64,000 bases of DNA from NCBI GenBank assembly GCA_963756875.1, contig CAVWPA010000003.1, positions 384,001 through 448,000 on the forward strand. The letters are read 5' to 3'. The notes beneath the pieces were generated by a model. The model saw only the letters and a program-made list of their open reading frames with translations, was not told the origin of the DNA and did no database searches. The translations under genes and the position numbers were made by a program. The stretch's first letter is position 1. Every line of letters starts with the position of its first letter. Shown in pieces: positions 1-64,000 of the stretch. Source of the stretch: an uncultured Verrucomicrobiae bacterium (GTDB lineage: Bacteria > Verrucomicrobiota > Verrucomicrobiia > Chthoniobacterales > UBA10450).

Positions 1-1148
1 TTTTTCGAGAACCCAACAAGATGAGAGCCGAACTGCACAAGCAACCCGGCAGCCACAATAACGCACGCGATGTAAGGCGCCATGAAGCTCGGATTGTGCA
101 CCACCTGCAAAATCGTCGCTGTATCTCCTTTCTGAAATCCGGCCTGGTAAAACGTCTCGCCGCGGTAACGCAACGGATGGTTCATGTAGATGAGAACATC
201 GCGGTCCACCGAGCGCTCGGGATCGATCAGGGTAATCTTGCTCGCAAAATTCTTGGGGATGTCGGTCCCGGCATAGCGTTCGTGCGTGAACTTTTGCAAC
301 GTGACGCTGTAGGGCTCGTAATAGCGCTCCGGACGCAGCGCAATCATCCATCTGCGGCCGCCGCACCAAAATGTTTGTGGCGCGCCGAGCGCGTCCGAAA
401 CCAGCCATGTGCCGAGCGGAACACCCGATTGCTTCGGAACAATTTGGATGGCCGCGCTCATCACGTCCTGGTCGTTAACGCCCGTGACTGGTGGCGCCGG
501 CTCGACGGCAACCTGGGCGCCGGGGCCGCGATTTGCAATCGGCTGGATGTCGTTTCCTGATTCGCCCACCATCCGGAGGTGCGAGTTCTGATAAAAGTTC
601 TTCACCACAATTCGGAACGGCAAACTCCAATGATCGATCGTTCGATTGCGCCGCAGCACAGCATCCGGGATCGCGGTCACCTGATCGAAGTCGCCGCCGC
701 TGATGTCGATCACGGCCAATTCCATTCGCAGCGTGTCCTCCGAATAGTTTTTTGTTTCGCCGCGAGTGAGCCGCATGTGGCTTTCGACCGCGAAAAGATC
801 GGTGAAGAGGCCGCCGGCAAGCAAGATAATCAGGCCGGCGTGCGTGAGATGGATGCCGAGCTTGCGCCACGTCCAGCGAAAACGTTTCGCGTGAGCGGCG
901 ATGAGATTAACCAGCAGGATGGCGCCGATGAGATGGCCGCCGGGGAAAACAGGAACTTTAAAACCTGGCCCCTGCGACGACGGATACCAGACGAACAAAC
1001 TTTGGAAATAGCGCTGCTGCGCTTCGTGAATGCCAAGATGAACCTGGGCAAGCGTGCCCGCGAAGATAAGCGCCATCGCGGCCGCCAGACACACAATGGT
1101 TAGCTTGAGAGAGGTGAACAGATCAACGAGCCGCCGCCACATTGCCAT
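1..1148 (-). CDS. ResB/CcsB-like cytochrome c biogenesis protein (system II), 3' end runs off the window
   Basis: Missing from the ORF track (no stop in window). Manual translation from ATG 1148: MAMWRRLVDLFTSLKLTIVCL...GTLAQ...LGIHLTHAGLIILL...IYMNHPLRYRGETFYQAGF...VVHNPS, with ResB-type motifs. Start overlaps the upstream stop (TGATG). Confidence 0.8.
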   Translation of the reverse strand, partial: MAMWRRLVDLFTSLKLTIVCLAAAMALIFAGTLAQVHLGIHEAQQRYFQSLFVWYPSSQGPGFKVPVFPGGHLIGAILLVNLIAAHAKRFRWTWRKLGIHLTHAGLIILLAGGLFTDLFAVESHMRLTRGETKNYSEDTLRMELAVIDISGGDFDQVTAIPDAVLRRNRTIDHWSLPFRIVVKNFYQNSHLRMVGESGNDIQPIANRGPGAQVAVEPAPPVTGVNDQDVMSAAIQIVPKQSGVPLGTWLVSDALGAPQTFWCGGRRWMIALRPERYYEPYSVTLQKFTHERYAGTDIPKNFASKITLIDPERSVDRDVLIYMNHPLRYRGETFYQAGFQKGDTATILQVVHNPSFMAPYIACVIVAAGLLVQFGSHLVGFSK

Positions 1149-2244
1149 CAGGAATTAAACTGGATCGAGCGAAGAAAGTCTAAGAATTTCGATTTTTCCT
1201 GCTCAACCATTGGGCTAGGGCCGCTCATTTTGAAAAACCAGGTCCGGCCGTCCCGCCGTATCCACGCGGTGACAACCCGTGAATCGCTCCCCGCGAGATC
1301 GACGGTCGAGAAATCTGCGCTCCCTGCATTTAGCGGGACAATCGCCGCTGCGGCATCCTTTTCATCAAGCGGCGCGAGGCCGATTTGTCCACGCCAGCGG
1401 TTGACGTTGGCGGGATCGTCTCCGCCAGTGCCGGGAAAAGTAACCACAGAGATGTCGAGCTTGCCGCCATTTTCGCCCGACACGCTGAAGCTCGCGTAGC
1501 GCATCGCTGATGGCGGAACTTCCTTCCAATCAGCCGGCGCTTTCCATTTGATCTGTGGCGCGCCTGATTTCTGCGGCGGCGGCGGCATCGCCGCCATGTC
1601 CGGCGCTTTGTTTGTCGTCTGCGCGTTGCAAACAGCGGCAACCCATTTGATGAAATCGCTCTTCTGCGCCTCGGTCAGCGCGGCGTTTCCGCGCATTTTG
1701 AAAAACAGCGTCGAGCTGCTGGTGGGGGCCATGGCTGCAATAATTCTTCCGTCCTTGGCCGCGTCAGCGCCTTGCGGGAGTCCCGCCAGATCGAAAATCA
1801 GCACGTCTCCAATCGACGTAGTAAGCCGCTGCGCAATCCCGGCGAGTTTTTGCTGAGTGATCGGCGGCTGGCCAAGCTGGGAGAGCCAGCGATTCACATT
1901 TTCGAGCTCGTGTCCCGCGGCGGGGCCCAGGCTCACCAGTGAAATGTCCACGACGGCGCCGTTGTCGCCCTTAACCAAATAGCTGGCCCGCCGCATTTGA
2001 GAGAGCGGCTGCGGCTGCCAGCTCGGCGGCGTTGGGTACCTGTCGAGGTCGCGACCGGGGCCATTCCGCCTGAAAACGCGGGCGTAGCTTCGTTCGTCGG
2101 CATCGCGTTTTGCTGCCCGGGCGCGGCTTCCTCAAGGGGGGCCTTTGAGACCCGATACACCTTAATTTCTGCTTTTCTTTGGCACCCGGCGGCAAGCACA
2201 ACCACGACGAGCGCGCCCACCAAGAAAAGACTTCGCTCGGTCAT
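1148..2244 (-). CDS. Putative lipoprotein with two copies of an uncharacterised domain; frameshifted near 2040
   Basis: Lipobox LAAGC in ORF 1933..2376 (ATG 2244) joins ORF 1148..1996 through a one-base shift. The repeat unit W..P.S.MR.AS..V.G..G...DIS......NVNRW..Q.G..P occurs twice. Confidence 0.65.
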
Positions 2245-2501
2245 TGAGGAGCGAATATTACAACATGTTCGCTTCAGAGCGCTAGCCCAATGTTCAAGAA
2301 AATCATGTCCTAGCCCGGGAACTGGCGAAGGCTTTAACCGCGCGTGGCGCGTCGTGATCGCGACCGCCCGACGCACAGAGAAACTTGATCAACTCATGCG
2401 CTTTAACTTGTTTTTTTCTTGCGGGGCACAAAGCTAAAGGGCTACAACTCAAGGCGCGGTGCAGTAAAACGAGTAACTCGTTCGCCAAATATTCATTCTC
2501 G

Positions 2502-3950
2502 ATGGTTTCAAGGCCGAATCAGCCCCTGCTTGTTCTGCTAACGGGCCACTCGCTGAGCCTGATCGGTTCAGGGCTTGTTACGACGGCGGTTATTTTGCGG
2601 CTTTTTGTGGTGCCGTCGAGCGCGGGCGGCCCGGTGAGTAACCCGCATATCGGCATCCTCGTGTTCATTGGTCTGCCGATTGTATTTTTTGCCGGGTTGG
2701 CGCTAATTCTGATCGGCCTGTGGTGTTTTGAACCGGCGATTCCAAAAAGGTCTCGTGGAGGCTGCAGGTTATCGGAAGGTGCCGTTCCTTCAGTTGTGTG
2801 TAGAAAACGTCGCGCGGGCCTTCAGGTCGCGCTGCTGATGGTGACGTTGCCCTTGGCGCTCCATGCCGAGGAGGTGGATTGCCTGTCCTGCCATGCGGAC
2901 AAGAGCCTTCAGAACGCAGCAGGACAAAGTGTCACCGTGGATGCGCAAAAGTTTAGAGCGAGCATACACGGCAGTCTGAACTGCACCGATTGCCATACCG
3001 GGATCCAGGATTATCCCCATCCGGAACACCCCGCGCTTGCCAGATGCGATTCGTGCCACGCCGACGAGGTAGCAGCCGTCCACGGCAGTGTCCATGCCTC
3101 CGCCAGCGCACATCTGTGCACCGGCTGTCATGGAGATGCCCACGCGATCACCTCGAAGGACAATCCGCAGTCTCCGGTGTATGCACTGAATGTGCCCCGC
3201 ACGTGCGGGTCCTGCCACAGCAATCCGGACCTGGCAAGGAAACATGGCTTGACCAATGTCTATGCGATGTACATCGATTCCATTCACGGATTCGCTCTTA
3301 GTAAGGAAGGACTGCTGGTGGCCGCAAACTGCTCGAGCTGCCACGGAACACATCGCATCTTGAGTCGAACAGACCCGCGAAGCTCCACCTATAGAAGGAA
3401 CATTCCAGACACATGTGGAACCTGCCATGCAGGTATAAAGGTTGATTACCTCGCCGGCGCGCACGGAAGGGCCCTCGAAGCCGGCAACCTTAAGGCGCCG
3501 GTATGCACCGACTGCCATACCGCGCATCAGATCTCCGCGCCTCGGGAGGTGGCGTTTCAAGTGAGAACGACGGCTACGTGCGGCACGTGCCACCGGGAAA
3601 GGTTGACAACCTATCGGGACACCTTCCATGCGCAGGTGTCGGCGCTGGGCTATTCGGAAGTGGCGCGCTGCTGGGACTGTCACGGAGAGCACCGAATTCT
3701 GCCCGCATCCGATCCCAGGTCGCCGGTCAATAGGGCGAACTTGATTGCCACTTGCGGCAAATGCCATAGTAGCGCCAACGCGAGTTTTATTAGCTATCGA
3801 CCGCATGCGAATGCACGCGACCGCAGTTCGAACCCGACACTCTATTTCATCCGGGTCTTTATGAACGTGCTCCTGTGGAGCGTACTGGGATTTTTTGCCT
3901 TACACACCATATTGTGGTTTATCCGTTCGCGGTTCCCTAATAGGAAATGA
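2502..3950 (+). CDS. Membrane-anchored multiheme cytochrome c, 11 CxxCH (CbcL c-domain-like)
   Basis: 11 CxxCH motifs counted; C-terminal TM helix with His (FFALHTILW); directly upstream of a cytochrome b gene. Start uncertain. Confidence 0.85.
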   Translation: MVSRPNQPLLVLLTGHSLSLIGSGLVTTAVILRLFVVPSSAGGPVSNPHIGILVFIGLPIVFFAGLALILIGLWCFEPAIPKRSRGGCRLSEGAVPSVVCRKRRAGLQVALLMVTLPLALHAEEVDCLSCHADKSLQNAAGQSVTVDAQKFRASIHGSLNCTDCHTGIQDYPHPEHPALARCDSCHADEVAAVHGSVHASASAHLCTGCHGDAHAITSKDNPQSPVYALNVPRTCGSCHSNPDLARKHGLTNVYAMYIDSIHGFALSKEGLLVAANCSSCHGTHRILSRTDPRSSTYRRNIPDTCGTCHAGIKVDYLAGAHGRALEAGNLKAPVCTDCHTAHQISAPREVAFQVRTTATCGTCHRERLTTYRDTFHAQVSALGYSEVARCWDCHGEHRILPASDPRSPVNRANLIATCGKCHSSANASFISYRPHANARDRSSNPTLYFIRVFMNVLLWSVLGFFALHTILWFIRSRFPNRK

Positions 3951-3973
3951 GACATCGCTGACCAGACAGAATA

Positions 3974-4819
3974 ATGACCACAAAACACGAGGAAATCCGC
4001 GGCGAAGATCGATACTTCCTCCGTTTCAGGCCGGACCAAGTATATCTTCACGCCATCCTTGTCGGCACCTTTCTGGGTTTGGCCATGACTGGACTGCCGC
4101 TTCGCTTCAGCAACACAATCTGGGCAGCCCGCTTTGCGCAGGTCGTGGGCGGATTCGGCGCCATCCTCTTCTTTCACAAGTTCTGCGCTGTGGTCCTGAC
4201 GGCAGCCTTTCTGGTTCACGTGGCGCACATTCTAAATCGCGGGCTGATTCGCAGGGAGACTGGCATTTTCTGGGGGCCGACATCTATGGTCCCTCAGTGG
4301 AAGGATCTAGTCGATCTATTCGGCCATCTGCGGTGGTTTATTGGACTTGGACCAAGGCCGCAATTCGAGCGCTATGCGTATTGGGAGAAGTTTGATTACT
4401 GGGCAGTCTTCTGGGGAATGGTCATCATCGGTTTGTCCGGATATGTCATGTGGTTCGCGCCATTCTTTGCCAGATTCCTGCCCGGTTGGGCCTTAAACGC
4501 CGCACTCGTCATACACGGCGAGGAAGCCCTGCTCGCGGTTCTATTCATTTTCGCTATCCATTTCTTCAATGCTCATCTTCGCCCGGATAGTTTCCCAATG
4601 GATCTGGTTATCATGACCGGCAGGGAGAGCGAAACGGAATTTCAGAAAAAGCGTTCGCTGGAGTATCAGCGGCTTGCCGGCCAGGGAAACCTGGAGGCGA
4701 GAATCGTCAGCAAGCCCCCGCCGCCGTTGGTAAAGTTCAGCAGGGTGGCGGGATCCATCGCTATTCTGATCGGGTTGGTGCTTCTGGTGTTGACGTTGAT
4801 CGCTTATTTCAGCGAATAA
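3974..4819 (+). CDS. Cytochrome b subunit (FdnI/HydC-like, CbcL b-domain-like)
   Basis: Several TM helices with His ligands (YLHAIL, FFHKF, VIHGEEA, AIHFFN); RYAYWEKFDYWAVFWG motif. Confidence 0.85.
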   Translation: MTTKHEEIRGEDRYFLRFRPDQVYLHAILVGTFLGLAMTGLPLRFSNTIWAARFAQVVGGFGAILFFHKFCAVVLTAAFLVHVAHILNRGLIRRETGIFWGPTSMVPQWKDLVDLFGHLRWFIGLGPRPQFERYAYWEKFDYWAVFWGMVIIGLSGYVMWFAPFFARFLPGWALNAALVIHGEEALLAVLFIFAIHFFNAHLRPDSFPMDLVIMTGRESETEFQKKRSLEYQRLAGQGNLEARIVSKPPPPLVKFSRVAGSIAILIGLVLLVLTLIAYFSE

Positions 4820-4948
4820 CACGAGTATAGCCCTTCGGCCGAAGCCTGCACCTATCGGGCATCTCGGCTATTGGCTTGCTATGCCAGCAGGATGCCGAGG
4901 CTCAAAGGCAGAAAGTTTCTCAGCAAGACGCGCGACGGAGTCCAGAGC

Positions 4949-6427
4949 TTAGAGCAGGTCGCCGGTATGGCACTCATAGCATTTCATATCGCCGTAATCG
5001 CCTCCCGGATGGGCGAACAGCTGACCGCGTGCATCAAGTTGATCAAGTTGCGGGCCACTGCCCTGGGCCAGGATCATGTGACAGGCGTTGCAGTCATTGG
5101 TAATAGTCTTTTTGCCGTCGGCGGTTTTGTGTTGGCCGTCGTGGCAGCGGAAACAGCCGGCCCAGTTCCGGTGGCCGATGTCATCGGGATAAACTTTCCA
5201 GTTGGCTTTCATCTCGGGGAAAAAGTTCTGGCGGTAAATGCGCTGGACTTCGTTGATCGCCTGCCGCGCCCGCGCGTCGCCGGGATAGTACGAGGCCAGT
5301 TTGGTGGCGATCTTCTCCAGCCCTTCGGTTCGCGTGGCATAGCGCTGCGTCAGCACTTCCACGGCGTGTTTTTTGATGAACGGCAACGTCCGATCGATCT
5401 GGCCCAGCGCGATGGCCAGGTCTACGGCAATATCGGGTGGCTGGAAGTTGTGTGACGGCCGGTTGTGGCAGTCCATGCAGTCCATCCGCCGGATTTGAGA
5501 TGCATCGATTTTGTTCTTGAAATCCGGCGTGCTGAATTCGGCCACCACTCCCTGGTAATCAGTCATGCGCACCCAGGGGATAGTCTGGCGGGTGTTGTCG
5601 CTGGCGATGTATTCGATTTTGTTGGCGACGTTCATGTGCCAGTGAATGCCGCCCACCGGTCCGTGCGTTGCATCGGCGCCGCCCACCTTAATCAACAGCC
5701 GCACGGCATACGGCGTGTTCTTTTCGTCCGCCAGAAAATGCCGAAACGTCCGATCGAGATTGCCGACAAATTTCTTTGGCCAGTGGCACTGCTCGCAGGT
5801 TTGCTGGGCGGGGCGCAGGTTCTTGATCGGCGTTTCGATCGGGCGCGGAAACCTGTTGAACAGGACCGCATATACCTGGTAGGTGCCGCTGATCTTCGAT
5901 TTCACAAACCAGGTCGCGCCGGGCCCAATGTGGCATTCTGTGCAAGCCACCCGCGCGTGCGGCGAGTTTTCGTAAGTAGTCAGTTCCGGGCTCATGACGG
6001 CGTGGCAGGCCTGGCCGCAAAACTGGACCGACTCGGTGAAATGATAGGTTTGGTAACTGCCGAACGCCGATAAAAATAAGAATCCAACGCTGACCACGGC
6101 GAAGATGCCGAAGATTTTCCGGTCGCGCGGCCGTGACAAGTCAATTTTGATACCGAGAGGTTCAGCCACTCGCACGGCGCGGCGTCGCGTGCGCCAGCGA
6201 ATAAGTGCACCAAGCAACGCGAAAAAGATTCCGACAACAAAAAACAGCGGCGCAACCAAGTAGGCGAGAATGCCGACATACGGATTCGGATAACCGGCGA
6301 ACAGGTCGATCGTGAAAAGGAGAAAAAACGAAAAAAGCGCGCTGGCGGCGAGGACCATTCCCGACCAGCTAAGCCAGTTGCGGAAATTGCGCCTGAAAGG
6401 CCGGGGCTGCGCGGGACCTTCAGGCAT
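4949..6427 (-). CDS. NapC/NirT-family heptaheme quinol dehydrogenase (ImcH-like)
   Basis: Three N-terminal TM helices, FCGQACH (CX3CH) plus 6 CxxCH, SPHARVACTECH NapC-type motif. ATG 6427 preferred over ORF start 6571. Confidence 0.85.
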   Translation of the reverse strand: MPEGPAQPRPFRRNFRNWLSWSGMVLAASALFSFFLLFTIDLFAGYPNPYVGILAYLVAPLFFVVGIFFALLGALIRWRTRRRAVRVAEPLGIKIDLSRPRDRKIFGIFAVVSVGFLFLSAFGSYQTYHFTESVQFCGQACHAVMSPELTTYENSPHARVACTECHIGPGATWFVKSKISGTYQVYAVLFNRFPRPIETPIKNLRPAQQTCEQCHWPKKFVGNLDRTFRHFLADEKNTPYAVRLLIKVGGADATHGPVGGIHWHMNVANKIEYIASDNTRQTIPWVRMTDYQGVVAEFSTPDFKNKIDASQIRRMDCMDCHNRPSHNFQPPDIAVDLAIALGQIDRTLPFIKKHAVEVLTQRYATRTEGLEKIATKLASYYPGDARARQAINEVQRIYRQNFFPEMKANWKVYPDDIGHRNWAGCFRCHDGQHKTADGKKTITNDCNACHMILAQGSGPQLDQLDARGQLFAHPGGDYGDMKCYECHTGDLL

Positions 6428-6881
6428 TACTCGATTACCGGTTGCGGATCTTTGGGAACTACGGGCTGTTTGGCAGCCTCTGTCATTCCCAGGGAGGTCG
6501 AGAATGGAGCGGCTTGGGAAGCCGCAGCATAGGCGAAAAGGCCGAAGGCTGAGCGAGCGCGAACCGAGCAAATCAAATCTCTAATTGCCACAGCCTGGCT
6601 CCGGAATGCAGTAAGAGATGTCTCGACTTCACTCGACATGACAGAAGTAAGCTCTTTTTTAACGGGCCCGAGTATGGCAGCCCGATTCAGCCGAGGGAAT
6701 CTTTTTTTTCAGTTCAGAGCCCGCGATGGTTTACGGGATGGAGGATGCGCTGCGCCGCATCCAAAGAATTTAGGACGAGACTCACCCCGGCGAGCAAGTT
6801 GCGGTCGTCCCTCCAGGCAACAAGCGTCGCCTCTCCGGACAAATGCTCCGTAGACGGACTTTTCGCGAGGCGCTTCGCTAT

Positions 6882-7196
6882 TTATTTCTTGAACGAGCGA
6901 ACATAGGCCACGAGCGCCTTGATCTCGTCGTTGGAAAGCTTGCCCTTAGATCCCTTCATCTTCTCCTTGCCGTTCTCGATGATTTCGGTCGCTTGCGCGT
7001 CGGTGAATCCGGCCTGCACCTTGGGGTCGCGGTAATCCTTGATGCCCAATTTCTTGCCCATCATCGTGCTCCCGCTGCCATCTTTTCCATGGCAGCCTGC
7101 ACAATGCAGGCTCCAGTTTGCCGCCGCGTCCGCTGCGAACGCCACGCCTCCCGACGCCATGATTGCTGCTAATACGAGCGATATTTTTCGTTTCAT
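6882..7196 (-). CDS. Periplasmic monoheme class I cytochrome c
   Basis: Signal peptide, CAGCH, distal Met (KEKMKG), LSNDEIKALVAYVR helix. Confidence 0.9.
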   Translation of the reverse strand: MKRKISLVLAAIMASGGVAFAADAAANWSLHCAGCHGKDGSGSTMMGKKLGIKDYRDPKVQAGFTDAQATEIIENGKEKMKGSKGKLSNDEIKALVAYVRSFKK

Positions 7197-7530
7197 GAGA
7201 TTAAGCCTTTCGTTCTTTATGCAAGATTTGACGCAAAAACTTCAATTTGCTTCACAGCAACATTGGAGCCGACTGCCGACAATGGCAACTCTGAGCAAAG
7301 GCGCGAAATTCGTCAATCTTCAGGGAGACGTGGCTTGGCGGGATTTGCCCTGGCAAAGGTAAATGGGGCTCGCTGCAAGCCTGGGCTCACCCATTGTGGC
7401 ACGCACGGGCATTTGCGATGGGGTGGAATCGGCCGCTCCGCGGGCGATGTTATAATAATAAATGCGGCTGCGCCGCCTGACTTACCATCGAGCTCGGAGA
7501 GCTCGATCCACCTTTTAGCCCCCGGGCCGT

Positions 7531-7860
7531 TTATTTCTTCAGCGTTCGCACGTAGGCAACGAGCGCCTTGACATCATCGTCGCCGAGCTTACTGCCGAAG
7601 GCTTTCATCACCATCTTGCCGTTTTCCTTTTTGCCGTTCTTAATCGCGTCGGCCGCCTCGGCGTCGGTGAAAGAGGCCTGAACCTTCGGGTCGGTCAAAT
7701 TCTTCGCGTTCAGAATCTTTCCCATCTTTGTGTCGGCGGCGCCGGTTTTTCCGTGACACTGCGCGCAGTTATTGTCCCAGTTTGTCTTCGCGTCTGCCGC
7801 GCGAGCAGACAGAGGCAGGGTGGCAAGCAGGCCGAGAGCGATGATGAGGATTGTTTTCAT
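7531..7860 (-). CDS. Periplasmic monoheme class I cytochrome c (paralog)
   Basis: Signal peptide, CAQCH, MKAF distal Met; clearly similar to 6882..7196. Confidence 0.9.
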   Translation of the reverse strand: MKTILIIALGLLATLPLSARAADAKTNWDNNCAQCHGKTGAADTKMGKILNAKNLTDPKVQASFTDAEAADAIKNGKKENGKMVMKAFGSKLGDDDVKALVAYVRTLKK

Positions 7861-7958
7861 AAAAAGAGTCTTTTCTGAATGGTGCTAATCAATTAAGCCC
7901 GGCATTTGTTCGCGTGCAAGCTGGCATCTGCCCGGGCTTTGCCGAGAGACGGGTTGAC

Positions 7959-8047
7959 TGTAGTGGCAGCCGTGTCGGCTGCGTTACCGCCCTGCGGGCG
8001 ACACGTCCGCCGCTGGGCGGACTCGCCGCGGTGAGCCTGCCTCTACA
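7959..8047. repeat. GTAG-type REP doublet (REPIN-like)
   Basis: TGTAGTGGCAGCCGTGTCGGCTGC ... GCGGGCGACAC[insert]GCCTGCCTCTACA in inverted orientation. Confidence 0.6.
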
Positions 8048-8086
8048 GAACCAAGCAACAGGCTCTTCAACAACGCCAGTTACGCC

Positions 8087-10247
8087 TTAGAAGCGATACT
8101 GCAGACTCGAAAAGAACGAGTGAGCGTTGTAATTGTTATGCCCGCCGGAAGTCTCGTCGGTATAATGAAAATAAGCGTAGCGTAGCATCAGGCGCACGTT
8201 CGTGGTGAGCTGCCGGCTGATGCTCGCCGAGACGGTGTGTTCAGTCGCGTCCATGCCGAAGGGCAGTGAAGCGTCAATATTGTTCACGTAATCGTTCGCG
8301 CGATAATACGTGTAATCGGCGTGGAAATCGGTCTTATTATCGATGATAAAGCCGGCGCCGCCGGTTACCGTCCAATAATCGTTTTGGAAATTCAGGACAG
8401 TAGGGGCGCTGTCGGTAACGATAATATTGGATGCCGGTGTCTTGGTCTCATCGAGGACATAGGAAAGGGTGCCCTGGAGGTAAAGTCGGGCGAGCGGGTT
8501 CCAGGTAAGCGTTTCTCCAATCACATGGCTGGTGATCAGCGCAGTATGCTCGTCGGCCAGTTTCGTGCCCAGCCCGTCCAGGGACCACATGCCGCTTATA
8601 AGAGTCTGCATGTAGTCGTAGCGGGTCACCATGGAAAGCGTCCCCAGCGACGCCGGGATATTCGGCCGGAAATTAATCCGAATATTGAAATCGTTTGTGT
8701 TCCAATCCTGGCTCTGCAATCGCTGGCCGCCGCCCTCGTCAGTTTTGAAGTCGTTGTCGTACTCTGCGGCCTTATAATGGTACTCGCCGGAGAGACTGAG
8801 GTTCGGCATCGTGTACCAGTTCGCGCCAATGGCGTACTTTTGGCCAAGAAGAGAAGTGTCCTTGTTCAGCAACGCCGCAAGCGAGCCGTCGGCGACTGAA
8901 TGCTCGTGCACGTTGCCGCATTCTTCCGTCCACTCGCCTTCCGTCCAGAAAAGCCAGTTGTTAATGCCAGTGTAACGGGCCTCGAGCCGCTCCGCAAAAT
9001 TGTCGAAGTCTTGTGACGTATCGGCGGATTCCGGCTCGAATATAGCGGCTCCGCCCGTGCTTCGTCACGTTCGTGCCCAGGAAAGTGGACCAACTATCGT
9101 GGTTCTCGTGCGTGTAGCGGAATCCGCTGAGCAACGTCAGGTCCTTGATGGGCATCCAGTAAAGGTTGGCATTAAAAAGGTGGTCGCTTACTTCCGACGT
9201 CCCCGCCAGATCCAGGAACCCTTCGTCGTGGTTTTGAGATATAGAAAGCGGCGAGACGAACATGGAATTGTAATCGGTCCCGATGATGCGGGTGCCTGAA
9301 ATATCGCTTCCGAGGGTGGTGTAAGAATAACCTGCCGTGAACCAGAACGTGTCGCTGAAGCGCGTCTCGGTAATCACATGTCCGTTAAACAGGTCCAGGT
9401 CATTCTGATCGTGCTGGGTGATGTAACGCTGAGCGGCCGGGTTCCCAACGCTCCGCTGGAGCTGCAACCGGTCGTCGTTGTTGTTATGCTCGTAGCGCAT
9501 TCCAAGGTCGATATCGGTATTCCCAAAAGTCTTCGACGCGTCGAACGAAAGAATGTCACGTGTCTCGTCGATGTTCCGGAACGCGGGCGCGATCTTGCGC
9601 GTTCCAGCGGGCGTGCTGGTGTCGCCCCAGCTGGTCGAATCCTTGTCGCCGTTTCGAAACTCGTGCGAGTAATGGATGGTGATCTCGGGCCAGTCTGGCA
9701 TCCGCAGGCCAAGTTCCACCCAGGCGATCCCGCGATCGAGCGTGAGCTCATGATACCGCGGCGGAATCCAGGCCCCGCCGTCGGCCGGTGCAAAGCCGCC
9801 GTTATCGTCGTACCAGCTTCGAAACTCCGTGTAACCGCCGCGGATATATCCCAGGCCCGGCTGGGACAAATCGATCTTCACGTCGTAATCGTGATTGTCG
9901 AAAATGGCGTGACCATCGACGGTCAGCGTCGCATTCTTGCCGACGCTTCGTTCCAGATGCAGGTCCTGGATGCCGCCGAAAACATCCCCGGAAATCCGGT
10001 GTTCCTGTTTAAATTGCGCCGCGTCGCCATTGATAATATTCCCGCCGATTCCGATCTCGACCCAGTTTTTGTACTCCGGCGTCTGTTCCGTCGCGCCGGC
10101 TACCGCCGATTTTCCGTCCGGTGTCCCCGTCCCGTCAGCCGTGACTCCGGCGCGCAGCGGGTAATTTGCGCAGACCAAGGCGCAGAAAAGCAACGCGAGG
10201 TTGCGCGCGAACCGACCTCCACCAGTTGAGATGCAAATCGCGCTCAT
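8087..10247 (-). CDS. MtrB/PioB-like outer-membrane beta-barrel porin (~719 aa), one frameshift near 9061
   Basis: ORFs 8961..10247 and 8087..8911 join if one base is removed near 9061. Signal peptide, alternating beta-strand pattern, C-terminal YRF; adjacent to an MtrA-like cytochrome. Confidence 0.8.
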
Positions 10248-10258
10248 ATTAATATCAA

Positions 10259-11173
10259 TTAGAATCTGAAATGCTCATTAACCTGAGATCCATGGATTGC
10301 TTCATGACAGCCGGCCGACCAGCAGGTCCCCTGCTGCAGGAAGCTGGAATGGTTGACATCTCCAATGAGAATCGTGCCGGCGGAAGTTTGCTGCTCGAAA
10401 TGGCACTTCAAACAGAGCGTCTGGTTCCGCTCGTTTAGCATTCGTTGATTCACCGAGCCATGCGGCGAGTGGCAGACCACGCAACCGTCGCGCACTGCCT
10501 CGTGTTCGTAAACAAACGGACCCCGTTGCGCGGTATGGCACTGGAAACAGATCTCATTTTCGCCAAGGAACGCGATGCCGCCGCCCTTGAGTGTCTGTTG
10601 CATACTGGTGCCGCCGCCTTTCATCGCCCTTCCCGCATGCGGGTTATGGCAATCGACGCAACTCATTTTGCCTTCCAGCACCGGGTGGTGATGCGGTAGT
10701 TCAAATTTCGCGCGTATCTCAAGATGGCACTGGAAACATGCCTCTGGCGATCGGCCGGGATTGATGATGGATCCCCGGCCCCCGCCGTTCGCAACATGGA
10801 TGCTTCCCGGGCCGTGACACGATTCGCACCCGATGTTTTTCGCGTTTTCTCCCTTTGTCATCAAACGGCCGTGCGTCGCCGTTTTGAAACTGCGCACGAT
10901 ATCTCCGTGGCATGTTTCGCAAGTATCGGAGCCGACATACTCGGCGCCGGGAATACTCGGCGGCGCCATGATGGTGCGATTGGTTTCGAAATTACTGCAC
11001 GAAAGCAGAATCACGGTCAGTGCGACCGTTCCCCCGACGCCCCACAACAACCTTTCGCGCTTACCATGGACCAATCGAGTTAGCCTTTGATGCCACACGC
11101 TACGCAGTTCTATCAGAAGCGCATTTGGTCGACTACGCATTTTTACGGCTAAAATTTTGCTCTGGAATTTCAT
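10259..11173 (-). CDS. MtrA/DmsE/PioA-family multiheme cytochrome c (8 heme motifs)
   Basis: 7 CxxCH plus CWSAGCH; family motifs GCESCHGPGS.H, HHPV.EG.MSC.DCH.PH, RGPFVYEH, CH..IHGS. Start uncertain. Confidence 0.85.
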   Translation of the reverse strand: MKFQSKILAVKMRSRPNALLIELRSVWHQRLTRLVHGKRERLLWGVGGTVALTVILLSCSNFETNRTIMAPPSIPGAEYVGSDTCETCHGDIVRSFKTATHGRLMTKGENAKNIGCESCHGPGSIHVANGGGRGSIINPGRSPEACFQCHLEIRAKFELPHHHPVLEGKMSCVDCHNPHAGRAMKGGGTSMQQTLKGGGIAFLGENEICFQCHTAQRGPFVYEHEAVRDGCVVCHSPHGSVNQRMLNERNQTLCLKCHFEQQTSAGTILIGDVNHSSFLQQGTCWSAGCHEAIHGSQVNEHFRF

Positions 11174-11195
11174 GAAGCTTGCCGTTCACGCAGGT

Positions 11196-11585
11196 CTATT
11201 CGTGGCCGCGCCAAGCTCGATATTCCGTGGGAGATTTTTTGTGGAGCTTTTTAAAAACGCGATTGAACTGCGACAACGATTGGAAACCGACCGCAAAGGC
11301 AATCTCGCTGATCCGAAAATCTCCGTTTCGCAGGAGCTGGCGCGCTTTCTCAATCCGTGTGCGAGCGACGTAATCGACGAACTTCAGGCCGGTGACGGTC
11401 TTGAACTTCTCGCTCAAATGGTTTGGGCTGATCTTGACTGCCTTGGCCACTTTGGCCAGGGAGAGTTTATCCGCCGAATGCTCCTCGATGAATTGACGTG
11501 CTCTCCAAATGTCCACGGGTTCGGCCCGATGGCCGTTGCGGCCCGGTGATTGGGAAAAGCGATCGAGGCGCGAGATCGGTTCCAT
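11196..11585 (-). CDS. Stand-alone AraC-family HTH protein (no sensor domain)
   Basis: ISEIAFAVGFQSLSQFNRVFKK AraC signature; only 129 aa. Confidence 0.9.
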   Translation of the reverse strand: MEPISRLDRFSQSPGRNGHRAEPVDIWRARQFIEEHSADKLSLAKVAKAVKISPNHLSEKFKTVTGLKFVDYVARTRIEKARQLLRNGDFRISEIAFAVGFQSLSQFNRVFKKLHKKSPTEYRAWRGHE

Positions 11586-11627
11586 GCCTCATCCAACTTC
11601 AATTGAAGTGACGGTTCTCGCCATGGC

Positions 11628-11653
11628 TTGGCAATCACTGGTCTAATCTTGTC
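11628..11653 (-). promoter_or_regulatory. 26-bp motif upstream of araC-mtrA-mtrB-like genes
   Basis: Coding strand GACAAGATTAGACCAGTGATTGCCAA matches CAA-N5-G-N4-G-N7-CAA. Confidence 0.7.
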
Positions 11654-11682
11654 GAAGTGCCGCTTCCAGCTCTTTTTGGCAG

Positions 11683-11708
11683 AGCAATTCCTGCACAGAA
11701 AAAGGCAA
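11683..11708 (+). promoter_or_regulatory. 26-bp motif upstream of 11770 gene
   Basis: AGCAATTCCTGCACAGAAAAAGGCAA; -10-like TAGCGT at 11739. Confidence 0.65.
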
Positions 11709-11769
11709 TTCCCGACGAGCGGCATCGACCCCTGGTGTTAGCGTTGCAGGCGAAAGAGAGGTAATTGAA

Positions 11770-12096
11770 ATGAGCGTATTCGCGACACCGCTTGGCAAAG
11801 ATGAAGTACGCGCGAAAAATGCAATCGCGGCCGCCATGAGCATCGTGCCTGGCTTGGGTCATATATATAAGGGGCATCTGGCAGCGGGCCTGATTTGGAT
11901 GTTCTTTGGAATGCCGTTCGCGATCTGGATCGGCATCCTGCTTGGTCTTGCGACCGGGGGCATCGGCCTGCTCTTCCCCATCGTATGCTGGGCGGCGCTG
12001 GCGTATGACGCCTATTACGAAAAAGATCTGCGCAGCCATCATTTTCTGCCGCCGTTGCTACCCCCATGGACGGATGACGACAACGTCGATGATTGA
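11770..12096 (+). CDS. Small membrane protein
   Basis: RBS GAGGT; hydrophobic segments with an SIVPGLGHIY.G motif. Confidence 0.7.
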   Translation: MSVFATPLGKDEVRAKNAIAAAMSIVPGLGHIYKGHLAAGLIWMFFGMPFAIWIGILLGLATGGIGLLFPIVCWAALAYDAYYEKDLRSHHFLPPLLPPWTDDDNVDD

Positions 12097-12208
12097 TTGA
12101 GCAGGCGTGATTTACCCCCGCGGGCGTTGGCAACTGCCGGAAATGCGGCTGCGCAAAGATTTCAGAATGATGAAAAATGAATCGACCATGTCCGATTATG
12201 TTGCACGC

Positions 12209-13909
12209 ATGAAGCCCCCGAAGAAATCTTCGCGCTCCTCTCCGGATTCTTTTCCCGCCACGATGCCCCTGGGGCAGTTTCTTTTCGAATACCTTTATCG
12301 CCGCGGCGTCCGCCACAGTTTCGGCATTCCAGGCGACTTCGCGCTTTCCACTTTTGTCTGGCTTGAAAAATCAAAAATCCAAAGCGTCACAACGACCCAT
12401 GAGCCTTGCGCCGGATTCGCCGCCGATGCTTATTCCCGCATCAATGGAATCGGTCTGGTCTGTGTTACCTACTGCGCCGGAGGTTTGAATGTTTTAAATG
12501 CCATCGCGGGCGCGTATGCCGAGAAATCGCCGGTAGTGGTCGTCAGCGGCGCGCCCGGCCGGAAAGATCGGGAAAAAGATCCGCTCCTTCACCACAAGGT
12601 GAAAACGTTCGAGACCCAGCGGCGAGTTTATGACGAAGTGACGGTTGCCAGCACTGTTCTGCTGGATGAGCAGCGGGCCGCCTCGGAGATTGTCCGTTGC
12701 GTTGAGGCATGCTTGCGCCACAAACGGCCGGTTTACATTGAAGTTCCGCACGACATGGTCGATCGCGAAATTCCGGTGAACGGCATTTCGGCCGGTATCC
12801 CTGAAAAATCCGATCTTCAGGCACTTGAGGCGGCGCTTGACGAGACGTTCTCCCTGATCCGCGCCGCAAAAAAACCGGTCATTCTCGCCGGAGTCGAACT
12901 GGCGCGCTATCGTACTGCGGGACTGGTCGTGCGGATGGCGGAGCGGATGAATATTCCGATTGCCGCCGATCTTTTAAGTAAGAGCGCGGTTCCTGAAAAT
13001 CATCGCCTTTATCTTGGCGTTTATGGCGGCGCGATGAGCAGCGACGAGCACGTTCGGAAGTATGTTGAGTCCGCCGATCTCGTTTTGATGCTCGGCACCT
13101 TTATCACCGATATGAGCATGGGCTTCTACACGGCGAAGCTCGACCGGAAGCGGACTGTCCTGGCGACGTCGGAGCGCGTGAACGTTCAGTATCACCGCTA
13201 CGAATCGATTCAGTTCCGCGATTTTCTCCAGGCACTGGCCACGGCAACGATCAAGCCCAAGCAGTTCAAACATCCGAACCCGCATGCCGCCCCTGTTCCG
13301 CTGAAGAAGGGCGAGCGCTCGGATCCGTTGGCGGTGGTTGATGTGTTCCGCATTCTTTCGTTGCACCTGGACGAGCGCTGCTGCGTTGTCGCCGATATCG
13401 GCGACGCCATCTTCGGCGCAGTCGGGATTCGCAGTGCGCGACAGGCGCAATTCATCGCGCAGGCATATTATATGTCGATGGGCTTTTCGGTGCCGGCCAG
13501 CATCGGCATTGCCCTGGCCAGTTCCAGGCTTCGCCCTTATGTCCTGGTCGGTGATGGCGCCTTTCAAATGACCGGAGCCGAAATCTCCACTGCTGTCCGG
13601 CTTGGGCTCAATCCCGTTATTATCATCCTCAATAACGACGGCTACGGCACCATGCGAAAAATCCATGATGGCAAGTTCAACGTCATCACCCAGTGGAACT
13701 ACGGCAAGATTTGCGAATTGGTTGGCGGTGGTGAAACCGCCAGGGCAACCACCAAGGGCGAGCTGGACGACGCCATCCGTGGCGCCCAAAAATCCGGCAA
13801 GTTAACTGTCATCGAAGTCAAAATTCCGCGTGACGACATGAGTCCTCAGCTGGCGAGAACCAGCGTCGAAGTCGCAAGAATGCGCGGCTGGAAAAAAGGC
13901 TCTGCCTGA
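12209..13909 (+). CDS. ThDP-dependent 2-oxoacid decarboxylase (pyruvate/indolepyruvate decarboxylase family)
   Basis: FGIPGDF, HE..AGFAADAYSRING, LLHH, GDGAFQMTG...NN ThDP motif. Start uncertain (12107-12263). Confidence 0.85.
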   Translation: MKPPKKSSRSSPDSFPATMPLGQFLFEYLYRRGVRHSFGIPGDFALSTFVWLEKSKIQSVTTTHEPCAGFAADAYSRINGIGLVCVTYCAGGLNVLNAIAGAYAEKSPVVVVSGAPGRKDREKDPLLHHKVKTFETQRRVYDEVTVASTVLLDEQRAASEIVRCVEACLRHKRPVYIEVPHDMVDREIPVNGISAGIPEKSDLQALEAALDETFSLIRAAKKPVILAGVELARYRTAGLVVRMAERMNIPIAADLLSKSAVPENHRLYLGVYGGAMSSDEHVRKYVESADLVLMLGTFITDMSMGFYTAKLDRKRTVLATSERVNVQYHRYESIQFRDFLQALATATIKPKQFKHPNPHAAPVPLKKGERSDPLAVVDVFRILSLHLDERCCVVADIGDAIFGAVGIRSARQAQFIAQAYYMSMGFSVPASIGIALASSRLRPYVLVGDGAFQMTGAEISTAVRLGLNPVIIILNNDGYGTMRKIHDGKFNVITQWNYGKICELVGGGETARATTKGELDDAIRGAQKSGKLTVIEVKIPRDDMSPQLARTSVEVARMRGWKKGSA

Positions 13910-14004
13910 TTGCGGATAGAGAGCTCACGACTCGACACAGCCGCAAACATCGGTTGTTGGCTTCCGGCCTTCTCTTCTAAATAGGAAGAGAAGGTCCCGT
14001 GCTA

Positions 14005-15369
14005 TCAGGACACGTGCTCAAATTGTGCCGTGAAGTGTCGCAAAAAGGGCGGCTCAAAGACTATTTTAAAGCCCTTGAGGCCATTTTTTCTTCGGGCGAT
14101 TCCTTCGAATCCCTCAAGAATGTAATCAAAATGACTTTGAGTATAGACCCGGCGCGGAAAGGCCATGCGGACCAGTTCCATCGCCGAGTTTTTTCCAAAC
14201 ATTACGGAACCGACTTCACAGGCCCGGATTCCCTCAGCGCGGTACATTTCGCAAACCAGAGCCTGCCCGGGAAATTGTTCGGGCGGGATCTGCGGGAGCA
14301 AAGCCCTGGCATCGATGTAAACGGCGTGACCGCCCGGCGGTTGAACCGTCGGAACACCGAGCTTGTTCAGACCTTGCGCCATGTATTGAGTCACCGCGAT
14401 TCGATAGGAGAGATAGCGTTCATCGAGAATCTCTTCCAGTCCGACCGCGATAGCTTCCAAATCCCGGGCCGCCAGGCCGCCATACGTCGGGAAGCCTTCT
14501 GTCAAAATCAACGCGCTGCGCAAGGTATGCAGCCACGTGTCGGCCTTGAGCGCAATGAAACCTCCGATGTTCGAGAGGCCGTCCTTTTTGGCGCTCATCA
14601 TGCAACCATCGGCGAGTGAAAAAGTTTCCAGGGCGATCTCGCGGACGTTGCGCTCACTCTGCCCGGTCTCGCGGAGTTTGATGAAGTAGCTGTTCTCGGC
14701 AAATCGACAAACATCCAGAATAAAGGGAATCCCGTATTTTTTGTAGATGACGGCCGCGCCGTGAAGATTCTCGAGGGAGACGGGCTGTCCGCCTCCGGTA
14801 TTATTGGTGATCGTGAGCATGCCCAGTGGAATCCGGTCCTTGAATTCTGCGCAAAACTCTTCGAGGCGCTGGAGATCGATATTGCCCTTGAATGGATGTG
14901 GATTTGCCGGATCTCTGCCTTCGGCGATGACGAGATCAACGGCTTCGCCGCCCAGTTGTTCAATATTGGCGCGAGTCGTGTCGAAGTGATTGTTCGATGG
15001 GATTTTCATTCCCGGCTTTACCAATGCGCCAAAGAGAAGGCGCTCGGCCGCCCGTCCCTGGTGCGTGGGGATGACATTCGGATAGCCGGTCAGATTTTTC
15101 ACGACTCTCTCGAATCGCTCGAAACTTTGCGATCCGGCGTAGCTTTCGTCGGCGATCATCATGGCGCCCCACTGAGCGGCGCTCATGGCCGATGTCCCGC
15201 TATCTGTCAGGAAATCAAAAGTGACATGCCTGGCGGCAACCAGGAAAAGGTTGTAGCCCGCTTTCTCAAGAATCTTCTCGCGCTCACTCCGGCTGAGCAT
15301 CGGAAGCGGCTCGACCATCTTGATCTTGAAAGGCTCGATAATCGTTCTTTGAGATTCGGGATCGTTCAT
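14005..15369 (-). CDS. tnaA: Tryptophanase
   Basis: Beta-eliminating lyase motifs LTDSGT, HQGR.AE, SAKKD (PLP Lys), with Trpase-type FDTT and LRHFTA. Confidence 0.8.
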   Translation of the reverse strand: MNDPESQRTIIEPFKIKMVEPLPMLSRSEREKILEKAGYNLFLVAARHVTFDFLTDSGTSAMSAAQWGAMMIADESYAGSQSFERFERVVKNLTGYPNVIPTHQGRAAERLLFGALVKPGMKIPSNNHFDTTRANIEQLGGEAVDLVIAEGRDPANPHPFKGNIDLQRLEEFCAEFKDRIPLGMLTITNNTGGGQPVSLENLHGAAVIYKKYGIPFILDVCRFAENSYFIKLRETGQSERNVREIALETFSLADGCMMSAKKDGLSNIGGFIALKADTWLHTLRSALILTEGFPTYGGLAARDLEAIAVGLEEILDERYLSYRIAVTQYMAQGLNKLGVPTVQPPGGHAVYIDARALLPQIPPEQFPGQALVCEMYRAEGIRACEVGSVMFGKNSAMELVRMAFPRRVYTQSHFDYILEGFEGIARRKNGLKGFKIVFEPPFLRHFTAQFEHVS

Positions 15370-16815
<1,446 letters not shown>

Positions 16816-16834
16816 TCAGTATTGTGAACCTTCT

Positions 16835-17410
16835 TCACGGATAGAGGTATTGCTTATGCCAGCCGTCTTTCGCGCGCGTGTAAAGGATGCGGTGGTGGCG
16901 GCGGAACGGTTTTCCTGTCCAGAATTCGATTTGCTCCGGCATCACGCGGAAACCCGACCAGAATGGCGGGCGCGGGATTTTGCCGATGCCGAATCGCAGG
17001 GTGGCCTTGGCCACCTCCGTTTCCAGTTCGAAATAACCCGGCATTGGTTGTGACTGCTTCGACGCCCACGCGCTGATCTGGCTCAAGCGCGGACGGGTCG
17101 CGAAGTACGCGTCGGCTTCTTCGTCGCTCACCACTTCCGCGCGTCCGCGAATGCGGACTTGTTTTTCAAGCTTCGCCCAATAAAAGCAGAGCGCGGCGCG
17201 CGGATCGTGCAGCAGCGCCTTCGTTTTCGGACTCTCCATGTTCGTGAAGAAAACGAATCCGTGCTCATCCACGCCTTTGAGCAGAAGCATCCTCGCATCG
17301 GGAGATCCATCCGCCTCCACGGTCGCCAAAGCCATGGCTGACGGTTCATCAATCCCGGAATCAATCGCTTCCTGAAGCCAGGTTTGAAAGAGTGCGATGG
17401 GATTGTCCAT
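16835..17410 (-). CDS. pdxH: Pyridoxamine 5'-phosphate oxidase
   Basis: RMLLLKG, KQVRIRG, YFATRPRLSQISAWASKQS, WSGFR, IEFW..R.H.R. Confidence 0.93.
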   Translation of the reverse strand: MDNPIALFQTWLQEAIDSGIDEPSAMALATVEADGSPDARMLLLKGVDEHGFVFFTNMESPKTKALLHDPRAALCFYWAKLEKQVRIRGRAEVVSDEEADAYFATRPRLSQISAWASKQSQPMPGYFELETEVAKATLRFGIGKIPRPPFWSGFRVMPEQIEFWTGKPFRRHHRILYTRAKDGWHKQYLYP

Positions 17411-17489
17411 AAAAGAGACGCGGGTATTAGGAATGGAGGCCAGCCGGACCGCGCGAAGACTGTCTGGACTTGAAGCCGTTAAATGAGGG

Positions 17490-17966
17490 ATGATGGCTGA
17501 AATGTTGCAAAAATTTTATCCTCATCTCCTCGCATTCCACGGATTGCTGCGCTGGTTTGTTCTGGCAACCGCTATCGTGGCGATTGTCGTTGCGGCCTCG
17601 GGTTGGAGCGGCAGAAAACCTTCCGGCCCTGCGCTTCGCCGATTCAGCATCCTGTTCGTCGCGTTCATGGACCTGGAATTTCTGGTTGGCCTGGTTTTGT
17701 ATTTCTGGGCTAGCCCGCTCATAAAAACAGCGTTTCAAAACATGTCGGCGGCAATGAAGGATCATCAACTGCGCTTCTTCACTGTGGAACATACGACATA
17801 TATGTTGCTGGCGGTTGTGTGCGCTCATGTTGGAGCCGCTCTCGCAAGAAAAGGCAGGACCGACCTGATGAAATATCGGGGCGCCACGATTTCATTTTGC
17901 CTTTCGCTGCTCCTCATTGTCGCTGGAATTCCGTGGTGGCGCCCATTGCTGCGGCTCGGTTCCTAG
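17490..17966 (+). CDS. Conserved 4-TM membrane protein with intramembrane His residues
   Basis: Four hydrophobic helices; FHGLLRW, VEHTTYM, CAHVG, GIPW. Confidence 0.7.
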   Translation: MMAEMLQKFYPHLLAFHGLLRWFVLATAIVAIVVAASGWSGRKPSGPALRRFSILFVAFMDLEFLVGLVLYFWASPLIKTAFQNMSAAMKDHQLRFFTVEHTTYMLLAVVCAHVGAALARKGRTDLMKYRGATISFCLSLLLIVAGIPWWRPLLRLGS

Positions 17967-19012
17967 CCGGAGGAGGCGGAGACATGAGATTTATTTCTTG
18001 TCGCCCAATCCCCGATCATTTTCTCCAAAGCTGCGATCCATAATGGATGCTCGTTGAGACAAGGAATCAGGGTCAACTCTTCGCCGCCACATTCGCGGAA
18101 TTTTTGCCGCCCGCGGATGCCGATTTCTTCCAGCGTTTCGAGACAGTCCGCGACGAAAGCAGGACAAATCACCAATAACTTTTTTGTTCCGGCTCTGGCC
18201 AGCGCTTCAATCGTGCGATCGGTGTAAGGTTGAAGCCAGGGATCCCGCCCAAGGCGCGACTGAAAAGCGATCGAGAATTTGTCGCTCGGCAGGCCGGCCA
18301 GCTCAGCAAATGCCTTCACTGTTTTAAAGCACTGCGCTCTGTAGCAGGTATCGTGTGCCGGGCTGCGTTCCGCGCAGCAGTTGTTTCGGGCCAGACAGTG
18401 ACAGTTCGTCGGATCGGATTTACGCAGATGCCTCTCGGGCACGCCATGAAAGCTGAAAAGTAAATGATCGTATTTCTGCCGCAGATAATCCGCTGCGCTC
18501 CCGACCAAGGCCGTAATGTAATCGGGCTGATCATAATAAGGAGGCATCACGCTCAGCGATATTTCCGGCGCGAGTTTCGATAGTAGCTGTTGTACACGAC
18601 GGACTGCGGTCTCGTAGCTCGACATGGCGTAATGCGGGAACATCGGAATCAGGAGCAGCTCTTTTACATTCTGCGCGCGCAGCTTTTCGATTGCTTTGCT
18701 GATTGACGGGTTTTGGTAGCGCATGGCCAGCTCGACCGGCAGGCGGACGCGCGCCTGCAATTCATCCCGCACTTTGAGACTGGTCACCACCAGGGGCGAG
18801 CCTTCCGGCGTCCAGATTTTATCGTACGCCTCGGCGGATTGCTTTGGGCGCGACGGCAAGATGGCAAGATGAACGATGCCGAACCGAATCGGATAGGGCG
18901 CATCCAGAACGCGCCCGTCCATGAGAAACTCGCGCAAATACTTCCGGACGTCGCCCACGCCTGGGGAAGCCGGTGAGCCAAGATTGACGAGTAAAACACC
19001 GCGCCCGATCAT
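17963..19012 (-). CDS. hemH: Ferrochelatase
   Basis: GVLLVNLGSP, FSFHGVP, FQSRLG..WL.P, FVADCLETLEEI. Confidence 0.95.
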   Translation of the reverse strand: MIGRGVLLVNLGSPASPGVGDVRKYLREFLMDGRVLDAPYPIRFGIVHLAILPSRPKQSAEAYDKIWTPEGSPLVVTSLKVRDELQARVRLPVELAMRYQNPSISKAIEKLRAQNVKELLLIPMFPHYAMSSYETAVRRVQQLLSKLAPEISLSVMPPYYDQPDYITALVGSAADYLRQKYDHLLFSFHGVPERHLRKSDPTNCHCLARNNCCAERSPAHDTCYRAQCFKTVKAFAELAGLPSDKFSIAFQSRLGRDPWLQPYTDRTIEALARAGTKKLLVICPAFVADCLETLEEIGIRGRQKFRECGGEELTLIPCLNEHPLWIAALEKMIGDWATRNKSHVSASSG

Positions 19013-20433
19013 GCCGTCGCCTGGAGGTGAAATGCGGCTGAACTCACTTTCAGCTTGGCGGGAACCGTGGCGAGATAACTTGCAACGCGTTCCGCCGCCT
19101 CCTGGCCGGAGACAATACAATCGGATACGGAAATCCCTTCGCGATAATGTCCCGCAAAGAATAGTCCGGGAGCGTTGAGCTCAGCTGCGCTCATGAGCCT
19201 CTTAAAGCGAGCGTAGCCGATGTTGTACTGCGGGATCGCCTTTGGAAACGTGACATGATGTTTGAAAGTCAGTTGGCCGGTCACGCCGAGCAGCACGCGC
19301 AAGTCCTCCAGTGTTATCTCGAACAACTCTTCTTCACTTCTCTGGGCCAATTCCGGCGAGCGGGCGCCGCCGAGGTAACTGGTGAGTGTTACGCAGCCGG
19401 CTGGCGCGCGATTTGGGAAAAGTGATGAGGAAAAAATGGTGCCGAGAATCCGGAACCCCTCCCCGCGCGGCACGAGCATGCCGAAACCATCCAGCGGATG
19501 CGCAACATCCTCGCGGCGGAATCCGAGAACGACACTGGCAACCGGCGGATAACGAATATCCGCCAGCGCGGCGAGATCGATGGAACGTCGCGATTGGATC
19601 TCAATTTTTGAAAGCCCGAAGGCGGGGGCCGCATACACGATCGCCGAATGCTCCGCGATTTCATTCATTCCCGAACTCACGCTCCAGCCATCACCGTTCT
19701 CGGTCAGTTTTGTCACCGGCGAAAGCAGGCGCACGTCGCGAGTCATCTTCGCGCGCAGAGTGTCGGGAAGGACCTGCAAACCCTCGTCAAAGGAGAATTT
19801 CTTCGCATTCGGTTTGGCCACCTCGTCCCGGTCTTTGCGCTCGCGCGCGCCCAGCACCTGGCCCTTAATCAGCGATCCGTATTTTTGTTCGAGCGCGTAT
19901 AATTTGGGAAAGGCTTGTTGGACCGAAAGCTTCTGCGGGTCGCCCGCGTAAATGCCGCCGACAAGCGCGTCGATGGCGCGATCGAGAAATTCCGCGCCCA
20001 ATCGGCGTCGAACAAATTCCGCTACGCTCTCTTCGCGGGTTTGATCCCCCGGCAGGATGAACGGCTCGAGAAGCAAACGCAGCTTCGCCGCCGGGGAGAA
20101 AAGCGGAGTCAGAATGAAACCGAGCGGCGAGCCCGGCATTTTTCTGAGACGCTTGCCGCGAACCAGATAGCGATTTTTCGCGGCCGGATGCGAGTAAAGT
20201 CGTCGCCCTGCCAAACCAAGATCTTCGACCAATGCCGCCACCTTTGGCGATGTTTCCAGAATCGTGTTCGGGCCGAACTCCGCCAGATAACCATCGCGAC
20301 GGACCGATTGAATCGCGCCGCCGACTCGATCGCCCGCTTCGTAGAGCGTCACGGGAATATTCTTTTGCTGAAGTTGAAACGCCGCTGTTAACCCGGTAAT
20401 CCCTCCGCCGATGATAGCGACCGGCGGTTTCAT
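19009..20433 (-). CDS. hemY: HemY-type proto/coproporphyrinogen oxidase
   Basis: IIGGGITGL FAD motif, EFGPNT, GIYAGDP..LS, AIPQY; ATGA overlaps with both neighbours. Confidence 0.9.
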   Translation of the reverse strand: MKPPVAIIGGGITGLTAAFQLQQKNIPVTLYEAGDRVGGAIQSVRRDGYLAEFGPNTILETSPKVAALVEDLGLAGRRLYSHPAAKNRYLVRGKRLRKMPGSPLGFILTPLFSPAAKLRLLLEPFILPGDQTREESVAEFVRRRLGAEFLDRAIDALVGGIYAGDPQKLSVQQAFPKLYALEQKYGSLIKGQVLGARERKDRDEVAKPNAKKFSFDEGLQVLPDTLRAKMTRDVRLLSPVTKLTENGDGWSVSSGMNEIAEHSAIVYAAPAFGLSKIEIQSRRSIDLAALADIRYPPVASVVLGFRREDVAHPLDGFGMLVPRGEGFRILGTIFSSSLFPNRAPAGCVTLTSYLGGARSPELAQRSEEELFEITLEDLRVLLGVTGQLTFKHHVTFPKAIPQYNIGYARFKRLMSAAELNAPGLFFAGHYREGISVSDCIVSGQEAAERVASYLATVPAKLKVSSAAFHLQATA

Positions 20434-21803
20434 ACCGTTTTCGAAAAGCGATCCTGCTTTCGCAATGGCAGATACGCGTCGAAACGCATGGCAATGTTTC
20501 GAATGAGCAGCCGGCCCAGGTCGGTCACGATCAAGCCGTTGGGAGTTTTGATCACCAATCCGTCGGCCTCGAGGTCGTCCAGAGAATCTAACTCGGCTGA
20601 GAAATAATCCGCGAAATCGAGATCGAGCGCCGCGGACATTGCCGCGTAGTCCAACTCCAGGTCGCACATCAGACGCATGATGGTTTGCCGGCGAACACGG
20701 TCGTCGGCGGTAAGGACGTAGCCTTTGGTCACCGGAAGTTTTCCTTCGTCGAGCGCCGCGTAATAAGCGGGCAATTCCTTGAGGTTCTGCCAATACAAGC
20801 CGTCGGTCTGGGAGATGGAGGACATGCCAAACGCGTAGATGTCCGTGCCGGCGCGCGTGCTGTAGCCCTGGAAATTTCGCTGCAAGGTCTTTTGCCGTTG
20901 CGCCTCGGCAAGCTCGTCCCCGGTCCGCGCGAAATGATCCATCCCGATGTAAACGTAGTCTTCGGAGGTCAGCTTTTCGATGGTGAGCTTGAGCAGTTCC
21001 AGTTTCGTCTCCGGCGACGGCAATGCTTCCGCTTGCAGAATTCGTTGGGCCGGCTTCATCCAGGGCACGTGCGCATAATTGAAAACGGCGAAGCGATCGG
21101 GCCGAAGCTCGAGCACTTCATCCAAAGTTCTGGCGAACGAGCCGGGCGTTTGGCAGGGCAGCCCGTAAATCAAATCGATATTAAGGGAAGAGAAGCCCGC
21201 GTCGCGGATCCAATCGACGACCGTTTTTGTCAGCGCGAACGGCTGAATCCGATGAACGGATTGTTGCACGACCGGGTCGTTGTCCTGCACACCAATGGAG
21301 GCGCGGTTAAATCCAATTTCGCGCAACGCGCTCAAATGTTCGCGGGTCAATTCGCGCGGATCGATTTCCACCGCGGCCTCGGCGTCCGGCGCGAGCGCGA
21401 ACCGGGAATGGATCATCTTTCCGAGCGCGCGAATTTCATCCGGCTTCAAAAAAGTGGGCGTGCCGCCGCCAAAATGGAGTTGAACAACTTTTCGCTTTGG
21501 ATTCAGCAGCGGCGCGATCAAAGCCAGTTCTTTTTCGAGATAATCCAGATACTTCGCGCTCTGGCCCTGTTGCGTTGTGATTACCGTGGTGCAGCCGCAA
21601 TACCAGCAAAGGGAACGGCAAAACGGCAGATGAAAATAAAGCGAAAGATCCCGTTCGGTTTGGTTATTTTCGCGGACCTTGCCCAGCAAGGTGTCGGTGG
21701 AGAAATGTCCGGCGAATTGCGTTGCCGGCGGATACGATGTGTAGCGCGGGCCCGGTACATTATATTTTTTAATGAGTTCGAGATCGACGTGCATTGGATT
21801 CAT
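20430..21803 (-). CDS. hemN: Oxygen-independent coproporphyrinogen III oxidase
   Basis: GPRYTSYPPA, HLPFCRSLCWYCGC radical SAM motif, GMDHFA, RNFQGYS. Confidence 0.95.
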   Translation of the reverse strand: MNPMHVDLELIKKYNVPGPRYTSYPPATQFAGHFSTDTLLGKVRENNQTERDLSLYFHLPFCRSLCWYCGCTTVITTQQGQSAKYLDYLEKELALIAPLLNPKRKVVQLHFGGGTPTFLKPDEIRALGKMIHSRFALAPDAEAAVEIDPRELTREHLSALREIGFNRASIGVQDNDPVVQQSVHRIQPFALTKTVVDWIRDAGFSSLNIDLIYGLPCQTPGSFARTLDEVLELRPDRFAVFNYAHVPWMKPAQRILQAEALPSPETKLELLKLTIEKLTSEDYVYIGMDHFARTGDELAEAQRQKTLQRNFQGYSTRAGTDIYAFGMSSISQTDGLYWQNLKELPAYYAALDEGKLPVTKGYVLTADDRVRRQTIMRLMCDLELDYAAMSAALDLDFADYFSAELDSLDDLEADGLVIKTPNGLIVTDLGRLLIRNIAMRFDAYLPLRKQDRFSKTV

Positions 21804-22915
21804 TGAAAGTTCCGGACCGTGGCAACGAGGCTTTCAATGCATTCCAGTCTGGCGGTCGGCGGCACGCCATGGCCAAGATTAAAGATGTAACCATTGCGTC
21901 CGCGCATTTCGGAAAGCAGACGTCTCGTCGCCACGGCGGTTTCTCCCGGCGTGGTGTTCACCAATAAAGATGGATTCAAATTGCCTTGAATACCGACGTT
22001 GTTCGGCAGGCGGTGGCGCAGATCGCCGAGGCGGACGTTCCAATCGACGCTCAGCACATTGGCGCCGCTGGCTACCAGCTCAGTCCAGCTGGAATTCGCG
22101 CCCTTGGAAAAGACGATCACCGGCACCTGGCCGGCGAGATTGGCAATGATTCGCCCGATCCAACGGCCGGAAAGCGCATCGAAGTATCTCGCAGGCGCGA
22201 AACCGCCGTGGCTGTCGAAGATCTGGATGGCGTCGACCCCGGCGTCGATTTGCATTTGGAGGAACATCGTCACGGCCTCGGTCAGTTTTTCGCAGAGGGA
22301 ATCGAAGAGGCCGCGATCGGTGCAAAATAGTTCGTAGCCTTTGGTGTGATAGGTCGCGCTGCCGCCTTCCAACATGAAATTGGCCAGCGTCCACGGTGAC
22401 CCCGCGAAACCGAGCAACGCTGTCCGGCCCCGGAGCGCATTCTTGATCAGCGGCAACGCTTCCGCCACGTACTGGAGACGTTCAACGACGGCGTTTGTTG
22501 CCAGCCGATTAATTTCCTCGGCCGTGCGCAAATTGAATTCCATTCGAATCCCGCCGCTGTCGCGAAACTGGTATCCCTGGCCCAGCGCTTCGGACACAAC
22601 AAGAATGTCGCTAAACAAAATGGCCGCATCGAAACCGAAGCGCCGGATTGGCTGCAGAGTCACTTCGGTTGCCAGTTCCGGCGTCCGAACCAGTTCGAGG
22701 AAGGAGAATTTTTCCTTTAATGCGCGGTACTCCGGCAGAACGCGGCCAGCCTGTCGCATCAACCAGACCGGCGGATGATCGACAGGGCGGCCAAGGCAGG
22801 CGTTCCGGAATCGCTCACGATTGGTCAGTCCGGGGCCGCCAGTCTCTTGGGAATCGCCGTCTCGACTTCGCGCGTTCTTCGTGCGCGACGGTGGCTGGAT
22901 CGCTATGGGATGCAT
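21800..22915 (-). CDS. hemE: Uroporphyrinogen decarboxylase
   Basis: PVWLMRQAGR.LPEY, DAAILFSDIL, FNLGHG. Confidence 0.95.
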   Translation of the reverse strand: MHPIAIQPPSRTKNARSRDGDSQETGGPGLTNRERFRNACLGRPVDHPPVWLMRQAGRVLPEYRALKEKFSFLELVRTPELATEVTLQPIRRFGFDAAILFSDILVVSEALGQGYQFRDSGGIRMEFNLRTAEEINRLATNAVVERLQYVAEALPLIKNALRGRTALLGFAGSPWTLANFMLEGGSATYHTKGYELFCTDRGLFDSLCEKLTEAVTMFLQMQIDAGVDAIQIFDSHGGFAPARYFDALSGRWIGRIIANLAGQVPVIVFSKGANSSWTELVASGANVLSVDWNVRLGDLRHRLPNNVGIQGNLNPSLLVNTTPGETAVATRRLLSEMRGRNGYIFNLGHGVPPTARLECIESLVATVRNFQ

Positions 22916-22967
22916 CGAAATTCTGCGTTGAGGCTAAACGCTTCTACGGTGTTTTGATTTGCCGTTT

Positions 22968-22993
22968 TTGCGGAATGTTGGGCGTTTCTTGCG
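22968..22993 (-). promoter_or_regulatory. 26-bp motif upstream of hemE operon
   Basis: CGCAAGAAACGCCCAACATTCCGCAA (one mismatch, position 16); -10-like TAGCCT 32 nt downstream. Confidence 0.65.
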
Positions 22994-23030
22994 CCTTGCG
23001 CCGCCGCTTCCGTTCACCCCAGGAGCCGGG

Positions 23031-25460
23031 TTATTGCTCCTGCACGTACGCCCGAATCGCTTCGAATTGACTGGCGCCGTCCAAACCGGCCTCAGTCATC
23101 ACCATTCCCCCGGGGCCGCTTCCGAGAAAATGTCCGTGCCGGAACGGATGGAGCGAATGCTTACGGCCATAATCGGAACGCACCCAGCGCGTCATGGTTG
23201 CGAACGTGAAATCGGTAATGCCCATCGCTTTCTGTTGATGCGACTCCGGGAAAATCCGTTCGCGCTCGACCGCCGGTAACATGTCGAACAACTCGGACGA
23301 CACGACGACGTAGACATTGAGATCGAGTTTGGCCCGATCGATCAGCGGCAGCGTTTGGGTCAGGAACGCATTGGTAACGCCGGTGCCCTGCAAAACAATT
23401 GTCTGTTGTGACCGGCCGCGCGCGCCGCGCAACCGGTAGATACCCTGCGCAGCCGCAGTCACCGGCGGCAGTCCCAGCGCAGCGCGATCGAGAATCATTT
23501 CCGGTGGACGGGTGACAAACGGCGCGATGATCGCCGGGCGCTTTGCGAGCGCAGTCGAAACGAGAAACCAGATCTCCTGCGGGTCCCATGGCGTCAGCGT
23601 GATCATTGTGCCGAGAGGAAAATTATCCTGAAGCAACTGCAACGATTGCGGATCGGCGTGAGTCGGGCCGTCCTCGCCGGTTTTCAAGCCGGCATGCGCG
23701 CAAACCAGGAAGAACGGGCGGAAGGAGCCGCCTTCCAGCGCCACGCGCGCCTGGTTGCCGATCGCGTGGAGTCGCGCGGCAATGTGACCGAGCGGCGCGC
23801 TGAACGCGCCGTACGACGCCCCGGCGCCAATGTGCGTGCCGAATGCGCTGATGCCCGAGAGCATCGCCATCATTGCGTCTTCACAAATTCCGCCAATGGC
23901 GAGTTCTCGCGCACGGGGATTGGTGTGGCGATTGTAAAAGCCATTAGGGAACTGGTCGTTCGCCTTGTTAATGCTTGTCGACCCGAGCAGGTCGGCCGCG
24001 GCCACGACGAACGCGCCGCCGGTCGTGACGTTGTAATGATTTAACACCCGGCCCAGTTGCTCCCGCAACGTCGCCTTCGTGCCGGGTTTGAGCGCCAGCT
24101 CGGGTGGAGGCGGTGCGTCGCCGGCGCCCTGCGCGACGACGTAGGTGACATCAATAAATGGCCGATCCGGCGAGGGTTTGCGTTCCCGAATATTCAGCCG
24201 GGTCTGCGCCGCGCGCAGTTGCGCAGCCAGCGCATCAACCGTCGACCGCCGTTCTTCCAGCGCCTGGCGAATGATGCTTAGCGTTTTCCAATAACATTCT
24301 TCAACGATTGTTGCGTCCGTGCCGCCGTTGCAGCGTTGTTTGTCAGCGTCGCAGCACGGCAGGTGGACTTCGTTCTTCGGAAGCAACGGCGCGACCGCCG
24401 CGAAGAATCCGCTGGAACAAAGAGCGTGCCCGCCCCCATGGGAAGCGCGTCCTTCGATCCCATATTGCCAGCCTTTGACCGTGCGATAAACAATCGCGGT
24501 TGGTTGACCGGTGTGAAGATCCAGCGCCAGCCGTTGCGCGGCTGTGATTTGCTGCCAATCGAAACCATCCGGCACGAAGATCACGTTCCAATCGTGCAAA
24601 TAAGCCAGCTCGGCCGGTGTCCATTGCACATATTCACCCGGCGTTTCGCCATCCCGGCAGACGCGGTTGGAATCGATGGAGGCCTGGTTCCAGTCGACGT
24701 GGAGAATGACGTTATCAAGCGACGCCGTCCCGGCCGCGGCGAAGGCCTCCGCTACCCGGCCGGGGGTCATTCCGCCCTCCCCCTCTATAATATGTACGTG
24801 CGGGGCGTCCTCCCCGTAAAAGTCGGCCGCCGCCCACCCCAATCCGCACGAGGCGGGGACACCGACGCCGGACGCACCCGTGGAGAGGCGTACAAAAGGA
24901 GTGGCCGGCGTCGGATGTCCGTCCAGCGGTTTTGCGCGGAACTTTTTGAACAACGGAGTCGTGGAAACGGGGTTGCGCCGAAAACCGAGCAGATCTTCGA
25001 GTCGCAATTGGAATTTCTCGTTGGCCGGCAACAGATCGGGTGCGGCGATCCGTGCGATCTCGTTTCGCAACGCCCACATCGCATAAAGGCCGAGCGCTTT
25101 GTGCCCGGCGGCATAGGAAATAATGTCGGCATCGTTCCGGTTCGGCTTTGACAGATCGTAATCCATTATGTCGAACAGCAATCGCGCGACGAACCGGCCG
25201 GAGGAAATCGAGCCGCCGGGATGCCCGGACATCGGGACGTAATTGAACATCACGGCGCAGAGTGTGCGGTAAAGGAGATCGAACGTTTCGCAATGCGCGA
25301 CTGTCGCTGCATTGAGAGGGGCTCCGGCTTCGGCGACGTAATCGGCGGCGTTAATAAAAACGCCACGACGTGGACCGAACGACATGATCTGCCGCCGGGA
25401 ATCTGTTTCAATCGGCTTTTGAGGACGGGCCGGCTTTGTTTGTATGGAATCGAGGTTCAT
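23031..25460 (-). CDS. Divergent transketolase-like ThDP enzyme
   Basis: GHPGGS, GHP, STGASG.G, GEG..N ThDP-like motif, GICE, HAGLKTGEDGPTH. Confidence 0.8.
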   Translation of the reverse strand: MNLDSIQTKPARPQKPIETDSRRQIMSFGPRRGVFINAADYVAEAGAPLNAATVAHCETFDLLYRTLCAVMFNYVPMSGHPGGSISSGRFVARLLFDIMDYDLSKPNRNDADIISYAAGHKALGLYAMWALRNEIARIAAPDLLPANEKFQLRLEDLLGFRRNPVSTTPLFKKFRAKPLDGHPTPATPFVRLSTGASGVGVPASCGLGWAAADFYGEDAPHVHIIEGEGGMTPGRVAEAFAAAGTASLDNVILHVDWNQASIDSNRVCRDGETPGEYVQWTPAELAYLHDWNVIFVPDGFDWQQITAAQRLALDLHTGQPTAIVYRTVKGWQYGIEGRASHGGGHALCSSGFFAAVAPLLPKNEVHLPCCDADKQRCNGGTDATIVEECYWKTLSIIRQALEERRSTVDALAAQLRAAQTRLNIRERKPSPDRPFIDVTYVVAQGAGDAPPPPELALKPGTKATLREQLGRVLNHYNVTTGGAFVVAAADLLGSTSINKANDQFPNGFYNRHTNPRARELAIGGICEDAMMAMLSGISAFGTHIGAGASYGAFSAPLGHIAARLHAIGNQARVALEGGSFRPFFLVCAHAGLKTGEDGPTHADPQSLQLLQDNFPLGTMITLTPWDPQEIWFLVSTALAKRPAIIAPFVTRPPEMILDRAALGLPPVTAAAQGIYRLRGARGRSQQTIVLQGTGVTNAFLTQTLPLIDRAKLDLNVYVVVSSELFDMLPAVERERIFPESHQQKAMGITDFTFATMTRWVRSDYGRKHSLHPFRHGHFLGSGPGGMVMTEAGLDGASQFEAIRAYVQEQ

Positions 25461-25618
25461 CTGTTATCTCCAGGTTGACGAGCGAACCGCAGCGAGCGTG
25501 ACACGGAGCGTATAGCCATCGGCTCGGGAACGGTGTCTCTGTAAGATTTTCGGGCGACACGCCGCGCCACGATCATGTTAAATTGAAACGCCACTCGCAC
25601 AGTGGCGCTCTCCGTCTC

Positions 25619-25644
25619 TTGACAATCACTGGTCAAATCTTGCT
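25619..25644 (-). promoter_or_regulatory. 26-bp motif upstream of transketolase-like gene
   Basis: AGCAAGATTTGACCAGTGATTGTCAA; 22/26 identical to the site at 11628. Confidence 0.7.
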
Positions 25645-25666
25645 GGCTTCCCGGCGGTGGCTGCAA

Positions 25667-25693
25667 AACTTGACTGCTTAAAGCAGTCAAGTT
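25667..25693. repeat. 27-bp palindrome (terminator or operator)
   Basis: AACTTGACTGCTT-A-AAGCAGTCAAGTT, perfect 13-bp arms. Confidence 0.6.
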
Positions 25694-25736
25694 GCATAGC
25701 GATTGTCAATGACTACCGGGAAACGATCCGGCCGCG

Positions 25737-26594
25737 TCAGCTCCTGTTCGTTAGGCTGGAAAGAACCAGGCGGCGGGCGATTTCGCGCAGGTAACTTCGG
25801 CCGCGACGCGCGTTTGCCATGGTCACGGCTGGATCATTGTTGCCGGCCATCTCAAGAATCAATGCCCCGCGAAAGCGGGCCTCGATCAGGTCGCTCATGA
25901 ATTTCTGCCAATCGATTTTTCCGTCCCCGGGCGGCCAGTGATTATCTTCTCTTCCGGCATTGTCATGTGCGTGAATCATGCGCAAATGGCCGGCGAGTTT
26001 ATGCACAAGGCTGTGCATGTCACCGGCGAGAAAGGCGTGACCGGTATCGAGACAGACGCCGACCTCGGCGGTGTTGATCCCGTCCAGGATCCACAGGATA
26101 TCGCTCGTATTTCCGAAGAGCAGATGCGGCAATTTGTTTTCGAGCACGCACATAATGCCAAGTTCCCGGCAATGTCGCGCGACCTGGTTCAAGGAATCGA
26201 CCACGTGTTGCATGTGCGGCAGTTGTTCGACTTGCGGTATGGCAGCGGGATTTTCCGGCCCGGGATGAAGCACAAAGTAGTGCACGCGCAAAAGTGCGGC
26301 TGCTTCCGCCGCCTGAAAAATTTCCGCAACAGACGCCGTCCGCTGCGCCGGATCGGAAGAGGCAATGTCGATGTCGGGGGCGAACGGAGCGTGGAATGAG
26401 TAGGCCTCCATGCCGAGTTCGTTGATTCGCTCCGCCGCGCGCTTCACCGATTTCAAATCACGAAAGTGAAGGTGCTCGGGTGTGGAGCAGATCTCGATCA
26501 TGCTGAAGCCGCTCTCGCGGATCAGCGGCAGACATTCAAGAATGCTTTGATGATAGAAGCAGCCGGTTGAAAGGCCGATGGGCCAGCTTGTCAT
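25737..26594 (-). CDS. Xylose isomerase-like TIM barrel (sugar-phosphate isomerase/epimerase, AP endonuclease 2 family)
   Basis: HAPF, VLHPG, LEN, DTGH, HAHDN, H.PPGDG.IDW, LE metal-binding pattern. Confidence 0.85.
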   Translation of the reverse strand: MTSWPIGLSTGCFYHQSILECLPLIRESGFSMIEICSTPEHLHFRDLKSVKRAAERINELGMEAYSFHAPFAPDIDIASSDPAQRTASVAEIFQAAEAAALLRVHYFVLHPGPENPAAIPQVEQLPHMQHVVDSLNQVARHCRELGIMCVLENKLPHLLFGNTSDILWILDGINTAEVGVCLDTGHAFLAGDMHSLVHKLAGHLRMIHAHDNAGREDNHWPPGDGKIDWQKFMSDLIEARFRGALILEMAGNNDPAVTMANARRGRSYLREIARRLVLSSLTNRS

Positions 26595-27993
26595 GCGCTC
26601 TCCTTTCCATGGCCGATTTTCTGAAATCTCGAAGGTCCATTCCGCATTCTGCGACGGTGCAGGTCCCCTGTTCCTGGGCCGAAACGCAATTGAAATCGAC
26701 CAGGTCGTCCGTGCCGTCGACGAATAGACCGGTGAAAACACGTGTGTAAAAATCGGCGCGCGTAGCCGGATCGACATCAACGAATTGCGTCCAGTTGAAG
26801 TCGCGTTGGTATTTCGAACAAATCAAGCCGGCGATGTGGCGCGGATGCCAACCGAGCGCAAGCATCACGCGGACAACCTGGCGAATGAATGTCGGCCGCA
26901 GCAGCATATCGTTCGGCTGCTCGAGCGCGGCGCGCACACAGGCCGGAAGAATTTCCAAAGGTTCCCGGTCGTAGGTCTCGGGCCAAAGTTCTGCCGGATG
27001 CTGCTCCTGCGAATAGAACCATGCGTGGACCTTTGCCAGCTTCGACTTCTGGTAATCGGCCAGCAATTTGCCGGTGCCACGCGCGCTGTCAGGAATTCTG
27101 GTTGAGCTGCGCGCCGCCAGTTCACCCGCCAACACAGGATCACGCATCGTGGAAATTCCCTGTCGCCAATCGATTCCCTGCAATGGAATCACGAAAACCG
27201 GTTGCAAATTATCGAGAAGCTTGGAAGCGAAGGCCCACGGTTGTTGCCATGGCTTGAGGTAAACACTGAATGGCACCCGGAGCATGCGCGAATGCAGGGG
27301 ATCGCCATATTCCGAAATATCGATGGAGATCATCTCCCGCCCGTGTCTGGAGGGGCCAACCTCGATTGCTGTCAGTTCCACGGGAATCTTTGTAAGCGGT
27401 GCTGCGATTCGTTTCACCCGGTGCGCCAGAAACTCCATCACCAGACCAAGGCCGGCGAAGGCGCGGGCGAGTTCGGCCGGCACCGCGCGAATGTTCGGCG
27501 AATGAAGTTCGGCCTCGAGCGCCCACAAGCTCGGCGGCCCGCGCCCGATCTCGGACAGCTTTTTGAACTCGGCCGAGTCCCGGTCGATGCGCCAGACGAA
27601 GTGATGCCCGCGTCCGCTCAGATCGTGCAACGCCTGGATCCCGTATTCATTCAGGAGTCGTTCAATCACTTCTTCGATCGGTTGCTGGATCGCAAAGACG
27701 CGCTCCGGTTCGACAAAAGCCTCCGCCGGATGGTCGAAGTTGACGTATTCAATGTCGAAATCCGCGATCAATGCCCTGCCGTCCCAGAGCGAACGGCAGA
27801 TCTCAAAACCTCCGGCTAAAAGGGAATCCAGCGCCTGCCCCGAATGCAGCTTGAAGGAAAGCGCGTCCGCGCCACTGGCAGTGAGAAATTCGCAGGAGGT
27901 ATCACTTCCGGCCGTCGCTCCGATGAACTCGCGGATGCGGACGCGAACATTCTGATCGCGGTAGTAATGGGTACGTTTCTCAATTGCAGTCAT
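26536..27993 (-). CDS. Putative archaeo-eukaryotic primase (AEP) superfamily protein with Cys-rich C-terminal domain
   Basis: IADFDIE (motif I), SGRGHH (motif II), ID...RMLRVPFS (motif III); C-terminal LPAC...NC(7)C(4)C. Confidence 0.6.
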   Translation of the reverse strand: MTAIEKRTHYYRDQNVRVRIREFIGATAGSDTSCEFLTASGADALSFKLHSGQALDSLLAGGFEICRSLWDGRALIADFDIEYVNFDHPAEAFVEPERVFAIQQPIEEVIERLLNEYGIQALHDLSGRGHHFVWRIDRDSAEFKKLSEIGRGPPSLWALEAELHSPNIRAVPAELARAFAGLGLVMEFLAHRVKRIAAPLTKIPVELTAIEVGPSRHGREMISIDISEYGDPLHSRMLRVPFSVYLKPWQQPWAFASKLLDNLQPVFVIPLQGIDWRQGISTMRDPVLAGELAARSSTRIPDSARGTGKLLADYQKSKLAKVHAWFYSQEQHPAELWPETYDREPLEILPACVRAALEQPNDMLLRPTFIRQVVRVMLALGWHPRHIAGLICSKYQRDFNWTQFVDVDPATRADFYTRVFTGLFVDGTDDLVDFNCVSAQEQGTCTVAECGMDLRDFRKSAMERRAHDKLAHRPFNRLLLSSKHS

Positions 27994-28057
27994 GCAGGGT
28001 TCTCGTGCCTTTGCGGCATGAACATATAACCAGGCACTTTCCCCGCCTAACCAGCGG

Positions 28058-28083
28058 TTGTCTTTTGCTGCGCAAATGTTGTG
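28058..28083 (-). promoter_or_regulatory. 26-bp motif upstream of AEP-like gene
   Basis: CACAACATTTGCGCAGCAAAAGACAA; -10-like TATGTT 32 nt downstream. Confidence 0.65.
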
Positions 28084-28348
28084 CGCGACGTGGCATCGGC
28101 ATCCCTTGGCGCGCCGAAGCGTTCGCGCGAAGGCGGCTGCTGATTCTGTTTGCGTGGGGTCCGGGCAACTATCCCTTGCGATAAAACGCCCTTTTGACCA
28201 GTGCAGCGGTGCGGCGCTCCGATCCGGTCCGATTTTCTCCGAATCTGGCGAGGCGCGGGGCCGGCTCATCAGTTGTTAATCCGGCGCCGGCTGTCTCGAG
28301 CTGATCCAACGAAGTGGTTCTTTGATCGCTCGACATCAGGATGTGGCG

Positions 28349-28903
28349 TTATTCCTGTGCGTTTCGCTTTCGCACTTCCACGTGCATTCGGCTCATTTTC
28401 TCAAATAAATGTCCCCGTCGCCGAAGCGGCCACCATTCGTACAGGAAGATCTGCATCGGCCGCCACATTGCCACCCAGCCGGCGATGGTCAGGCTTTCAC
28501 GAAACACGATCGACAAAGTTCCTTCATTTCGACGCAACAGGAGCTGGCTAATCAAAAGGCAGAGGCCGAGAAACACCAGGCCGATGATTAAACTGGTCCG
28601 CCCTTCCTTAAGCAGATGGCGGAATTCGAGCCGGTTCAGCTTCGCACGGTACGCAAAGTAGTTGTGAATGGCGACTTCAACCAGGTCCTGGGCGTCGCCA
28701 TGCGGCGGGAGTTCATTCACCTGGACCAGCAACGAAATCGGATCCTTTTTCGGAAATTCCCGCGCCCAACTGACGATGAATTCCTCCGCGTCGTGATCCA
28801 GATCCTTCTCGTGAAATGGAGAGGGATCCATCGAATTAAAGAGCTGCTCGATTCGGTCGACAAAGATTTCGATTCGATGCCGCGGCCTTTTATGCGATTT
28901 CAA
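28349..28903 (-). CDS. Conserved hypothetical membrane protein
   Basis: QLFNSMDPSPF.EKDLD..AEEFI N-domain plus two TM helices; TTG start overlaps the upstream TGA. Confidence 0.7.
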   Translation of the reverse strand: MKSHKRPRHRIEIFVDRIEQLFNSMDPSPFHEKDLDHDAEEFIVSWAREFPKKDPISLLVQVNELPPHGDAQDLVEVAIHNYFAYRAKLNRLEFRHLLKEGRTSLIIGLVFLGLCLLISQLLLRRNEGTLSIVFRESLTIAGWVAMWRPMQIFLYEWWPLRRRGHLFEKMSRMHVEVRKRNAQE

Positions 28904-29718
28904 TTTGACGATTCGTTCAGGCGCTCGGACGAAATGTTGACGAGTTCCCTGCAAATCGAACCGATCTCCCGAACCGTTTGTTCCGTCGGGGGCCCGTTCT
29001 CACTTTGCATCAAGCCGCGAATTCTCCGTATCCCTTCCAGCATTTTCGCGACGATCGGACGGTCCTTTCTTTTGCTCCTCATTCCGAGAAGCTGTTTTTC
29101 CAGGTGATCGAGCAAAGCTGGCTGCCGAACGAGCTCGGCGCGCTCGGGGGAGTAATTCTGGAGCACAAGAGTGCAGAGCGCTTCAGTGCCGCGCAGCCAA
29201 CCGGCGAGGCTCACCAACTGCGAGAGCGGTTCGCTTTTGAGCTTGATCATTCCCTTTTCGAGATCCGAAAGCACACCGTCCCATTCCTTACGCGCCGCGG
29301 CCCACTTACCACGGTCGGCAGAATCCATGATGCTTCGGCTGCGTCTGAGAGCGCTCTTCTCCACCCCGAGTGCTCGCGCCAGAATCAGCACATCGTCGCC
29401 GACCTTGTTCACTTCGACCGAATCTTCTGCTTCCATCGCGATAAACCCTTCGGCCACGACGGCGCCCAGCAGGAGCGCGATCTGGACCTGATCGCCATGC
29501 GATCTCCAGCGGATCAGCTCCGGACGTTGCACTGCCCGCCAGTTGGCGTCACTGAATTTGTCCAGAGAATTGAATATCTCTTTGGGTACCGGCACCAGAA
29601 TGCCTTTTACCGGCCTGGCTTGGGAAGGAAGCGACGGGCTCTTTTTGGGAGGCGCTTCAGCCGAGGCCCGGACCGCCAGGGCAACAACAAAACAAAGGCA
29701 AATTTTTAGTGTCGACAC
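28900..29718 (-). CDS. Secreted helical hypothetical protein
   Basis: Signal peptide (LCFVVALAVRASA) in ORF 28900..29853; GTG start inferred just after the upstream stop. Confidence 0.6.
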   Translation of the reverse strand: MSTLKICLCFVVALAVRASAEAPPKKSPSLPSQARPVKGILVPVPKEIFNSLDKFSDANWRAVQRPELIRWRSHGDQVQIALLLGAVVAEGFIAMEAEDSVEVNKVGDDVLILARALGVEKSALRRSRSIMDSADRGKWAAARKEWDGVLSDLEKGMIKLKSEPLSQLVSLAGWLRGTEALCTLVLQNYSPERAELVRQPALLDHLEKQLLGMRSKRKDRPIVAKMLEGIRRIRGLMQSENGPPTEQTVREIGSICRELVNISSERLNESSN

Positions 29719-29725
29719 AATGGAT

Positions 29726-31084
29726 TCACAGCCCGCTCGGAAATGTTTCCTCGACTTCATCTGCCTGCCACTCGGCGGTGGGCTCAAGCGGCTCAACGGC
29801 CCGGGTATGATCGTAGTGCAGGATGCCGTCGAACTGGTCCGGCAGTCGCGCATGAAAGTAGTGACTGATCAACTCGGTTTCCGGCCGGTAAATGACGCCA
29901 ATCGCGCGCTCAAGCCGCGCGGTGCGCAAAGGTGCGGCCAAGTCCGCGTCGTCGCGCAGATTGAGAAAGAAATTTGGCACATCGGCATGATGAAACAGCG
30001 CTTCGTAGCTCTCCGGATGAGCCGGGCGAACGTTTTTGCGCTCGGCTGGTCCATCCCAGTCCGAGGCGGCCGTGACCGTGCCGTCGCAGGTGGTGAAACC
30101 GATCGACACCGCTTCTCTCTTAAAATGCTCGCGCACGAGCTGGCCGACGTTGAGCTCGCCGCGCTCGCTCATTTGCGTCGCGCGCGCGTCCCCCAGATGT
30201 GAGTTGTGCGCCCAAACGATGATCTTGGCGGGCGCTTCTTTCTTGCCGAGATGGTTCGCCAGCGAGACCAGCGATTCCATCATGTGGGTGTCGCGCAGGT
30301 TCCACGACGAAACTTCACGGCGAAACATATTCCGGTAATATTCCTCGGCGTTGCGAACAACCAGCGCATTTTGTTCGGCGCAGAAATAAGCGTCCGCGGC
30401 GACCTGCCCGTCGCGCTGCAAATATTCCATCGCTTTGCGACGCAGCGCGACCAGTTCCTTCACCACCGCATCTTCACAGGTGGGCGCCAGCCCGAAGCCC
30501 GCCGCGTACCCGTAAGTTTGGATTTCTTTGCCGAACTGTTCGAAGCAACTGTAATGATGGCGCGCTCTCTGGGCCGCTTCCGGATCGACTTTGCCTAGAT
30601 AAGCAAGAACTGCGTCGATCGAGGCGTGCAGACTGTAAAGATCAAGACCGTAGAATCCGCATTTCCGGTCTTCGAACGCCTGTTGGTCGTTGTGTTCGCG
30701 CAACCAGCCAACGAAATCGAGGACGTCCGCATTTCGCCACATCCATTGCGGGAAACGTTCGAACCCGCTCAATGCCTCCGCGCTGTCGACGTCGTTACCC
30801 GCGCCGCGGACGAACCGGTTCACGCGATACGCATCCGGCCAGTCCGCTTCCACTGCCACGGCATTAAAGCCGCGCTGCGCGATCAGCACCTTCGAAATTT
30901 GGGCGCGGATTCGATAAAACTCGTGCGTGCCGTGACTCGCTTCGCCAATCAAAACGAAACGCGCGTCACCAACCAGATCGATGACTGAATCGAAATCGGC
31001 TGGTGAACCGACCAGCGCTTCAGCCTTTTCACTGATCAGATCGACTAATGCATTGGGTATATTACGTCCCGCATTCATGTCCAA
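29726..31084 (-). CDS. Erythromycin esterase family protein
   Basis: VLIGEASHGTHEFY, VAVEADWPDA, SWNLRD.HM, VWAHNSHLGDARAT. Confidence 0.92.
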   Translation of the reverse strand: MDMNAGRNIPNALVDLISEKAEALVGSPADFDSVIDLVGDARFVLIGEASHGTHEFYRIRAQISKVLIAQRGFNAVAVEADWPDAYRVNRFVRGAGNDVDSAEALSGFERFPQWMWRNADVLDFVGWLREHNDQQAFEDRKCGFYGLDLYSLHASIDAVLAYLGKVDPEAAQRARHHYSCFEQFGKEIQTYGYAAGFGLAPTCEDAVVKELVALRRKAMEYLQRDGQVAADAYFCAEQNALVVRNAEEYYRNMFRREVSSWNLRDTHMMESLVSLANHLGKKEAPAKIIVWAHNSHLGDARATQMSERGELNVGQLVREHFKREAVSIGFTTCDGTVTAASDWDGPAERKNVRPAHPESYEALFHHADVPNFFLNLRDDADLAAPLRTARLERAIGVIYRPETELISHYFHARLPDQFDGILHYDHTRAVEPLEPTAEWQADEVEETFPSGL

Positions 31085-31120
31085 AATTAACTGCGAGAAG
31101 CGCGCTGCGCTTCGCGCCTT

Positions 31121-31146
31121 TTGTCAAAAACCGACCGTTTTTTGGC
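31121..31146 (-). promoter_or_regulatory. 26-bp motif upstream of esterase operon
   Basis: GCCAAAAAACGGTCGGTTTTTGACAA; -10-like TAATTT 32 nt downstream. Confidence 0.7.
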
Positions 31147-31186
31147 GTGCCGCTGCGAGACAGCGAGCGCCGCGATCAACGGCTGT

Positions 31187-31603
31187 CTATATTTTACTTT
31201 GCAGGGAGCCGAAGTGCGAAGGCAACTTTGCCGGCTCGATCCTTACCAAGTCGGCGCTCACGTGCTCGACAATCCACTCGCGGATCTCCGGGGGCAGGAG
31301 GTCGACAATCGCCTTGTGGATGGATGCCGGGGCTGCGAACGCCCATCCTTCTTCGCTATACGTCTTCACGATTTTCGTAATTTCGCCGGCGAGCTGTTTG
31401 CAGATTCTGCGGCTCTCTTCAGTTTCGAGCTGCGGCCAGTCGGTGACTGCGGTGGTGTGATGCGTCCTCGACAGGTTATTAACGTTCGGGATGTCGAACC
31501 CCTGCACGAGCTTCAGGCTCGGTCCGCGCGTCGGCGTCTCGTGGACGCGATACGCCTTTAAGCTGCCGCGATCGGCGATGACAATGAGTGAGGTTGCAAT
31601 CAT
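31187..31603 (-). CDS. Host-attachment-protein / baeRF-like family protein
   Basis: LIVIADRG..KAY N-terminus, FAAP.SI, V.ADL...LPSHF C-terminus; ATGA overlap with the upstream gene. Confidence 0.6.
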   Translation of the reverse strand: MIATSLIVIADRGSLKAYRVHETPTRGPSLKLVQGFDIPNVNNLSRTHHTTAVTDWPQLETEESRRICKQLAGEITKIVKTYSEEGWAFAAPASIHKAIVDLLPPEIREWIVEHVSADLVRIEPAKLPSHFGSLQSKI

Positions 31604-32061
31604 ACGTAATCGGAGACATCGACTGTGCATTCGTCTTCGATCCAGATCTCACGCAGATGCGGTGGAAAGATTTCGCGCAGTTTCTCCAGCTCGCCGGGCG
31701 AAAGATTCGTGGCGAGCACTTTCATCACAGCTTCCGTCAGGCGCATGGGATTCACGTTCTTATCCGCAGTGAAGTTCTTTTTCACCACGTCATAGAATTC
31801 CTGCGCTGTCTTGACCTTCACCGGAGTGGACGCCGGTTTCCAGTTGTCATAATAGATTCCGCGCACGAGCATCGGGAGCTGCGCGCCCAGGTGCGCCGCT
31901 TCCGGAACGGGCAAACGGTCGCGCAACGCATGCAGGACCGCGCGCAACCCATGGTACGCCTTGTGATGATCGTCCCAATGCAACAAGTCGCTGATCTCTT
32001 TCACCCACCGATTGGTTTTTTGCAGGGTTGTATCGAAAACTTCCGGTTGATGCGCTTTCAT
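31600..32061 (-). CDS. DUF2267 family protein
   Basis: FDTTLQKTN.W, LRAVLHALRDRL, LGAQLPMLVRGIYY. Confidence 0.85.
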   Translation of the reverse strand: MKAHQPEVFDTTLQKTNRWVKEISDLLHWDDHHKAYHGLRAVLHALRDRLPVPEAAHLGAQLPMLVRGIYYDNWKPASTPVKVKTAQEFYDVVKKNFTADKNVNPMRLTEAVMKVLATNLSPGELEKLREIFPPHLREIWIEDECTVDVSDYV

Positions 32062-32200
32062 AATTTTGTTCTCCAGTAATTCATCGATTTTGAGTTGGGA
32101 ATTTACATCGCTTCCTCCCGCGGATGCAGAATAATTTCATAATTGTTCGCCTTCCTTAGTCAGACCGAACAGGAGACCGGCCGGGCACGCTCCACCGATC

Positions 32201-32226
32201 TTGCGAAGAACTGCGCAGTTCTTGCC
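32201..32226 (-). promoter_or_regulatory. 26-bp motif upstream of DUF2267 operon
   Basis: GGCAAGAACTGCGCAGTTCTTCGCAA. Confidence 0.7.
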
Positions 32227-32322
32227 AGGCCCGGCCCGCAACTGCGCATTTTCTGCGAGAAGTTCGCGTGCCGTCGTCGTTAGAAGTTGCAGGAAATTAC
32301 GTATATGGACACCGGAGAGGCG

Positions 32323-32348
32323 CGCAAAATCTGAACAGAGTCTCGCAA
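32323..32348 (+). promoter_or_regulatory. 26-bp motif upstream of serine protease
   Basis: CGCAAAATCTGAACAGAGTCTCGCAA; CATAGT 32 nt downstream. Confidence 0.7.
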
Positions 32349-32434
32349 CCCTTGAAGAGCGGTATTGCCGCCGGCGTTTCATAGTTGACGCACAGAAACA
32401 AAGTAATGAAAGCGTTCGCATCGTTCGCTACTTA

Positions 32435-33406
32435 ATGAACGCCCCGCCGCAATCAGGGAATGCGCGGGGAGTACTGCTGCTGTTCGTGATCGCGGCCGTG
32501 CTCAGCGGCTGCGCCGGTTTGGACATGGGGACGGCGTCGGGGCTGACGCCGTCGGAGAAAATGATGTGGTCCACCTATGCCGTCGGCACGCCAAAAGGAA
32601 TGGCGACATGTGTCATTATCAACAGGCGCGACCCCACGGCGCCGCACGGGACCGCTCCGGTGCTGGTTACAGCCGGCCATGTTCTGGCCGCGGCCCCACA
32701 TGGGCCTTATTTCCTGGCAATCAGAGTGCCGAATCCGAACGGCAATCCCGACGTGGCGATTCTGGAACTTAAGCCGGCATGGTATGGGCAAACCGCTTAC
32801 ACCCGGCACCCACAGCACGATATCGCCGCAATCGAATTGCGTATCCCGGACGAACTGGCGGACACAGTCGACTTGCCCTCGTTCATCGATGAGAGCGCAG
32901 TTGGCGGCCGCACAGATGAACCGCACCCGGGCGAACCCGTCTCCGTGCTGGGGTTTCCAAAGGTATTTCCGGGGACCGAGGGAGGATTTGCAGTTTTGCG
33001 TGGCGGAAGGATCGCCTCCTACTCGCCAGGCGGCCGGCGAAGTCGCGAAAAATTTCTTGTCAATACATACGCCTATTCGGGAGACAGCGGCGGCCCGGTA
33101 TTTGCCGAAGAGCGTCACGGGGGCAGACCCAAATTGCTCGGGATTTTGACCGAACGGATTGGAAAGAAAGCCGGTGAGGTGCCGCTCGCCGTTGCGGTCA
33201 ACGCAACCGTGATTCGCGAAACGCTGGAACTGCTCGCAATCCGCGAGCACCAGCCGCTGAACAAAAATCCGGCTGGGAACCGATCTGGATCCAAAGCAAA
33301 CACGTCCTCAACCGTGAAGCTCGCTGCTCCGCCCGGCATGTTCGTCAAGATCGCGCACGGCAAACGGCCCGCCGCCCTGCCGATTCCCGTCGCTCCGCGC
33401 GATTGA
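32435..33406 (+). CDS. Trypsin-like serine protease lipoprotein
   Basis: Lipobox LSGC; triad motifs VTAGHV, HDIA, GDSGGPV. Confidence 0.85.
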   Translation: MNAPPQSGNARGVLLLFVIAAVLSGCAGLDMGTASGLTPSEKMMWSTYAVGTPKGMATCVIINRRDPTAPHGTAPVLVTAGHVLAAAPHGPYFLAIRVPNPNGNPDVAILELKPAWYGQTAYTRHPQHDIAAIELRIPDELADTVDLPSFIDESAVGGRTDEPHPGEPVSVLGFPKVFPGTEGGFAVLRGGRIASYSPGGRRSREKFLVNTYAYSGDSGGPVFAEERHGGRPKLLGILTERIGKKAGEVPLAVAVNATVIRETLELLAIREHQPLNKNPAGNRSGSKANTSSTVKLAAPPGMFVKIAHGKRPAALPIPVAPRD

Positions 33407-33444
33407 ATGGTTGAAGCCATTGGCAACCACAACTGCCCTCCGAC

Positions 33445-33470
33445 GCCAATTTTTGCATCGGAAATGACAA
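33445..33470 (+). promoter_or_regulatory. 26-bp motif upstream of receiver-domain gene
   Basis: GCCAATTTTTGCATCGGAAATGACAA. Confidence 0.6.
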
Positions 33471-33512
33471 GCAGAGACAAGTGTTGTTCCGCTTGTCCAC
33501 GTAAGTAGACTT

Positions 33513-33962
33513 ATGAAAGGCAATATCCTCCTGGTGGCGAACGGCGACGCCGATTCAAATGCGATCATCGCCGAGGCAGCAAAACAAACTGGGCGCGGGT
33601 TGACCAAGGCCAACAGCGACCGGCAAGCGTTTGAAGTTCTCAGCATGGCAACGGACGATGTCGACATGGCGATCATCGATCTCGATCCGGGCATTCACAG
33701 TCTTTCCATTCTTGAAGCGATGGGCTGGGCCGAAACCGCTCCGCCGATCATCGTTGTGACGAGCCTGAACGAATCAGAAGCGGCTCCGATCGCGTCGCGC
33801 CACGGTGCTGCCGCTTGTATCGGCAAACCGTTTACCGCTTCACAAATCGTTTCAGCGATCGAGCGGATTTGTTCGTCGTGGAGGCCGCAGACGTTGTCGT
33901 GCGATTTCTGGGGACATCCGCGTTCGTGGCGGGACCGCGCGGCTTTAAATCAGCCGGCATAA
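33513..33962 (+). CDS. Single-domain response regulator receiver
   Basis: AIIDLD, PIIVVT, GA...IGKPF; the N-terminal acidic pair is atypical. Confidence 0.75.
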   Translation: MKGNILLVANGDADSNAIIAEAAKQTGRGLTKANSDRQAFEVLSMATDDVDMAIIDLDPGIHSLSILEAMGWAETAPPIIVVTSLNESEAAPIASRHGAAACIGKPFTASQIVSAIERICSSWRPQTLSCDFWGHPRSWRDRAALNQPA

Positions 33963-34037
33963 ACACCAAGCCCGGAGCGCGTTCGAAGCGGTCGTCTCCT
34001 TACCTTGCGTTTCAATTTCAAGATGACTAACTCGCAA

Positions 34038-34700
34038 CTATTGCGACACAGATTGGCGCCCGGGAGCCTGCGCGAGAATTTCGCGGACTTCATCGTCGGT
34101 TGTTTGTCCGAATTCCTCGTACCATTGGCCCACGGCGTAGAAGTTTTCGGGCACCATCACCGCGGCGACATCGTCGGCTGCCTGCCGAATTTGATAGTAG
34201 GTCGATGCGGCGATCACCGGCGCGGCGACGACAATACGGCCTGCGTTTAATTGCCGCAGCGCGGCGACGGCGGCCATCATGGTCGAGCCCGTGGCGATTC
34301 CGTCATCAACAAGGATGACCGTTTTTCCTTCGATATCCGGCCGCGGACGATCGCCGCGATAAAGTTTTTCGCGCCGCTGGAGTTCGGCCAGCTCTTCCGC
34401 GGTGACGGCTTCGATGACTTCGTCCGGAATCCGCAAAGTGTTTACAACATCGCCATTGAGCACGCGGACACCGCCGGAGGCGATGGCGCCCATGGCCAGT
34501 TCCGGATGGCCGGGCAAACCAAGTTTGCGGACCACAAAGACATCCAGTGGCACGTTTAATTTTTTTGCGACTTCGGCGGCGACCGGCACGCCGCCGCGCG
34601 GCAGCGCAAGGACAAGCACATCGTCCCGGTTTACGTAGTTGCCGAGATTTTCCGCCAGAAACCGGCCGGCTTCAGATCGATTCAGAAATCGTGTTTTCAT
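34038..34700 (-). CDS. Phosphoribosyltransferase (Rv0571c / Rv2030c N-terminal type)
   Basis: [38 protein letters not shown]. Confidence 0.9.
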
Positions 34701-34755
34701 GCTTGGGCCTCCTGAGGTTACCTTGTTCGTTCCCGTCGGGCGGGCTCTGCGAAAC

Positions 34756-34781
34756 TTGGCAAAGGCTGCGCTAATTTTGCG
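34756..34781 (-). promoter_or_regulatory. 26-bp motif upstream of PRTase
   Basis: CGCAAAATTAGCGCAGCCTTTGCCAA. Confidence 0.7.
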
Positions 34782-34862
34782 GGGCCCGGAGAGGGGACGC
34801 GTCTGCAGAACCGGACGGGGGAGCGCCCGTTCGTGACTTACGTGCTGTACTCTTTGGGAGGA

Positions 34863-34888
34863 CGCAATATCTGCGCAGGGATTGGCAA
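34863..34888 (+). promoter_or_regulatory. 26-bp motif upstream of hsp20
   Basis: CGCAATATCTGCGCAGGGATTGGCAA. Confidence 0.7.
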
Positions 34889-34950
34889 GAGATGGTGAGC
34901 GGTGTTCGGATGGCGTGATCTGCTTGTACTCAGGCAAGGAAAGGAAAGTT

Positions 34951-35403
34951 ATGGATACACTCACAACCTGGAACCCGTTCCGGGAGTTGGATGAGGTTCA
35001 AAACCGTCTAAGCACATTCTTCGGCGGTTTCCCCCCTCGTCTCTTCGGGAATGGCAAGAAACTCAAAATGACCGACTGGTCGCCCCTGGTGGACATCATC
35101 GAGGACGACAAGGAGTACCTGGTCAAAGCCGATCTGCCGGAGATGAAGAAAGACGACGTTAAAGTGACAATGGAAAACGGCGTGCTGAGCATCTCAGGCG
35201 AGCGCAAGGTCGAGAAAGAAGAAAAGAACAAAAAGTACCATCGCATCGAACGCTCAATCGGCACCTTTGAGCGCACATTTACCGTGCCCGAGGATGCCGA
35301 TCCAAGTAAGATCGCCGCCGAGTTCAAGGAAGGCGTGTTAACGGTCCACCTGCCGAAGAGCCCGGCAGCAAAACCGAAACCCATCGAGGTCAAAGTACAG
35401 TAG
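34951..35403 (+). CDS. Hsp20/alpha-crystallin small heat-shock protein
   Basis: [45 protein letters not shown]. Confidence 0.95.
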
Positions 35404-35411
35404 TCAAACGG

Positions 35412-35444
35412 AACGGCGGCGTCCTTCGTTCGGACGCCGCCGTT
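35412..35444. terminator. Hairpin between convergent genes
   Basis: AACGGCGGCGTCC-7nt-GGACGCCGCCGTT just after the hsp20 stop. Confidence 0.7.
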
Positions 35445-35460
35445 TGCGTCGTTTTGGCTT

Positions 35461-36363
35461 TCAGAAAGCGGCAGTAGGACGAACGTCGACGATGCCCCAG
35501 AGCATTGCGCGGTCTTGGGCCGCATGGTTGGTCTGCATTAAGAGATGAGGTTCGCGGAAGCTCCGCAACACCACCAAAGCCCCGGGCGCAGCTGCGCGTC
35601 GCACCCCGGCGAATAGTCGCCGCTCGTAGGCCGGGTTCGCTCCATCAAGAATGTTGGAAAGAGAAAACCCGGTGAAACTGCCGGCGGGCTGGCGTTCAAG
35701 AAAAGCAGCCGCGTCGGCGCATTCGAGTTGAATCTGCCCGCGCTCCGCGAAATCGTTGGTCGAGGAGGAGATGTCTCCAAGAAGAAGGGCCCGAGCGTAC
35801 GGATTTTTGCGGTTAGGGTGCAGCGTAAAACAGCGCTCCATCCGCCCCCGCATGATGGCTCCGAAATTCGGCGGTAGACGATTAAGAAATGACCGGGAGT
35901 ACATGGCCCGCAGCACGGGCCGCGAGAACAACAAATCAAAGGCCGCGCGGAATCGCAGCGTATCGAGGTGACGGCGCCAGTAAAGGATCTGCTCTTTCGG
36001 ATTGTCGAAATCGAGGAACGCTTGCACCGTTCGCCTCCTCCATCCGGCCAGAGGCCCGAGGGCGCGCAGGAATGCAAGGATGCGATCGGCACTACCGCGT
36101 TGGACTGGTGCCCTCCCCAGGCGCCGTTCGACATAGGCAAGTTGAACGGGATTGATGTCAACGGCCACCACCTTGTGATGAGCGGCAAGCTTCATCGCGG
36201 TGCAGCCGGCGGATGCGATGCAAAAAATGTGTCCGCCAGACGCAAATGCACCGAGCTCAATCGCTGCGTCTTCGTACATGCGCCCGAACAACAACTTGCG
36301 CGGTCCGGCGCGCGCATTGAAGCGCCCGCTCTCCCAGGCCGTTTCTGGGGCGGCGGAACTCAC
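35461..36363 (-). CDS. DUF3419/BtaA-like SAM-dependent protein
   Basis: LFGRMYED, CIASAGC, AVDINPVQL, FSLSNILD; GTGA overlap with the upstream gene. Confidence 0.65.
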   Translation of the reverse strand: MSSAAPETAWESGRFNARAGPRKLLFGRMYEDAAIELGAFASGGHIFCIASAGCTAMKLAAHHKVVAVDINPVQLAYVERRLGRAPVQRGSADRILAFLRALGPLAGWRRRTVQAFLDFDNPKEQILYWRRHLDTLRFRAAFDLLFSRPVLRAMYSRSFLNRLPPNFGAIMRGRMERCFTLHPNRKNPYARALLLGDISSSTNDFAERGQIQLECADAAAFLERQPAGSFTGFSLSNILDGANPAYERRLFAGVRRAAAPGALVVLRSFREPHLLMQTNHAAQDRAMLWGIVDVRPTAAF

Positions 36364-36749
36364 CCCCATGCAGGAAAACTGGCCGAAACCCAGACGAGTA
36401 CGAGGAAAGCAAAATTTTTGAGCACCATCCCGACCGGATCGTGAATGATGCGCCGCGCCCATAGAAGGCCGCAAGCGTTCAACGCAACAAGCAGCGCCGT
36501 TTGAATAAATGCGCAAAGAACCGGGGCGATTCCGGTCAGGACCCAGATCCCAAGAGTAACTTCGACAACTCCCAGCAATTTTAGGAACGCCGCCCCGACA
36601 CGCGGTCCGTAGTGAGGCACAGCTTCGACGACTTGCTTCTGGCGCGGTTCACCGTTGAGCAGCTTGCACCATAAACCTTCATAGAGCCAAACGGCAGCTA
36701 CTGCGGCATGGATCATCCACAATGGCGGCAACAAAAGCGATGCGCTCAT
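36360..36749 (-). CDS. DoxX-like membrane protein
   Basis: AVWLYEGLWCKLL, LGVVEV.LG.W.L.G, DP.G...KN pattern; ATGA overlap. Confidence 0.65.
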   Translation of the reverse strand: MSASLLLPPLWMIHAAVAAVWLYEGLWCKLLNGEPRQKQVVEAVPHYGPRVGAAFLKLLGVVEVTLGIWVLTGIAPVLCAFIQTALLVALNACGLLWARRIIHDPVGMVLKNFAFLVLVWVSASFPAWG

Positions 36750-37255
36750 TGCTTTTGTTGCGTGGTCGAGCGCGGCCATAGATTACTCCGCATGGCGGCG
36801 AAGATATGGCGGTGAAACGAGTGGCAGACCAATGCTTCAAAACGCCCGCATAACCAGCGGGGATGATAAGGACTTGCATAGCGAGTTGCCAGAGCGACCC
36901 GGGTTTCGTTCTCCGAAAGCTTGCGCAGGGTGTAACCGCCTCCCAGGAGCTTTATCCCTCCGCCGAACGCGAGGTTTTGCTCGATGACTTCGAAGGTATA
37001 ATCGCGCGCCTGAATTATCTGAGTCACTCGCTTTAGCAAATGTCCGCTTACGTAACGACATTTGACCTCGCCGCCCACTTCGATCTTGCAACCTTCGCTC
37101 CCGATCGGAATCGGAACGAGTTGACGCAAAAAAAACGCCGGGCGCGCTGCAATCTCTTCATAAAACATCAGAGCATTCCACACCGCTTCGGGCGGGGCCG
37201 AAAAGTCCTGGAGAGTAACAACTACCGAAGCCGACCGTGGCCTCGTGCCAGACAT
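36746..37255 (-). CDS. SRPBCC/START-like protein
   Basis: F.APPEAVWN.L N-terminus, beta-rich core, C-terminal helix (FHRHIF). Start uncertain. Confidence 0.55.
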   Translation of the reverse strand: MSGTRPRSASVVVTLQDFSAPPEAVWNALMFYEEIAARPAFFLRQLVPIPIGSEGCKIEVGGEVKCRYVSGHLLKRVTQIIQARDYTFEVIEQNLAFGGGIKLLGGGYTLRKLSENETRVALATRYASPYHPRWLCGRFEALVCHSFHRHIFAAMRSNLWPRSTTQQKQ

Positions 37256-37316
37256 TGAGGGTTGCGCACCGGCGGTTCGGTTTAATGACGTACCGGTCGT
37301 ATTCACCTGCCGTTGA

Positions 37317-38287
37317 TCACTGAGCAATAAAGCCGAGCGATACCAATAGCGGTTCGTCGATTGCAGAGGTGATCGGCAGCCCGTTATCGCGCTGATAATT
37401 TGCGATGGCCACCCGAGTCAGCGGGCCGATTATGCCATCCACGGCGTCCTGATAATATCCGAGCTGTTGCAACGCGCCCTGCACGTTCGCCACCACCTGG
37501 TCAGGGGGAAGGCTATCGTATCCGTAGATCGGCTCGTTGTAATCATAATAGGAGTAGTACGGATCGTAGCCCCATGCCGGATACCACCAGCCCGCGTCCC
37601 AGGCCCAAAAACCCCAGTCGAAGAAAATGATGGCTGCACAGTGATTTCTCCACCAATCGCGACCGTGATGATGATGATAATGTTCCTCATGTTTCCAGTG
37701 CGCCTGGGCGAAGTTATCGCGCTTGCCATTCCAATTGCGCAACCGTGCCGAAGTTTGCGGATCCAGTCTGCTCCTGCCTCTCCAGTTGCTGTGCGACCAT
37801 TTGCCGGGGTTCGCGGCACTCGCATAATTGTTGGTGGTGGCGCGGTGCCTCGTGTTTCGGCCGTTTTGCGACGAAACCCCGGCATTATTGCGGGCCCCGG
37901 TAGAAGTGCGCACTCGAGCCGTGCGACTTACGCCATTGAGCGTTGAATGATGAACAGTAGTCGAGCCGCGTACCGCCGGGTAGGACAACCTTGGGCTACC
38001 GATGGCACGGGCTCCGTACCCGGTACTTGGGTGATAATATTGCCGTCCGGTCCAGCCGCTGGCGGAATAATGTCGAGGTGCCGAGCTGAAGTGAGCGCCT
38101 CCAGCGGAACCATGCGAAATTCCGCCACTGCCGCTACCACCGCCGCCGCCGCCGCCCCGCTACCACCGCCTCCTCCTCCGCCATTGCCACCGCCACCGCC
38201 ATTGCCACCGCCTTTGGCAAAAGCGACCGGAGTAGTCAAAGTGAGCGACAGCCCGATTAATGCGATTGGGATTCGTGATATTTTCAT
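37317..38287 (-). CDS. Secreted Gly/His/Trp-rich protein with C-terminal peptidoglycan-binding domain; frameshift in the GGC tract near 38155
   Basis: Signal peptide in ORF 37928..38287; PG_binding_1 motif VQGALQQLGYY..AVDGIIGPLTR.AI..YQ..NGL in ORF 37317..37988; span is one base short of in-frame. Confidence 0.75.
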
Positions 38288-38296
38288 AAAAGTCTT

Positions 38297-39082
38297 TTAG
38301 TCAGCCGGCGAGAGCATGTGATACTTGCTGCGTTCCAAGATTGGCCCCTGAGTGCTTCCACTCAAAAATTGAACGACCACCGGATTCTTTGATTGCTTGA
38401 TTTCTTCGGGCGCGCTTTCCTCGATAATTTCTCCGCGGTGCAACATTGCCATGCGCGTTGCCACATGGAAAGCGCTGTCCATTAAATGGGTAACGATAAT
38501 CGATGTCGTCTGCGTTTTCTTTGTCAGATCGATAATCAATTCGTCGATTAACGCGCCAATTACGGGATCAAGTCCTTGAGTCGGTTCGTCGAAAAGAATT
38601 AATTCCGGTTCCATCACCAGGGCGCGAGCCAGACCGACTCGTTTGCGCATGCCCCCGCTCAGTTCGTACGGCATCAATTTGTCCTCGCCAGCCAGTTCGA
38701 CCATTTCCAGTTTTTCATCGACAATTCTGTCGATCTCCTCCGGGGTTTTGTCGGTCAGCTCCTGTAATGGCAGGGCCAGATTCTCCCGCACCGTGAGCGA
38801 GCTGAGCAGCGCGGCATCCTGATAGACCATGCCAATGCGAGTCCGGACTTGTTCCAGATCGCGGTCGGTCATTTTGGAAATTTCGTGGTCCTTAAAGAAG
38901 ACCGAGCCTTCGTTCGGTTTCAGGATCCCGAGAATCAGGCGAAGGATGGTGGTTTTGCCCGCGCCGCTCTGCCCGATGATTACCAGCCGCTCCTGCGGAG
39001 CGACGGCGAGGGAGACATGGTCGAGCACCCGCTTTTCGCCGAAGCTAAGGCAGACATCATCGAGTTTAACCACGGGTGCCAT
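38297..39082 (-). CDS. ABC ATP-binding protein, MlaF/Ttg2A type
   Basis: GQSGAGKT, LSGGMRKRVGLARAL, FDEPTQGLDP, NPVVVQF. Confidence 0.88.
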   Translation of the reverse strand: MAPVVKLDDVCLSFGEKRVLDHVSLAVAPQERLVIIGQSGAGKTTILRLILGILKPNEGSVFFKDHEISKMTDRDLEQVRTRIGMVYQDAALLSSLTVRENLALPLQELTDKTPEEIDRIVDEKLEMVELAGEDKLMPYELSGGMRKRVGLARALVMEPELILFDEPTQGLDPVIGALIDELIIDLTKKTQTTSIIVTHLMDSAFHVATRMAMLHRGEIIEESAPEEIKQSKNPVVVQFLSGSTQGPILERSKYHMLSPAD

Positions 39083-39160
39083 GACGCGTTGAGAAGCTAA
39101 CTCACCGGAACTCGAAAGGACAGGCGTGAGCGATCTTAGCATTGTAATCTCTTAACGCGG

Positions 39161-40285
39161 CTACCTTCTGCCGTGAGGATGCGACTCGCGAAATTTGTTG
39201 GTCTTTCGCCGCTCCGGCGAGGCATGTGCGGAGAGCTTTCGAACCTTGCGCGTCAATATCATTGGTCCGAATGATTTTTCTTTGCCTGCTCCATTGCCTC
39301 CGATTCGGCGTTTTATTGTGCGCCCGCCGGCACGGCGCGCGAGGCTCGATGCTCTTATTTTTGGATGCGATGGCGCAACCAGCACTGAGCAAGGCGCATG
39401 TCGCACCACCTGTTCGGCAGTGCTGCCAATCAGGACATGTTTGAATCCGGTCCGCCCATGCGTCGATGTAATGACGAGGTCGACATGATGACCGCGAGCA
39501 AACGCGCAGATCAGGAATGCCGGCTGTCCCCCGACAATCGCGGTTTCGAATTTTACACGGCCGAACTTTGCCAGACGAACAAAATCGCGCATTTGCCGTT
39601 CGGCGTCCTTTTGAAGTGCCTTTGTCACAACCGAGAGATCGTACAACGCGTAACCGTCGCTGGTATAAGGATAGCCGATCTGGATGACGTGTAACAGGAT
39701 CACCCTGGCCGCGAACTTTTCCGCAAACGAGATCGCATAACGGAGGCCTTGCAGCGAGCAAGCGGAAAAATCCACCGGCACAAGGATTGTGTTAATGGAG
39801 GAGGCCCGTCCGGTTTTCGACCGCCGTTTATCTTGCCGCGCGACAAAGACAGGACATGGCGAATGTTGCACGACCCGCTCGGCGGTGCTGCCGAAGAAGG
39901 CATACTTGAGACCGGTCCGTCCGTGTGTGGGCATGACGATGAGATCGGCGGGAAGTTTGTTGGCTAGCCTGCAAATTTCATCGAAGGCCGGCGCCCCACT
40001 CAAAAGATGGCAGTTCGCCTTGGACAAACCATGTTTATCGGCCAGCGCACGAAGTTCGCGGACTAGTCTCTTTTCCTCGTCTTCCTCATACGTAGCGAGT
40101 GAAAATGGCATCAGTGGCGGCATCGGCGCGGTGAAGCCGGCCGGATAATCGAGCTGGTGAACGTGCGCCAGATGAATGGTGGCATCGTAACGCTGGGCCA
40201 GGCGTTTCGCGGTCTCGATGGCCTGGATCGACATCTTCGAGAAATCGATCGGCACGAGGATGTTCCGAATCGTCATTTTCTTCAT
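39161..40285 (-). CDS. Tandem-domain universal stress protein
   Basis: Two ILVP.DFS...DL.V..THGRTG....GSTAE.VV domains. Confidence 0.92.
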   Translation of the reverse strand: MKKMTIRNILVPIDFSKMSIQAIETAKRLAQRYDATIHLAHVHQLDYPAGFTAPMPPLMPFSLATYEEDEEKRLVRELRALADKHGLSKANCHLLSGAPAFDEICRLANKLPADLIVMPTHGRTGLKYAFFGSTAERVVQHSPCPVFVARQDKRRSKTGRASSINTILVPVDFSACSLQGLRYAISFAEKFAARVILLHVIQIGYPYTSDGYALYDLSVVTKALQKDAERQMRDFVRLAKFGRVKFETAIVGGQPAFLICAFARGHHVDLVITSTHGRTGFKHVLIGSTAEQVVRHAPCSVLVAPSHPKIRASSLARRAGGRTIKRRIGGNGAGKEKSFGPMILTRKVRKLSAHASPERRKTNKFRESHPHGRR

Positions 40286-40327
40286 GCTCCAACATGAATT
40301 AGCCACCGCGAAGAGGCTTGCCGTTGC

Positions 40328-40353
40328 TTGCCAAAAGCGAACCGTTTCTTGCG
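40328..40353 (-). promoter_or_regulatory. 26-bp motif upstream of USP
   Basis: CGCAAGAAACGGTTCGCTTTTGGCAA; CATGTT 32 nt downstream. Confidence 0.7.
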
Positions 40354-40514
40354 CGCCGCGACCGGTTCGGTCTGTTTCTCAAGCGTAGCGAACGCGGCGC
40401 CGACCAGATACCGTCCATCGGAGGAGCCTCCGGTGGTCTTTGATTACCGGGAACTTCGGCGACGCCGCGCCATCACAACTGCCGTCGCCCCGAGTTAACG
40501 AAGGCGGTTTATTC

Positions 40515-41531
40515 CTATCTCCGGCTGAGCTCTTCCAGTCTCGCGGGGAGGCGCGAACCTTTTATCCCGACGCTCCGTTTGGAGCGTTTGCCCAGATTTG
40601 CCATTCTCGTCTCACGATGCGATGGCGCGACCAGAACGGAACAGGGCGCGTGTCGGACGATCTGTTCCGCGGTGCTGCCCATCAGCACATGTTTGAGCCC
40701 GGTCCATCCATGCGTTGAGGTGACGATCAGATCGATCTTGTGTTCGTCGGCAAATGAGCAAATCTCCGGCACCGGCGCGCCGAGCACGATTTTCGTTTCA
40801 AATTTCACGGTGCCGAATTCCGCCGAGCGCACGAACTCTTGCATTTGCCGCTCGGCATTTTTGCGCGCAGCCTTCTCCAAACCGGAAAGATCATACAAAG
40901 CGAGTCCATCGCTCGTATAAATGTAGCCGGGATAGACAGCGTGAAATACGATCACCTTCGCCCCCACGCGATCGGCAAACGAGACGGCGTAGCTCAGGCC
41001 TTCCTGCGAGCAAGCGGAAAAATCCACCGGCACAACGATCGTGTTGATGGGTGATGCGAACCGGCCTTTCAGGGCGTCCGTATTCTCCCGCGAAACAAAG
41101 ACCGGACAGGGCGAATGCTGCACGACCCGCTCGGCCGTGCCGCCGAGAAAAACGTGTTTGAGCCCGGTGTGACCATGCGTGGGCATGACAATGAGGTCGG
41201 CCGGAAGTTCCTTCGCAAGCTTGCAGATTTCATGAAACGCCGAGGGCCCCTCGATCAAGTGCGTTGCCTCCGTGGGCGACAGGCCGGATTTGCGCGCCAG
41301 CGTTTTCAATTCTTCAGCGAGCGTCTCCCGTCTGTGCTCCTCGAACGACACCGGCCGGTTCCCCGCCGATAACACCGGCCCCATAAAATCGGTTGGATAT
41401 TGCCAGTGATGAACGTGCGCCAGATGAACGCTTGCGCCGAACCGATGGGCCAGCCGCTTCGCAGTGTCGATAGCCTGGATCGACAGCTCGGAAAAATCGA
41501 TTGGCACCAGAATAATGCCTTCTGTTTTCAT
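40515..41531 (-). CDS. Tandem-domain universal stress protein (paralog)
   Basis: Two USP domains; close similarity to 39161..40285. Confidence 0.92.
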   Translation of the reverse strand: MKTEGIILVPIDFSELSIQAIDTAKRLAHRFGASVHLAHVHHWQYPTDFMGPVLSAGNRPVSFEEHRRETLAEELKTLARKSGLSPTEATHLIEGPSAFHEICKLAKELPADLIVMPTHGHTGLKHVFLGGTAERVVQHSPCPVFVSRENTDALKGRFASPINTIVVPVDFSACSQEGLSYAVSFADRVGAKVIVFHAVYPGYIYTSDGLALYDLSGLEKAARKNAERQMQEFVRSAEFGTVKFETKIVLGAPVPEICSFADEHKIDLIVTSTHGWTGLKHVLMGSTAEQIVRHAPCSVLVAPSHRETRMANLGKRSKRSVGIKGSRLPARLEELSRR

Positions 41532-41574
41532 GTTGAAAATATGAGTGCACCCGCCGGCAGAGGCTCGGCGTCGC

Positions 41575-41600
41575 TTGCGAAAACCGAAGCGTTTTTTGCG
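41575..41600 (-). promoter_or_regulatory. 26-bp motif upstream of USP
   Basis: CGCAAAAAACGCTTCGGTTTTCGCAA; CATATT 32 nt downstream. Confidence 0.7.
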
Positions 41601-41639
41601 CGCTTTAGCCGGCCCGCTCAGCCGGATGCCGTAGCTTCT

Positions 41640-41777
41640 GGGGAGCACAGGCTGCCAGCCTGTTGATCTCGGCAGCTTGCCGAGACGGGCAATGGGCCAA
41701 CTGTCCCGGAAATCCTGGCGTGCAAAGGTGTTGCCGCCAGGCTGCCGGCAACTACAGGCTGGCAGCCTGTGCTCCCC
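41640..41777. repeat. REPIN-like element with perfect 24-bp terminal inverted repeats
   Basis: GGGGAGCACAGGCTGCCAGCCTGT (41640-41663) / ACAGGCTGGCAGCCTGTGCTCCCC (41754-41777), with internal hairpins. Confidence 0.75.
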
Positions 41778-41847
41778 GAAAAGAGCTTATGCGCGGCAGT
41801 GATGGGCGTAGCGTGTAAGTTCGCCTGCTAAAATCTTTCGCAATGCA

Positions 41848-42774
41848 CTACGCCGTTTTGGACGGGTGTTTTCCGTTTAGCCGTTCGCGAAATTCGGTGG
41901 GCGATTGGCCGAAGACGCGTTTGAACATGCGATTAAACTGCGTGAGCGATTGGAATCCGACGTCATAAGCCACCTCGCTGATCCGCCGGTTCGGGTTCAG
42001 GAGTTGCGTCCTGGCGTCTTCCAGCCGGACCCGCGCGACATAGTCGGTGAATTTCAAGCCGGTTGATTTTCGGAAGACCTTGCAGAAATGGAAAACGCTG
42101 GCTCCTGCCGCCTTGGCCACAGCCGCCAGCGAGAGCGGCTCCATTTTGTGCTGATCGATGTACTCGCGCGCCTTGTGTACGAGGAGCGGTTCGGCGTTTT
42201 GTTCTTCCAACACAATCTGGTTGGTTAAGCCGGAAAGCTGGTCGGCGAAAAAGCTGAGCAGCCGCACGATGGCGTTGTAGCGGTCCGGCGGAATGAGCGG
42301 ATTTTTCTCCCACACTTTCTTGATTTCCCTGTTGAATTTGACTCCGTGCCGGGCCAGCTCGCGTGTGACCTTTACGGTATCCGACTTGGCCGGCGTATGA
42401 CGCAGCACCTGCCCGATTCTCAGATATCCGATGACCTCGTGTCCAAGTTTTACCGGGATCGCAGTTTCGGTCAGGCCAAAAGGGCAGGTCACCGTATGCG
42501 GAAGCACGCCGGTGTGGTCGATCATGTCCTGGTGTGCCTGCAAACAAACCGCCAATGTGGCGGGCCGCTCGGCGAGCAAAGCGCAGAACGCGTTCTCGTG
42601 CTTTTTCCCGTGATGTGCAAGCTGCCAGAACTCCAGGGGTTGCAGGGCCAGCGGGAGACCGGTTGCCCTGGTAAAGACAGTCTCGTAGTCACGGAACAGC
42701 CGCGACCTCCGCAGCATGTCGATCAACTGCCGATTTCGATTGCTCTTTAATTCTAAGGAGGGGCTTTGGGGCAT
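41848..42774 (-). CDS. AraC-family regulator with PocR-like sensor domain
   Basis: F..ATGLP, FC.LL, C, CPFGL.E.AIPV, IGQV PocR pattern plus C-terminal AraC HTH. Confidence 0.88.
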   Translation of the reverse strand: MPQSPSLELKSNRNRQLIDMLRRSRLFRDYETVFTRATGLPLALQPLEFWQLAHHGKKHENAFCALLAERPATLAVCLQAHQDMIDHTGVLPHTVTCPFGLTETAIPVKLGHEVIGYLRIGQVLRHTPAKSDTVKVTRELARHGVKFNREIKKVWEKNPLIPPDRYNAIVRLLSFFADQLSGLTNQIVLEEQNAEPLLVHKAREYIDQHKMEPLSLAAVAKAAGASVFHFCKVFRKSTGLKFTDYVARVRLEDARTQLLNPNRRISEVAYDVGFQSLTQFNRMFKRVFGQSPTEFRERLNGKHPSKTA

Positions 42775-42862
42775 TGCGGCTAGGATGCATAATTTCGGCT
42801 ATTGTGAATTAGCCGTCAACGCGCAACACGACCCCTGTTCTGCGAGGTCAGGATACCTGGTG

Positions 42863-43471
42863 TCAATGTCGCTTTAGCGGGGATGCAAATGGATGGTCTT
42901 TCCATTTGCCGTAGCCGTCCGCTGAATCGAGTTCCTGGTCCATGAACGGCGATTCCAGGACGACCGGCGGGAGCGGCGCGCCGTGCGCGTAAACGGAGAG
43001 CATTTTTTTCCGCGCAGCTTGTAATCGCTTCATCATTACCGGGGTGATCCGTTTGAACAATTCGTAGCCTAACGAATGATCTTTTTCGCAGTATTCACGC
43101 AAAATTGTGCCGTAAAAGAAGATGGCCGAAGTCGGTTCCGCGGCGCGGGCGGTGAAATGCCAGACGTAAGGAGGGAACATCCACGACCAGCCGAGCAAAT
43201 CTCCCGAGCCGATGGTTTCCACGACTACGGGATCGCCAAAGCCTTCGCCTGATTCCAGGATCACGCTGCCGTTTTCGATCAGGTAGAACCGGTTTGCCAG
43301 CTCGCCTTCGCGCAAAATGGTTTGCCCCGTTTTGAAATGGACGGGAATTGCGCAATCGGTAAGGAGCGCGAGATGCGGGCGACTCATTCCAGCCAGGAAA
43401 GGATGGAGCGCCACGCGGGTCGCCATCGATTCGGTTTGTGTTTCGGTTCGTGTTGCGATTTGGGTTTTCAT
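42863..43471 (-). CDS. Stand-alone cyclic-nucleotide-binding (Crp-like) domain protein
   Basis: ILREGE.A..FYLI..G.V, GDLLGWSW, FTARA; no evident HTH. Confidence 0.8.
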   Translation of the reverse strand: MKTQIATRTETQTESMATRVALHPFLAGMSRPHLALLTDCAIPVHFKTGQTILREGELANRFYLIENGSVILESGEGFGDPVVVETIGSGDLLGWSWMFPPYVWHFTARAAEPTSAIFFYGTILREYCEKDHSLGYELFKRITPVMMKRLQAARKKMLSVYAHGAPLPPVVLESPFMDQELDSADGYGKWKDHPFASPLKRH

Positions 43472-43669
43472 CAGCCTTTCCTCTCTTTTTGATCTAACGA
43501 TCCGCCAATCACGAGGGCCTCCCGCTCGTTGTAATCGAATGCAAAAGTGCGCGGCCTGGGTGGCACGATTCTCTTCCCCGTTAATCTGGTGACACCGACG
43601 ATTTCAACGCGGCCTTTGTCGTGTCCGTCCCTCTTTCTTCGGTGAAGCGCGCAGGAGAGCCTTTTCATC

Positions 43670-44203
43670 TCACAGGAAGTCGTGCTCCTTTTCGCGCACC
43701 ACCAATACCGGGCAGGGGGCTGCGCGAGCGACGCGTTCCGCCGTGCTGCCGATCGCGAAATACTTCCAGCCCGTGTAACCGTGCGTCGCGATCACGATCA
43801 GATCGACGTCCAAATCTTTAGCCGCCTCGACGATTTCGTGCGTCGCAACTCCGGCGCGCACCATCGATTTTGCATCGGACACGCCAGCCGCTTCAGCCTC
43901 ATCGACCAGCTCGTGCAGGCCCGTCTCCGCATCCACGAATTCCTTTTCGACGATTGCGGCAGGCGCGGGCGGCAGCCCCGCCAGCGTCAACGAAGCTGGC
44001 GGTTCGACCACGTGCAGCAGAGTGATTTTGGACCCCAATCCCTTGGCGAATCGAAGCGCGTAGCAGAAGGATTTCCTCGATGCCGGCGAAAAGTCGGTTG
44101 GCACCAATATCTTCGTAATGGTGATTGGCCGCTGCCCATTGGCTCCTTCGACGACGGACGTCGGTGCTTTGGCCCGCTTGCTGGCAACGCTCTGTGCTTT
44201 CAT
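43670..44203 (-). CDS. Single-domain universal stress protein
   Basis: ILVPTDFS, DLIVIATHG.TG, GSTAERV.R.APCPVLVV. Confidence 0.92.
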   Translation of the reverse strand: MKAQSVASKRAKAPTSVVEGANGQRPITITKILVPTDFSPASRKSFCYALRFAKGLGSKITLLHVVEPPASLTLAGLPPAPAAIVEKEFVDAETGLHELVDEAEAAGVSDAKSMVRAGVATHEIVEAAKDLDVDLIVIATHGYTGWKYFAIGSTAERVARAAPCPVLVVREKEHDFL

Positions 44204-44247
44204 GGGACGAATCCTCGCCCCTTGCGTGGATGTCCGCTCCGCGGTAG

Positions 44248-44273
44248 TTGGCAAATTCTGTGCGTTTCTTGCG
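44248..44273 (-). promoter_or_regulatory. 26-bp motif upstream of USP
   Basis: CGCAAGAAACGCACAGAATTTGCCAA. Confidence 0.7.
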
Positions 44274-44321
44274 CCACCAAAATGGAAGGAACACCGCGCC
44301 TGCGGCCGCCGATTCGGCCTG

Positions 44322-44347
44322 AGCAATTTCCGCTCAGCCAAAGCCAA
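44322..44347 (+). promoter_or_regulatory. 26-bp motif upstream of P-type ATPase
   Basis: AGCAATTTCCGCTCAGCCAAAGCCAA; -10-like TACATT at 44378. Confidence 0.65.
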
Positions 44348-44405
44348 ATCGTGGCGAGTCAATGTCCGCGGCCTCGGTACATTTTTACGGAACCATGATC
44401 TAAAA

Positions 44406-46610
44406 ATGAGTGCGACCGACGACATCGATTCGCGAGTGGCGCGGATTCTCGCGAGCGAATCGGACGTGAAGCAGATTCGCATCGACGTTCATGCCCGGCA
44501 GATCGACGTCGGATTTTACAACCCGCCGTCAAAGGAACTTCTGCAGCGGATTCAAGCGCACGCGCACCGGGAATTCGATGGTGAGTGGAAGATTTCCGTA
44601 AAGCCAAGTGAGCCTTCGCCGCTTTTTCATCGCCATCAGATTAACGACCACATCGCGGAATTTCATCGGGCGCATCCGGCCAACGAGCCGCGGTTGATTT
44701 GGAAACGCATTCCTCTGCCGCAATGGCGGAACCGTCCCGTCCCGCCCGCCACCATTCGCAATTACCGAATCATGCTTGCGTTGGTAGCCGCGTGCGGAAT
44801 CAGCGGGTTGACCGGTTTCGCGCTGCAGCGTGCTGCGTTTCCGGCGTGGTCGATCGCCGCGGCGTTTGCGGCCGCATACATCGCCGGAGGTTGGTTCGCG
44901 ACGCAGGACGTATGGATCGGACTCAAAAAACGAAAGATCGACGTCCAGTTTCTGATGATCTTTGTCGCGCTCGGCGCCGCGGCTGTCCGCGCCTGGACAG
45001 AAGGCGCGACGCTGCTGTTTCTGTTTTCGCTCAGCAACGCGCTCGAACAATTTGCCAATCATCGAACAAAGAAAACGATCGAATCATTGTTGAAGGCTGC
45101 TCCCAAACGGGCGCTCCGCCGGGACGGTCAAGCATGGGTCGAGGTTCCGGTCGAAACCATTCAGCCTGACGACGAGGTGCTGGTCAAAGCCGGGGAGCTT
45201 TTTCCCGTCGATGGCGTTGTCATTGAAGGCGCGACATCGGCCGATGAATCGGCGCTCACGGGTGAATCGCTGCCAGTTCCAAAGCGAATTGGCGATTCCG
45301 TCAGCAGCGGCACGCTCAATCTCGACGGCCAGGCCGTCATTCGCGTTTCCCGCGAAGTGCAGGAAAGCGCGCTGCAGCAGATTCTTTCCCTCATCGAAAC
45401 GGCGCAACAGCAGAAGGCGCCCGCCCAGCGATTCACAGATTCATTCAGCCGGTATTACACCTGGGTTGTGCTTATTCTTAGCGTATTGGTTTTTGCGATC
45501 CTGTTGTTGGCAATCCATAAGCCGGTCGCCGAGGCTTTCTATCGCACCATGACTTTGCTGGTGGTCGCGTCGCCTTGCGCGCTGGTCTTGTCGATCCCAT
45601 CCGCCATCCTGGTGGCAATCGCCGCCGGCGCGCGAAATGGCATCCTGTTCCGTGGCGGTGTCGCCATCGAAGATCTGGCCGGGGTGACCCAGTTCGCGTT
45701 CGACAAAACCGGCACGCTGACAAAAGGCGCCCTGGTCGTATCGAAGATCGAGCTCCTCAATGGATGCAGAGAAGATGACGCCCTCTCGATTGCAGCCGCG
45801 GTTGCGCGTTTCTCCACACACCCGCTCGCGCGCGCCATTGTGGAGGAAGCCGATGGGCGTCACTTGCCCGAGGTCCAGGCCGTCGAATTTCAAAACATTC
45901 CCGGTTTCGGAATGGAAGCGTTAGTCAACGGAGAACCGCTCCTGATCGGCAGCCGTACCCTTTTGAGAGATCGTGAGATCGCCGTGCCCAAAATGCCGGC
46001 GGTAAGCGATGCGGAAGTCTGGGTAGCATCGCGAATCCCGATCGCCGTGATCTATTTGCGCGATCAGGTCAGGCCTGAGGCCCGACATGTGATCGATTTT
46101 CTGAGGAGAAACGACATCGGCGTCGCTCTTCTAACCGGCGACCGCGCCGTCGCTGCGGATGCGGTGGCCGCGCAGGTGGGAATCAGGGAGGTTCACGCCG
46201 AGATTACCCCGGACGCGAAGCTGCAATGCGTGCATCGATGGCGGCAACAGGGAAAAAAAGTTGCCATGGTGGGCGACGGGATCAACGATGCGCCGAGCCT
46301 GACGGCGGCGGACGTCGCCATCGGAATGGGCGCGCGCGGATCTGACGCCGCGCTCGAACAGGCCGACGTGATTTTGATGCACGACAAAATAGAGAACGTC
46401 GAGCATGCCGTGGTCTTGAGTCGACGCGCACGTGCGATCATTCGTCAGAACATTGTGATTTCGTTAGGCGTTATTTTGGTGCTCGTGACTTCCGCCCTGG
46501 CTGAGAAAATAAACCTCACCGTGGGCGTGATCGGGCACGAGGGGAGCACAGTGGTGGTGGTGTTAAACGCGTTGCGGCTCCTGCGTTTCCGCGGGAACAA
46601 CGCAGCGTAG
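44406..46610 (+). CDS. Heavy-metal P1B-type ATPase (P1B-4 signature)
   Basis: TGES, SPC, DKTGTLT, HP, GDGINDAP, HEGST. Confidence 0.92.
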   Translation: MSATDDIDSRVARILASESDVKQIRIDVHARQIDVGFYNPPSKELLQRIQAHAHREFDGEWKISVKPSEPSPLFHRHQINDHIAEFHRAHPANEPRLIWKRIPLPQWRNRPVPPATIRNYRIMLALVAACGISGLTGFALQRAAFPAWSIAAAFAAAYIAGGWFATQDVWIGLKKRKIDVQFLMIFVALGAAAVRAWTEGATLLFLFSLSNALEQFANHRTKKTIESLLKAAPKRALRRDGQAWVEVPVETIQPDDEVLVKAGELFPVDGVVIEGATSADESALTGESLPVPKRIGDSVSSGTLNLDGQAVIRVSREVQESALQQILSLIETAQQQKAPAQRFTDSFSRYYTWVVLILSVLVFAILLLAIHKPVAEAFYRTMTLLVVASPCALVLSIPSAILVAIAAGARNGILFRGGVAIEDLAGVTQFAFDKTGTLTKGALVVSKIELLNGCREDDALSIAAAVARFSTHPLARAIVEEADGRHLPEVQAVEFQNIPGFGMEALVNGEPLLIGSRTLLRDREIAVPKMPAVSDAEVWVASRIPIAVIYLRDQVRPEARHVIDFLRRNDIGVALLTGDRAVAADAVAAQVGIREVHAEITPDAKLQCVHRWRQQGKKVAMVGDGINDAPSLTAADVAIGMGARGSDAALEQADVILMHDKIENVEHAVVLSRRARAIIRQNIVISLGVILVLVTSALAEKINLTVGVIGHEGSTVVVVLNALRLLRFRGNNAA

Positions 46611-46636
46611 ATCTCGTTTGCCTTATGGGACACGAA

Positions 46637-46690
46637 TGGTAGGGACGCCGCGCTGCGGCGTCCGGTCGGCGCAGCGCGCCGACCCTACCA
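46637..46690. repeat. GTAG-type REP doublet between convergent genes
   Basis: TGGTAGGGACGCCGCGCTGCGGCGTCC-GGTCGGCGCAGCGCGCCGACCCTACCA. Confidence 0.7.
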
Positions 46691-46703
46691 ACGGACCGAG
46701 AAA

Positions 46704-49700
46704 TCAGATGGCCGGTTCCGCCGCTTCAGGCGGCGCCGCCGGGCGTGCGCCGGAATGCCGCGATTGGTTCGACATGAAATAGAGCACTGGCACGGCCATG
46801 CGGCTGATGAGGAGCGATGCGATTTCGCCGGCCATTAAGGAGATGGCGAGTCCCTGAAAAATCGGATCGAACAGGATCACACTCGAACCGACCACCACAG
46901 CCATCGCGGTGAGCAGCATGGGACGAAAACGCACCGCGCCCGCATCCACGACCGCTTCGGCCAGCGGCATTCCTTCGCGCAACCGTCGCTCGATAAAATC
47001 GACAAGGATGATCGAGTTACGTACGACGATCCCCGCGCCGGCCATGAACCCGATCATCGAGGTAGCGGTAAAAAACGCGCCGAGCAATCCGTGCGCCGGC
47101 AGGATGCCGACGAGCGAAAACGGAATCGCCGCCATGACGATCAGTGGTGTGAGAAACGAACGAAACCAGCCGACCATCAGGGCGTAGATGAGGATCAGCA
47201 CCGCACCAAACGCGAGGCCGAGGTCGCGGAACACTTCGATGGTGATCTGCCATTCGCCATCCCATTTCAACGCAGGGCGCAGATCGGTGAATGGAAGATG
47301 TGCGTTGTAAATTTCGAGTTTTGACCCCGTGCCGCCGAACTCACGCGTGTCGAGCGCGCGCAGTTTCTTGTTCATTTTTAAAATGGCGTAAACCGGGCTC
47401 TCAATCGGACCGGCGACGTCCCCGATGACATAAGTCACCGGCATCAGATTTTTGTGGTAGATACTTTTGTCGGTGATGGTGTGCTCGACGCTCACCAGTT
47501 CGCGCAATGGCACCAGCGGCGCGGGAGTCGCCGCGCCGGGTTCGGGAAGCGCATTGGCGTCTCCGGAACGGACACGCAGCGCGAGCAATTCTTCCGGCGT
47601 GACGCGCGCGGAACGGGGAAGTTCGAGCAGAATGTTGACGTCCTCCCTCTCGCGCGGCTGATGGAGGAGATCGATGGAGCGACCGCCGACGGCGATTTGC
47701 AGCGTCTCCGAAATCGTTTCGGCGCTGATGCCATGCAGCGCTGCTTTTTCCTTGTCGATCACGAACCGGTCCTTCGGCTGGTCGGCTTCGATGTACCAGT
47801 CGACGTCCACCACGCCCGGCGTACTTTTGAAAATGTCGCGCACGCGTCTCGCCATCTTGAGCCGCCCCTGCTCGGTGGGGCCATAGATTTCGGCGACGAG
47901 TGTTTGTAAAACCGGCGGTCCCGGGGGCACTTCGGCTACGGCCACGCGCGCGTTAAATTTTGCCGCGATGGCCGCAACGCGCGGGCGCACGCGTTTGGCG
48001 ATGTCGTGGCTTTTGGCTTTGCGCCTGTTCTTGGACACGAGGTTGACCTGAATATCGGCGACGTTCGCGCCGTGCCGCATGAAGTAATGGCGGACGAGAC
48101 CATTGAAATTGAACGGCGCGGCGACGCCGGTGTAGATCTGGTAGTTCGTAACTTCCGGCTCGCCGCGGACCGCGGCGGCGATCTCGCGTGCGGCGTGCGC
48201 GGTGCGTTCCAGCGAGCTTCCTTCGGGCATGTTCAAGATGATCTGGAACTCGCTCTTGTTATCGAAAGGGAGCATTTTCACCTTCACCCAGCCGATGGCC
48301 ACCAGTCCCATCGCGCCGAGCAACAGCGCGACGATCGCTCCAAGAAAAATCCAACGTCGCGAACGACGATCGATGAGCGGCCCCATTAATCGCCGGTAGA
48401 TCCGCGTGAAAAAATCTTCGCTGCGTTGAAGATGTTTCGCCGAACTCCCGAGCCGCAACATACGAATGGCGGCCCACGGAGTGACGATGAACGCGATCGC
48501 GAGCGAAAAAGCCATTGCCGCGCTGGAGCCGATCGGAATCGGCCGCATGTAAGGTCCCATCAGCCCGCCCACGAATGCCATCGGCAGCACCGCTGCGATC
48601 ACAGCAAACGTCGCGAGGATCGTCGGGTTGCCGACTTCGTTCACGGCCTCGATTGCGATTTGCGCCCAATCGCGTTCGCGGTTTTGCGGCAGATGAAAAT
48701 GACGTACGATGTTTTCGATTACGACAATCGCGTCATCGACGAGGATGCCGATCGAAAAGATCAGCGCGAAAAGCGTGATGCGATTCAGCGTGTAACCGTA
48801 GAGCAGGAAAACGAGCAGCGTCAGCGCGAGTGTGGATGGAATTGCGAGCGCAACGATGACCGATTCGCGCCAGCCGAGCGTAAGCAGAATGAGCAGCGAC
48901 ACGCCAAGCACGGCCAGTAACATGTGGAACAACAGCTCGTTTGACTTTTCCAAAGCCGTAGCCCCGTAATTGCGCGTGATGGAGACGTGCACATCGGATG
49001 GGATGAGCACGCCGCGTAGCGTGTCGATTTTTTTGAGAACCTGATTTGCAACGGCGATGGCGTTTGCGCCCGGCCGCTTGGCGATGCTTAGCGTGACGGC
49101 GGGCTCTTCGTTGGCAGTCGGAGAGGCGGCGGCGCCAGACCCGAAGAAGACATAGTTCGACGGCTCCTCCGCGCCGTCCACGATGTCGGCGACCTGGCGC
49201 AGATAAACCGGCCGATCGCCGAATACTCCGACGATAACATTGCCGACGTCCTGAGCGTTTTTCAAAAATGCACCGGTCTCAATGACCACCTCGTGATTTT
49301 CGCTGGTGAGTCCGCCTGAGGTGAACTGCCGGTTCGCCTGTTGAAGCATCGGCACGATACCGGCCACACTGAGGTTGCGCGAAGCGAGCCGCGCCGGGTC
49401 GAGAAGTACGCGAATTTGCCGCACCGCGCCGCCGATGATGTTTGTCTCAGCAACGAGCGGCACTTGTTTCACCGCGTCGTCCACCTGGGCGACGAGCCGC
49501 CGCAACGTGAGATGGTCGTATCGGCTGCTGTGAAACGTGAGCGCCAGGATCGGGACGTCGTCAATCGAGCGCTGTTTGATGAGCGGGAACGAGACGCCGT
49601 GCGGGATGCGATCGAAGTTCGACTGAAGTTTTTGGTCTAGCTTAACCAGGCTGCGCTCGACATCTTCGCCGACGCGAAATCGCACGATCACGAGGCTCTG

Positions 49701-49982
49701 GCCCGTGCTCGAAGTCGAATAGATGTATTCGACTCCCGGGATCTCCCATAGCAGCTTTTCCATCGGCCGCGTGGCGCGTTCTTCGATTTCCTTTGCACTT
49801 GCGCCGGGCATCGAAACCATTACGTCGATCATCGGCACTTTGATTTGCGGTTCCTCCTCGCGCGGCAGCAACCAGACCGCGGCAATACCGAGCAGCACCG
49901 ATGTGATAATGATTAGCGGCGTGAGCTTCGAATCGATAAACGCGCGCGCGATTTTGCCCGCGACGCCCAGATTCGCATTCAT
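46704..49982 (-). CDS. RND efflux permease (AcrB/CusA family)
   Basis: 1092 aa; [35 protein letters not shown]. Confidence 0.93.
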
Positions 49983-51025
49983 GGCCTGGCTTTCACGGCC
50001 TGGCCGTCCACGAGCAAAGCCGCGCCATCGGTAACAACCTCTTCGCCGGCGCTGACGCCGGACAGCAGCTCGATTTCGTCGCCGAAGCGCCTGCCCGTCT
50101 TCACCAATCGCAACTGCGCATGATTGTTCGTGACGACGAAAACCAGTTCCATTTGTCCGCGCTCAATCACCGCGCTTGCGGGCGCGCGAAGCACGTTCGT
50201 TTCGCTTACAGGAATTTCGACGCGCCCGAACTGACCCGCGCGCAAATCCGGCGCGGATGGCAGATCGAGCTTTACCAGAAAAGTGCGGCTGCCTGGGTCG
50301 GCCGAGGGAGCAATCTCGCTGACCACTGCTTCACGCTCCTTTGACGCGATGCGGACCGGAAGCTTTGCGCCGAGCGCGACCTTTGCAAGGATCGCCTCTG
50401 GCACGGCGGCTTCGAATTGCAACGTATGCGGGTCTTCCATCTCGATCAGCGGTTTTCCCGGCGTGGCGAGATCGCCGACATCGGCAAGTTTGCGTGTAAC
50501 TACACCGTCGAACGGGGCGGTGATTTTCGCGTAGTCGAGCATCGTCTCCGCTTCAGTTGCCGAAGCGACGGCGACCTGATAACGCGACTGAACGGCCTCA
50601 AACTCGGCGGGGGTAATCACCTGCTGGGCGCGGAGCGTCTGGTAGCGTTTCAATTCGCTCTCAGTTTGTCGGCGGACGGCGAGCGCTTGGTCCAGCTTGG
50701 CCTGGATCTCCCGCACGTCGAGCTGTGCCAGGAACTCGCCCGCCTTCACTTTCTGTCCCGGCGTGGCGAGCATTTTTTCGATACGCCCGCTTACCTTCGC
50801 TTCGATCACTGAGTGAAGCTTCGGACGGACCGTGCCGACAACTTCTTCCGCGGCGACATGAGGCTTTTCCTCGATCTTTTGAACGCGAACGTTCGCCGCG
50901 GGCAGCGCTGTCGGCGGTGGCAGGCGGTGTTTTCCGCAGCCCGCCAACAGAACCAGCCCTAGCGCGACAAGACAAATGCCGCAACACCGGAACACGAGAT
51001 TATCGATCGGCTTTAATAAGTGCAT
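49979..51025 (-). CDS. RND membrane fusion (periplasmic adaptor) lipoprotein
   Basis: Lipobox LAGC; lipoyl halves AKVSGRI and ITAPFDGVV; coiled coil. Confidence 0.9.
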
Positions 51026-51079
51026 CTAACGGAGTAATGACCCGCAGTTCGATGGCGCCGGCGCGAGTTGTTTCGTCGA

Positions 51080-51751
51080 TCAGTGGGCCTTAATGACATA
51101 TTGATAGGGTAACATCCCGCTATCAGCAGAAACGACGGTGAAGCCCGCCGATCTTAACTCCGATTCTGCCTGTTCTTCCGCGACCCGGAGTTCGACGGGT
51201 GGTCCCGGCGGCGTCTTCATCTTCTTGAAGTCGATGATCACGAGCACACCGCCTTTGCGAAGACACTTTTTAAGCTTCTTGAGGTATTCGATTCTGTTTT
51301 CGATGTGATGAAACGTGTCCACGATTAGCACCATATCGGCTTCACGCGTCTTGAGTCCCGATGAATCCGGCGTGGTCAAGCGGGTCTCGATATTGGCGCC
51401 GATCTTTTGCGTCTGTTTCTTGTGGTCGATGTAATCGAGGAACCGCTGGTCGATATCGATGGCGATCACCTTCGCCGCTTTCTTCGCGATCGGGAAAGCA
51501 AAGTAACCGGTGCCGGCGCCGATGTCGGCGACGGTCTTTCCGTCGAGTGGTCCCAGGTTGGCAACGATCTTCTCCGGCTTTTGCCATTTCGCCCGCGAAG
51601 GATCCTCGAAACGAGCCGTCAGTTTGTCGAAATCCGCCTGGTGCATGTATCGGTTGGCCGCGCTTTCCTGCGCAGCCGCGGCAGGTTCGGGATGCAATAA
51701 AGCGCACGCCATAAGGGTCGTCGTGGTGATTGAGAATAATTCCTTGATCAT
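51080..51751 (-). CDS. Class I SAM-dependent methyltransferase with signal-like N-terminus
   Basis: VADIGAGTGYF, VIAIDID, DTFHHI, L.KGG.LVIIDF. Confidence 0.85.
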   Translation of the reverse strand: MIKELFSITTTTLMACALLHPEPAAAAQESAANRYMHQADFDKLTARFEDPSRAKWQKPEKIVANLGPLDGKTVADIGAGTGYFAFPIAKKAAKVIAIDIDQRFLDYIDHKKQTQKIGANIETRLTTPDSSGLKTREADMVLIVDTFHHIENRIEYLKKLKKCLRKGGVLVIIDFKKMKTPPGPPVELRVAEEQAESELRSAGFTVVSADSGMLPYQYVIKAH

Positions 51752-51787
51752 AGATTGCGTCATCCTTTGTCGACTTGCAGGCAAAAC

Positions 51788-51920
51788 TCGGACCCAGAGT
51801 GTAAAAGATAAACGTAGAACATGTCCGCCATTAACGCACTTGAGCCGCGTGAGGCGAAGCTATTTACGCGGGCTACCCCGCTTGGATTCGAACCCCGAAA
51901 GCTTTCGAGGCTGTGTTACC
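51788..51920 (-). repeat. Truncated second copy of tRNA-Gln fragment + inverted repeat + GIY-YIG 5' end
   Basis: 51788-51894 is a near-identical direct repeat of 52957-53065. Confidence 0.85.
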
Positions 51921-52037
51921 TAAGGGCGGCGGTTTCTTTGACAGATAGTTGACGGGTACAGACAGGAAATTATCACGAATTCCTCCGAAGCCACGTCGCT
52001 TTCGGTAGCGGTGCTCTTCTTCACCAGTCAGCCGGCG

Positions 52038-52553
52038 CTATTGATTCTTGGTTTTACCTTCTTCCTTGGACGCGTGATCGCCGTCTTTAGTGGCACGCTG
52101 TTCCCTCCTGTATTTGCCCTTCTTGGTCCTCTCATGCGACTTGGAGCCGTCCTTGTGATAAACACGCTGCCCATGCTGCCCGCGGGTTTTCCTATCGCGC
52201 ACGACCGTTTGCGATCCAGCGCGGGGTTCGGGTGTCGTTTTGGTCACGGGCTCAGTTGCTGAGGGTGTCGTTTTGATCACGGGCTGAGTTGCTGAGCTGG
52301 CAACGGGAGTTGCTGAGCTAGCAACGGGAGCAACCGTCGCCGCAGGGGCGGGCGAAGCCGCTTTCGGGTTGGCCGGGGATGGCGACGCGCCGGCATTCGG
52401 AAGGTTAACGACGCTCGTCCCAACCTGCAGTCCCGGCGCATACCGCACTTGGAATGAATCATTCGGCGGAGCCACTGGCGTCGGCGATTGCGCTGATAGC
52501 GACACCGCAGAAAAGACCACCAATACGATTATCAACCGTGCCGAATTATTCAT
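52038..52553 (-). CDS. Secreted low-complexity Pro/Thr/Ala-rich protein
   Basis: Signal peptide; tandem repeats PVASSAT x2 and PV.KTTP x2. Confidence 0.55.
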   Translation of the reverse strand: MNNSARLIIVLVVFSAVSLSAQSPTPVAPPNDSFQVRYAPGLQVGTSVVNLPNAGASPSPANPKAASPAPAATVAPVASSATPVASSATQPVIKTTPSATEPVTKTTPEPRAGSQTVVRDRKTRGQHGQRVYHKDGSKSHERTKKGKYRREQRATKDGDHASKEEGKTKNQ

Positions 52554-52695
52554 GAGAAGGATAATGGTAGGGCAATCGGGCGCATAAGCGAGTGTGATTT
52601 CGTGCGCGAGCTAAAACTCCAACAATTCGTTCGCATGTCGCTCGCAGCGCGAAGAATAGAGGGAATTTAGATTGGCTACGCCGCTTGGATTCGAA

Positions 52696-53042
52696 CCGCG
52701 TAAAAGGCTTCGCCTCACGCGGCTGATCGACTTGGGAATCTCTTAAGATAATAGGTTAATTGTCGCCGCAGGAAACGCCTGCCGCTGCCGCTCTTTAAAT
52801 ATCGCTCCCGTCCCTCGGCGTCACGTTGATCGGTGTAGGCCTCGTAGTAGATGAGCTTCCATGGCCCCCGGTGTTTTGTGGCCTTCCGAGGCACCTGCTT
52901 TGTGCTGCGACAAGCGTCTTTTAAGGTCCGCAGAATAGCCGATGTAAAAGCCCGCATCGGACCCAGAGTGTAAAAGATAAACGTAGAACATGTCCGCCAA
53001 TTAACGCATTGTGAGCCGCGTGAGGCGAAGCCTTTTACGCGG
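52696..53042 (-). mobile_element. Candidate mini mobile element: GIY-YIG gene inside 29-bp inverted repeats at the tRNA-Gln 3' end
   Basis: CCGCGTAAAAGGCTTCGCCTCACGCGGCT (52696-52724) is the exact reverse complement of 53014-53042; tRNA 3' end duplicated at 52673-52697. Confidence 0.65.
52715..52991 (-). CDS. Small GIY-YIG nuclease (UPF0213-like), frameshifted near 52888
   Basis: MFYVYLLHS..D.GFYIGYSADLKRRL.QH continues in another frame as TKHRGPWKLIYYEAY...DAEGRERYLKSGSGR. Confidence 0.8.
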
Positions 53043-53043
53043 G

Positions 53044-53114
53044 CTACCCCGCTTGGATTCGAACCAAGAATAACGCCTCCAAAGGGCGCTGTGTTACCGT
53101 TACACCACGGGGTA
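53044..53114 (-). tRNA. tRNA-Gln (TTG)
   Basis: TACCCCG/CGGGGTA acceptor stem, D-arm, GCGCC-CTTTGGA-GGCGT anticodon arm, GGTTCGAATCC T-arm; followed by CCC rather than CCA. Confidence 0.93.
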
Positions 53115-53183
53115 TTCCCGATCCGGGATCGTGGATTTCGGACTACCGATTTGCAACCGTAGCGCGCTCGACAGCGCGCGCAA

Positions 53184-54314
53184 TTATTGCCCGGTGGATG
53201 ATTTTGGCAGCCGAATATCGATTGTGGTCCCTTTGCCCGGAACGCTGGCAATGGAAATTGTGCCGCCATGCGCTTCCATGATCGATTTCGCGACGGCCAG
53301 TCCGGCCCCGGTGCGGTGCGATTGGGCATGCGGCTCGAATGGCTCGAATAACCGCGAGACCAGCTCCGGGGGGATTCCGACGCCTGTGTCCGAGATTCGT
53401 AGGGCAACCTGTCCGAGTACCAGGTCGGTCGTGAGTGTGAGCACGCCTCCGTTCGGCATGGCGCCGATGGCGTTATCGATCACGGTTCCGAGCGAACGTG
53501 TCACCCGGCCAAGATCGATGTCGACGTTGCCCTCGTATCGAATGTGTTTTACAAACTCGATTTTCCTCGCCGGCAAGAGATGAAGCGATTGCCGGTTCAA
53601 TTCATCGAGCAAACGCCAGATCGAGACCGGCCGCTTGCTGACCGAAACCGAGCCGCGCGTGTAATCGAGCAGGTCCAGGGTCATGCCAAGGATGCCGTTC
53701 ACCGCTTCGGTAAGCATTTTGCTCAATTCGCGCAGCTGCGGGTCGGTCGATTCGTTTGCGATCACCTCCGAGCAGCAGCGGGCGATACAGACTGGATTTT
53801 TTAGATCCTGGAGCACGGCATTGGCCAGCGCGCCGGCCACTCGCAGGCGTTCTGCGCGCACCGTCTCATGCATGAAATGCGCGTTCACTTTTCGAATGCG
53901 ATCCGTGACGGCGCGAAGAAAGTTCATGTGCAACCGGCTGGGCGCGATCTCAAGAAGCTGCTGGAAGGTTTTCTCTTTGACTGTGCCAATCACTGCAGGT
54001 TCGACCGCGCGCGCCGTGACAGAGCGGGTCTCGCCAGCGAGCAGCGCCGTGGCGCCAAAGAAATTTCCCGGGTCGACATAATCGACAATCTCCTGCTCGC
54101 CGGCGCTGCTGGGCCTCGAAATTTCGATGGAACCTTCTCCCACCAGATAAAGCGAATCGCCGGGGTCGCCCTCGTGAAAAATGATCCCTCCCGGCTCAAC
54201 GTGGAGCACGCCGATCTTGGGCGTGATCCTTTTCAGCGTGGTTGAGCTGATTCCTTCGAAAAGCCGGTTACCGGCGAACCGTTCGGAAACGCGTACTCGC
54301 GGCGCTGAGCTCAT
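53184..54314 (-). CDS. cNMP-binding domain + histidine-kinase-like protein lacking the phosphoacceptor His
   Basis: cNMP domain; H-box reads VLQDLKNP; HATPase motifs NA, DTG.GI, G.GL. Confidence 0.8.
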   Translation of the reverse strand: MSSAPRVRVSERFAGNRLFEGISSTTLKRITPKIGVLHVEPGGIIFHEGDPGDSLYLVGEGSIEISRPSSAGEQEIVDYVDPGNFFGATALLAGETRSVTARAVEPAVIGTVKEKTFQQLLEIAPSRLHMNFLRAVTDRIRKVNAHFMHETVRAERLRVAGALANAVLQDLKNPVCIARCCSEVIANESTDPQLRELSKMLTEAVNGILGMTLDLLDYTRGSVSVSKRPVSIWRLLDELNRQSLHLLPARKIEFVKHIRYEGNVDIDLGRVTRSLGTVIDNAIGAMPNGGVLTLTTDLVLGQVALRISDTGVGIPPELVSRLFEPFEPHAQSHRTGAGLAVAKSIMEAHGGTISIASVPGKGTTIDIRLPKSSTGQ

Positions 54315-54324
54315 GGCCCCGGGG

Positions 54325-55059
54325 CTAACTAGCCAGCGAAGAGCCTGTCGGACCTCCCCCGGCGCGCGAATATTTCACGCTTTCCAGGATTGAGCGGACA
54401 TTGCTAACGATTTCATCGGGCGCCAGCGGTTTTCGCAAGAAGCCGCTAAGTCCGGCGCTCATTAACTGGTCGAGGCGTTCCCCTTGAATAAATCCGGTGC
54501 AAAGCACGACGGGAACGTCGGGCCGAATTTCGCGAAGCCGCTGAAACGTTTCTTCACCATCCATAAACGGCATGGTGAGATCGAGAATGACGAGTTCGTA
54601 GGCATGCGGGCGTCGTCGAAATAGATCGAGACATTCAAACCCGGACTGCGCCGTGGTCACATTGTAGCCGGATGTGGAAAGGAGTTGTTTCACCAGCGTC
54701 AACGCCATTTCCTCATCGTCCACTACCAGAATGCCCGGCCTGTGCACCGGCATTTGTGTCACCGCTTTCGGTTTTACGAATCCGGCCAGATCGGGATGCA
54801 TCAGCATCTTGTGCTCGGCTCCGCCGGCTTGCTGCGAAAGCTGGGCTGCAACCGTCTCCGCGCGCTCGATGCTTTCACGCAGCATCTCGAGATATTTTTC
54901 GGCGCCGTCGCTGCCTTCCCACATGTTCTCGATTTCGGAGCTCGTGCCCGAAATGATCTGCAGGAGATTGTTCAGCTCGCTGGCAGCTTTGGAGACCGAT
55001 TTCTTGGAAACCGAATCATCCGGCGGAAGCGGGGTATTGCTCTTCGAATGAGACTTCAT
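54325..55059 (-). CDS. Response regulator with degenerate HisKA-like N-terminus
   Basis: AASELNNLLQII, then receiver ILVVDDE, ILDLTMP.MDG, FLRKP. Confidence 0.8.
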   Translation of the reverse strand: MKSHSKSNTPLPPDDSVSKKSVSKAASELNNLLQIISGTSSEIENMWEGSDGAEKYLEMLRESIERAETVAAQLSQQAGGAEHKMLMHPDLAGFVKPKAVTQMPVHRPGILVVDDEEMALTLVKQLLSTSGYNVTTAQSGFECLDLFRRRPHAYELVILDLTMPFMDGEETFQRLREIRPDVPVVLCTGFIQGERLDQLMSAGLSGFLRKPLAPDEIVSNVRSILESVKYSRAGGGPTGSSLAS

Positions 55060-55238
55060 CCGGCTAACTCTAAGCACGCCTGATGCCTCCGAAGGCCCTG
55101 CTCCGAAAAAATATCCCCAGCTTTGGGACAGATTGACGCAGTCAAGCCAGGCTGCGTTACCCTATTTGGAGCCGGCCGGCACACCGGAAATCCGATTCGC
55201 AATCAGGTCAATCCCGCCTATACTTGTTGTTCCCACTT

Positions 55239-56006
55239 ATGAAGGAACTTCGCATTGAAAATCTGCACGCGAACATCGCCGATCGGGAGATTGTTCGCGG
55301 CCTCAGTCTCGCCATCCCGCAGGGGGAAGTGCATGCCATCATGGGGCCGAACGGCTCGGGCAAGAGCACGCTTGCGAAAGTGATGGCCGGCCATCCCGAT
55401 TATCAGGTCACCGGCGGCAGGGTCATGATGGACGGTGAAAATTTGCTCGAACTCGAACCGGACGAGCGTGCGCGTCGCGGACTTTTTCTCGCTTTTCAGT
55501 ACCCGAACGAAGTTCCCGGCGTCACCATCGCGAATTTCTTGCGTGCCGCGGTGCAATCGCGTCTGCCGGAGGGTGAGGAACTCGAGGCCACCGATTACTA
55601 CGCAAAGCTTTACGAAAAAATGGAGCTCCTCGGGATGGAGCGTTCGTTCACCTCGCGTTCGGTCAACGAAGGTTTTTCCGGCGGCGAAAAGAAGCGCGCC
55701 GAGATTTTACAGCTGGCCATGCTGGAACCGAAGTATGCGATCCTCGATGAGACCGACAGCGGTCTCGACATCGATGCGCTCAAAACCGTCGCTCACGGCG
55801 TGAATTCGTTGCGCGGGCCGAATATTGGAATACTTTTAATCACACATTATCAGCGTATCCTGAACTACATCGTTCCCGACCACGTGCATGTGATGGTGCA
55901 GGGCCGGATCGTGCGCAGCGGCGGGAAGGAACTGGCGCTCGAGCTCGAAGAGCGAGGCTATGATTGGGCGCGTGAGACGGCCGGTGAGATGGCGCTGACC
56001 AAATAA
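55239..56006 (+). CDS. sufC: Fe-S assembly ATPase SufC
   Basis: [36 protein letters not shown]. Confidence 0.96.
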
Positions 56007-56031
56007 CAAAACTCGGCAACCACAAATCGAC

Positions 56032-57441
56032 ATGAAAACTGAAACCAAAGCGGTCGATATCAATCGCGGAATCGGCGATTTCGCATATCCGGAAGTGCAC
56101 GTTCGTGATGCGGGCGCCGGTTTGAGCGAAAAGACCATTCATTACATCTCCGACGTCAAGGAAGACCCCGATTGGGTCCGTGAATTCCGGCTGCGCGGGC
56201 TGAAGACATTTCTTGAGAAGCCGCTGCCCACGCATTGGGCCAGCAAGGACCTCGAGGCAATTGATTTCGACAAGATCCGTTATTATCTGTCGCCCGGCAC
56301 CACCACGAAGCGCAGTTGGGACGAAGTGCCGGAGGACATCAAACGCACGTTCGAACGGCTGGGGATTCCCGAGCAGGAGCGAAAATTCCTGGCCGGCGTG
56401 GAAGCGCAGTTCGACAGCGAAGCGGTTTACTCAAACATCAAGAAAGCGGTCGGCGAACAAGGCGTCATTTTCATCGGCTCGACCGAAGGCCTGAAGAATC
56501 ATCCGGACATTTTCCGGAAATGGTTCGGCAAGATCATTCCGATTGGCGATAACAAATTCAGCGCGCTCAACAGCGCGGTCTTCAGCGGCGGTTCGTTCAT
56601 TTATGTTCCGCCCGGCGTGAAGGTGAAACATCCGCTCCAGGCGTACTTCCGGATCAACGCGGAAAACTTCGGGCAGTTCGAACGAACGCTGATCATCGCG
56701 GACGAAGGCTCGGAAGTCACTTACATGGAAGGTTGCACCGCGCCGAAGTTCAACACCGCCACTCTGCACAGCGCGGTGGTGGAGTTGGTGGCGCTCAAGG
56801 GGGCGAAGATCCAATACATCACGGTGCAAAACTGGTCGGCTAACGTTTTCAATCTGGTGACGAAACGCGGCCTGGCGCACGAAGAGGCGGAGGTGAAATG
56901 GATCGATTGCAATATCGGTTCGCGTCTCACCATGAAGTATCCGGGCGTGGTTCTGAAGGGCCGCAAAGCGCGTGGCGAGGTGCTCTCAATCGCGCTTGCC
57001 AACAACGGCCAGCATCAGGACACCGGCGCGAAAATGGTTCATGCCGCCGATGAGACAACCTCGAATATTATTTCGAAATCGATTTCGATCGGCACCGGAC
57101 GCGCAACCTATCGCGGCCTGGTCCACGTGCCGAAACACCTCAAGCATTGCAAAAACAATACCGAGTGCGACGCGTTGCTCATCAACGCAACCAGCCGCAC
57201 CGACACCTATCCCGCGATTACCGTGCGCGGCGTCGGCAACGCCGTGCAGCACGAGGCGAGCGTCAGCCAGGTGAGCGCGGAACAGATTTTTTATATGCAA
57301 CAGCGTGGCCTGACCCAAGCGCAGGCCATGAGCTTGAGCGTAAACGGGTTCGTCAACGATCTCGTCCGCCAGTTTCCGATGGAATACTCGGTCGAGCTCA
57401 AGCGTCTGATCGAGCTGGAAATGGAAGGTTCGGTTGGATAA
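56032..57441 (+). CDS. sufB: Fe-S assembly protein SufB
   Basis: [34 protein letters not shown]. Confidence 0.96.
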
Positions 57442-57464
57442 CCCTCTAGCCTAACAAATTTAAC

Positions 57465-57488
57465 TGTAGCGGCGGTCTATGACCGCCG
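57465..57488. repeat. Single GTAG-type REP
   Basis: TGTAGCGGCGGTCTATGACCGCCG; same family as the copy at 59369. Confidence 0.6.
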
Positions 57489-57503
57489 TTCTTGTCTATA
57501 GAA

Positions 57504-58826
57504 ATGTCCCTGGTCACTCACGATGAAACGACAAAAGCCGGCCGGGTCCTTTCAGGACCGACCGGTTCCGAGGATTTCCCGGACTGGTTCCGCGAACAAC
57601 AGCGCGCGGCATGGAAACAATTCGAATCGCTCCCGTCGCCGACACGGAAAGATCAGCCCTGGCGTTTTTCCAGTGTCGATCTTCTTGATCTCTCCCCTTT
57701 CGTTCGCTCGCAAGCCCTGAACGATGAGGAGCGCGCCGCAATCCTCGAACAATCGCGCGGGCTCGATAAGGTCGCGGGCCGTCTCGTTTTTGCCGGCGAC
57801 GAGCTGATTCACCGCGATGTCATTTCCGATCAACTTCGGAAGCGCGGCGTCATCTTTCAACCGCTCGAGCGTGCCATGGTCGAGCACGCCGATTTGTTTC
57901 GTAAATATTTCATGTCGCAGCCGGCAATCCTTGGCTCGGCCAAATTCGCCGCCTTGCATCAGGCGCTGGTCACGTCGGGAACATTTCTGTTCGTCCCGCG
58001 CGGCGTGGAGATCGAATTGCCGATCGAAATTTTTCACTGGCTGAGCGGCGACAATGCCGCGGTCTTTCCGCATTTGCTCCTGGTCACGGATGAACTTTCC
58101 AAAGTCACGGTGGTCGAGCATTTCGGTTCCGTCGATCGGCAGCAGACCGGCTTCGCGTGCGGAGTGAACGACCTGATCGCAGGCCCCGGCGCAAAAGTCA
58201 CCTACGTTTGCGCGCAGAATTGGGGAACAAACGTCGTCGCGCTGCAGATCAACTCGACAAGAGTCGAACATGACGCCTCGGCCATGAGCTTGAATTTGCA
58301 TCTTGGCGGGAAATATTCGCGCTTCGAAAGCCTGAGCCGCCTAACCAGCGAAGGCGCGCGCAGCGATCTGCTCGCGGTGTCGGTTGCCGACGGGTCCCAG
58401 GAGTTCGACGCGCGCACGCTCCAGGATCACATCTCTCCACACACTACCAGCGATCTCCTTTACAAAAACGCGCTGAGCGATCGCGCCCGGAATATCTTCG
58501 GCGGCCTGATCCGCGTAGAGCCGCACGCGCATTTCACCGACGCCTACCAGAAAGTACGCAACCTTCTCTTGAGCGATGATGCGGAAGCGAACTCGATGCC
58601 CGGTCTCGAAATTATGGCTGATAACGTCCGCTGCACGCACGGTGCAACGTCCGGCCAGATCGATGAAGACGAATTATTTTATCTGCGCTCGCGCGGAATC
58701 TCCATCCCTGTTGCGCAACGCCTCATTGTGGCCGGATTTTTAAATGAAGTCATCAAGCGCCTTGATCAACCGGCGATCGCGGAGCATTTGAATCGGTTGA
58801 TCGAAGAGAAATTTTCCGGCGCATAA
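57504..58826 (+). CDS. sufD: Fe-S assembly protein SufD
   Basis: W.FS, NLLLS..A, P.LEI.AD.V.CTHGAT, LFYLRSRGI. Confidence 0.93.
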   Translation: MSLVTHDETTKAGRVLSGPTGSEDFPDWFREQQRAAWKQFESLPSPTRKDQPWRFSSVDLLDLSPFVRSQALNDEERAAILEQSRGLDKVAGRLVFAGDELIHRDVISDQLRKRGVIFQPLERAMVEHADLFRKYFMSQPAILGSAKFAALHQALVTSGTFLFVPRGVEIELPIEIFHWLSGDNAAVFPHLLLVTDELSKVTVVEHFGSVDRQQTGFACGVNDLIAGPGAKVTYVCAQNWGTNVVALQINSTRVEHDASAMSLNLHLGGKYSRFESLSRLTSEGARSDLLAVSVADGSQEFDARTLQDHISPHTTSDLLYKNALSDRARNIFGGLIRVEPHAHFTDAYQKVRNLLLSDDAEANSMPGLEIMADNVRCTHGATSGQIDEDELFYLRSRGISIPVAQRLIVAGFLNEVIKRLDQPAIAEHLNRLIEEKFSGA

Positions 58827-58913
58827 TCGCGTTCCGGCGTTTGAGGCAGAATTTCTTTGCACAAGCTTGTCGGACTGTTGTATTTTTGGATGCTGGGAAA
58901 CGATTCTCGATCC

Positions 58914-59363
58914 ATGGACGTAAGCGGACACATTGGCGCGATCCTGAGCCAAAAGAGCGGTGAGGTCTTCTCGATTTCGCCCGACGCGACCGTCTTCGAA
59001 GCGATCGAGGTCATGGACGCGAAGAACATCGGCGCGCTGCTGGTGATGGAAGGCGATCGTTTGGTGGGGATGCTTTCCGAGCGCGATTACACGCGGAAAG
59101 TGATGCTGCGCGGGAAACGCTCGCGCGAAACGCAAGTCGCCGAAATCATGTCCACGAACGTGACGGTGACGCATCCGCAGGAGGGTGTGCAAAAATGCTT
59201 GCACCTCATGACGGACAAACATATTCGCCACCTGCCGGTGCTTGATGGCGACAAAGTGGTCGGAGTCGTTTCGATCGGCGATCTGGTAAAGTGGATCATC
59301 TCCTGCCAGAGCGCCGCTATCGAGCATCTGGAAAATTACATCAGCGGCGGATACAGCGGGTAA
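58914..59363 (+). CDS. CBS-domain pair protein
   Basis: NIGALLV, G..SERDY.RK, IRHLPV, SIGDLVK. Confidence 0.92.
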   Translation: MDVSGHIGAILSQKSGEVFSISPDATVFEAIEVMDAKNIGALLVMEGDRLVGMLSERDYTRKVMLRGKRSRETQVAEIMSTNVTVTHPQEGVQKCLHLMTDKHIRHLPVLDGDKVVGVVSIGDLVKWIISCQSAAIEHLENYISGGYSG

Positions 59364-59368
59364 TTGTA

Positions 59369-59467
59369 GTAGCGGCGCTCTATGAGCGTCGCATTATTTT
59401 TTCCCAGTATTTTGCGACGGTCATCCACCTTCGCCAGGCTACGGCGTGACAGGTAGACCGCCGCTAC
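59369..59467. repeat. GTAG-type REP doublet with a 30-nt insertion
   Basis: GTAGCGGCGCTCTATGAGCGTCGC ... GCGACGGTCA[30 nt]TAGACCGCCGCTAC. Confidence 0.65.
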
Positions 59468-60747
59468 AACGTCCAGACGGTTTCGCCGCTGACGATCGTC
59501 CTCACTGCGCGGCCTTTTAACTTCCAACCGTCGAAGGGAGAATTGCGCGAGATGGATTGGGAATTCGCGATATCAACCGTCCATTCCAGGTCGGGCGCGA
59601 TCAATGTTACATCGGCCGTTGCGCCCGGTGAGAGAGTCCCGGCGTTGAGCTTCAGCAAACGTGCAGGTTCGGCCGTGTACATTTCGATCAAGCGCACAAT
59701 GTCGATCGTGCGATGTTTGTGAACGAGAAGATCGAGAAAAATCCCAAGTTCGGTTTCGAGCCCGATGATTCCGAATGGCGCCGCGTCGAATTCGACTTCC
59801 TTTTCAAAGTCGGCGTGCGGGGCGTGATCTGAAGCGAGGACCGATAGTGTGGCATCTGCAATTCCTTCGAGCAACGCGTCGATGTCTCTCTGCGCGCGCA
59901 ACGGCGGATTCATTTTGTAGTTGGTATCGAAGTTTTGGACTGCGTCGTCGGTCAACGCGATATGATGTGGACAGACCTCCCCGCTGATTTTGATTCCCCG
60001 TGAGCGCGCCTCGCGAATCAAACGCACGCTGCCGGCCGCGGTGATGTGCTGGCAATGGATGTGATGATCGCAAAGCTCGGCGAGCAAAATGTTGCGCATG
60101 ACGATCACTTCCTCGCCCGCGGCCGGCCAGCCGGGAAGCCCGAGCAACGTGCTCCAGTAGCCTTCGTGCACAACGCCGTTGCCGACCAGATCGTAATCCT
60201 GGCAATGATCGAGCACCGGCAAGCCAACCATGCGCGCGTATTCGACGGCGCGCCGCATCAATTCATGGCTTTGAACACAGCGGCCGTCGTCCGTGATTGC
60301 CACCACGCCTGCCTGGGCCAGCGAACCGATCGGCGCCAGTTCTTCGCCGGCGAGATCTTTCGAGATGGCGCCGCACGGCAAAACATTTACGCAGGCCGCC
60401 TCGGCGGCCCGATCCTTGATCCACGCGATCGTGGCCGGGCTGTCCGCCGCGGGCGATGTGTTCGGCATGCAAACAACAGTGGTGAATCCGCCCGCCGCAG
60501 CCGCCCGTGCGCCGGACTCGATTGTTTCCTTATGGCTAAATCCGGGCTCACGCAGATGCACGTGCATGTCGATCAGCCCGGGAGAGACGATTAAGCCGCT
60601 CGCGTCGATTGTTTCAATTGCGGATTGCGGATCGCGGATTGCGGATCGATTGGCGATGCGTCCGTCGACAATTACCAAGTCGGCGATCTCGTCGCGCCTA
60701 TTTACCGGATCGATAATGCGCCCGCCGCGGATGATGGTCGCACTCAT
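59464..60747 (-). CDS. pyrC: Dihydroorotase
   Basis: [32 protein letters not shown]. Confidence 0.95.
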
Positions 60748-61676
60748 GTGGCGATTCCTCCGCAGAGATAAAGGACAGCCATGCGCACGGCCAGACCGTT
60801 GGTTACCTGATCGAGAATAACGCTTTGCACGCCATCGGCCACATCGCTATCGATCTCGACGCCGCGATTGATGGGCCCCGGGTGCATGATCAGGCAATCG
60901 GGCTTCAATAATCTTGCGCGCTGTTTGGTCAGTCCGAACAGCGCGCGATACTCGCTGATCCCCGGGAAATATTCCTTGCGCTGACGTTCGTGCTGGATGC
61001 GCAACAAGTTCACCACGTCTGCCGTTGGGAGGACGTCGTCGATTTTATGCGAGACGGCGACGCCCAATTTTTCGAACTCGCGCGGCACCAGCGTGCTGGG
61101 GCCAACCAGAGTCACCCGGGCCCCGAGTTTCGTCAGGCCCAAAATGTTCGAGCGCGCGACGCGGCTGAAGAGAATATCTCCGACGATGACAACATGGAGT
61201 CCGGCGATCTGGCCTCGCTTCTCACGGATGGTATAGAGATCGAGCAGCGCCTGCGTCGGATGTTCGTGCGCTCCATCGCCGGCATTCACGACGCTCGATT
61301 TCAATCTCTCGGCCAAAAACTGCGGAGCGCCCGCCGAGCTGTGGCGCAGGACGAGGATGTCTGCGTGGAGCGCTTCCAAATTGCGCGCGGTATCTTTAAG
61401 GGTTTCGCCCTTGGTAAGGCTCGACGCGCTGGTGGAAATGTTAATCACGTCCGCGCTGAGACGGAACGCGGCGAGCTCGAAAGAAGTCCGGGTGCGCGTG
61501 CTAGGTTCGATGAAGAAGTTGATGAGCGTTTTGCCGCGCAGGGCGGGCACTTTTTTGATCTCCCGGGCGCCGACCTGTTTAAACGCGTCTGCCGTCTCGA
61601 GAATAAAGTTGATCTCCTCCGCAGAGAGCTCACGCAGACCAAGCAGATCTTTTCGTGTCCAGCGCGCAGTGGTCAT
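60744..61676 (-). CDS. pyrB: Aspartate carbamoyltransferase
   Basis: [28 protein letters not shown]. Confidence 0.96.
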
Positions 61677-61714
61677 AAGCTTTCGCGCGTCTGTCGCGCG
61701 GCTCCGATGGCCCT

Positions 61715-61861
61715 GGTAGCGCACGCGTCTCGCGTGCCGGTTTCGGCGTCACGCCGAAACGATCTTTCCCCGGATATGACTAAGCTGCGCGTTTCGAATG
61801 TTAAGAAAAAGTTCGCGATGGCGAGGACGCCCTCGCCAGCACGCGAGGCGCATGCGCTACC
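61715..61861. repeat. REPIN-like element between pyrR and pyrB
   Basis: GGTAGCGCACGCGTCTCGCGTGC ... GCACGCGAGGCGCATGCGCTACC imperfect inverted repeat with internal hairpins. Confidence 0.7.
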
Positions 61862-61881
61862 CGGAATGTTCGCGGCGGCGT

Positions 61882-62442
61882 TCATTCTTTTGAGACCCAT
61901 ACTGAATCCGGTTCGCTATCGGTTTGTTCCAGGCGCACGCGCACGCTGTCGTTCGCAGCGCTTGGCAGATTCTTACCCACGTAATCCGGACGGATGGGCA
62001 GCTCGCGGTGTCCGCGGTCGATGAGGGTCGCGAGTTGAATTCGGGCCGGCCGGCCGAATGAGCTGAGCGCGTCCATCGCTGCGCGCACGGTGCGGCCGGT
62101 GAAGAGAACATCATCGACAATAATGACGGTGCGCCCCTCAAGCGGCAGCGGCAGCTTCGATTCGCGTACTACCGGCAACTCGGCGCGTCTTCCCACGTCG
62201 TCGCGATGCATGGCCACATCGATAACTCCGGTTTCGACGCCGGGATGCCCGGTTGCGCTAATCAACTCGGCGAGACGTCGCGCGATCTCGACGCCGCGCG
62301 ACGGAATTCCGGCGAGCACCACCAAGCCGAGATCGGGGTTGCGTTCGATGACCTCGTGCGCGATGCGAACCAGCGCACGACGGATCGCTTCCGCGTCCAT
62401 GGTCGGGACGCCGGCAGGGGGATTCTGTTTTGGGTTTTTCAT
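61882..62442 (-). CDS. pyrR: Pyrimidine operon regulator / uracil PRTase
   Basis: RIAHEVIE, VDDVLFTGRT.RAA, DRGHRELPIRPDYVGKN. Confidence 0.95.
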   Translation of the reverse strand: MKNPKQNPPAGVPTMDAEAIRRALVRIAHEVIERNPDLGLVVLAGIPSRGVEIARRLAELISATGHPGVETGVIDVAMHRDDVGRRAELPVVRESKLPLPLEGRTVIIVDDVLFTGRTVRAAMDALSSFGRPARIQLATLIDRGHRELPIRPDYVGKNLPSAANDSVRVRLEQTDSEPDSVWVSKE

Positions 62443-62447
62443 TGCAT

Positions 62448-62480
62448 TCCTTGGCGACCTCTCCGGATCGCTTTAAAGGA
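62448..62480 (-). promoter_or_regulatory. PyrR-binding RNA loop
   Basis: TCCTTTAAAGCGATCCGGAGAGGTCGCCAAGGA matches the CUUUAA...RUCCnGAGAGGY...AAGG pattern. Confidence 0.8.
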
Positions 62481-62488
62481 ACAAAAAA

Positions 62489-62737
62489 TTAGGAGGCTGC
62501 TTTCGTTTCCGCGCGCGCCTCCTTGATTCGCCTCGCTCGCCAGTTGGATCGATGTTTGACGATCCAATCGAGCAGCGCCTTTTCAAAGCCGATGTCTTTC
62601 CCGGCTTTTTCGCTTTCAATCCACTTATGCTTCAAAATCTCTTCGCGCTCGGCCAGGAACTCTTTGTAAAGGACCGAGTTCTTAACGAACTGGGGGTGGT
62701 CTTGCTCTGCTGTCGGCATGTCCCGAGCTTTTTCCAT
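62489..62737 (-). CDS. Small conserved protein (DUF4032-like)
   Basis: LYKEFLAEREEILKHKWIESEKAGKDIGFEKAL.DW. Confidence 0.7.
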   Translation of the reverse strand: MEKARDMPTAEQDHPQFVKNSVLYKEFLAEREEILKHKWIESEKAGKDIGFEKALLDWIVKHRSNWRARRIKEARAETKAAS

Positions 62738-62804
62738 AAAAACGAGAACCGGTCAATCAAAAGTGAATAAGTTCACATAGGGTATGACGTAGCATCGGTC
62801 ATAC

Positions 62805-63872
62805 CTATTTAATCGAGCCAACCTGATCATGCTGCGATACGGCGTCCCGAATTCGGCCGGCGATCTTCCTAAACTCCTCCGCGACAGGTGATTGCGCATC
62901 CTCAGCGACGATCGGCCTGCCCCGATCGCCCGCCTCGCGTGTTGCGATATCGATCGGAATCTGGCCAACCAACGGGACATGCAACCGTTTGGCTTCCCGC
63001 TCGCCACCGCCGCTTCCAAAAATATCGTAGCGTTTGCCGTCACTCGGGCAAACGAAGTAGCTCATGTTCTCGATCAGCCCGATTACCGGGACGTTGACCT
63101 TGTCGAACATGGTGGCCGCTTTGCGCGCATCGATGAGGGCTACCTCCTGCGGGGTTGTAACAATGATCGCGCCCGAAAGTGCCACGGTCTGCACGATGGT
63201 TAACTGGACGTCGCCGGTGCCCGGCGGAAGATCAAGCACCAGATAATCGAGCTCGCCCCAGTCGACGTTACGCAAAAACTGTTGCGTGTAGCGCGTAACC
63301 ATCGGGCCGCGCAAAATTGCCGGCGACGCATCGTCGAGCAAAAACCCCATCGACATCAGTTTGAGGTTGTACTGTTCGATGGGAACAATTTTGTTCTCCT
63401 CCGTGGCCATCGGGCGTTCGCGCGTGCCGAACATGAGTGAAATACTGGGCCCGTAAATGTCGCAATCGCAAAGGCCGACGCGCGCCCCGGTCTGTTCCAG
63501 CGCAAGGGCGAGATTGGCGGCGATGGTCGATTTCCCGACGCCTCCCTTGCCGCTGGCGACGGCGATCACATGGTTGACACCGGGAATCCGCATTGCGGCG
63601 ATTCCCGTGCCCGCACCTGCCGGTGGCGCCTGGATGTCGATCAACACCTTTGCCCGTTGCACGTCGGGGATCCCGAGGAGAATGGTTTCGGCGTTGTTCT
63701 TGATGGTCGCGGGAATATTCGGATCGTTGGTCGCCAGCGCGAGCTGCACTTTGACTTCGCCATCATCGATCTGGACCGACTTGACCAGGCCAAACGACAC
63801 GATGTCGCGTGTGAAACCGGGATATTTTACCGCTTTCAGCGCGTCTATGACCTGTTCTTGCGAAATCGACAT
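62805..63872 (-). CDS. mrp: Mrp/ApbC (NBP35) Fe-S carrier ATPase
   Basis: SGKGGVGKST, DIYGPS, DLPPGTGD, ENMSYFVCP. Confidence 0.93.
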   Translation of the reverse strand: MSISQEQVIDALKAVKYPGFTRDIVSFGLVKSVQIDDGEVKVQLALATNDPNIPATIKNNAETILLGIPDVQRAKVLIDIQAPPAGAGTGIAAMRIPGVNHVIAVASGKGGVGKSTIAANLALALEQTGARVGLCDCDIYGPSISLMFGTRERPMATEENKIVPIEQYNLKLMSMGFLLDDASPAILRGPMVTRYTQQFLRNVDWGELDYLVLDLPPGTGDVQLTIVQTVALSGAIIVTTPQEVALIDARKAATMFDKVNVPVIGLIENMSYFVCPSDGKRYDIFGSGGGEREAKRLHVPLVGQIPIDIATREAGDRGRPIVAEDAQSPVAEEFRKIAGRIRDAVSQHDQVGSIK

Positions 63873-64000
63873 TTTCGTAATGTGGCAGGGACGGATCGCT
63901 GGAGGCGTCCATTTTGAAACGCGTTCACCGCGCGCCCCGGCGGTCGCGCCCTACCCATGGAAACTAGCGAGCATTGAAGATGAGTAAAGATTTGTGAAAG

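Follow-up and report, generated by a model that had tools for sequence, protein, structure and literature searches.

FNR-type regulators act on genes such as cbb3, hemN, PFOR, hydrogenase and Usp, and the FNR box is a palindrome (TTGAT-N4-ATCAA). DosR is part of a two-component system with heme kinases. The genes for cbb3 oxidase, HemN, PFOR and [FeFe]-hydrogenase are associated with oxygen limitation, and Verrucomicrobia, including Udaeobacter-related lineages, are abundant in soil. Among AraC-family activators, XylS at the Pm promoter is described as reading two direct repeats of 15-16 bp, in each of which helices 3 and 6 contact an A box and a B box, at an operator that overlaps the polymerase site (PMC5481539). 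Activators of the PocR/MtaR type are described with positive autoregulation (PMC13602510); for PocR, residues R51 and D64 are reported as required for the response to 1,2-propanediol, and the PocR boxes of 20 and 48 bp lie upstream of -35 (PMC11264322). Clusters of porin and multiheme cytochrome genes have been described in Verrucomicrobia (He et al. 2017, PMC5615132). Our literature search found no AraC protein running a low-oxygen programme, and no described global regulator of the low-oxygen response in Verrucomicrobia.

We analyzed a window of 64,000 nucleotides from an uncultured soil bacterium of the Verrucomicrobiae, in which an initial annotation had reported a 26-bp direct-repeat motif at 15 sites. 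All 15 were recovered with the same coordinates and strands; every one lies outside gene calls and points to its downstream gene, four divergent promoters carry back-to-back copies, and the regions upstream of suf, pyr and mrp contain no matrix match, as had been claimed. G11 is present in 15 of 15 sites and G16 in 14 (the exception, 22968, has A), while the (T/C)AnnnT hexamer, previously put at about eight cases, was counted in nine of 15, starting at motif position 57 or 58. The motif itself stands, but its length does not: it extends 12 bp further, to 38 bp in all, and consists of two half-sites, CAA-N5-G-N2-CAG followed by CAA-N5-G-N3-AGC, that repeat at a spacing of 21 bp; a -10-like hexamer lies 19 nt to the 3' side of the motif. 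The conserved columns (3-5, 11-16, 24-26 and 32-38) form a direct repeat with an A and a B box in each half-site, the half-sites being offset by two helical turns. Within the added 12 bp, the 15 window sites have G32 and A36 without exception (chance of about 6e-9 and 1e-10, respectively), G37 in 14 and C38 in 11. Because these columns played no part in selecting the sites, they answer the concern that the motif was derived post hoc. Leave-one-out scores of the window sites range from 16.8 to 38.5 bits. The expectation of about two chance matches to the eight-base pattern was too low, as the window has 24, comprising 14 of the sites listed earlier and 10 extra ones; the latter score at most 3.8 bits with the full matrix and are chance matches.

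A matrix built only from other genomes recovered all 15 window sites at 23.7-41.6 bits. On the minus strand, the site at 11616..11653 (30.4 bits) precedes the gene for an HTH-only AraC paralogue (11196..11585, minus strand, 129 aa; ATG at position 69 of the motif numbering) and then the multiheme cytochrome-porin genes, while 11683..11720 on the plus strand (29.7 bits) precedes genes for a 108-aa protein (11770-12096) and a TPP-dependent enzyme (ending at 13909). Further minus-strand sites stand in front of hemE-hemN-oxidase(hemY-like)-hemH (22956..22993, 30.7 bits; genes 17963-22915), a transketolase-like gene (25607..25644, 33.8 bits; gene 23031-25460), where a short ORF starts at position 69 and its stop overlaps the transketolase-like ATG, a 485-aa protein without a Pfam match followed by a TIM-barrel gene (28046..28083, 24.5 bits; 485-aa protein 26536-27993), an erythromycin-esterase-family gene with its ATG at position 69 (31109..31146, 33.2 bits; gene 29726-31078), and DUF2267 and host-attachment-family genes (32189..32226, 29.7 bits; genes 31187-32061). 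The plus-strand sites at 32323..32360 (29.6 bits) and 33445..33482 (23.7 bits) precede a trypsin-like protease (ending at 33406) and a stand-alone receiver protein (33513-33962, ATG at position 69); among related loci, 28 of 30 copies of the receiver gene have a site. A phosphoribosyltransferase (34038-34700) follows 34744..34781 (minus, 33.4 bits), and Hsp20 (34951-35403), which has a site in nine of nine related loci, follows 34863..34900 (plus, 37.1 bits). Two tandem-domain Usp genes, one ending at 39161 and the other spanning 40515-41531, are preceded on the minus strand by 40316..40353 (36.2 bits, ATG at position 69) and 41563..41600 (37.7 bits, ATG at position 70). The highest-scoring site, 44236..44273 (minus, 41.6 bits), precedes Usp (43670-44203), a cNMP-domain gene and a PocR-AraC regulator, and 44322..44359 (plus, 29.2 bits) precedes a P-type ATPase (44406-46610).

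Scanning the source genome with the window-built matrix gave 23 matches of at least 20 bits, all 23 non-coding and eight beyond the window, against none in 20 column-shuffled matrices. With the matrix from other genomes there were 25 matches at the same threshold (shuffled-matrix mean 0.33), including nine further non-coding sites beyond the 15 in the window; 24 of the 25 lie in non-coding DNA. Across 79 loci around orthologues of the regulator, 314 matches of at least 18 bits occur in 78 loci, 288 of them non-coding, compared with 0-2 for shuffled matrices. When sites 70% alike were removed, 227 non-redundant sites were left; outside the matrix columns these have A59 in 65% and T63 in 73%. 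An ATG falls within positions 69-72 at 111 of the 227, versus 4-18 in six control windows. The -10-like hexamer at positions 58-63 and this ATG peak together place the proximal half-site, by prediction, over -35. Such fixed distances to the hexamer and to start codons are what one would see if the motif were a promoter recognised by an alternative sigma factor, or else a repeat element scattered through the genome, an idea we consider remote: the motif covers four major-groove boxes from about -68 to -32, the flanks are dissimilar and flat outside columns 0-39, the 227 sites survive redundancy removal, and the motif is gained and lost with an AraC gene.

That AraC gene encodes the PocR-AraC regulator (41848..42774, minus strand; 308 aa from the first ATG, although the start may be later), our proposed reader of the motif. 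Motif and orthologue were gained and lost together in the family of the source genome (f1), where eight genomes with the gene have 5-17 pattern matches and seven without it have 0-3; four within-genus pairs agree, and the compared genomes are kin rather than independent, so p-values are overstated. Phylum-wide, the fixed pattern separates poorly, with no match in three of 25 regulator-positive genomes and 5-9 in several negatives, and within the order many regulator-positive genomes outside f1 have none. At 14 bits, three of 17 further loci lack a site. Variation in the CAA box follows variation in the first recognition helix. In family f6, where helix-3 position 228 is Arg, CAA is lost in six of six cases but both G/AG boxes and the -10 spacing are kept; a third helix type, in two genomes, goes with GAA/GAT instead. 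Each of these changes is a single event on the tree, three lineages at most.

The initial annotation had named the PocR-AraC protein, the HTH-only paralogue or both as reader; co-occurrence and helix/CAA co-variation favor the former, and the latter is more likely a target. It is quite improbable that the main reader is the HTH-only protein or a second full-length paralogue (C3:1380198-1381190 of the source genome). The HTH-only protein does share the second recognition helix, and its orthologue is found in seven of eight regulator-positive and none of seven negative genomes. Its first recognition helix, however, is unlike that of the full-length protein and resembles the type with GAA/GAT rather than CAA boxes, and genome G332 has five matches without an HTH-only orthologue. 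The second full-length paralogue has the Arg of f6 at position 228 and lacks two of the three core cysteines, and in f7 loci the motif lies beside the full-length gene. Since 12 of 14 HTH-only orthologue matches have a same-strand site upstream, the paralogue is probably a target of the regulator, not a reader.

Outside f1, the PocR-AraC gene adjoins the cbb3 operon in three families. In 12 of 13 genomes of family f7, ccoN lies no more than 1.5 kb from the regulator, with an upstream site of 22-33 bits in 12 of 12; in f6 and f53 its distance to a PocR-AraC gene is about 4 kb or less in 11 of 11. A single f8 genome has ccoN 38 kb from its PocR-AraC gene, yet with a 19-bit site, and at three ccoN loci lacking a regulator match the scores are -6 to -14. 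A gene for a small Cys-rich protein with four cysteines is divergent from the cbb3 operon in f7. Complete f7 genomes have sites at HemN, PFOR, the [FeFe]-hydrogenase operon, Usp and porin-cytochrome genes, and one f7 site precedes subunit II of a caa3/aa3-type oxidase. The source genome has sites at hemN and PFOR, while its three heme-copper oxidase loci have none (best 10.6 bits within 9 kb); because the terminal oxidases lack sites, its programme is one of fermentation and dormancy rather than microaerobic respiration. The porin-cytochrome unit (8087..11173, minus strand; multiheme cytochrome with seven CxxCH) is part of the candidate regulon, as first proposed, but its putative porin gene is not intact in the window, being split by a frameshift into 8961-10247 and 8087-8911; both halves are in one frame in five of six homologous loci.

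Many targets in the source genome (Usp, Hsp20, protease, receiver) would fit general stress as well as low oxygen, and a general stress or stationary-phase programme with oxygen as one condition among others is an unlikely but coherent reading, given that targets there and in its family are mostly Usp, Hsp20, receiver, YbdK-type ligase and proteins of unknown function, with no oxidase preceded by a site. Against it, the link best conserved between families is the one to cbb3, HemN, PFOR and [FeFe]-hydrogenase, and Usp, Hsp20 and PRTase/esterase genes are described as hypoxia-induced in Mycobacterium tuberculosis (PMC4410610). We consider low oxygen a likely inducing condition.

The regulator combines a GAF-like PocR domain containing C64, C77, H81 and C97 (PF10114, 58.2 bits; cut-off 23.9) with a C-terminal double helix-turn-helix (PF12833, 88.1 bits; cut-off 33.6). 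Its structure model (pLDDT 91) matches GAF domains at Z 8-9.6 and AraC-type domain folds at Z 11-16; no solved structure matching the PocR domain by sequence was found. Cysteines 47, 60 and 82 of PocR align with 64, 77 and 97 here, and R51 and D64 align with A68 and H81 (Gln at the latter in most other members), so that the diol residues are replaced. Since the three core cysteines are common to diol-sensing PocR, cysteines alone are no proof of a redox sensor. Among 123 distant representatives with the three, however, 118 have C74, H81 or both, which suggests that a fourth Cys or His has been kept and that the domain holds four candidate metal ligands; the swap between C74 and H81 is a single event on the tree. 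Most likely, the sensor is a four-ligand metal centre formed by the family cysteines and C74 or H81, which would be either an oxygen-labile Fe-S cluster or a redox-active Zn-thiolate site. Direct sensing of oxygen by this centre is close to an even call, leaning slightly to the doubtful side. More tentatively, it may represent a sensor class not yet described, an AraC-family activator with an oxygen-labile Fe-S cluster in a GAF-like PocR domain that evolved from an alcohol-sensing domain and serves as the FNR equivalent for much of the class; the ligands might then be four cysteines in most Verrucomicrobiae and three cysteines plus histidine in the Udaeobacter-related soil clade, a suggestion just as tentative.

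Four thiolates may also be a structural zinc site. The same protein and operator could then respond to an indirect signal. This might be a fermentation product, a small alcohol or the energy state, or it might reach the regulator through a partner, for instance the cNMP-domain protein in f1 or the four-cysteine protein in f7; we regard this as a possibility worth keeping in view, if a minority one. In its favor, the three cysteines also occur in canonical PocR, which responds to a diol, and the domain has a ligand-binding GAF fold; set against this are the replaced diol residues and the fourth ligand kept in 118 of 123 representatives. As for a partner, the stand-alone cNMP-domain protein (42863..43471, minus strand), directly upstream of the regulator, has PF00027 as its sole domain match, with no HTH found; 63 of 79 related loci have its gene along with that of the regulator, making it a possible partner, and the Cys-rich protein gene in f7 has its position divergent from the cbb3 operon in its favor. 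Neither partner, however, was seen next to the regulator in both families.

Computation established the motif with its spacing and conservation, the way it co-occurs and co-varies with the protein, the lists of targets and the residue pattern. Co-occurrence and co-variation indicate that PocR-AraC very probably binds the motif, and transcriptional activation by it is nearly as probable. Four independent lines support the proposal of an AraC-family operator that PocR-AraC reads in a low-oxygen programme: gene and motif are present or absent together, the helix and the CAA box co-vary, the gene adjoins cbb3, and the targets include cbb3, hemN, PFOR and [FeFe]-hydrogenase. Taken with a four-ligand metal sensor, this reading of the 38-bp motif as the operator for the low-oxygen programme of many Verrucomicrobiae is one we hold with fair confidence. 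Two monomers would bind in a head-to-tail arrangement to half-sites spaced by 21 bp, each reading the CAA box with its first recognition helix and the G-N3-AG box with its second. With the proximal half-site covering -35, the protein would recruit sigma-70 RNA polymerase to promoters without a consensus -35; around half of the transcripts appear to be leaderless. The regulon would comprise cbb3 oxidase, HemN, PFOR, hydrogenase and porin-cytochrome in other families, and heme synthesis, PFOR, porin-cytochrome, Usp, Hsp20 and other dormancy-type genes in the source genome. Probably, the regulator raises the expression of its own operon and also activates the HTH-only paralogue: positive autoregulation through 44236..44273 is likely, and 39 of 54 full-length related loci have a same-strand site that precedes the regulator by 0.6-2.3 kb.

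With about 24 promoters per genome and almost no background, the motif would give a direct readout of the genes that each uncultured lineage induces as oxygen declines. Among these are the porin-cytochrome clusters, which have been proposed to pass electrons to humic substances, and the matrix also provides a context for many proteins of unknown function. It also raises a sharp biochemical question, whether a PocR domain can hold a redox-sensing metal centre, that involves one soluble 300-residue protein and a 38-bp duplex.

The suggestion that the programme stands in place of FNR/DosR holds for FNR only so far as neither FNR nor Rex was found in a source genome that is 88% complete, so that FNR could be missed. 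A search of 32 genomes found no FNR above the family cut-off, and NF008365 was unmatched in the source genome; CRP-family matches begin between profile positions 33 and 52, and none of the 12 that were inspected shows an N-terminal cysteine cluster. The single HTH_Crp_2 match in the source genome reads as MarR-like by eye.

Compared with XylS at Pm, the motif likewise has two direct-repeat half-sites with an A and a B box each, and in this respect the operator design is ordinary. The boxes are TGCA and GGTA for XylS but CAA and G-N3-AG here, and XylS serves one catabolic operon, whereas here one regulator with a PocR/GAF-like sensor domain would serve about 24 promoters. PocR (Salmonella, E. 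coli) and MtaR (Eubacterium limosum) share the order of PocR domain, helical linker and double HTH; the protein described here differs in its extra Cys or His and in both recognition helices, and its targets are not the cob/pdu or methanol genes of PocR and MtaR, with no cob or pdu gene among the annotated ones. The cytochrome-porin genes of the window and of genome G189 match the cluster layout in the available text of He et al. 2017 (PMC5615132), which names no regulator for them (Fnr is absent from it, and regulators come up only on other subjects), whereas here the motif lies upstream of porin-cytochrome genes in two families. The DosR/DevR regulon of M. tuberculosis similarly brings together Usp, Hsp20, phosphoribosyltransferase and erythromycin-esterase-family genes, under a two-component system where a single AraC protein is implicated here. 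FNR/FixK/Anr regulons resemble the f7, f6 and f53 targets in the cbb3 operon, hemN, PFOR, hydrogenase and Usp. FNR, however, has a CRP-type fold with an N-terminal cysteine cluster, an oxygen-labile [4Fe-4S] cluster that governs its activity, and a palindromic box, while here an unrelated PocR-AraC protein goes with a direct-repeat motif and seems to fill the role that FNR has in other bacteria.

The initial annotation had described 15 copies of a 26-bp direct-repeat motif in the window. This observation is confirmed overall: all 15 sites lie at their reported positions, and the motif extends to 38 bp through columns that had no role in picking the sites and are conserved when these are aligned with their flanks (G32 in 15/15, A36 in 15/15, G37 in 14/15 and C38 in 11/15). 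The unit is a half-site, gCAA-N5-G-N2-CAG, which recurs 21 bp on as gCAA-N5-G-N3-AGC, with an AT-rich stretch joining the two. Leave-one-out scores of the window sites range from 16.8 to 38.5 bits. The original 8-base pattern is too loose, returning 24 matches in the window; 10 of these are extra, and the full matrix gives none of the 10 more than 3.8 bits. The source genome (G000, 2.69 Mb, 88% complete), in which the window is C3:384001-448000, was scanned with gene calls from our own hexamer script rather than Prodigal, covering 83% of the genome with some starts mis-set (for example, an Hsp20 gene at G000:C3:1379098 was missed). The matrix of window sites gave 23 matches of at least 20 bits, all non-coding and eight of them outside the window, and 20 shuffled matrices gave none. 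A second matrix, built from 227 non-redundant sites of other genomes only, gave 25 matches at the same threshold (shuffled-matrix mean 0.33, maximum 2) that include all 15 window sites; 24 of them are non-coding. We regard the motif as real with near certainty. Two of the window sites, 11628-11653 and 25619-25644, have an unusually long common core, with 12 bp identical across the spacer, that could stem from recent copying or a second factor.

For the anatomy of the promoters, we collected 79 loci around the closest relatives of the window PocR-AraC gene (41848..42774, minus strand, 308 aa), 76 of which are titled Verrucomicrobia, Chthoniobacterales, Spartobacteria or Candidatus Udaeobacter. 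Three loci with regulators of 73-76% identity, L034, L037 and L066, carry the titles Alphaproteobacteria, Nitrospirota and Gemmatimonadaceae, perhaps through misbinning or transfer. At a threshold of 18 bits, 314 matches were found in 78 of the 79 loci (0-2 with 20 shuffled matrices), including 288 that are non-coding and 247 within 300 nt of a same-strand start. Conservation in columns 1-38 is partly by construction, but two features fall outside those columns. A sigma-70-type -10 element occupies positions 58-63 of the 227 non-redundant sites (A59 in 65%, T63 in 73%), and an ATG falls at positions 69-72 in 111 of the 227 (six control windows gave 4-18); ATGs peak a second time at 82-85. From this spacing we infer that the proximal half-site would span the -35 region and that roughly half of the transcripts would be leaderless. 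Gaps between back-to-back sites cluster near 19, 30, 50 and 71 bp with a period of about 10.3 bp (p 0.0002 in a jitter test on 48 non-redundant pairs, among which kin are not independent). At window 25457-25576 (minus strand), motif position 69 opens a short ORF with a stop that overlaps the transketolase-like gene's ATG, a possible leaderless upstream ORF with translational coupling.

The genome has five AraC-type HTH matches, two of them with a PocR domain. The initial annotation had proposed the PocR-AraC protein, an HTH-only paralogue (11196..11585, minus strand, 129 aa) or both as readers of the motif. In family f1, to which the genome belongs, motif and PocR-AraC gene do co-occur: among 15 other genomes, the eight with the gene have 5-17 matches to the fixed IUPAC pattern and the seven without it 0-3, and all four genera with one gene-positive and one gene-negative genome agree with the motif counts. 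Four complete genomes of family f7 with the gene have 12-17 pattern matches (controls 2-6), and one without it has 2 (control 4). Outside f1 the fixed pattern is a poor test. Among 200 genomes of the phylum, the 25 gene-positive ones total 90 matches versus 16 for a control pattern (hand-summed), with three of the 25 empty and several genomes without a gene match having 5-9, which makes it a weak test at this distance. Negative status outside f1 is also unsafe because the E-value cut of 1e-30 missed divergent regulators (28-30% identity) in G005, G281 and G255. A matrix scan near the gene detected the motif in 13/13 of the first loci from f7 and f13 and in 14/17 further loci of the order. In addition, the boxes vary with recognition helix 3. 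Regulators with Phe at position 228 pair with CAA boxes. In family f6, which has Arg228, CAA is missing from all six loci, where the two G/AG boxes and their distance from the -10 element are retained. A third helix type goes with GAA/GAT boxes in G005 and G255, and G281 has another variant. This co-variation represents three events at most. Although the HTH-only paralogue also co-occurs with the motif (7/8 regulator-positive versus 0/7 negative genomes), it is absent from G332, a genome with five matches. The motif is very probably read by the full-length PocR-AraC protein. By eye, regulators of L209-L224 that have His in place of Gln in helix 6 seem to be paired with a second box whose invariant G is followed by G, not C.

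The HTH-only paralogue, which has the third type of helix 3 and a site upstream in 12 of 14 orthologue matches, is probably a target, and perhaps acts as a second tier or brake. A tandem GAA/GAT motif was considered as its own target and rejected, being not enriched between genes of the source genome (5/42 and 2/34 non-coding versus 22/28 for CAA). The second full-length PocR-AraC paralogue (G000:C3:1380198-1381190, minus strand; L083:8198-9190) has Arg228 and an altered helix 3, and its sensor domain retains only one of the three core cysteines and neither candidate fourth ligand; it is possibly a metal-free modulator. It lies 1.2 kb from a motif-bearing Hsp20 gene, and a similar sequence occurs among the PocR-domain representatives (P0229). 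The regulator gene itself probably belongs to a Usp-cNMP-regulator operon preceded by the genome's strongest site, and 39 of 54 full-length loci have a same-strand site upstream of it. The cNMP-binding-domain protein (window 42863-43471, minus strand) is stand-alone, with no DNA-binding domain found, and is present in 63 of the 79 loci.

In the structural model of the regulator (pLDDT 91), the N-terminal domain is GAF-like (NifA GAF, Z 9.6, rmsd 2.8, 108 aligned). Its near-invariant C64, C77 and C97 match cysteines 47, 60 and 82 of an E. coli PocR in the alignment, and are therefore a family trait. PocR requires both R51 and D64 for its diol response (PMC11264322), and their aligned counterparts in the regulator are A68 and H81. 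In most verrucomicrobial members a fourth cysteine, C74, is combined with Gln81; in the Udaeobacter-related clade, Leu74 is combined with His81. Removing 19 incomplete segments and 10 without a core cysteine from the 152 aligned for distant representatives left 123, which comprise 91 with C74 only, 22 with H81 only, five with both and five with neither. Positions 74, 77 and 81 fall on one helix of the model (i, i+3, i+7). The pattern fits a four-ligand metal site filling the pocket of PocR's diol, which may hold an Fe-S cluster, a redox-active zinc or a structural zinc; an Fe-S oxygen sensor is a tentative reading to which we give somewhat less than an even chance. The Foldseek matches were AraC HTH domains and, weakly, CodY, with nothing on a metal site; the ESM Atlas returned only PocR-domain clusters (0.89-0.90), and we found no solved structure matching the PocR domain by sequence and nothing in a plasmid search with it.

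Predicted targets in the window comprise hemE-hemN-oxidase-hemH; three Usp genes, Hsp20, a phosphoribosyltransferase, an erythromycin-esterase-family protein and DUF2267; a receiver protein, a protease, a P-type ATPase, a TPP enzyme and the transketolase-like enzyme; and the HTH-only gene followed by a 7-heme cytochrome and a porin. Elsewhere in the genome, sites precede PFOR with a PyrD-like gene, a zinc dehydrogenase-Usp-ATPase operon, one more Usp, a second Hsp20, a YbdK-type ligase, a glutamate-synthase-small-subunit-like oxidoreductase and small proteins; site C3:627099 has no callable gene downstream in our own calls. Weaker sites (13-17 bits) lie before a Usp and an acetate-CoA ligase, and one of 12.9 bits, seen in the first scan only, before an aldolase-ackA-phosphoketolase run. 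The genome's three heme-copper oxidase loci are all without a site. In related f1 loci, a site precedes 93/133 Usp, 28/30 receiver, 9/9 Hsp20 and 11/20 YbdK ligase genes. The putative porin (window 8087-10247, minus strand) is interrupted by a frame change that leaves two ORFs, 428 and 274 aa long, as a result of a sequencing indel or as a pseudogene; both halves share one frame in five of six homologous loci. The glutamate-synthase-like gene under site C3:1348123 is likewise broken into two ORFs (L081:6646-8152, minus strand) and one COX1 gene (C1:382950-384303) is in two frames, which suggests indel errors in the assembly. Beside the porin cluster, window 2385-6571 encodes an 11-heme cytochrome with a cytochrome b partner and a NapC/NirT-type cytochrome, without motif copies of their own. 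Tandem beta-eliminating lyase genes of tyrosine phenol-lyase or tryptophanase type (window 14005-16764, minus strand) also have no site upstream.

In f7, ccoN lies within 1.5 kb of the regulator in 12 of 13 genomes, and all 12 cbb3 operons have an upstream site of 22-33 bits; in f6 and f53, all 11 ccoN genes found are within about 4 kb of a PocR-AraC gene. No ccoN match was obtained in 22 of the 34 regulator-positive genomes searched. Among six ccoN loci of genomes first scored negative, three adjoin a divergent regulator with a variant site, and the other three have neither regulator nor site within the fetched flanks. Complete f7 genomes also have sites before hemN, PFOR, a three-gene [FeFe]-hydrogenase operon, Usp, an acyl-CoA transferase, EF-G and oxidase subunit II, and a one-mismatch pattern match 86 nt upstream of a cytochrome-porin operon. 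Divergent from the f7 cbb3 operon, a 150-170-aa protein with CxCG and CxxC motifs and no Pfam or NCBIfam match (L088:10648-11151 and L096:10422-10892, minus strand) has its own site, with the ATG at position 70-72. The cbb3, hemN, PFOR, hydrogenase and Usp targets form an FNR-type set. FNR itself did not exceed the family cut-off in any of 32 genomes; 16 of these have weaker CRP-family matches, and all 12 inspected were without the N-terminal cysteine cluster. The 88%-complete source genome has no FNR, Rex or bd-oxidase match, in keeping with the absence of FNR implied when the initial annotation placed an AraC-read low-oxygen program in its stead. Motif-gene co-occurrence, helix-box co-variation and these targets support that interpretation, and we consider it likely that the regulon is a low-oxygen program. 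Isanapong et al. in 2013 reportedly compared TAV2 at low and atmospheric oxygen.

Neither this regulon nor a PocR-domain oxygen sensor was found in a search of the open literature; the PocR domain is said to have been treated by Anantharaman and Aravind in 2005, which may bear on novelty. The operator design is of a known kind and is shared with XylS, whose helices 3 and 6 read the A and B boxes of two direct repeats of 15 bp (PMC5481539). The Usp, Hsp20 and phosphoribosyltransferase/esterase part of the regulon resembles the hypoxia-induced Rv2028c-Rv2031c of Mycobacterium tuberculosis (PMC4410610). The regulator has the PocR domain and AraC/XylS membership of PocR without its diol residues and targets, and its role would be similar to that of FNR and DosR, which belong to different protein families.
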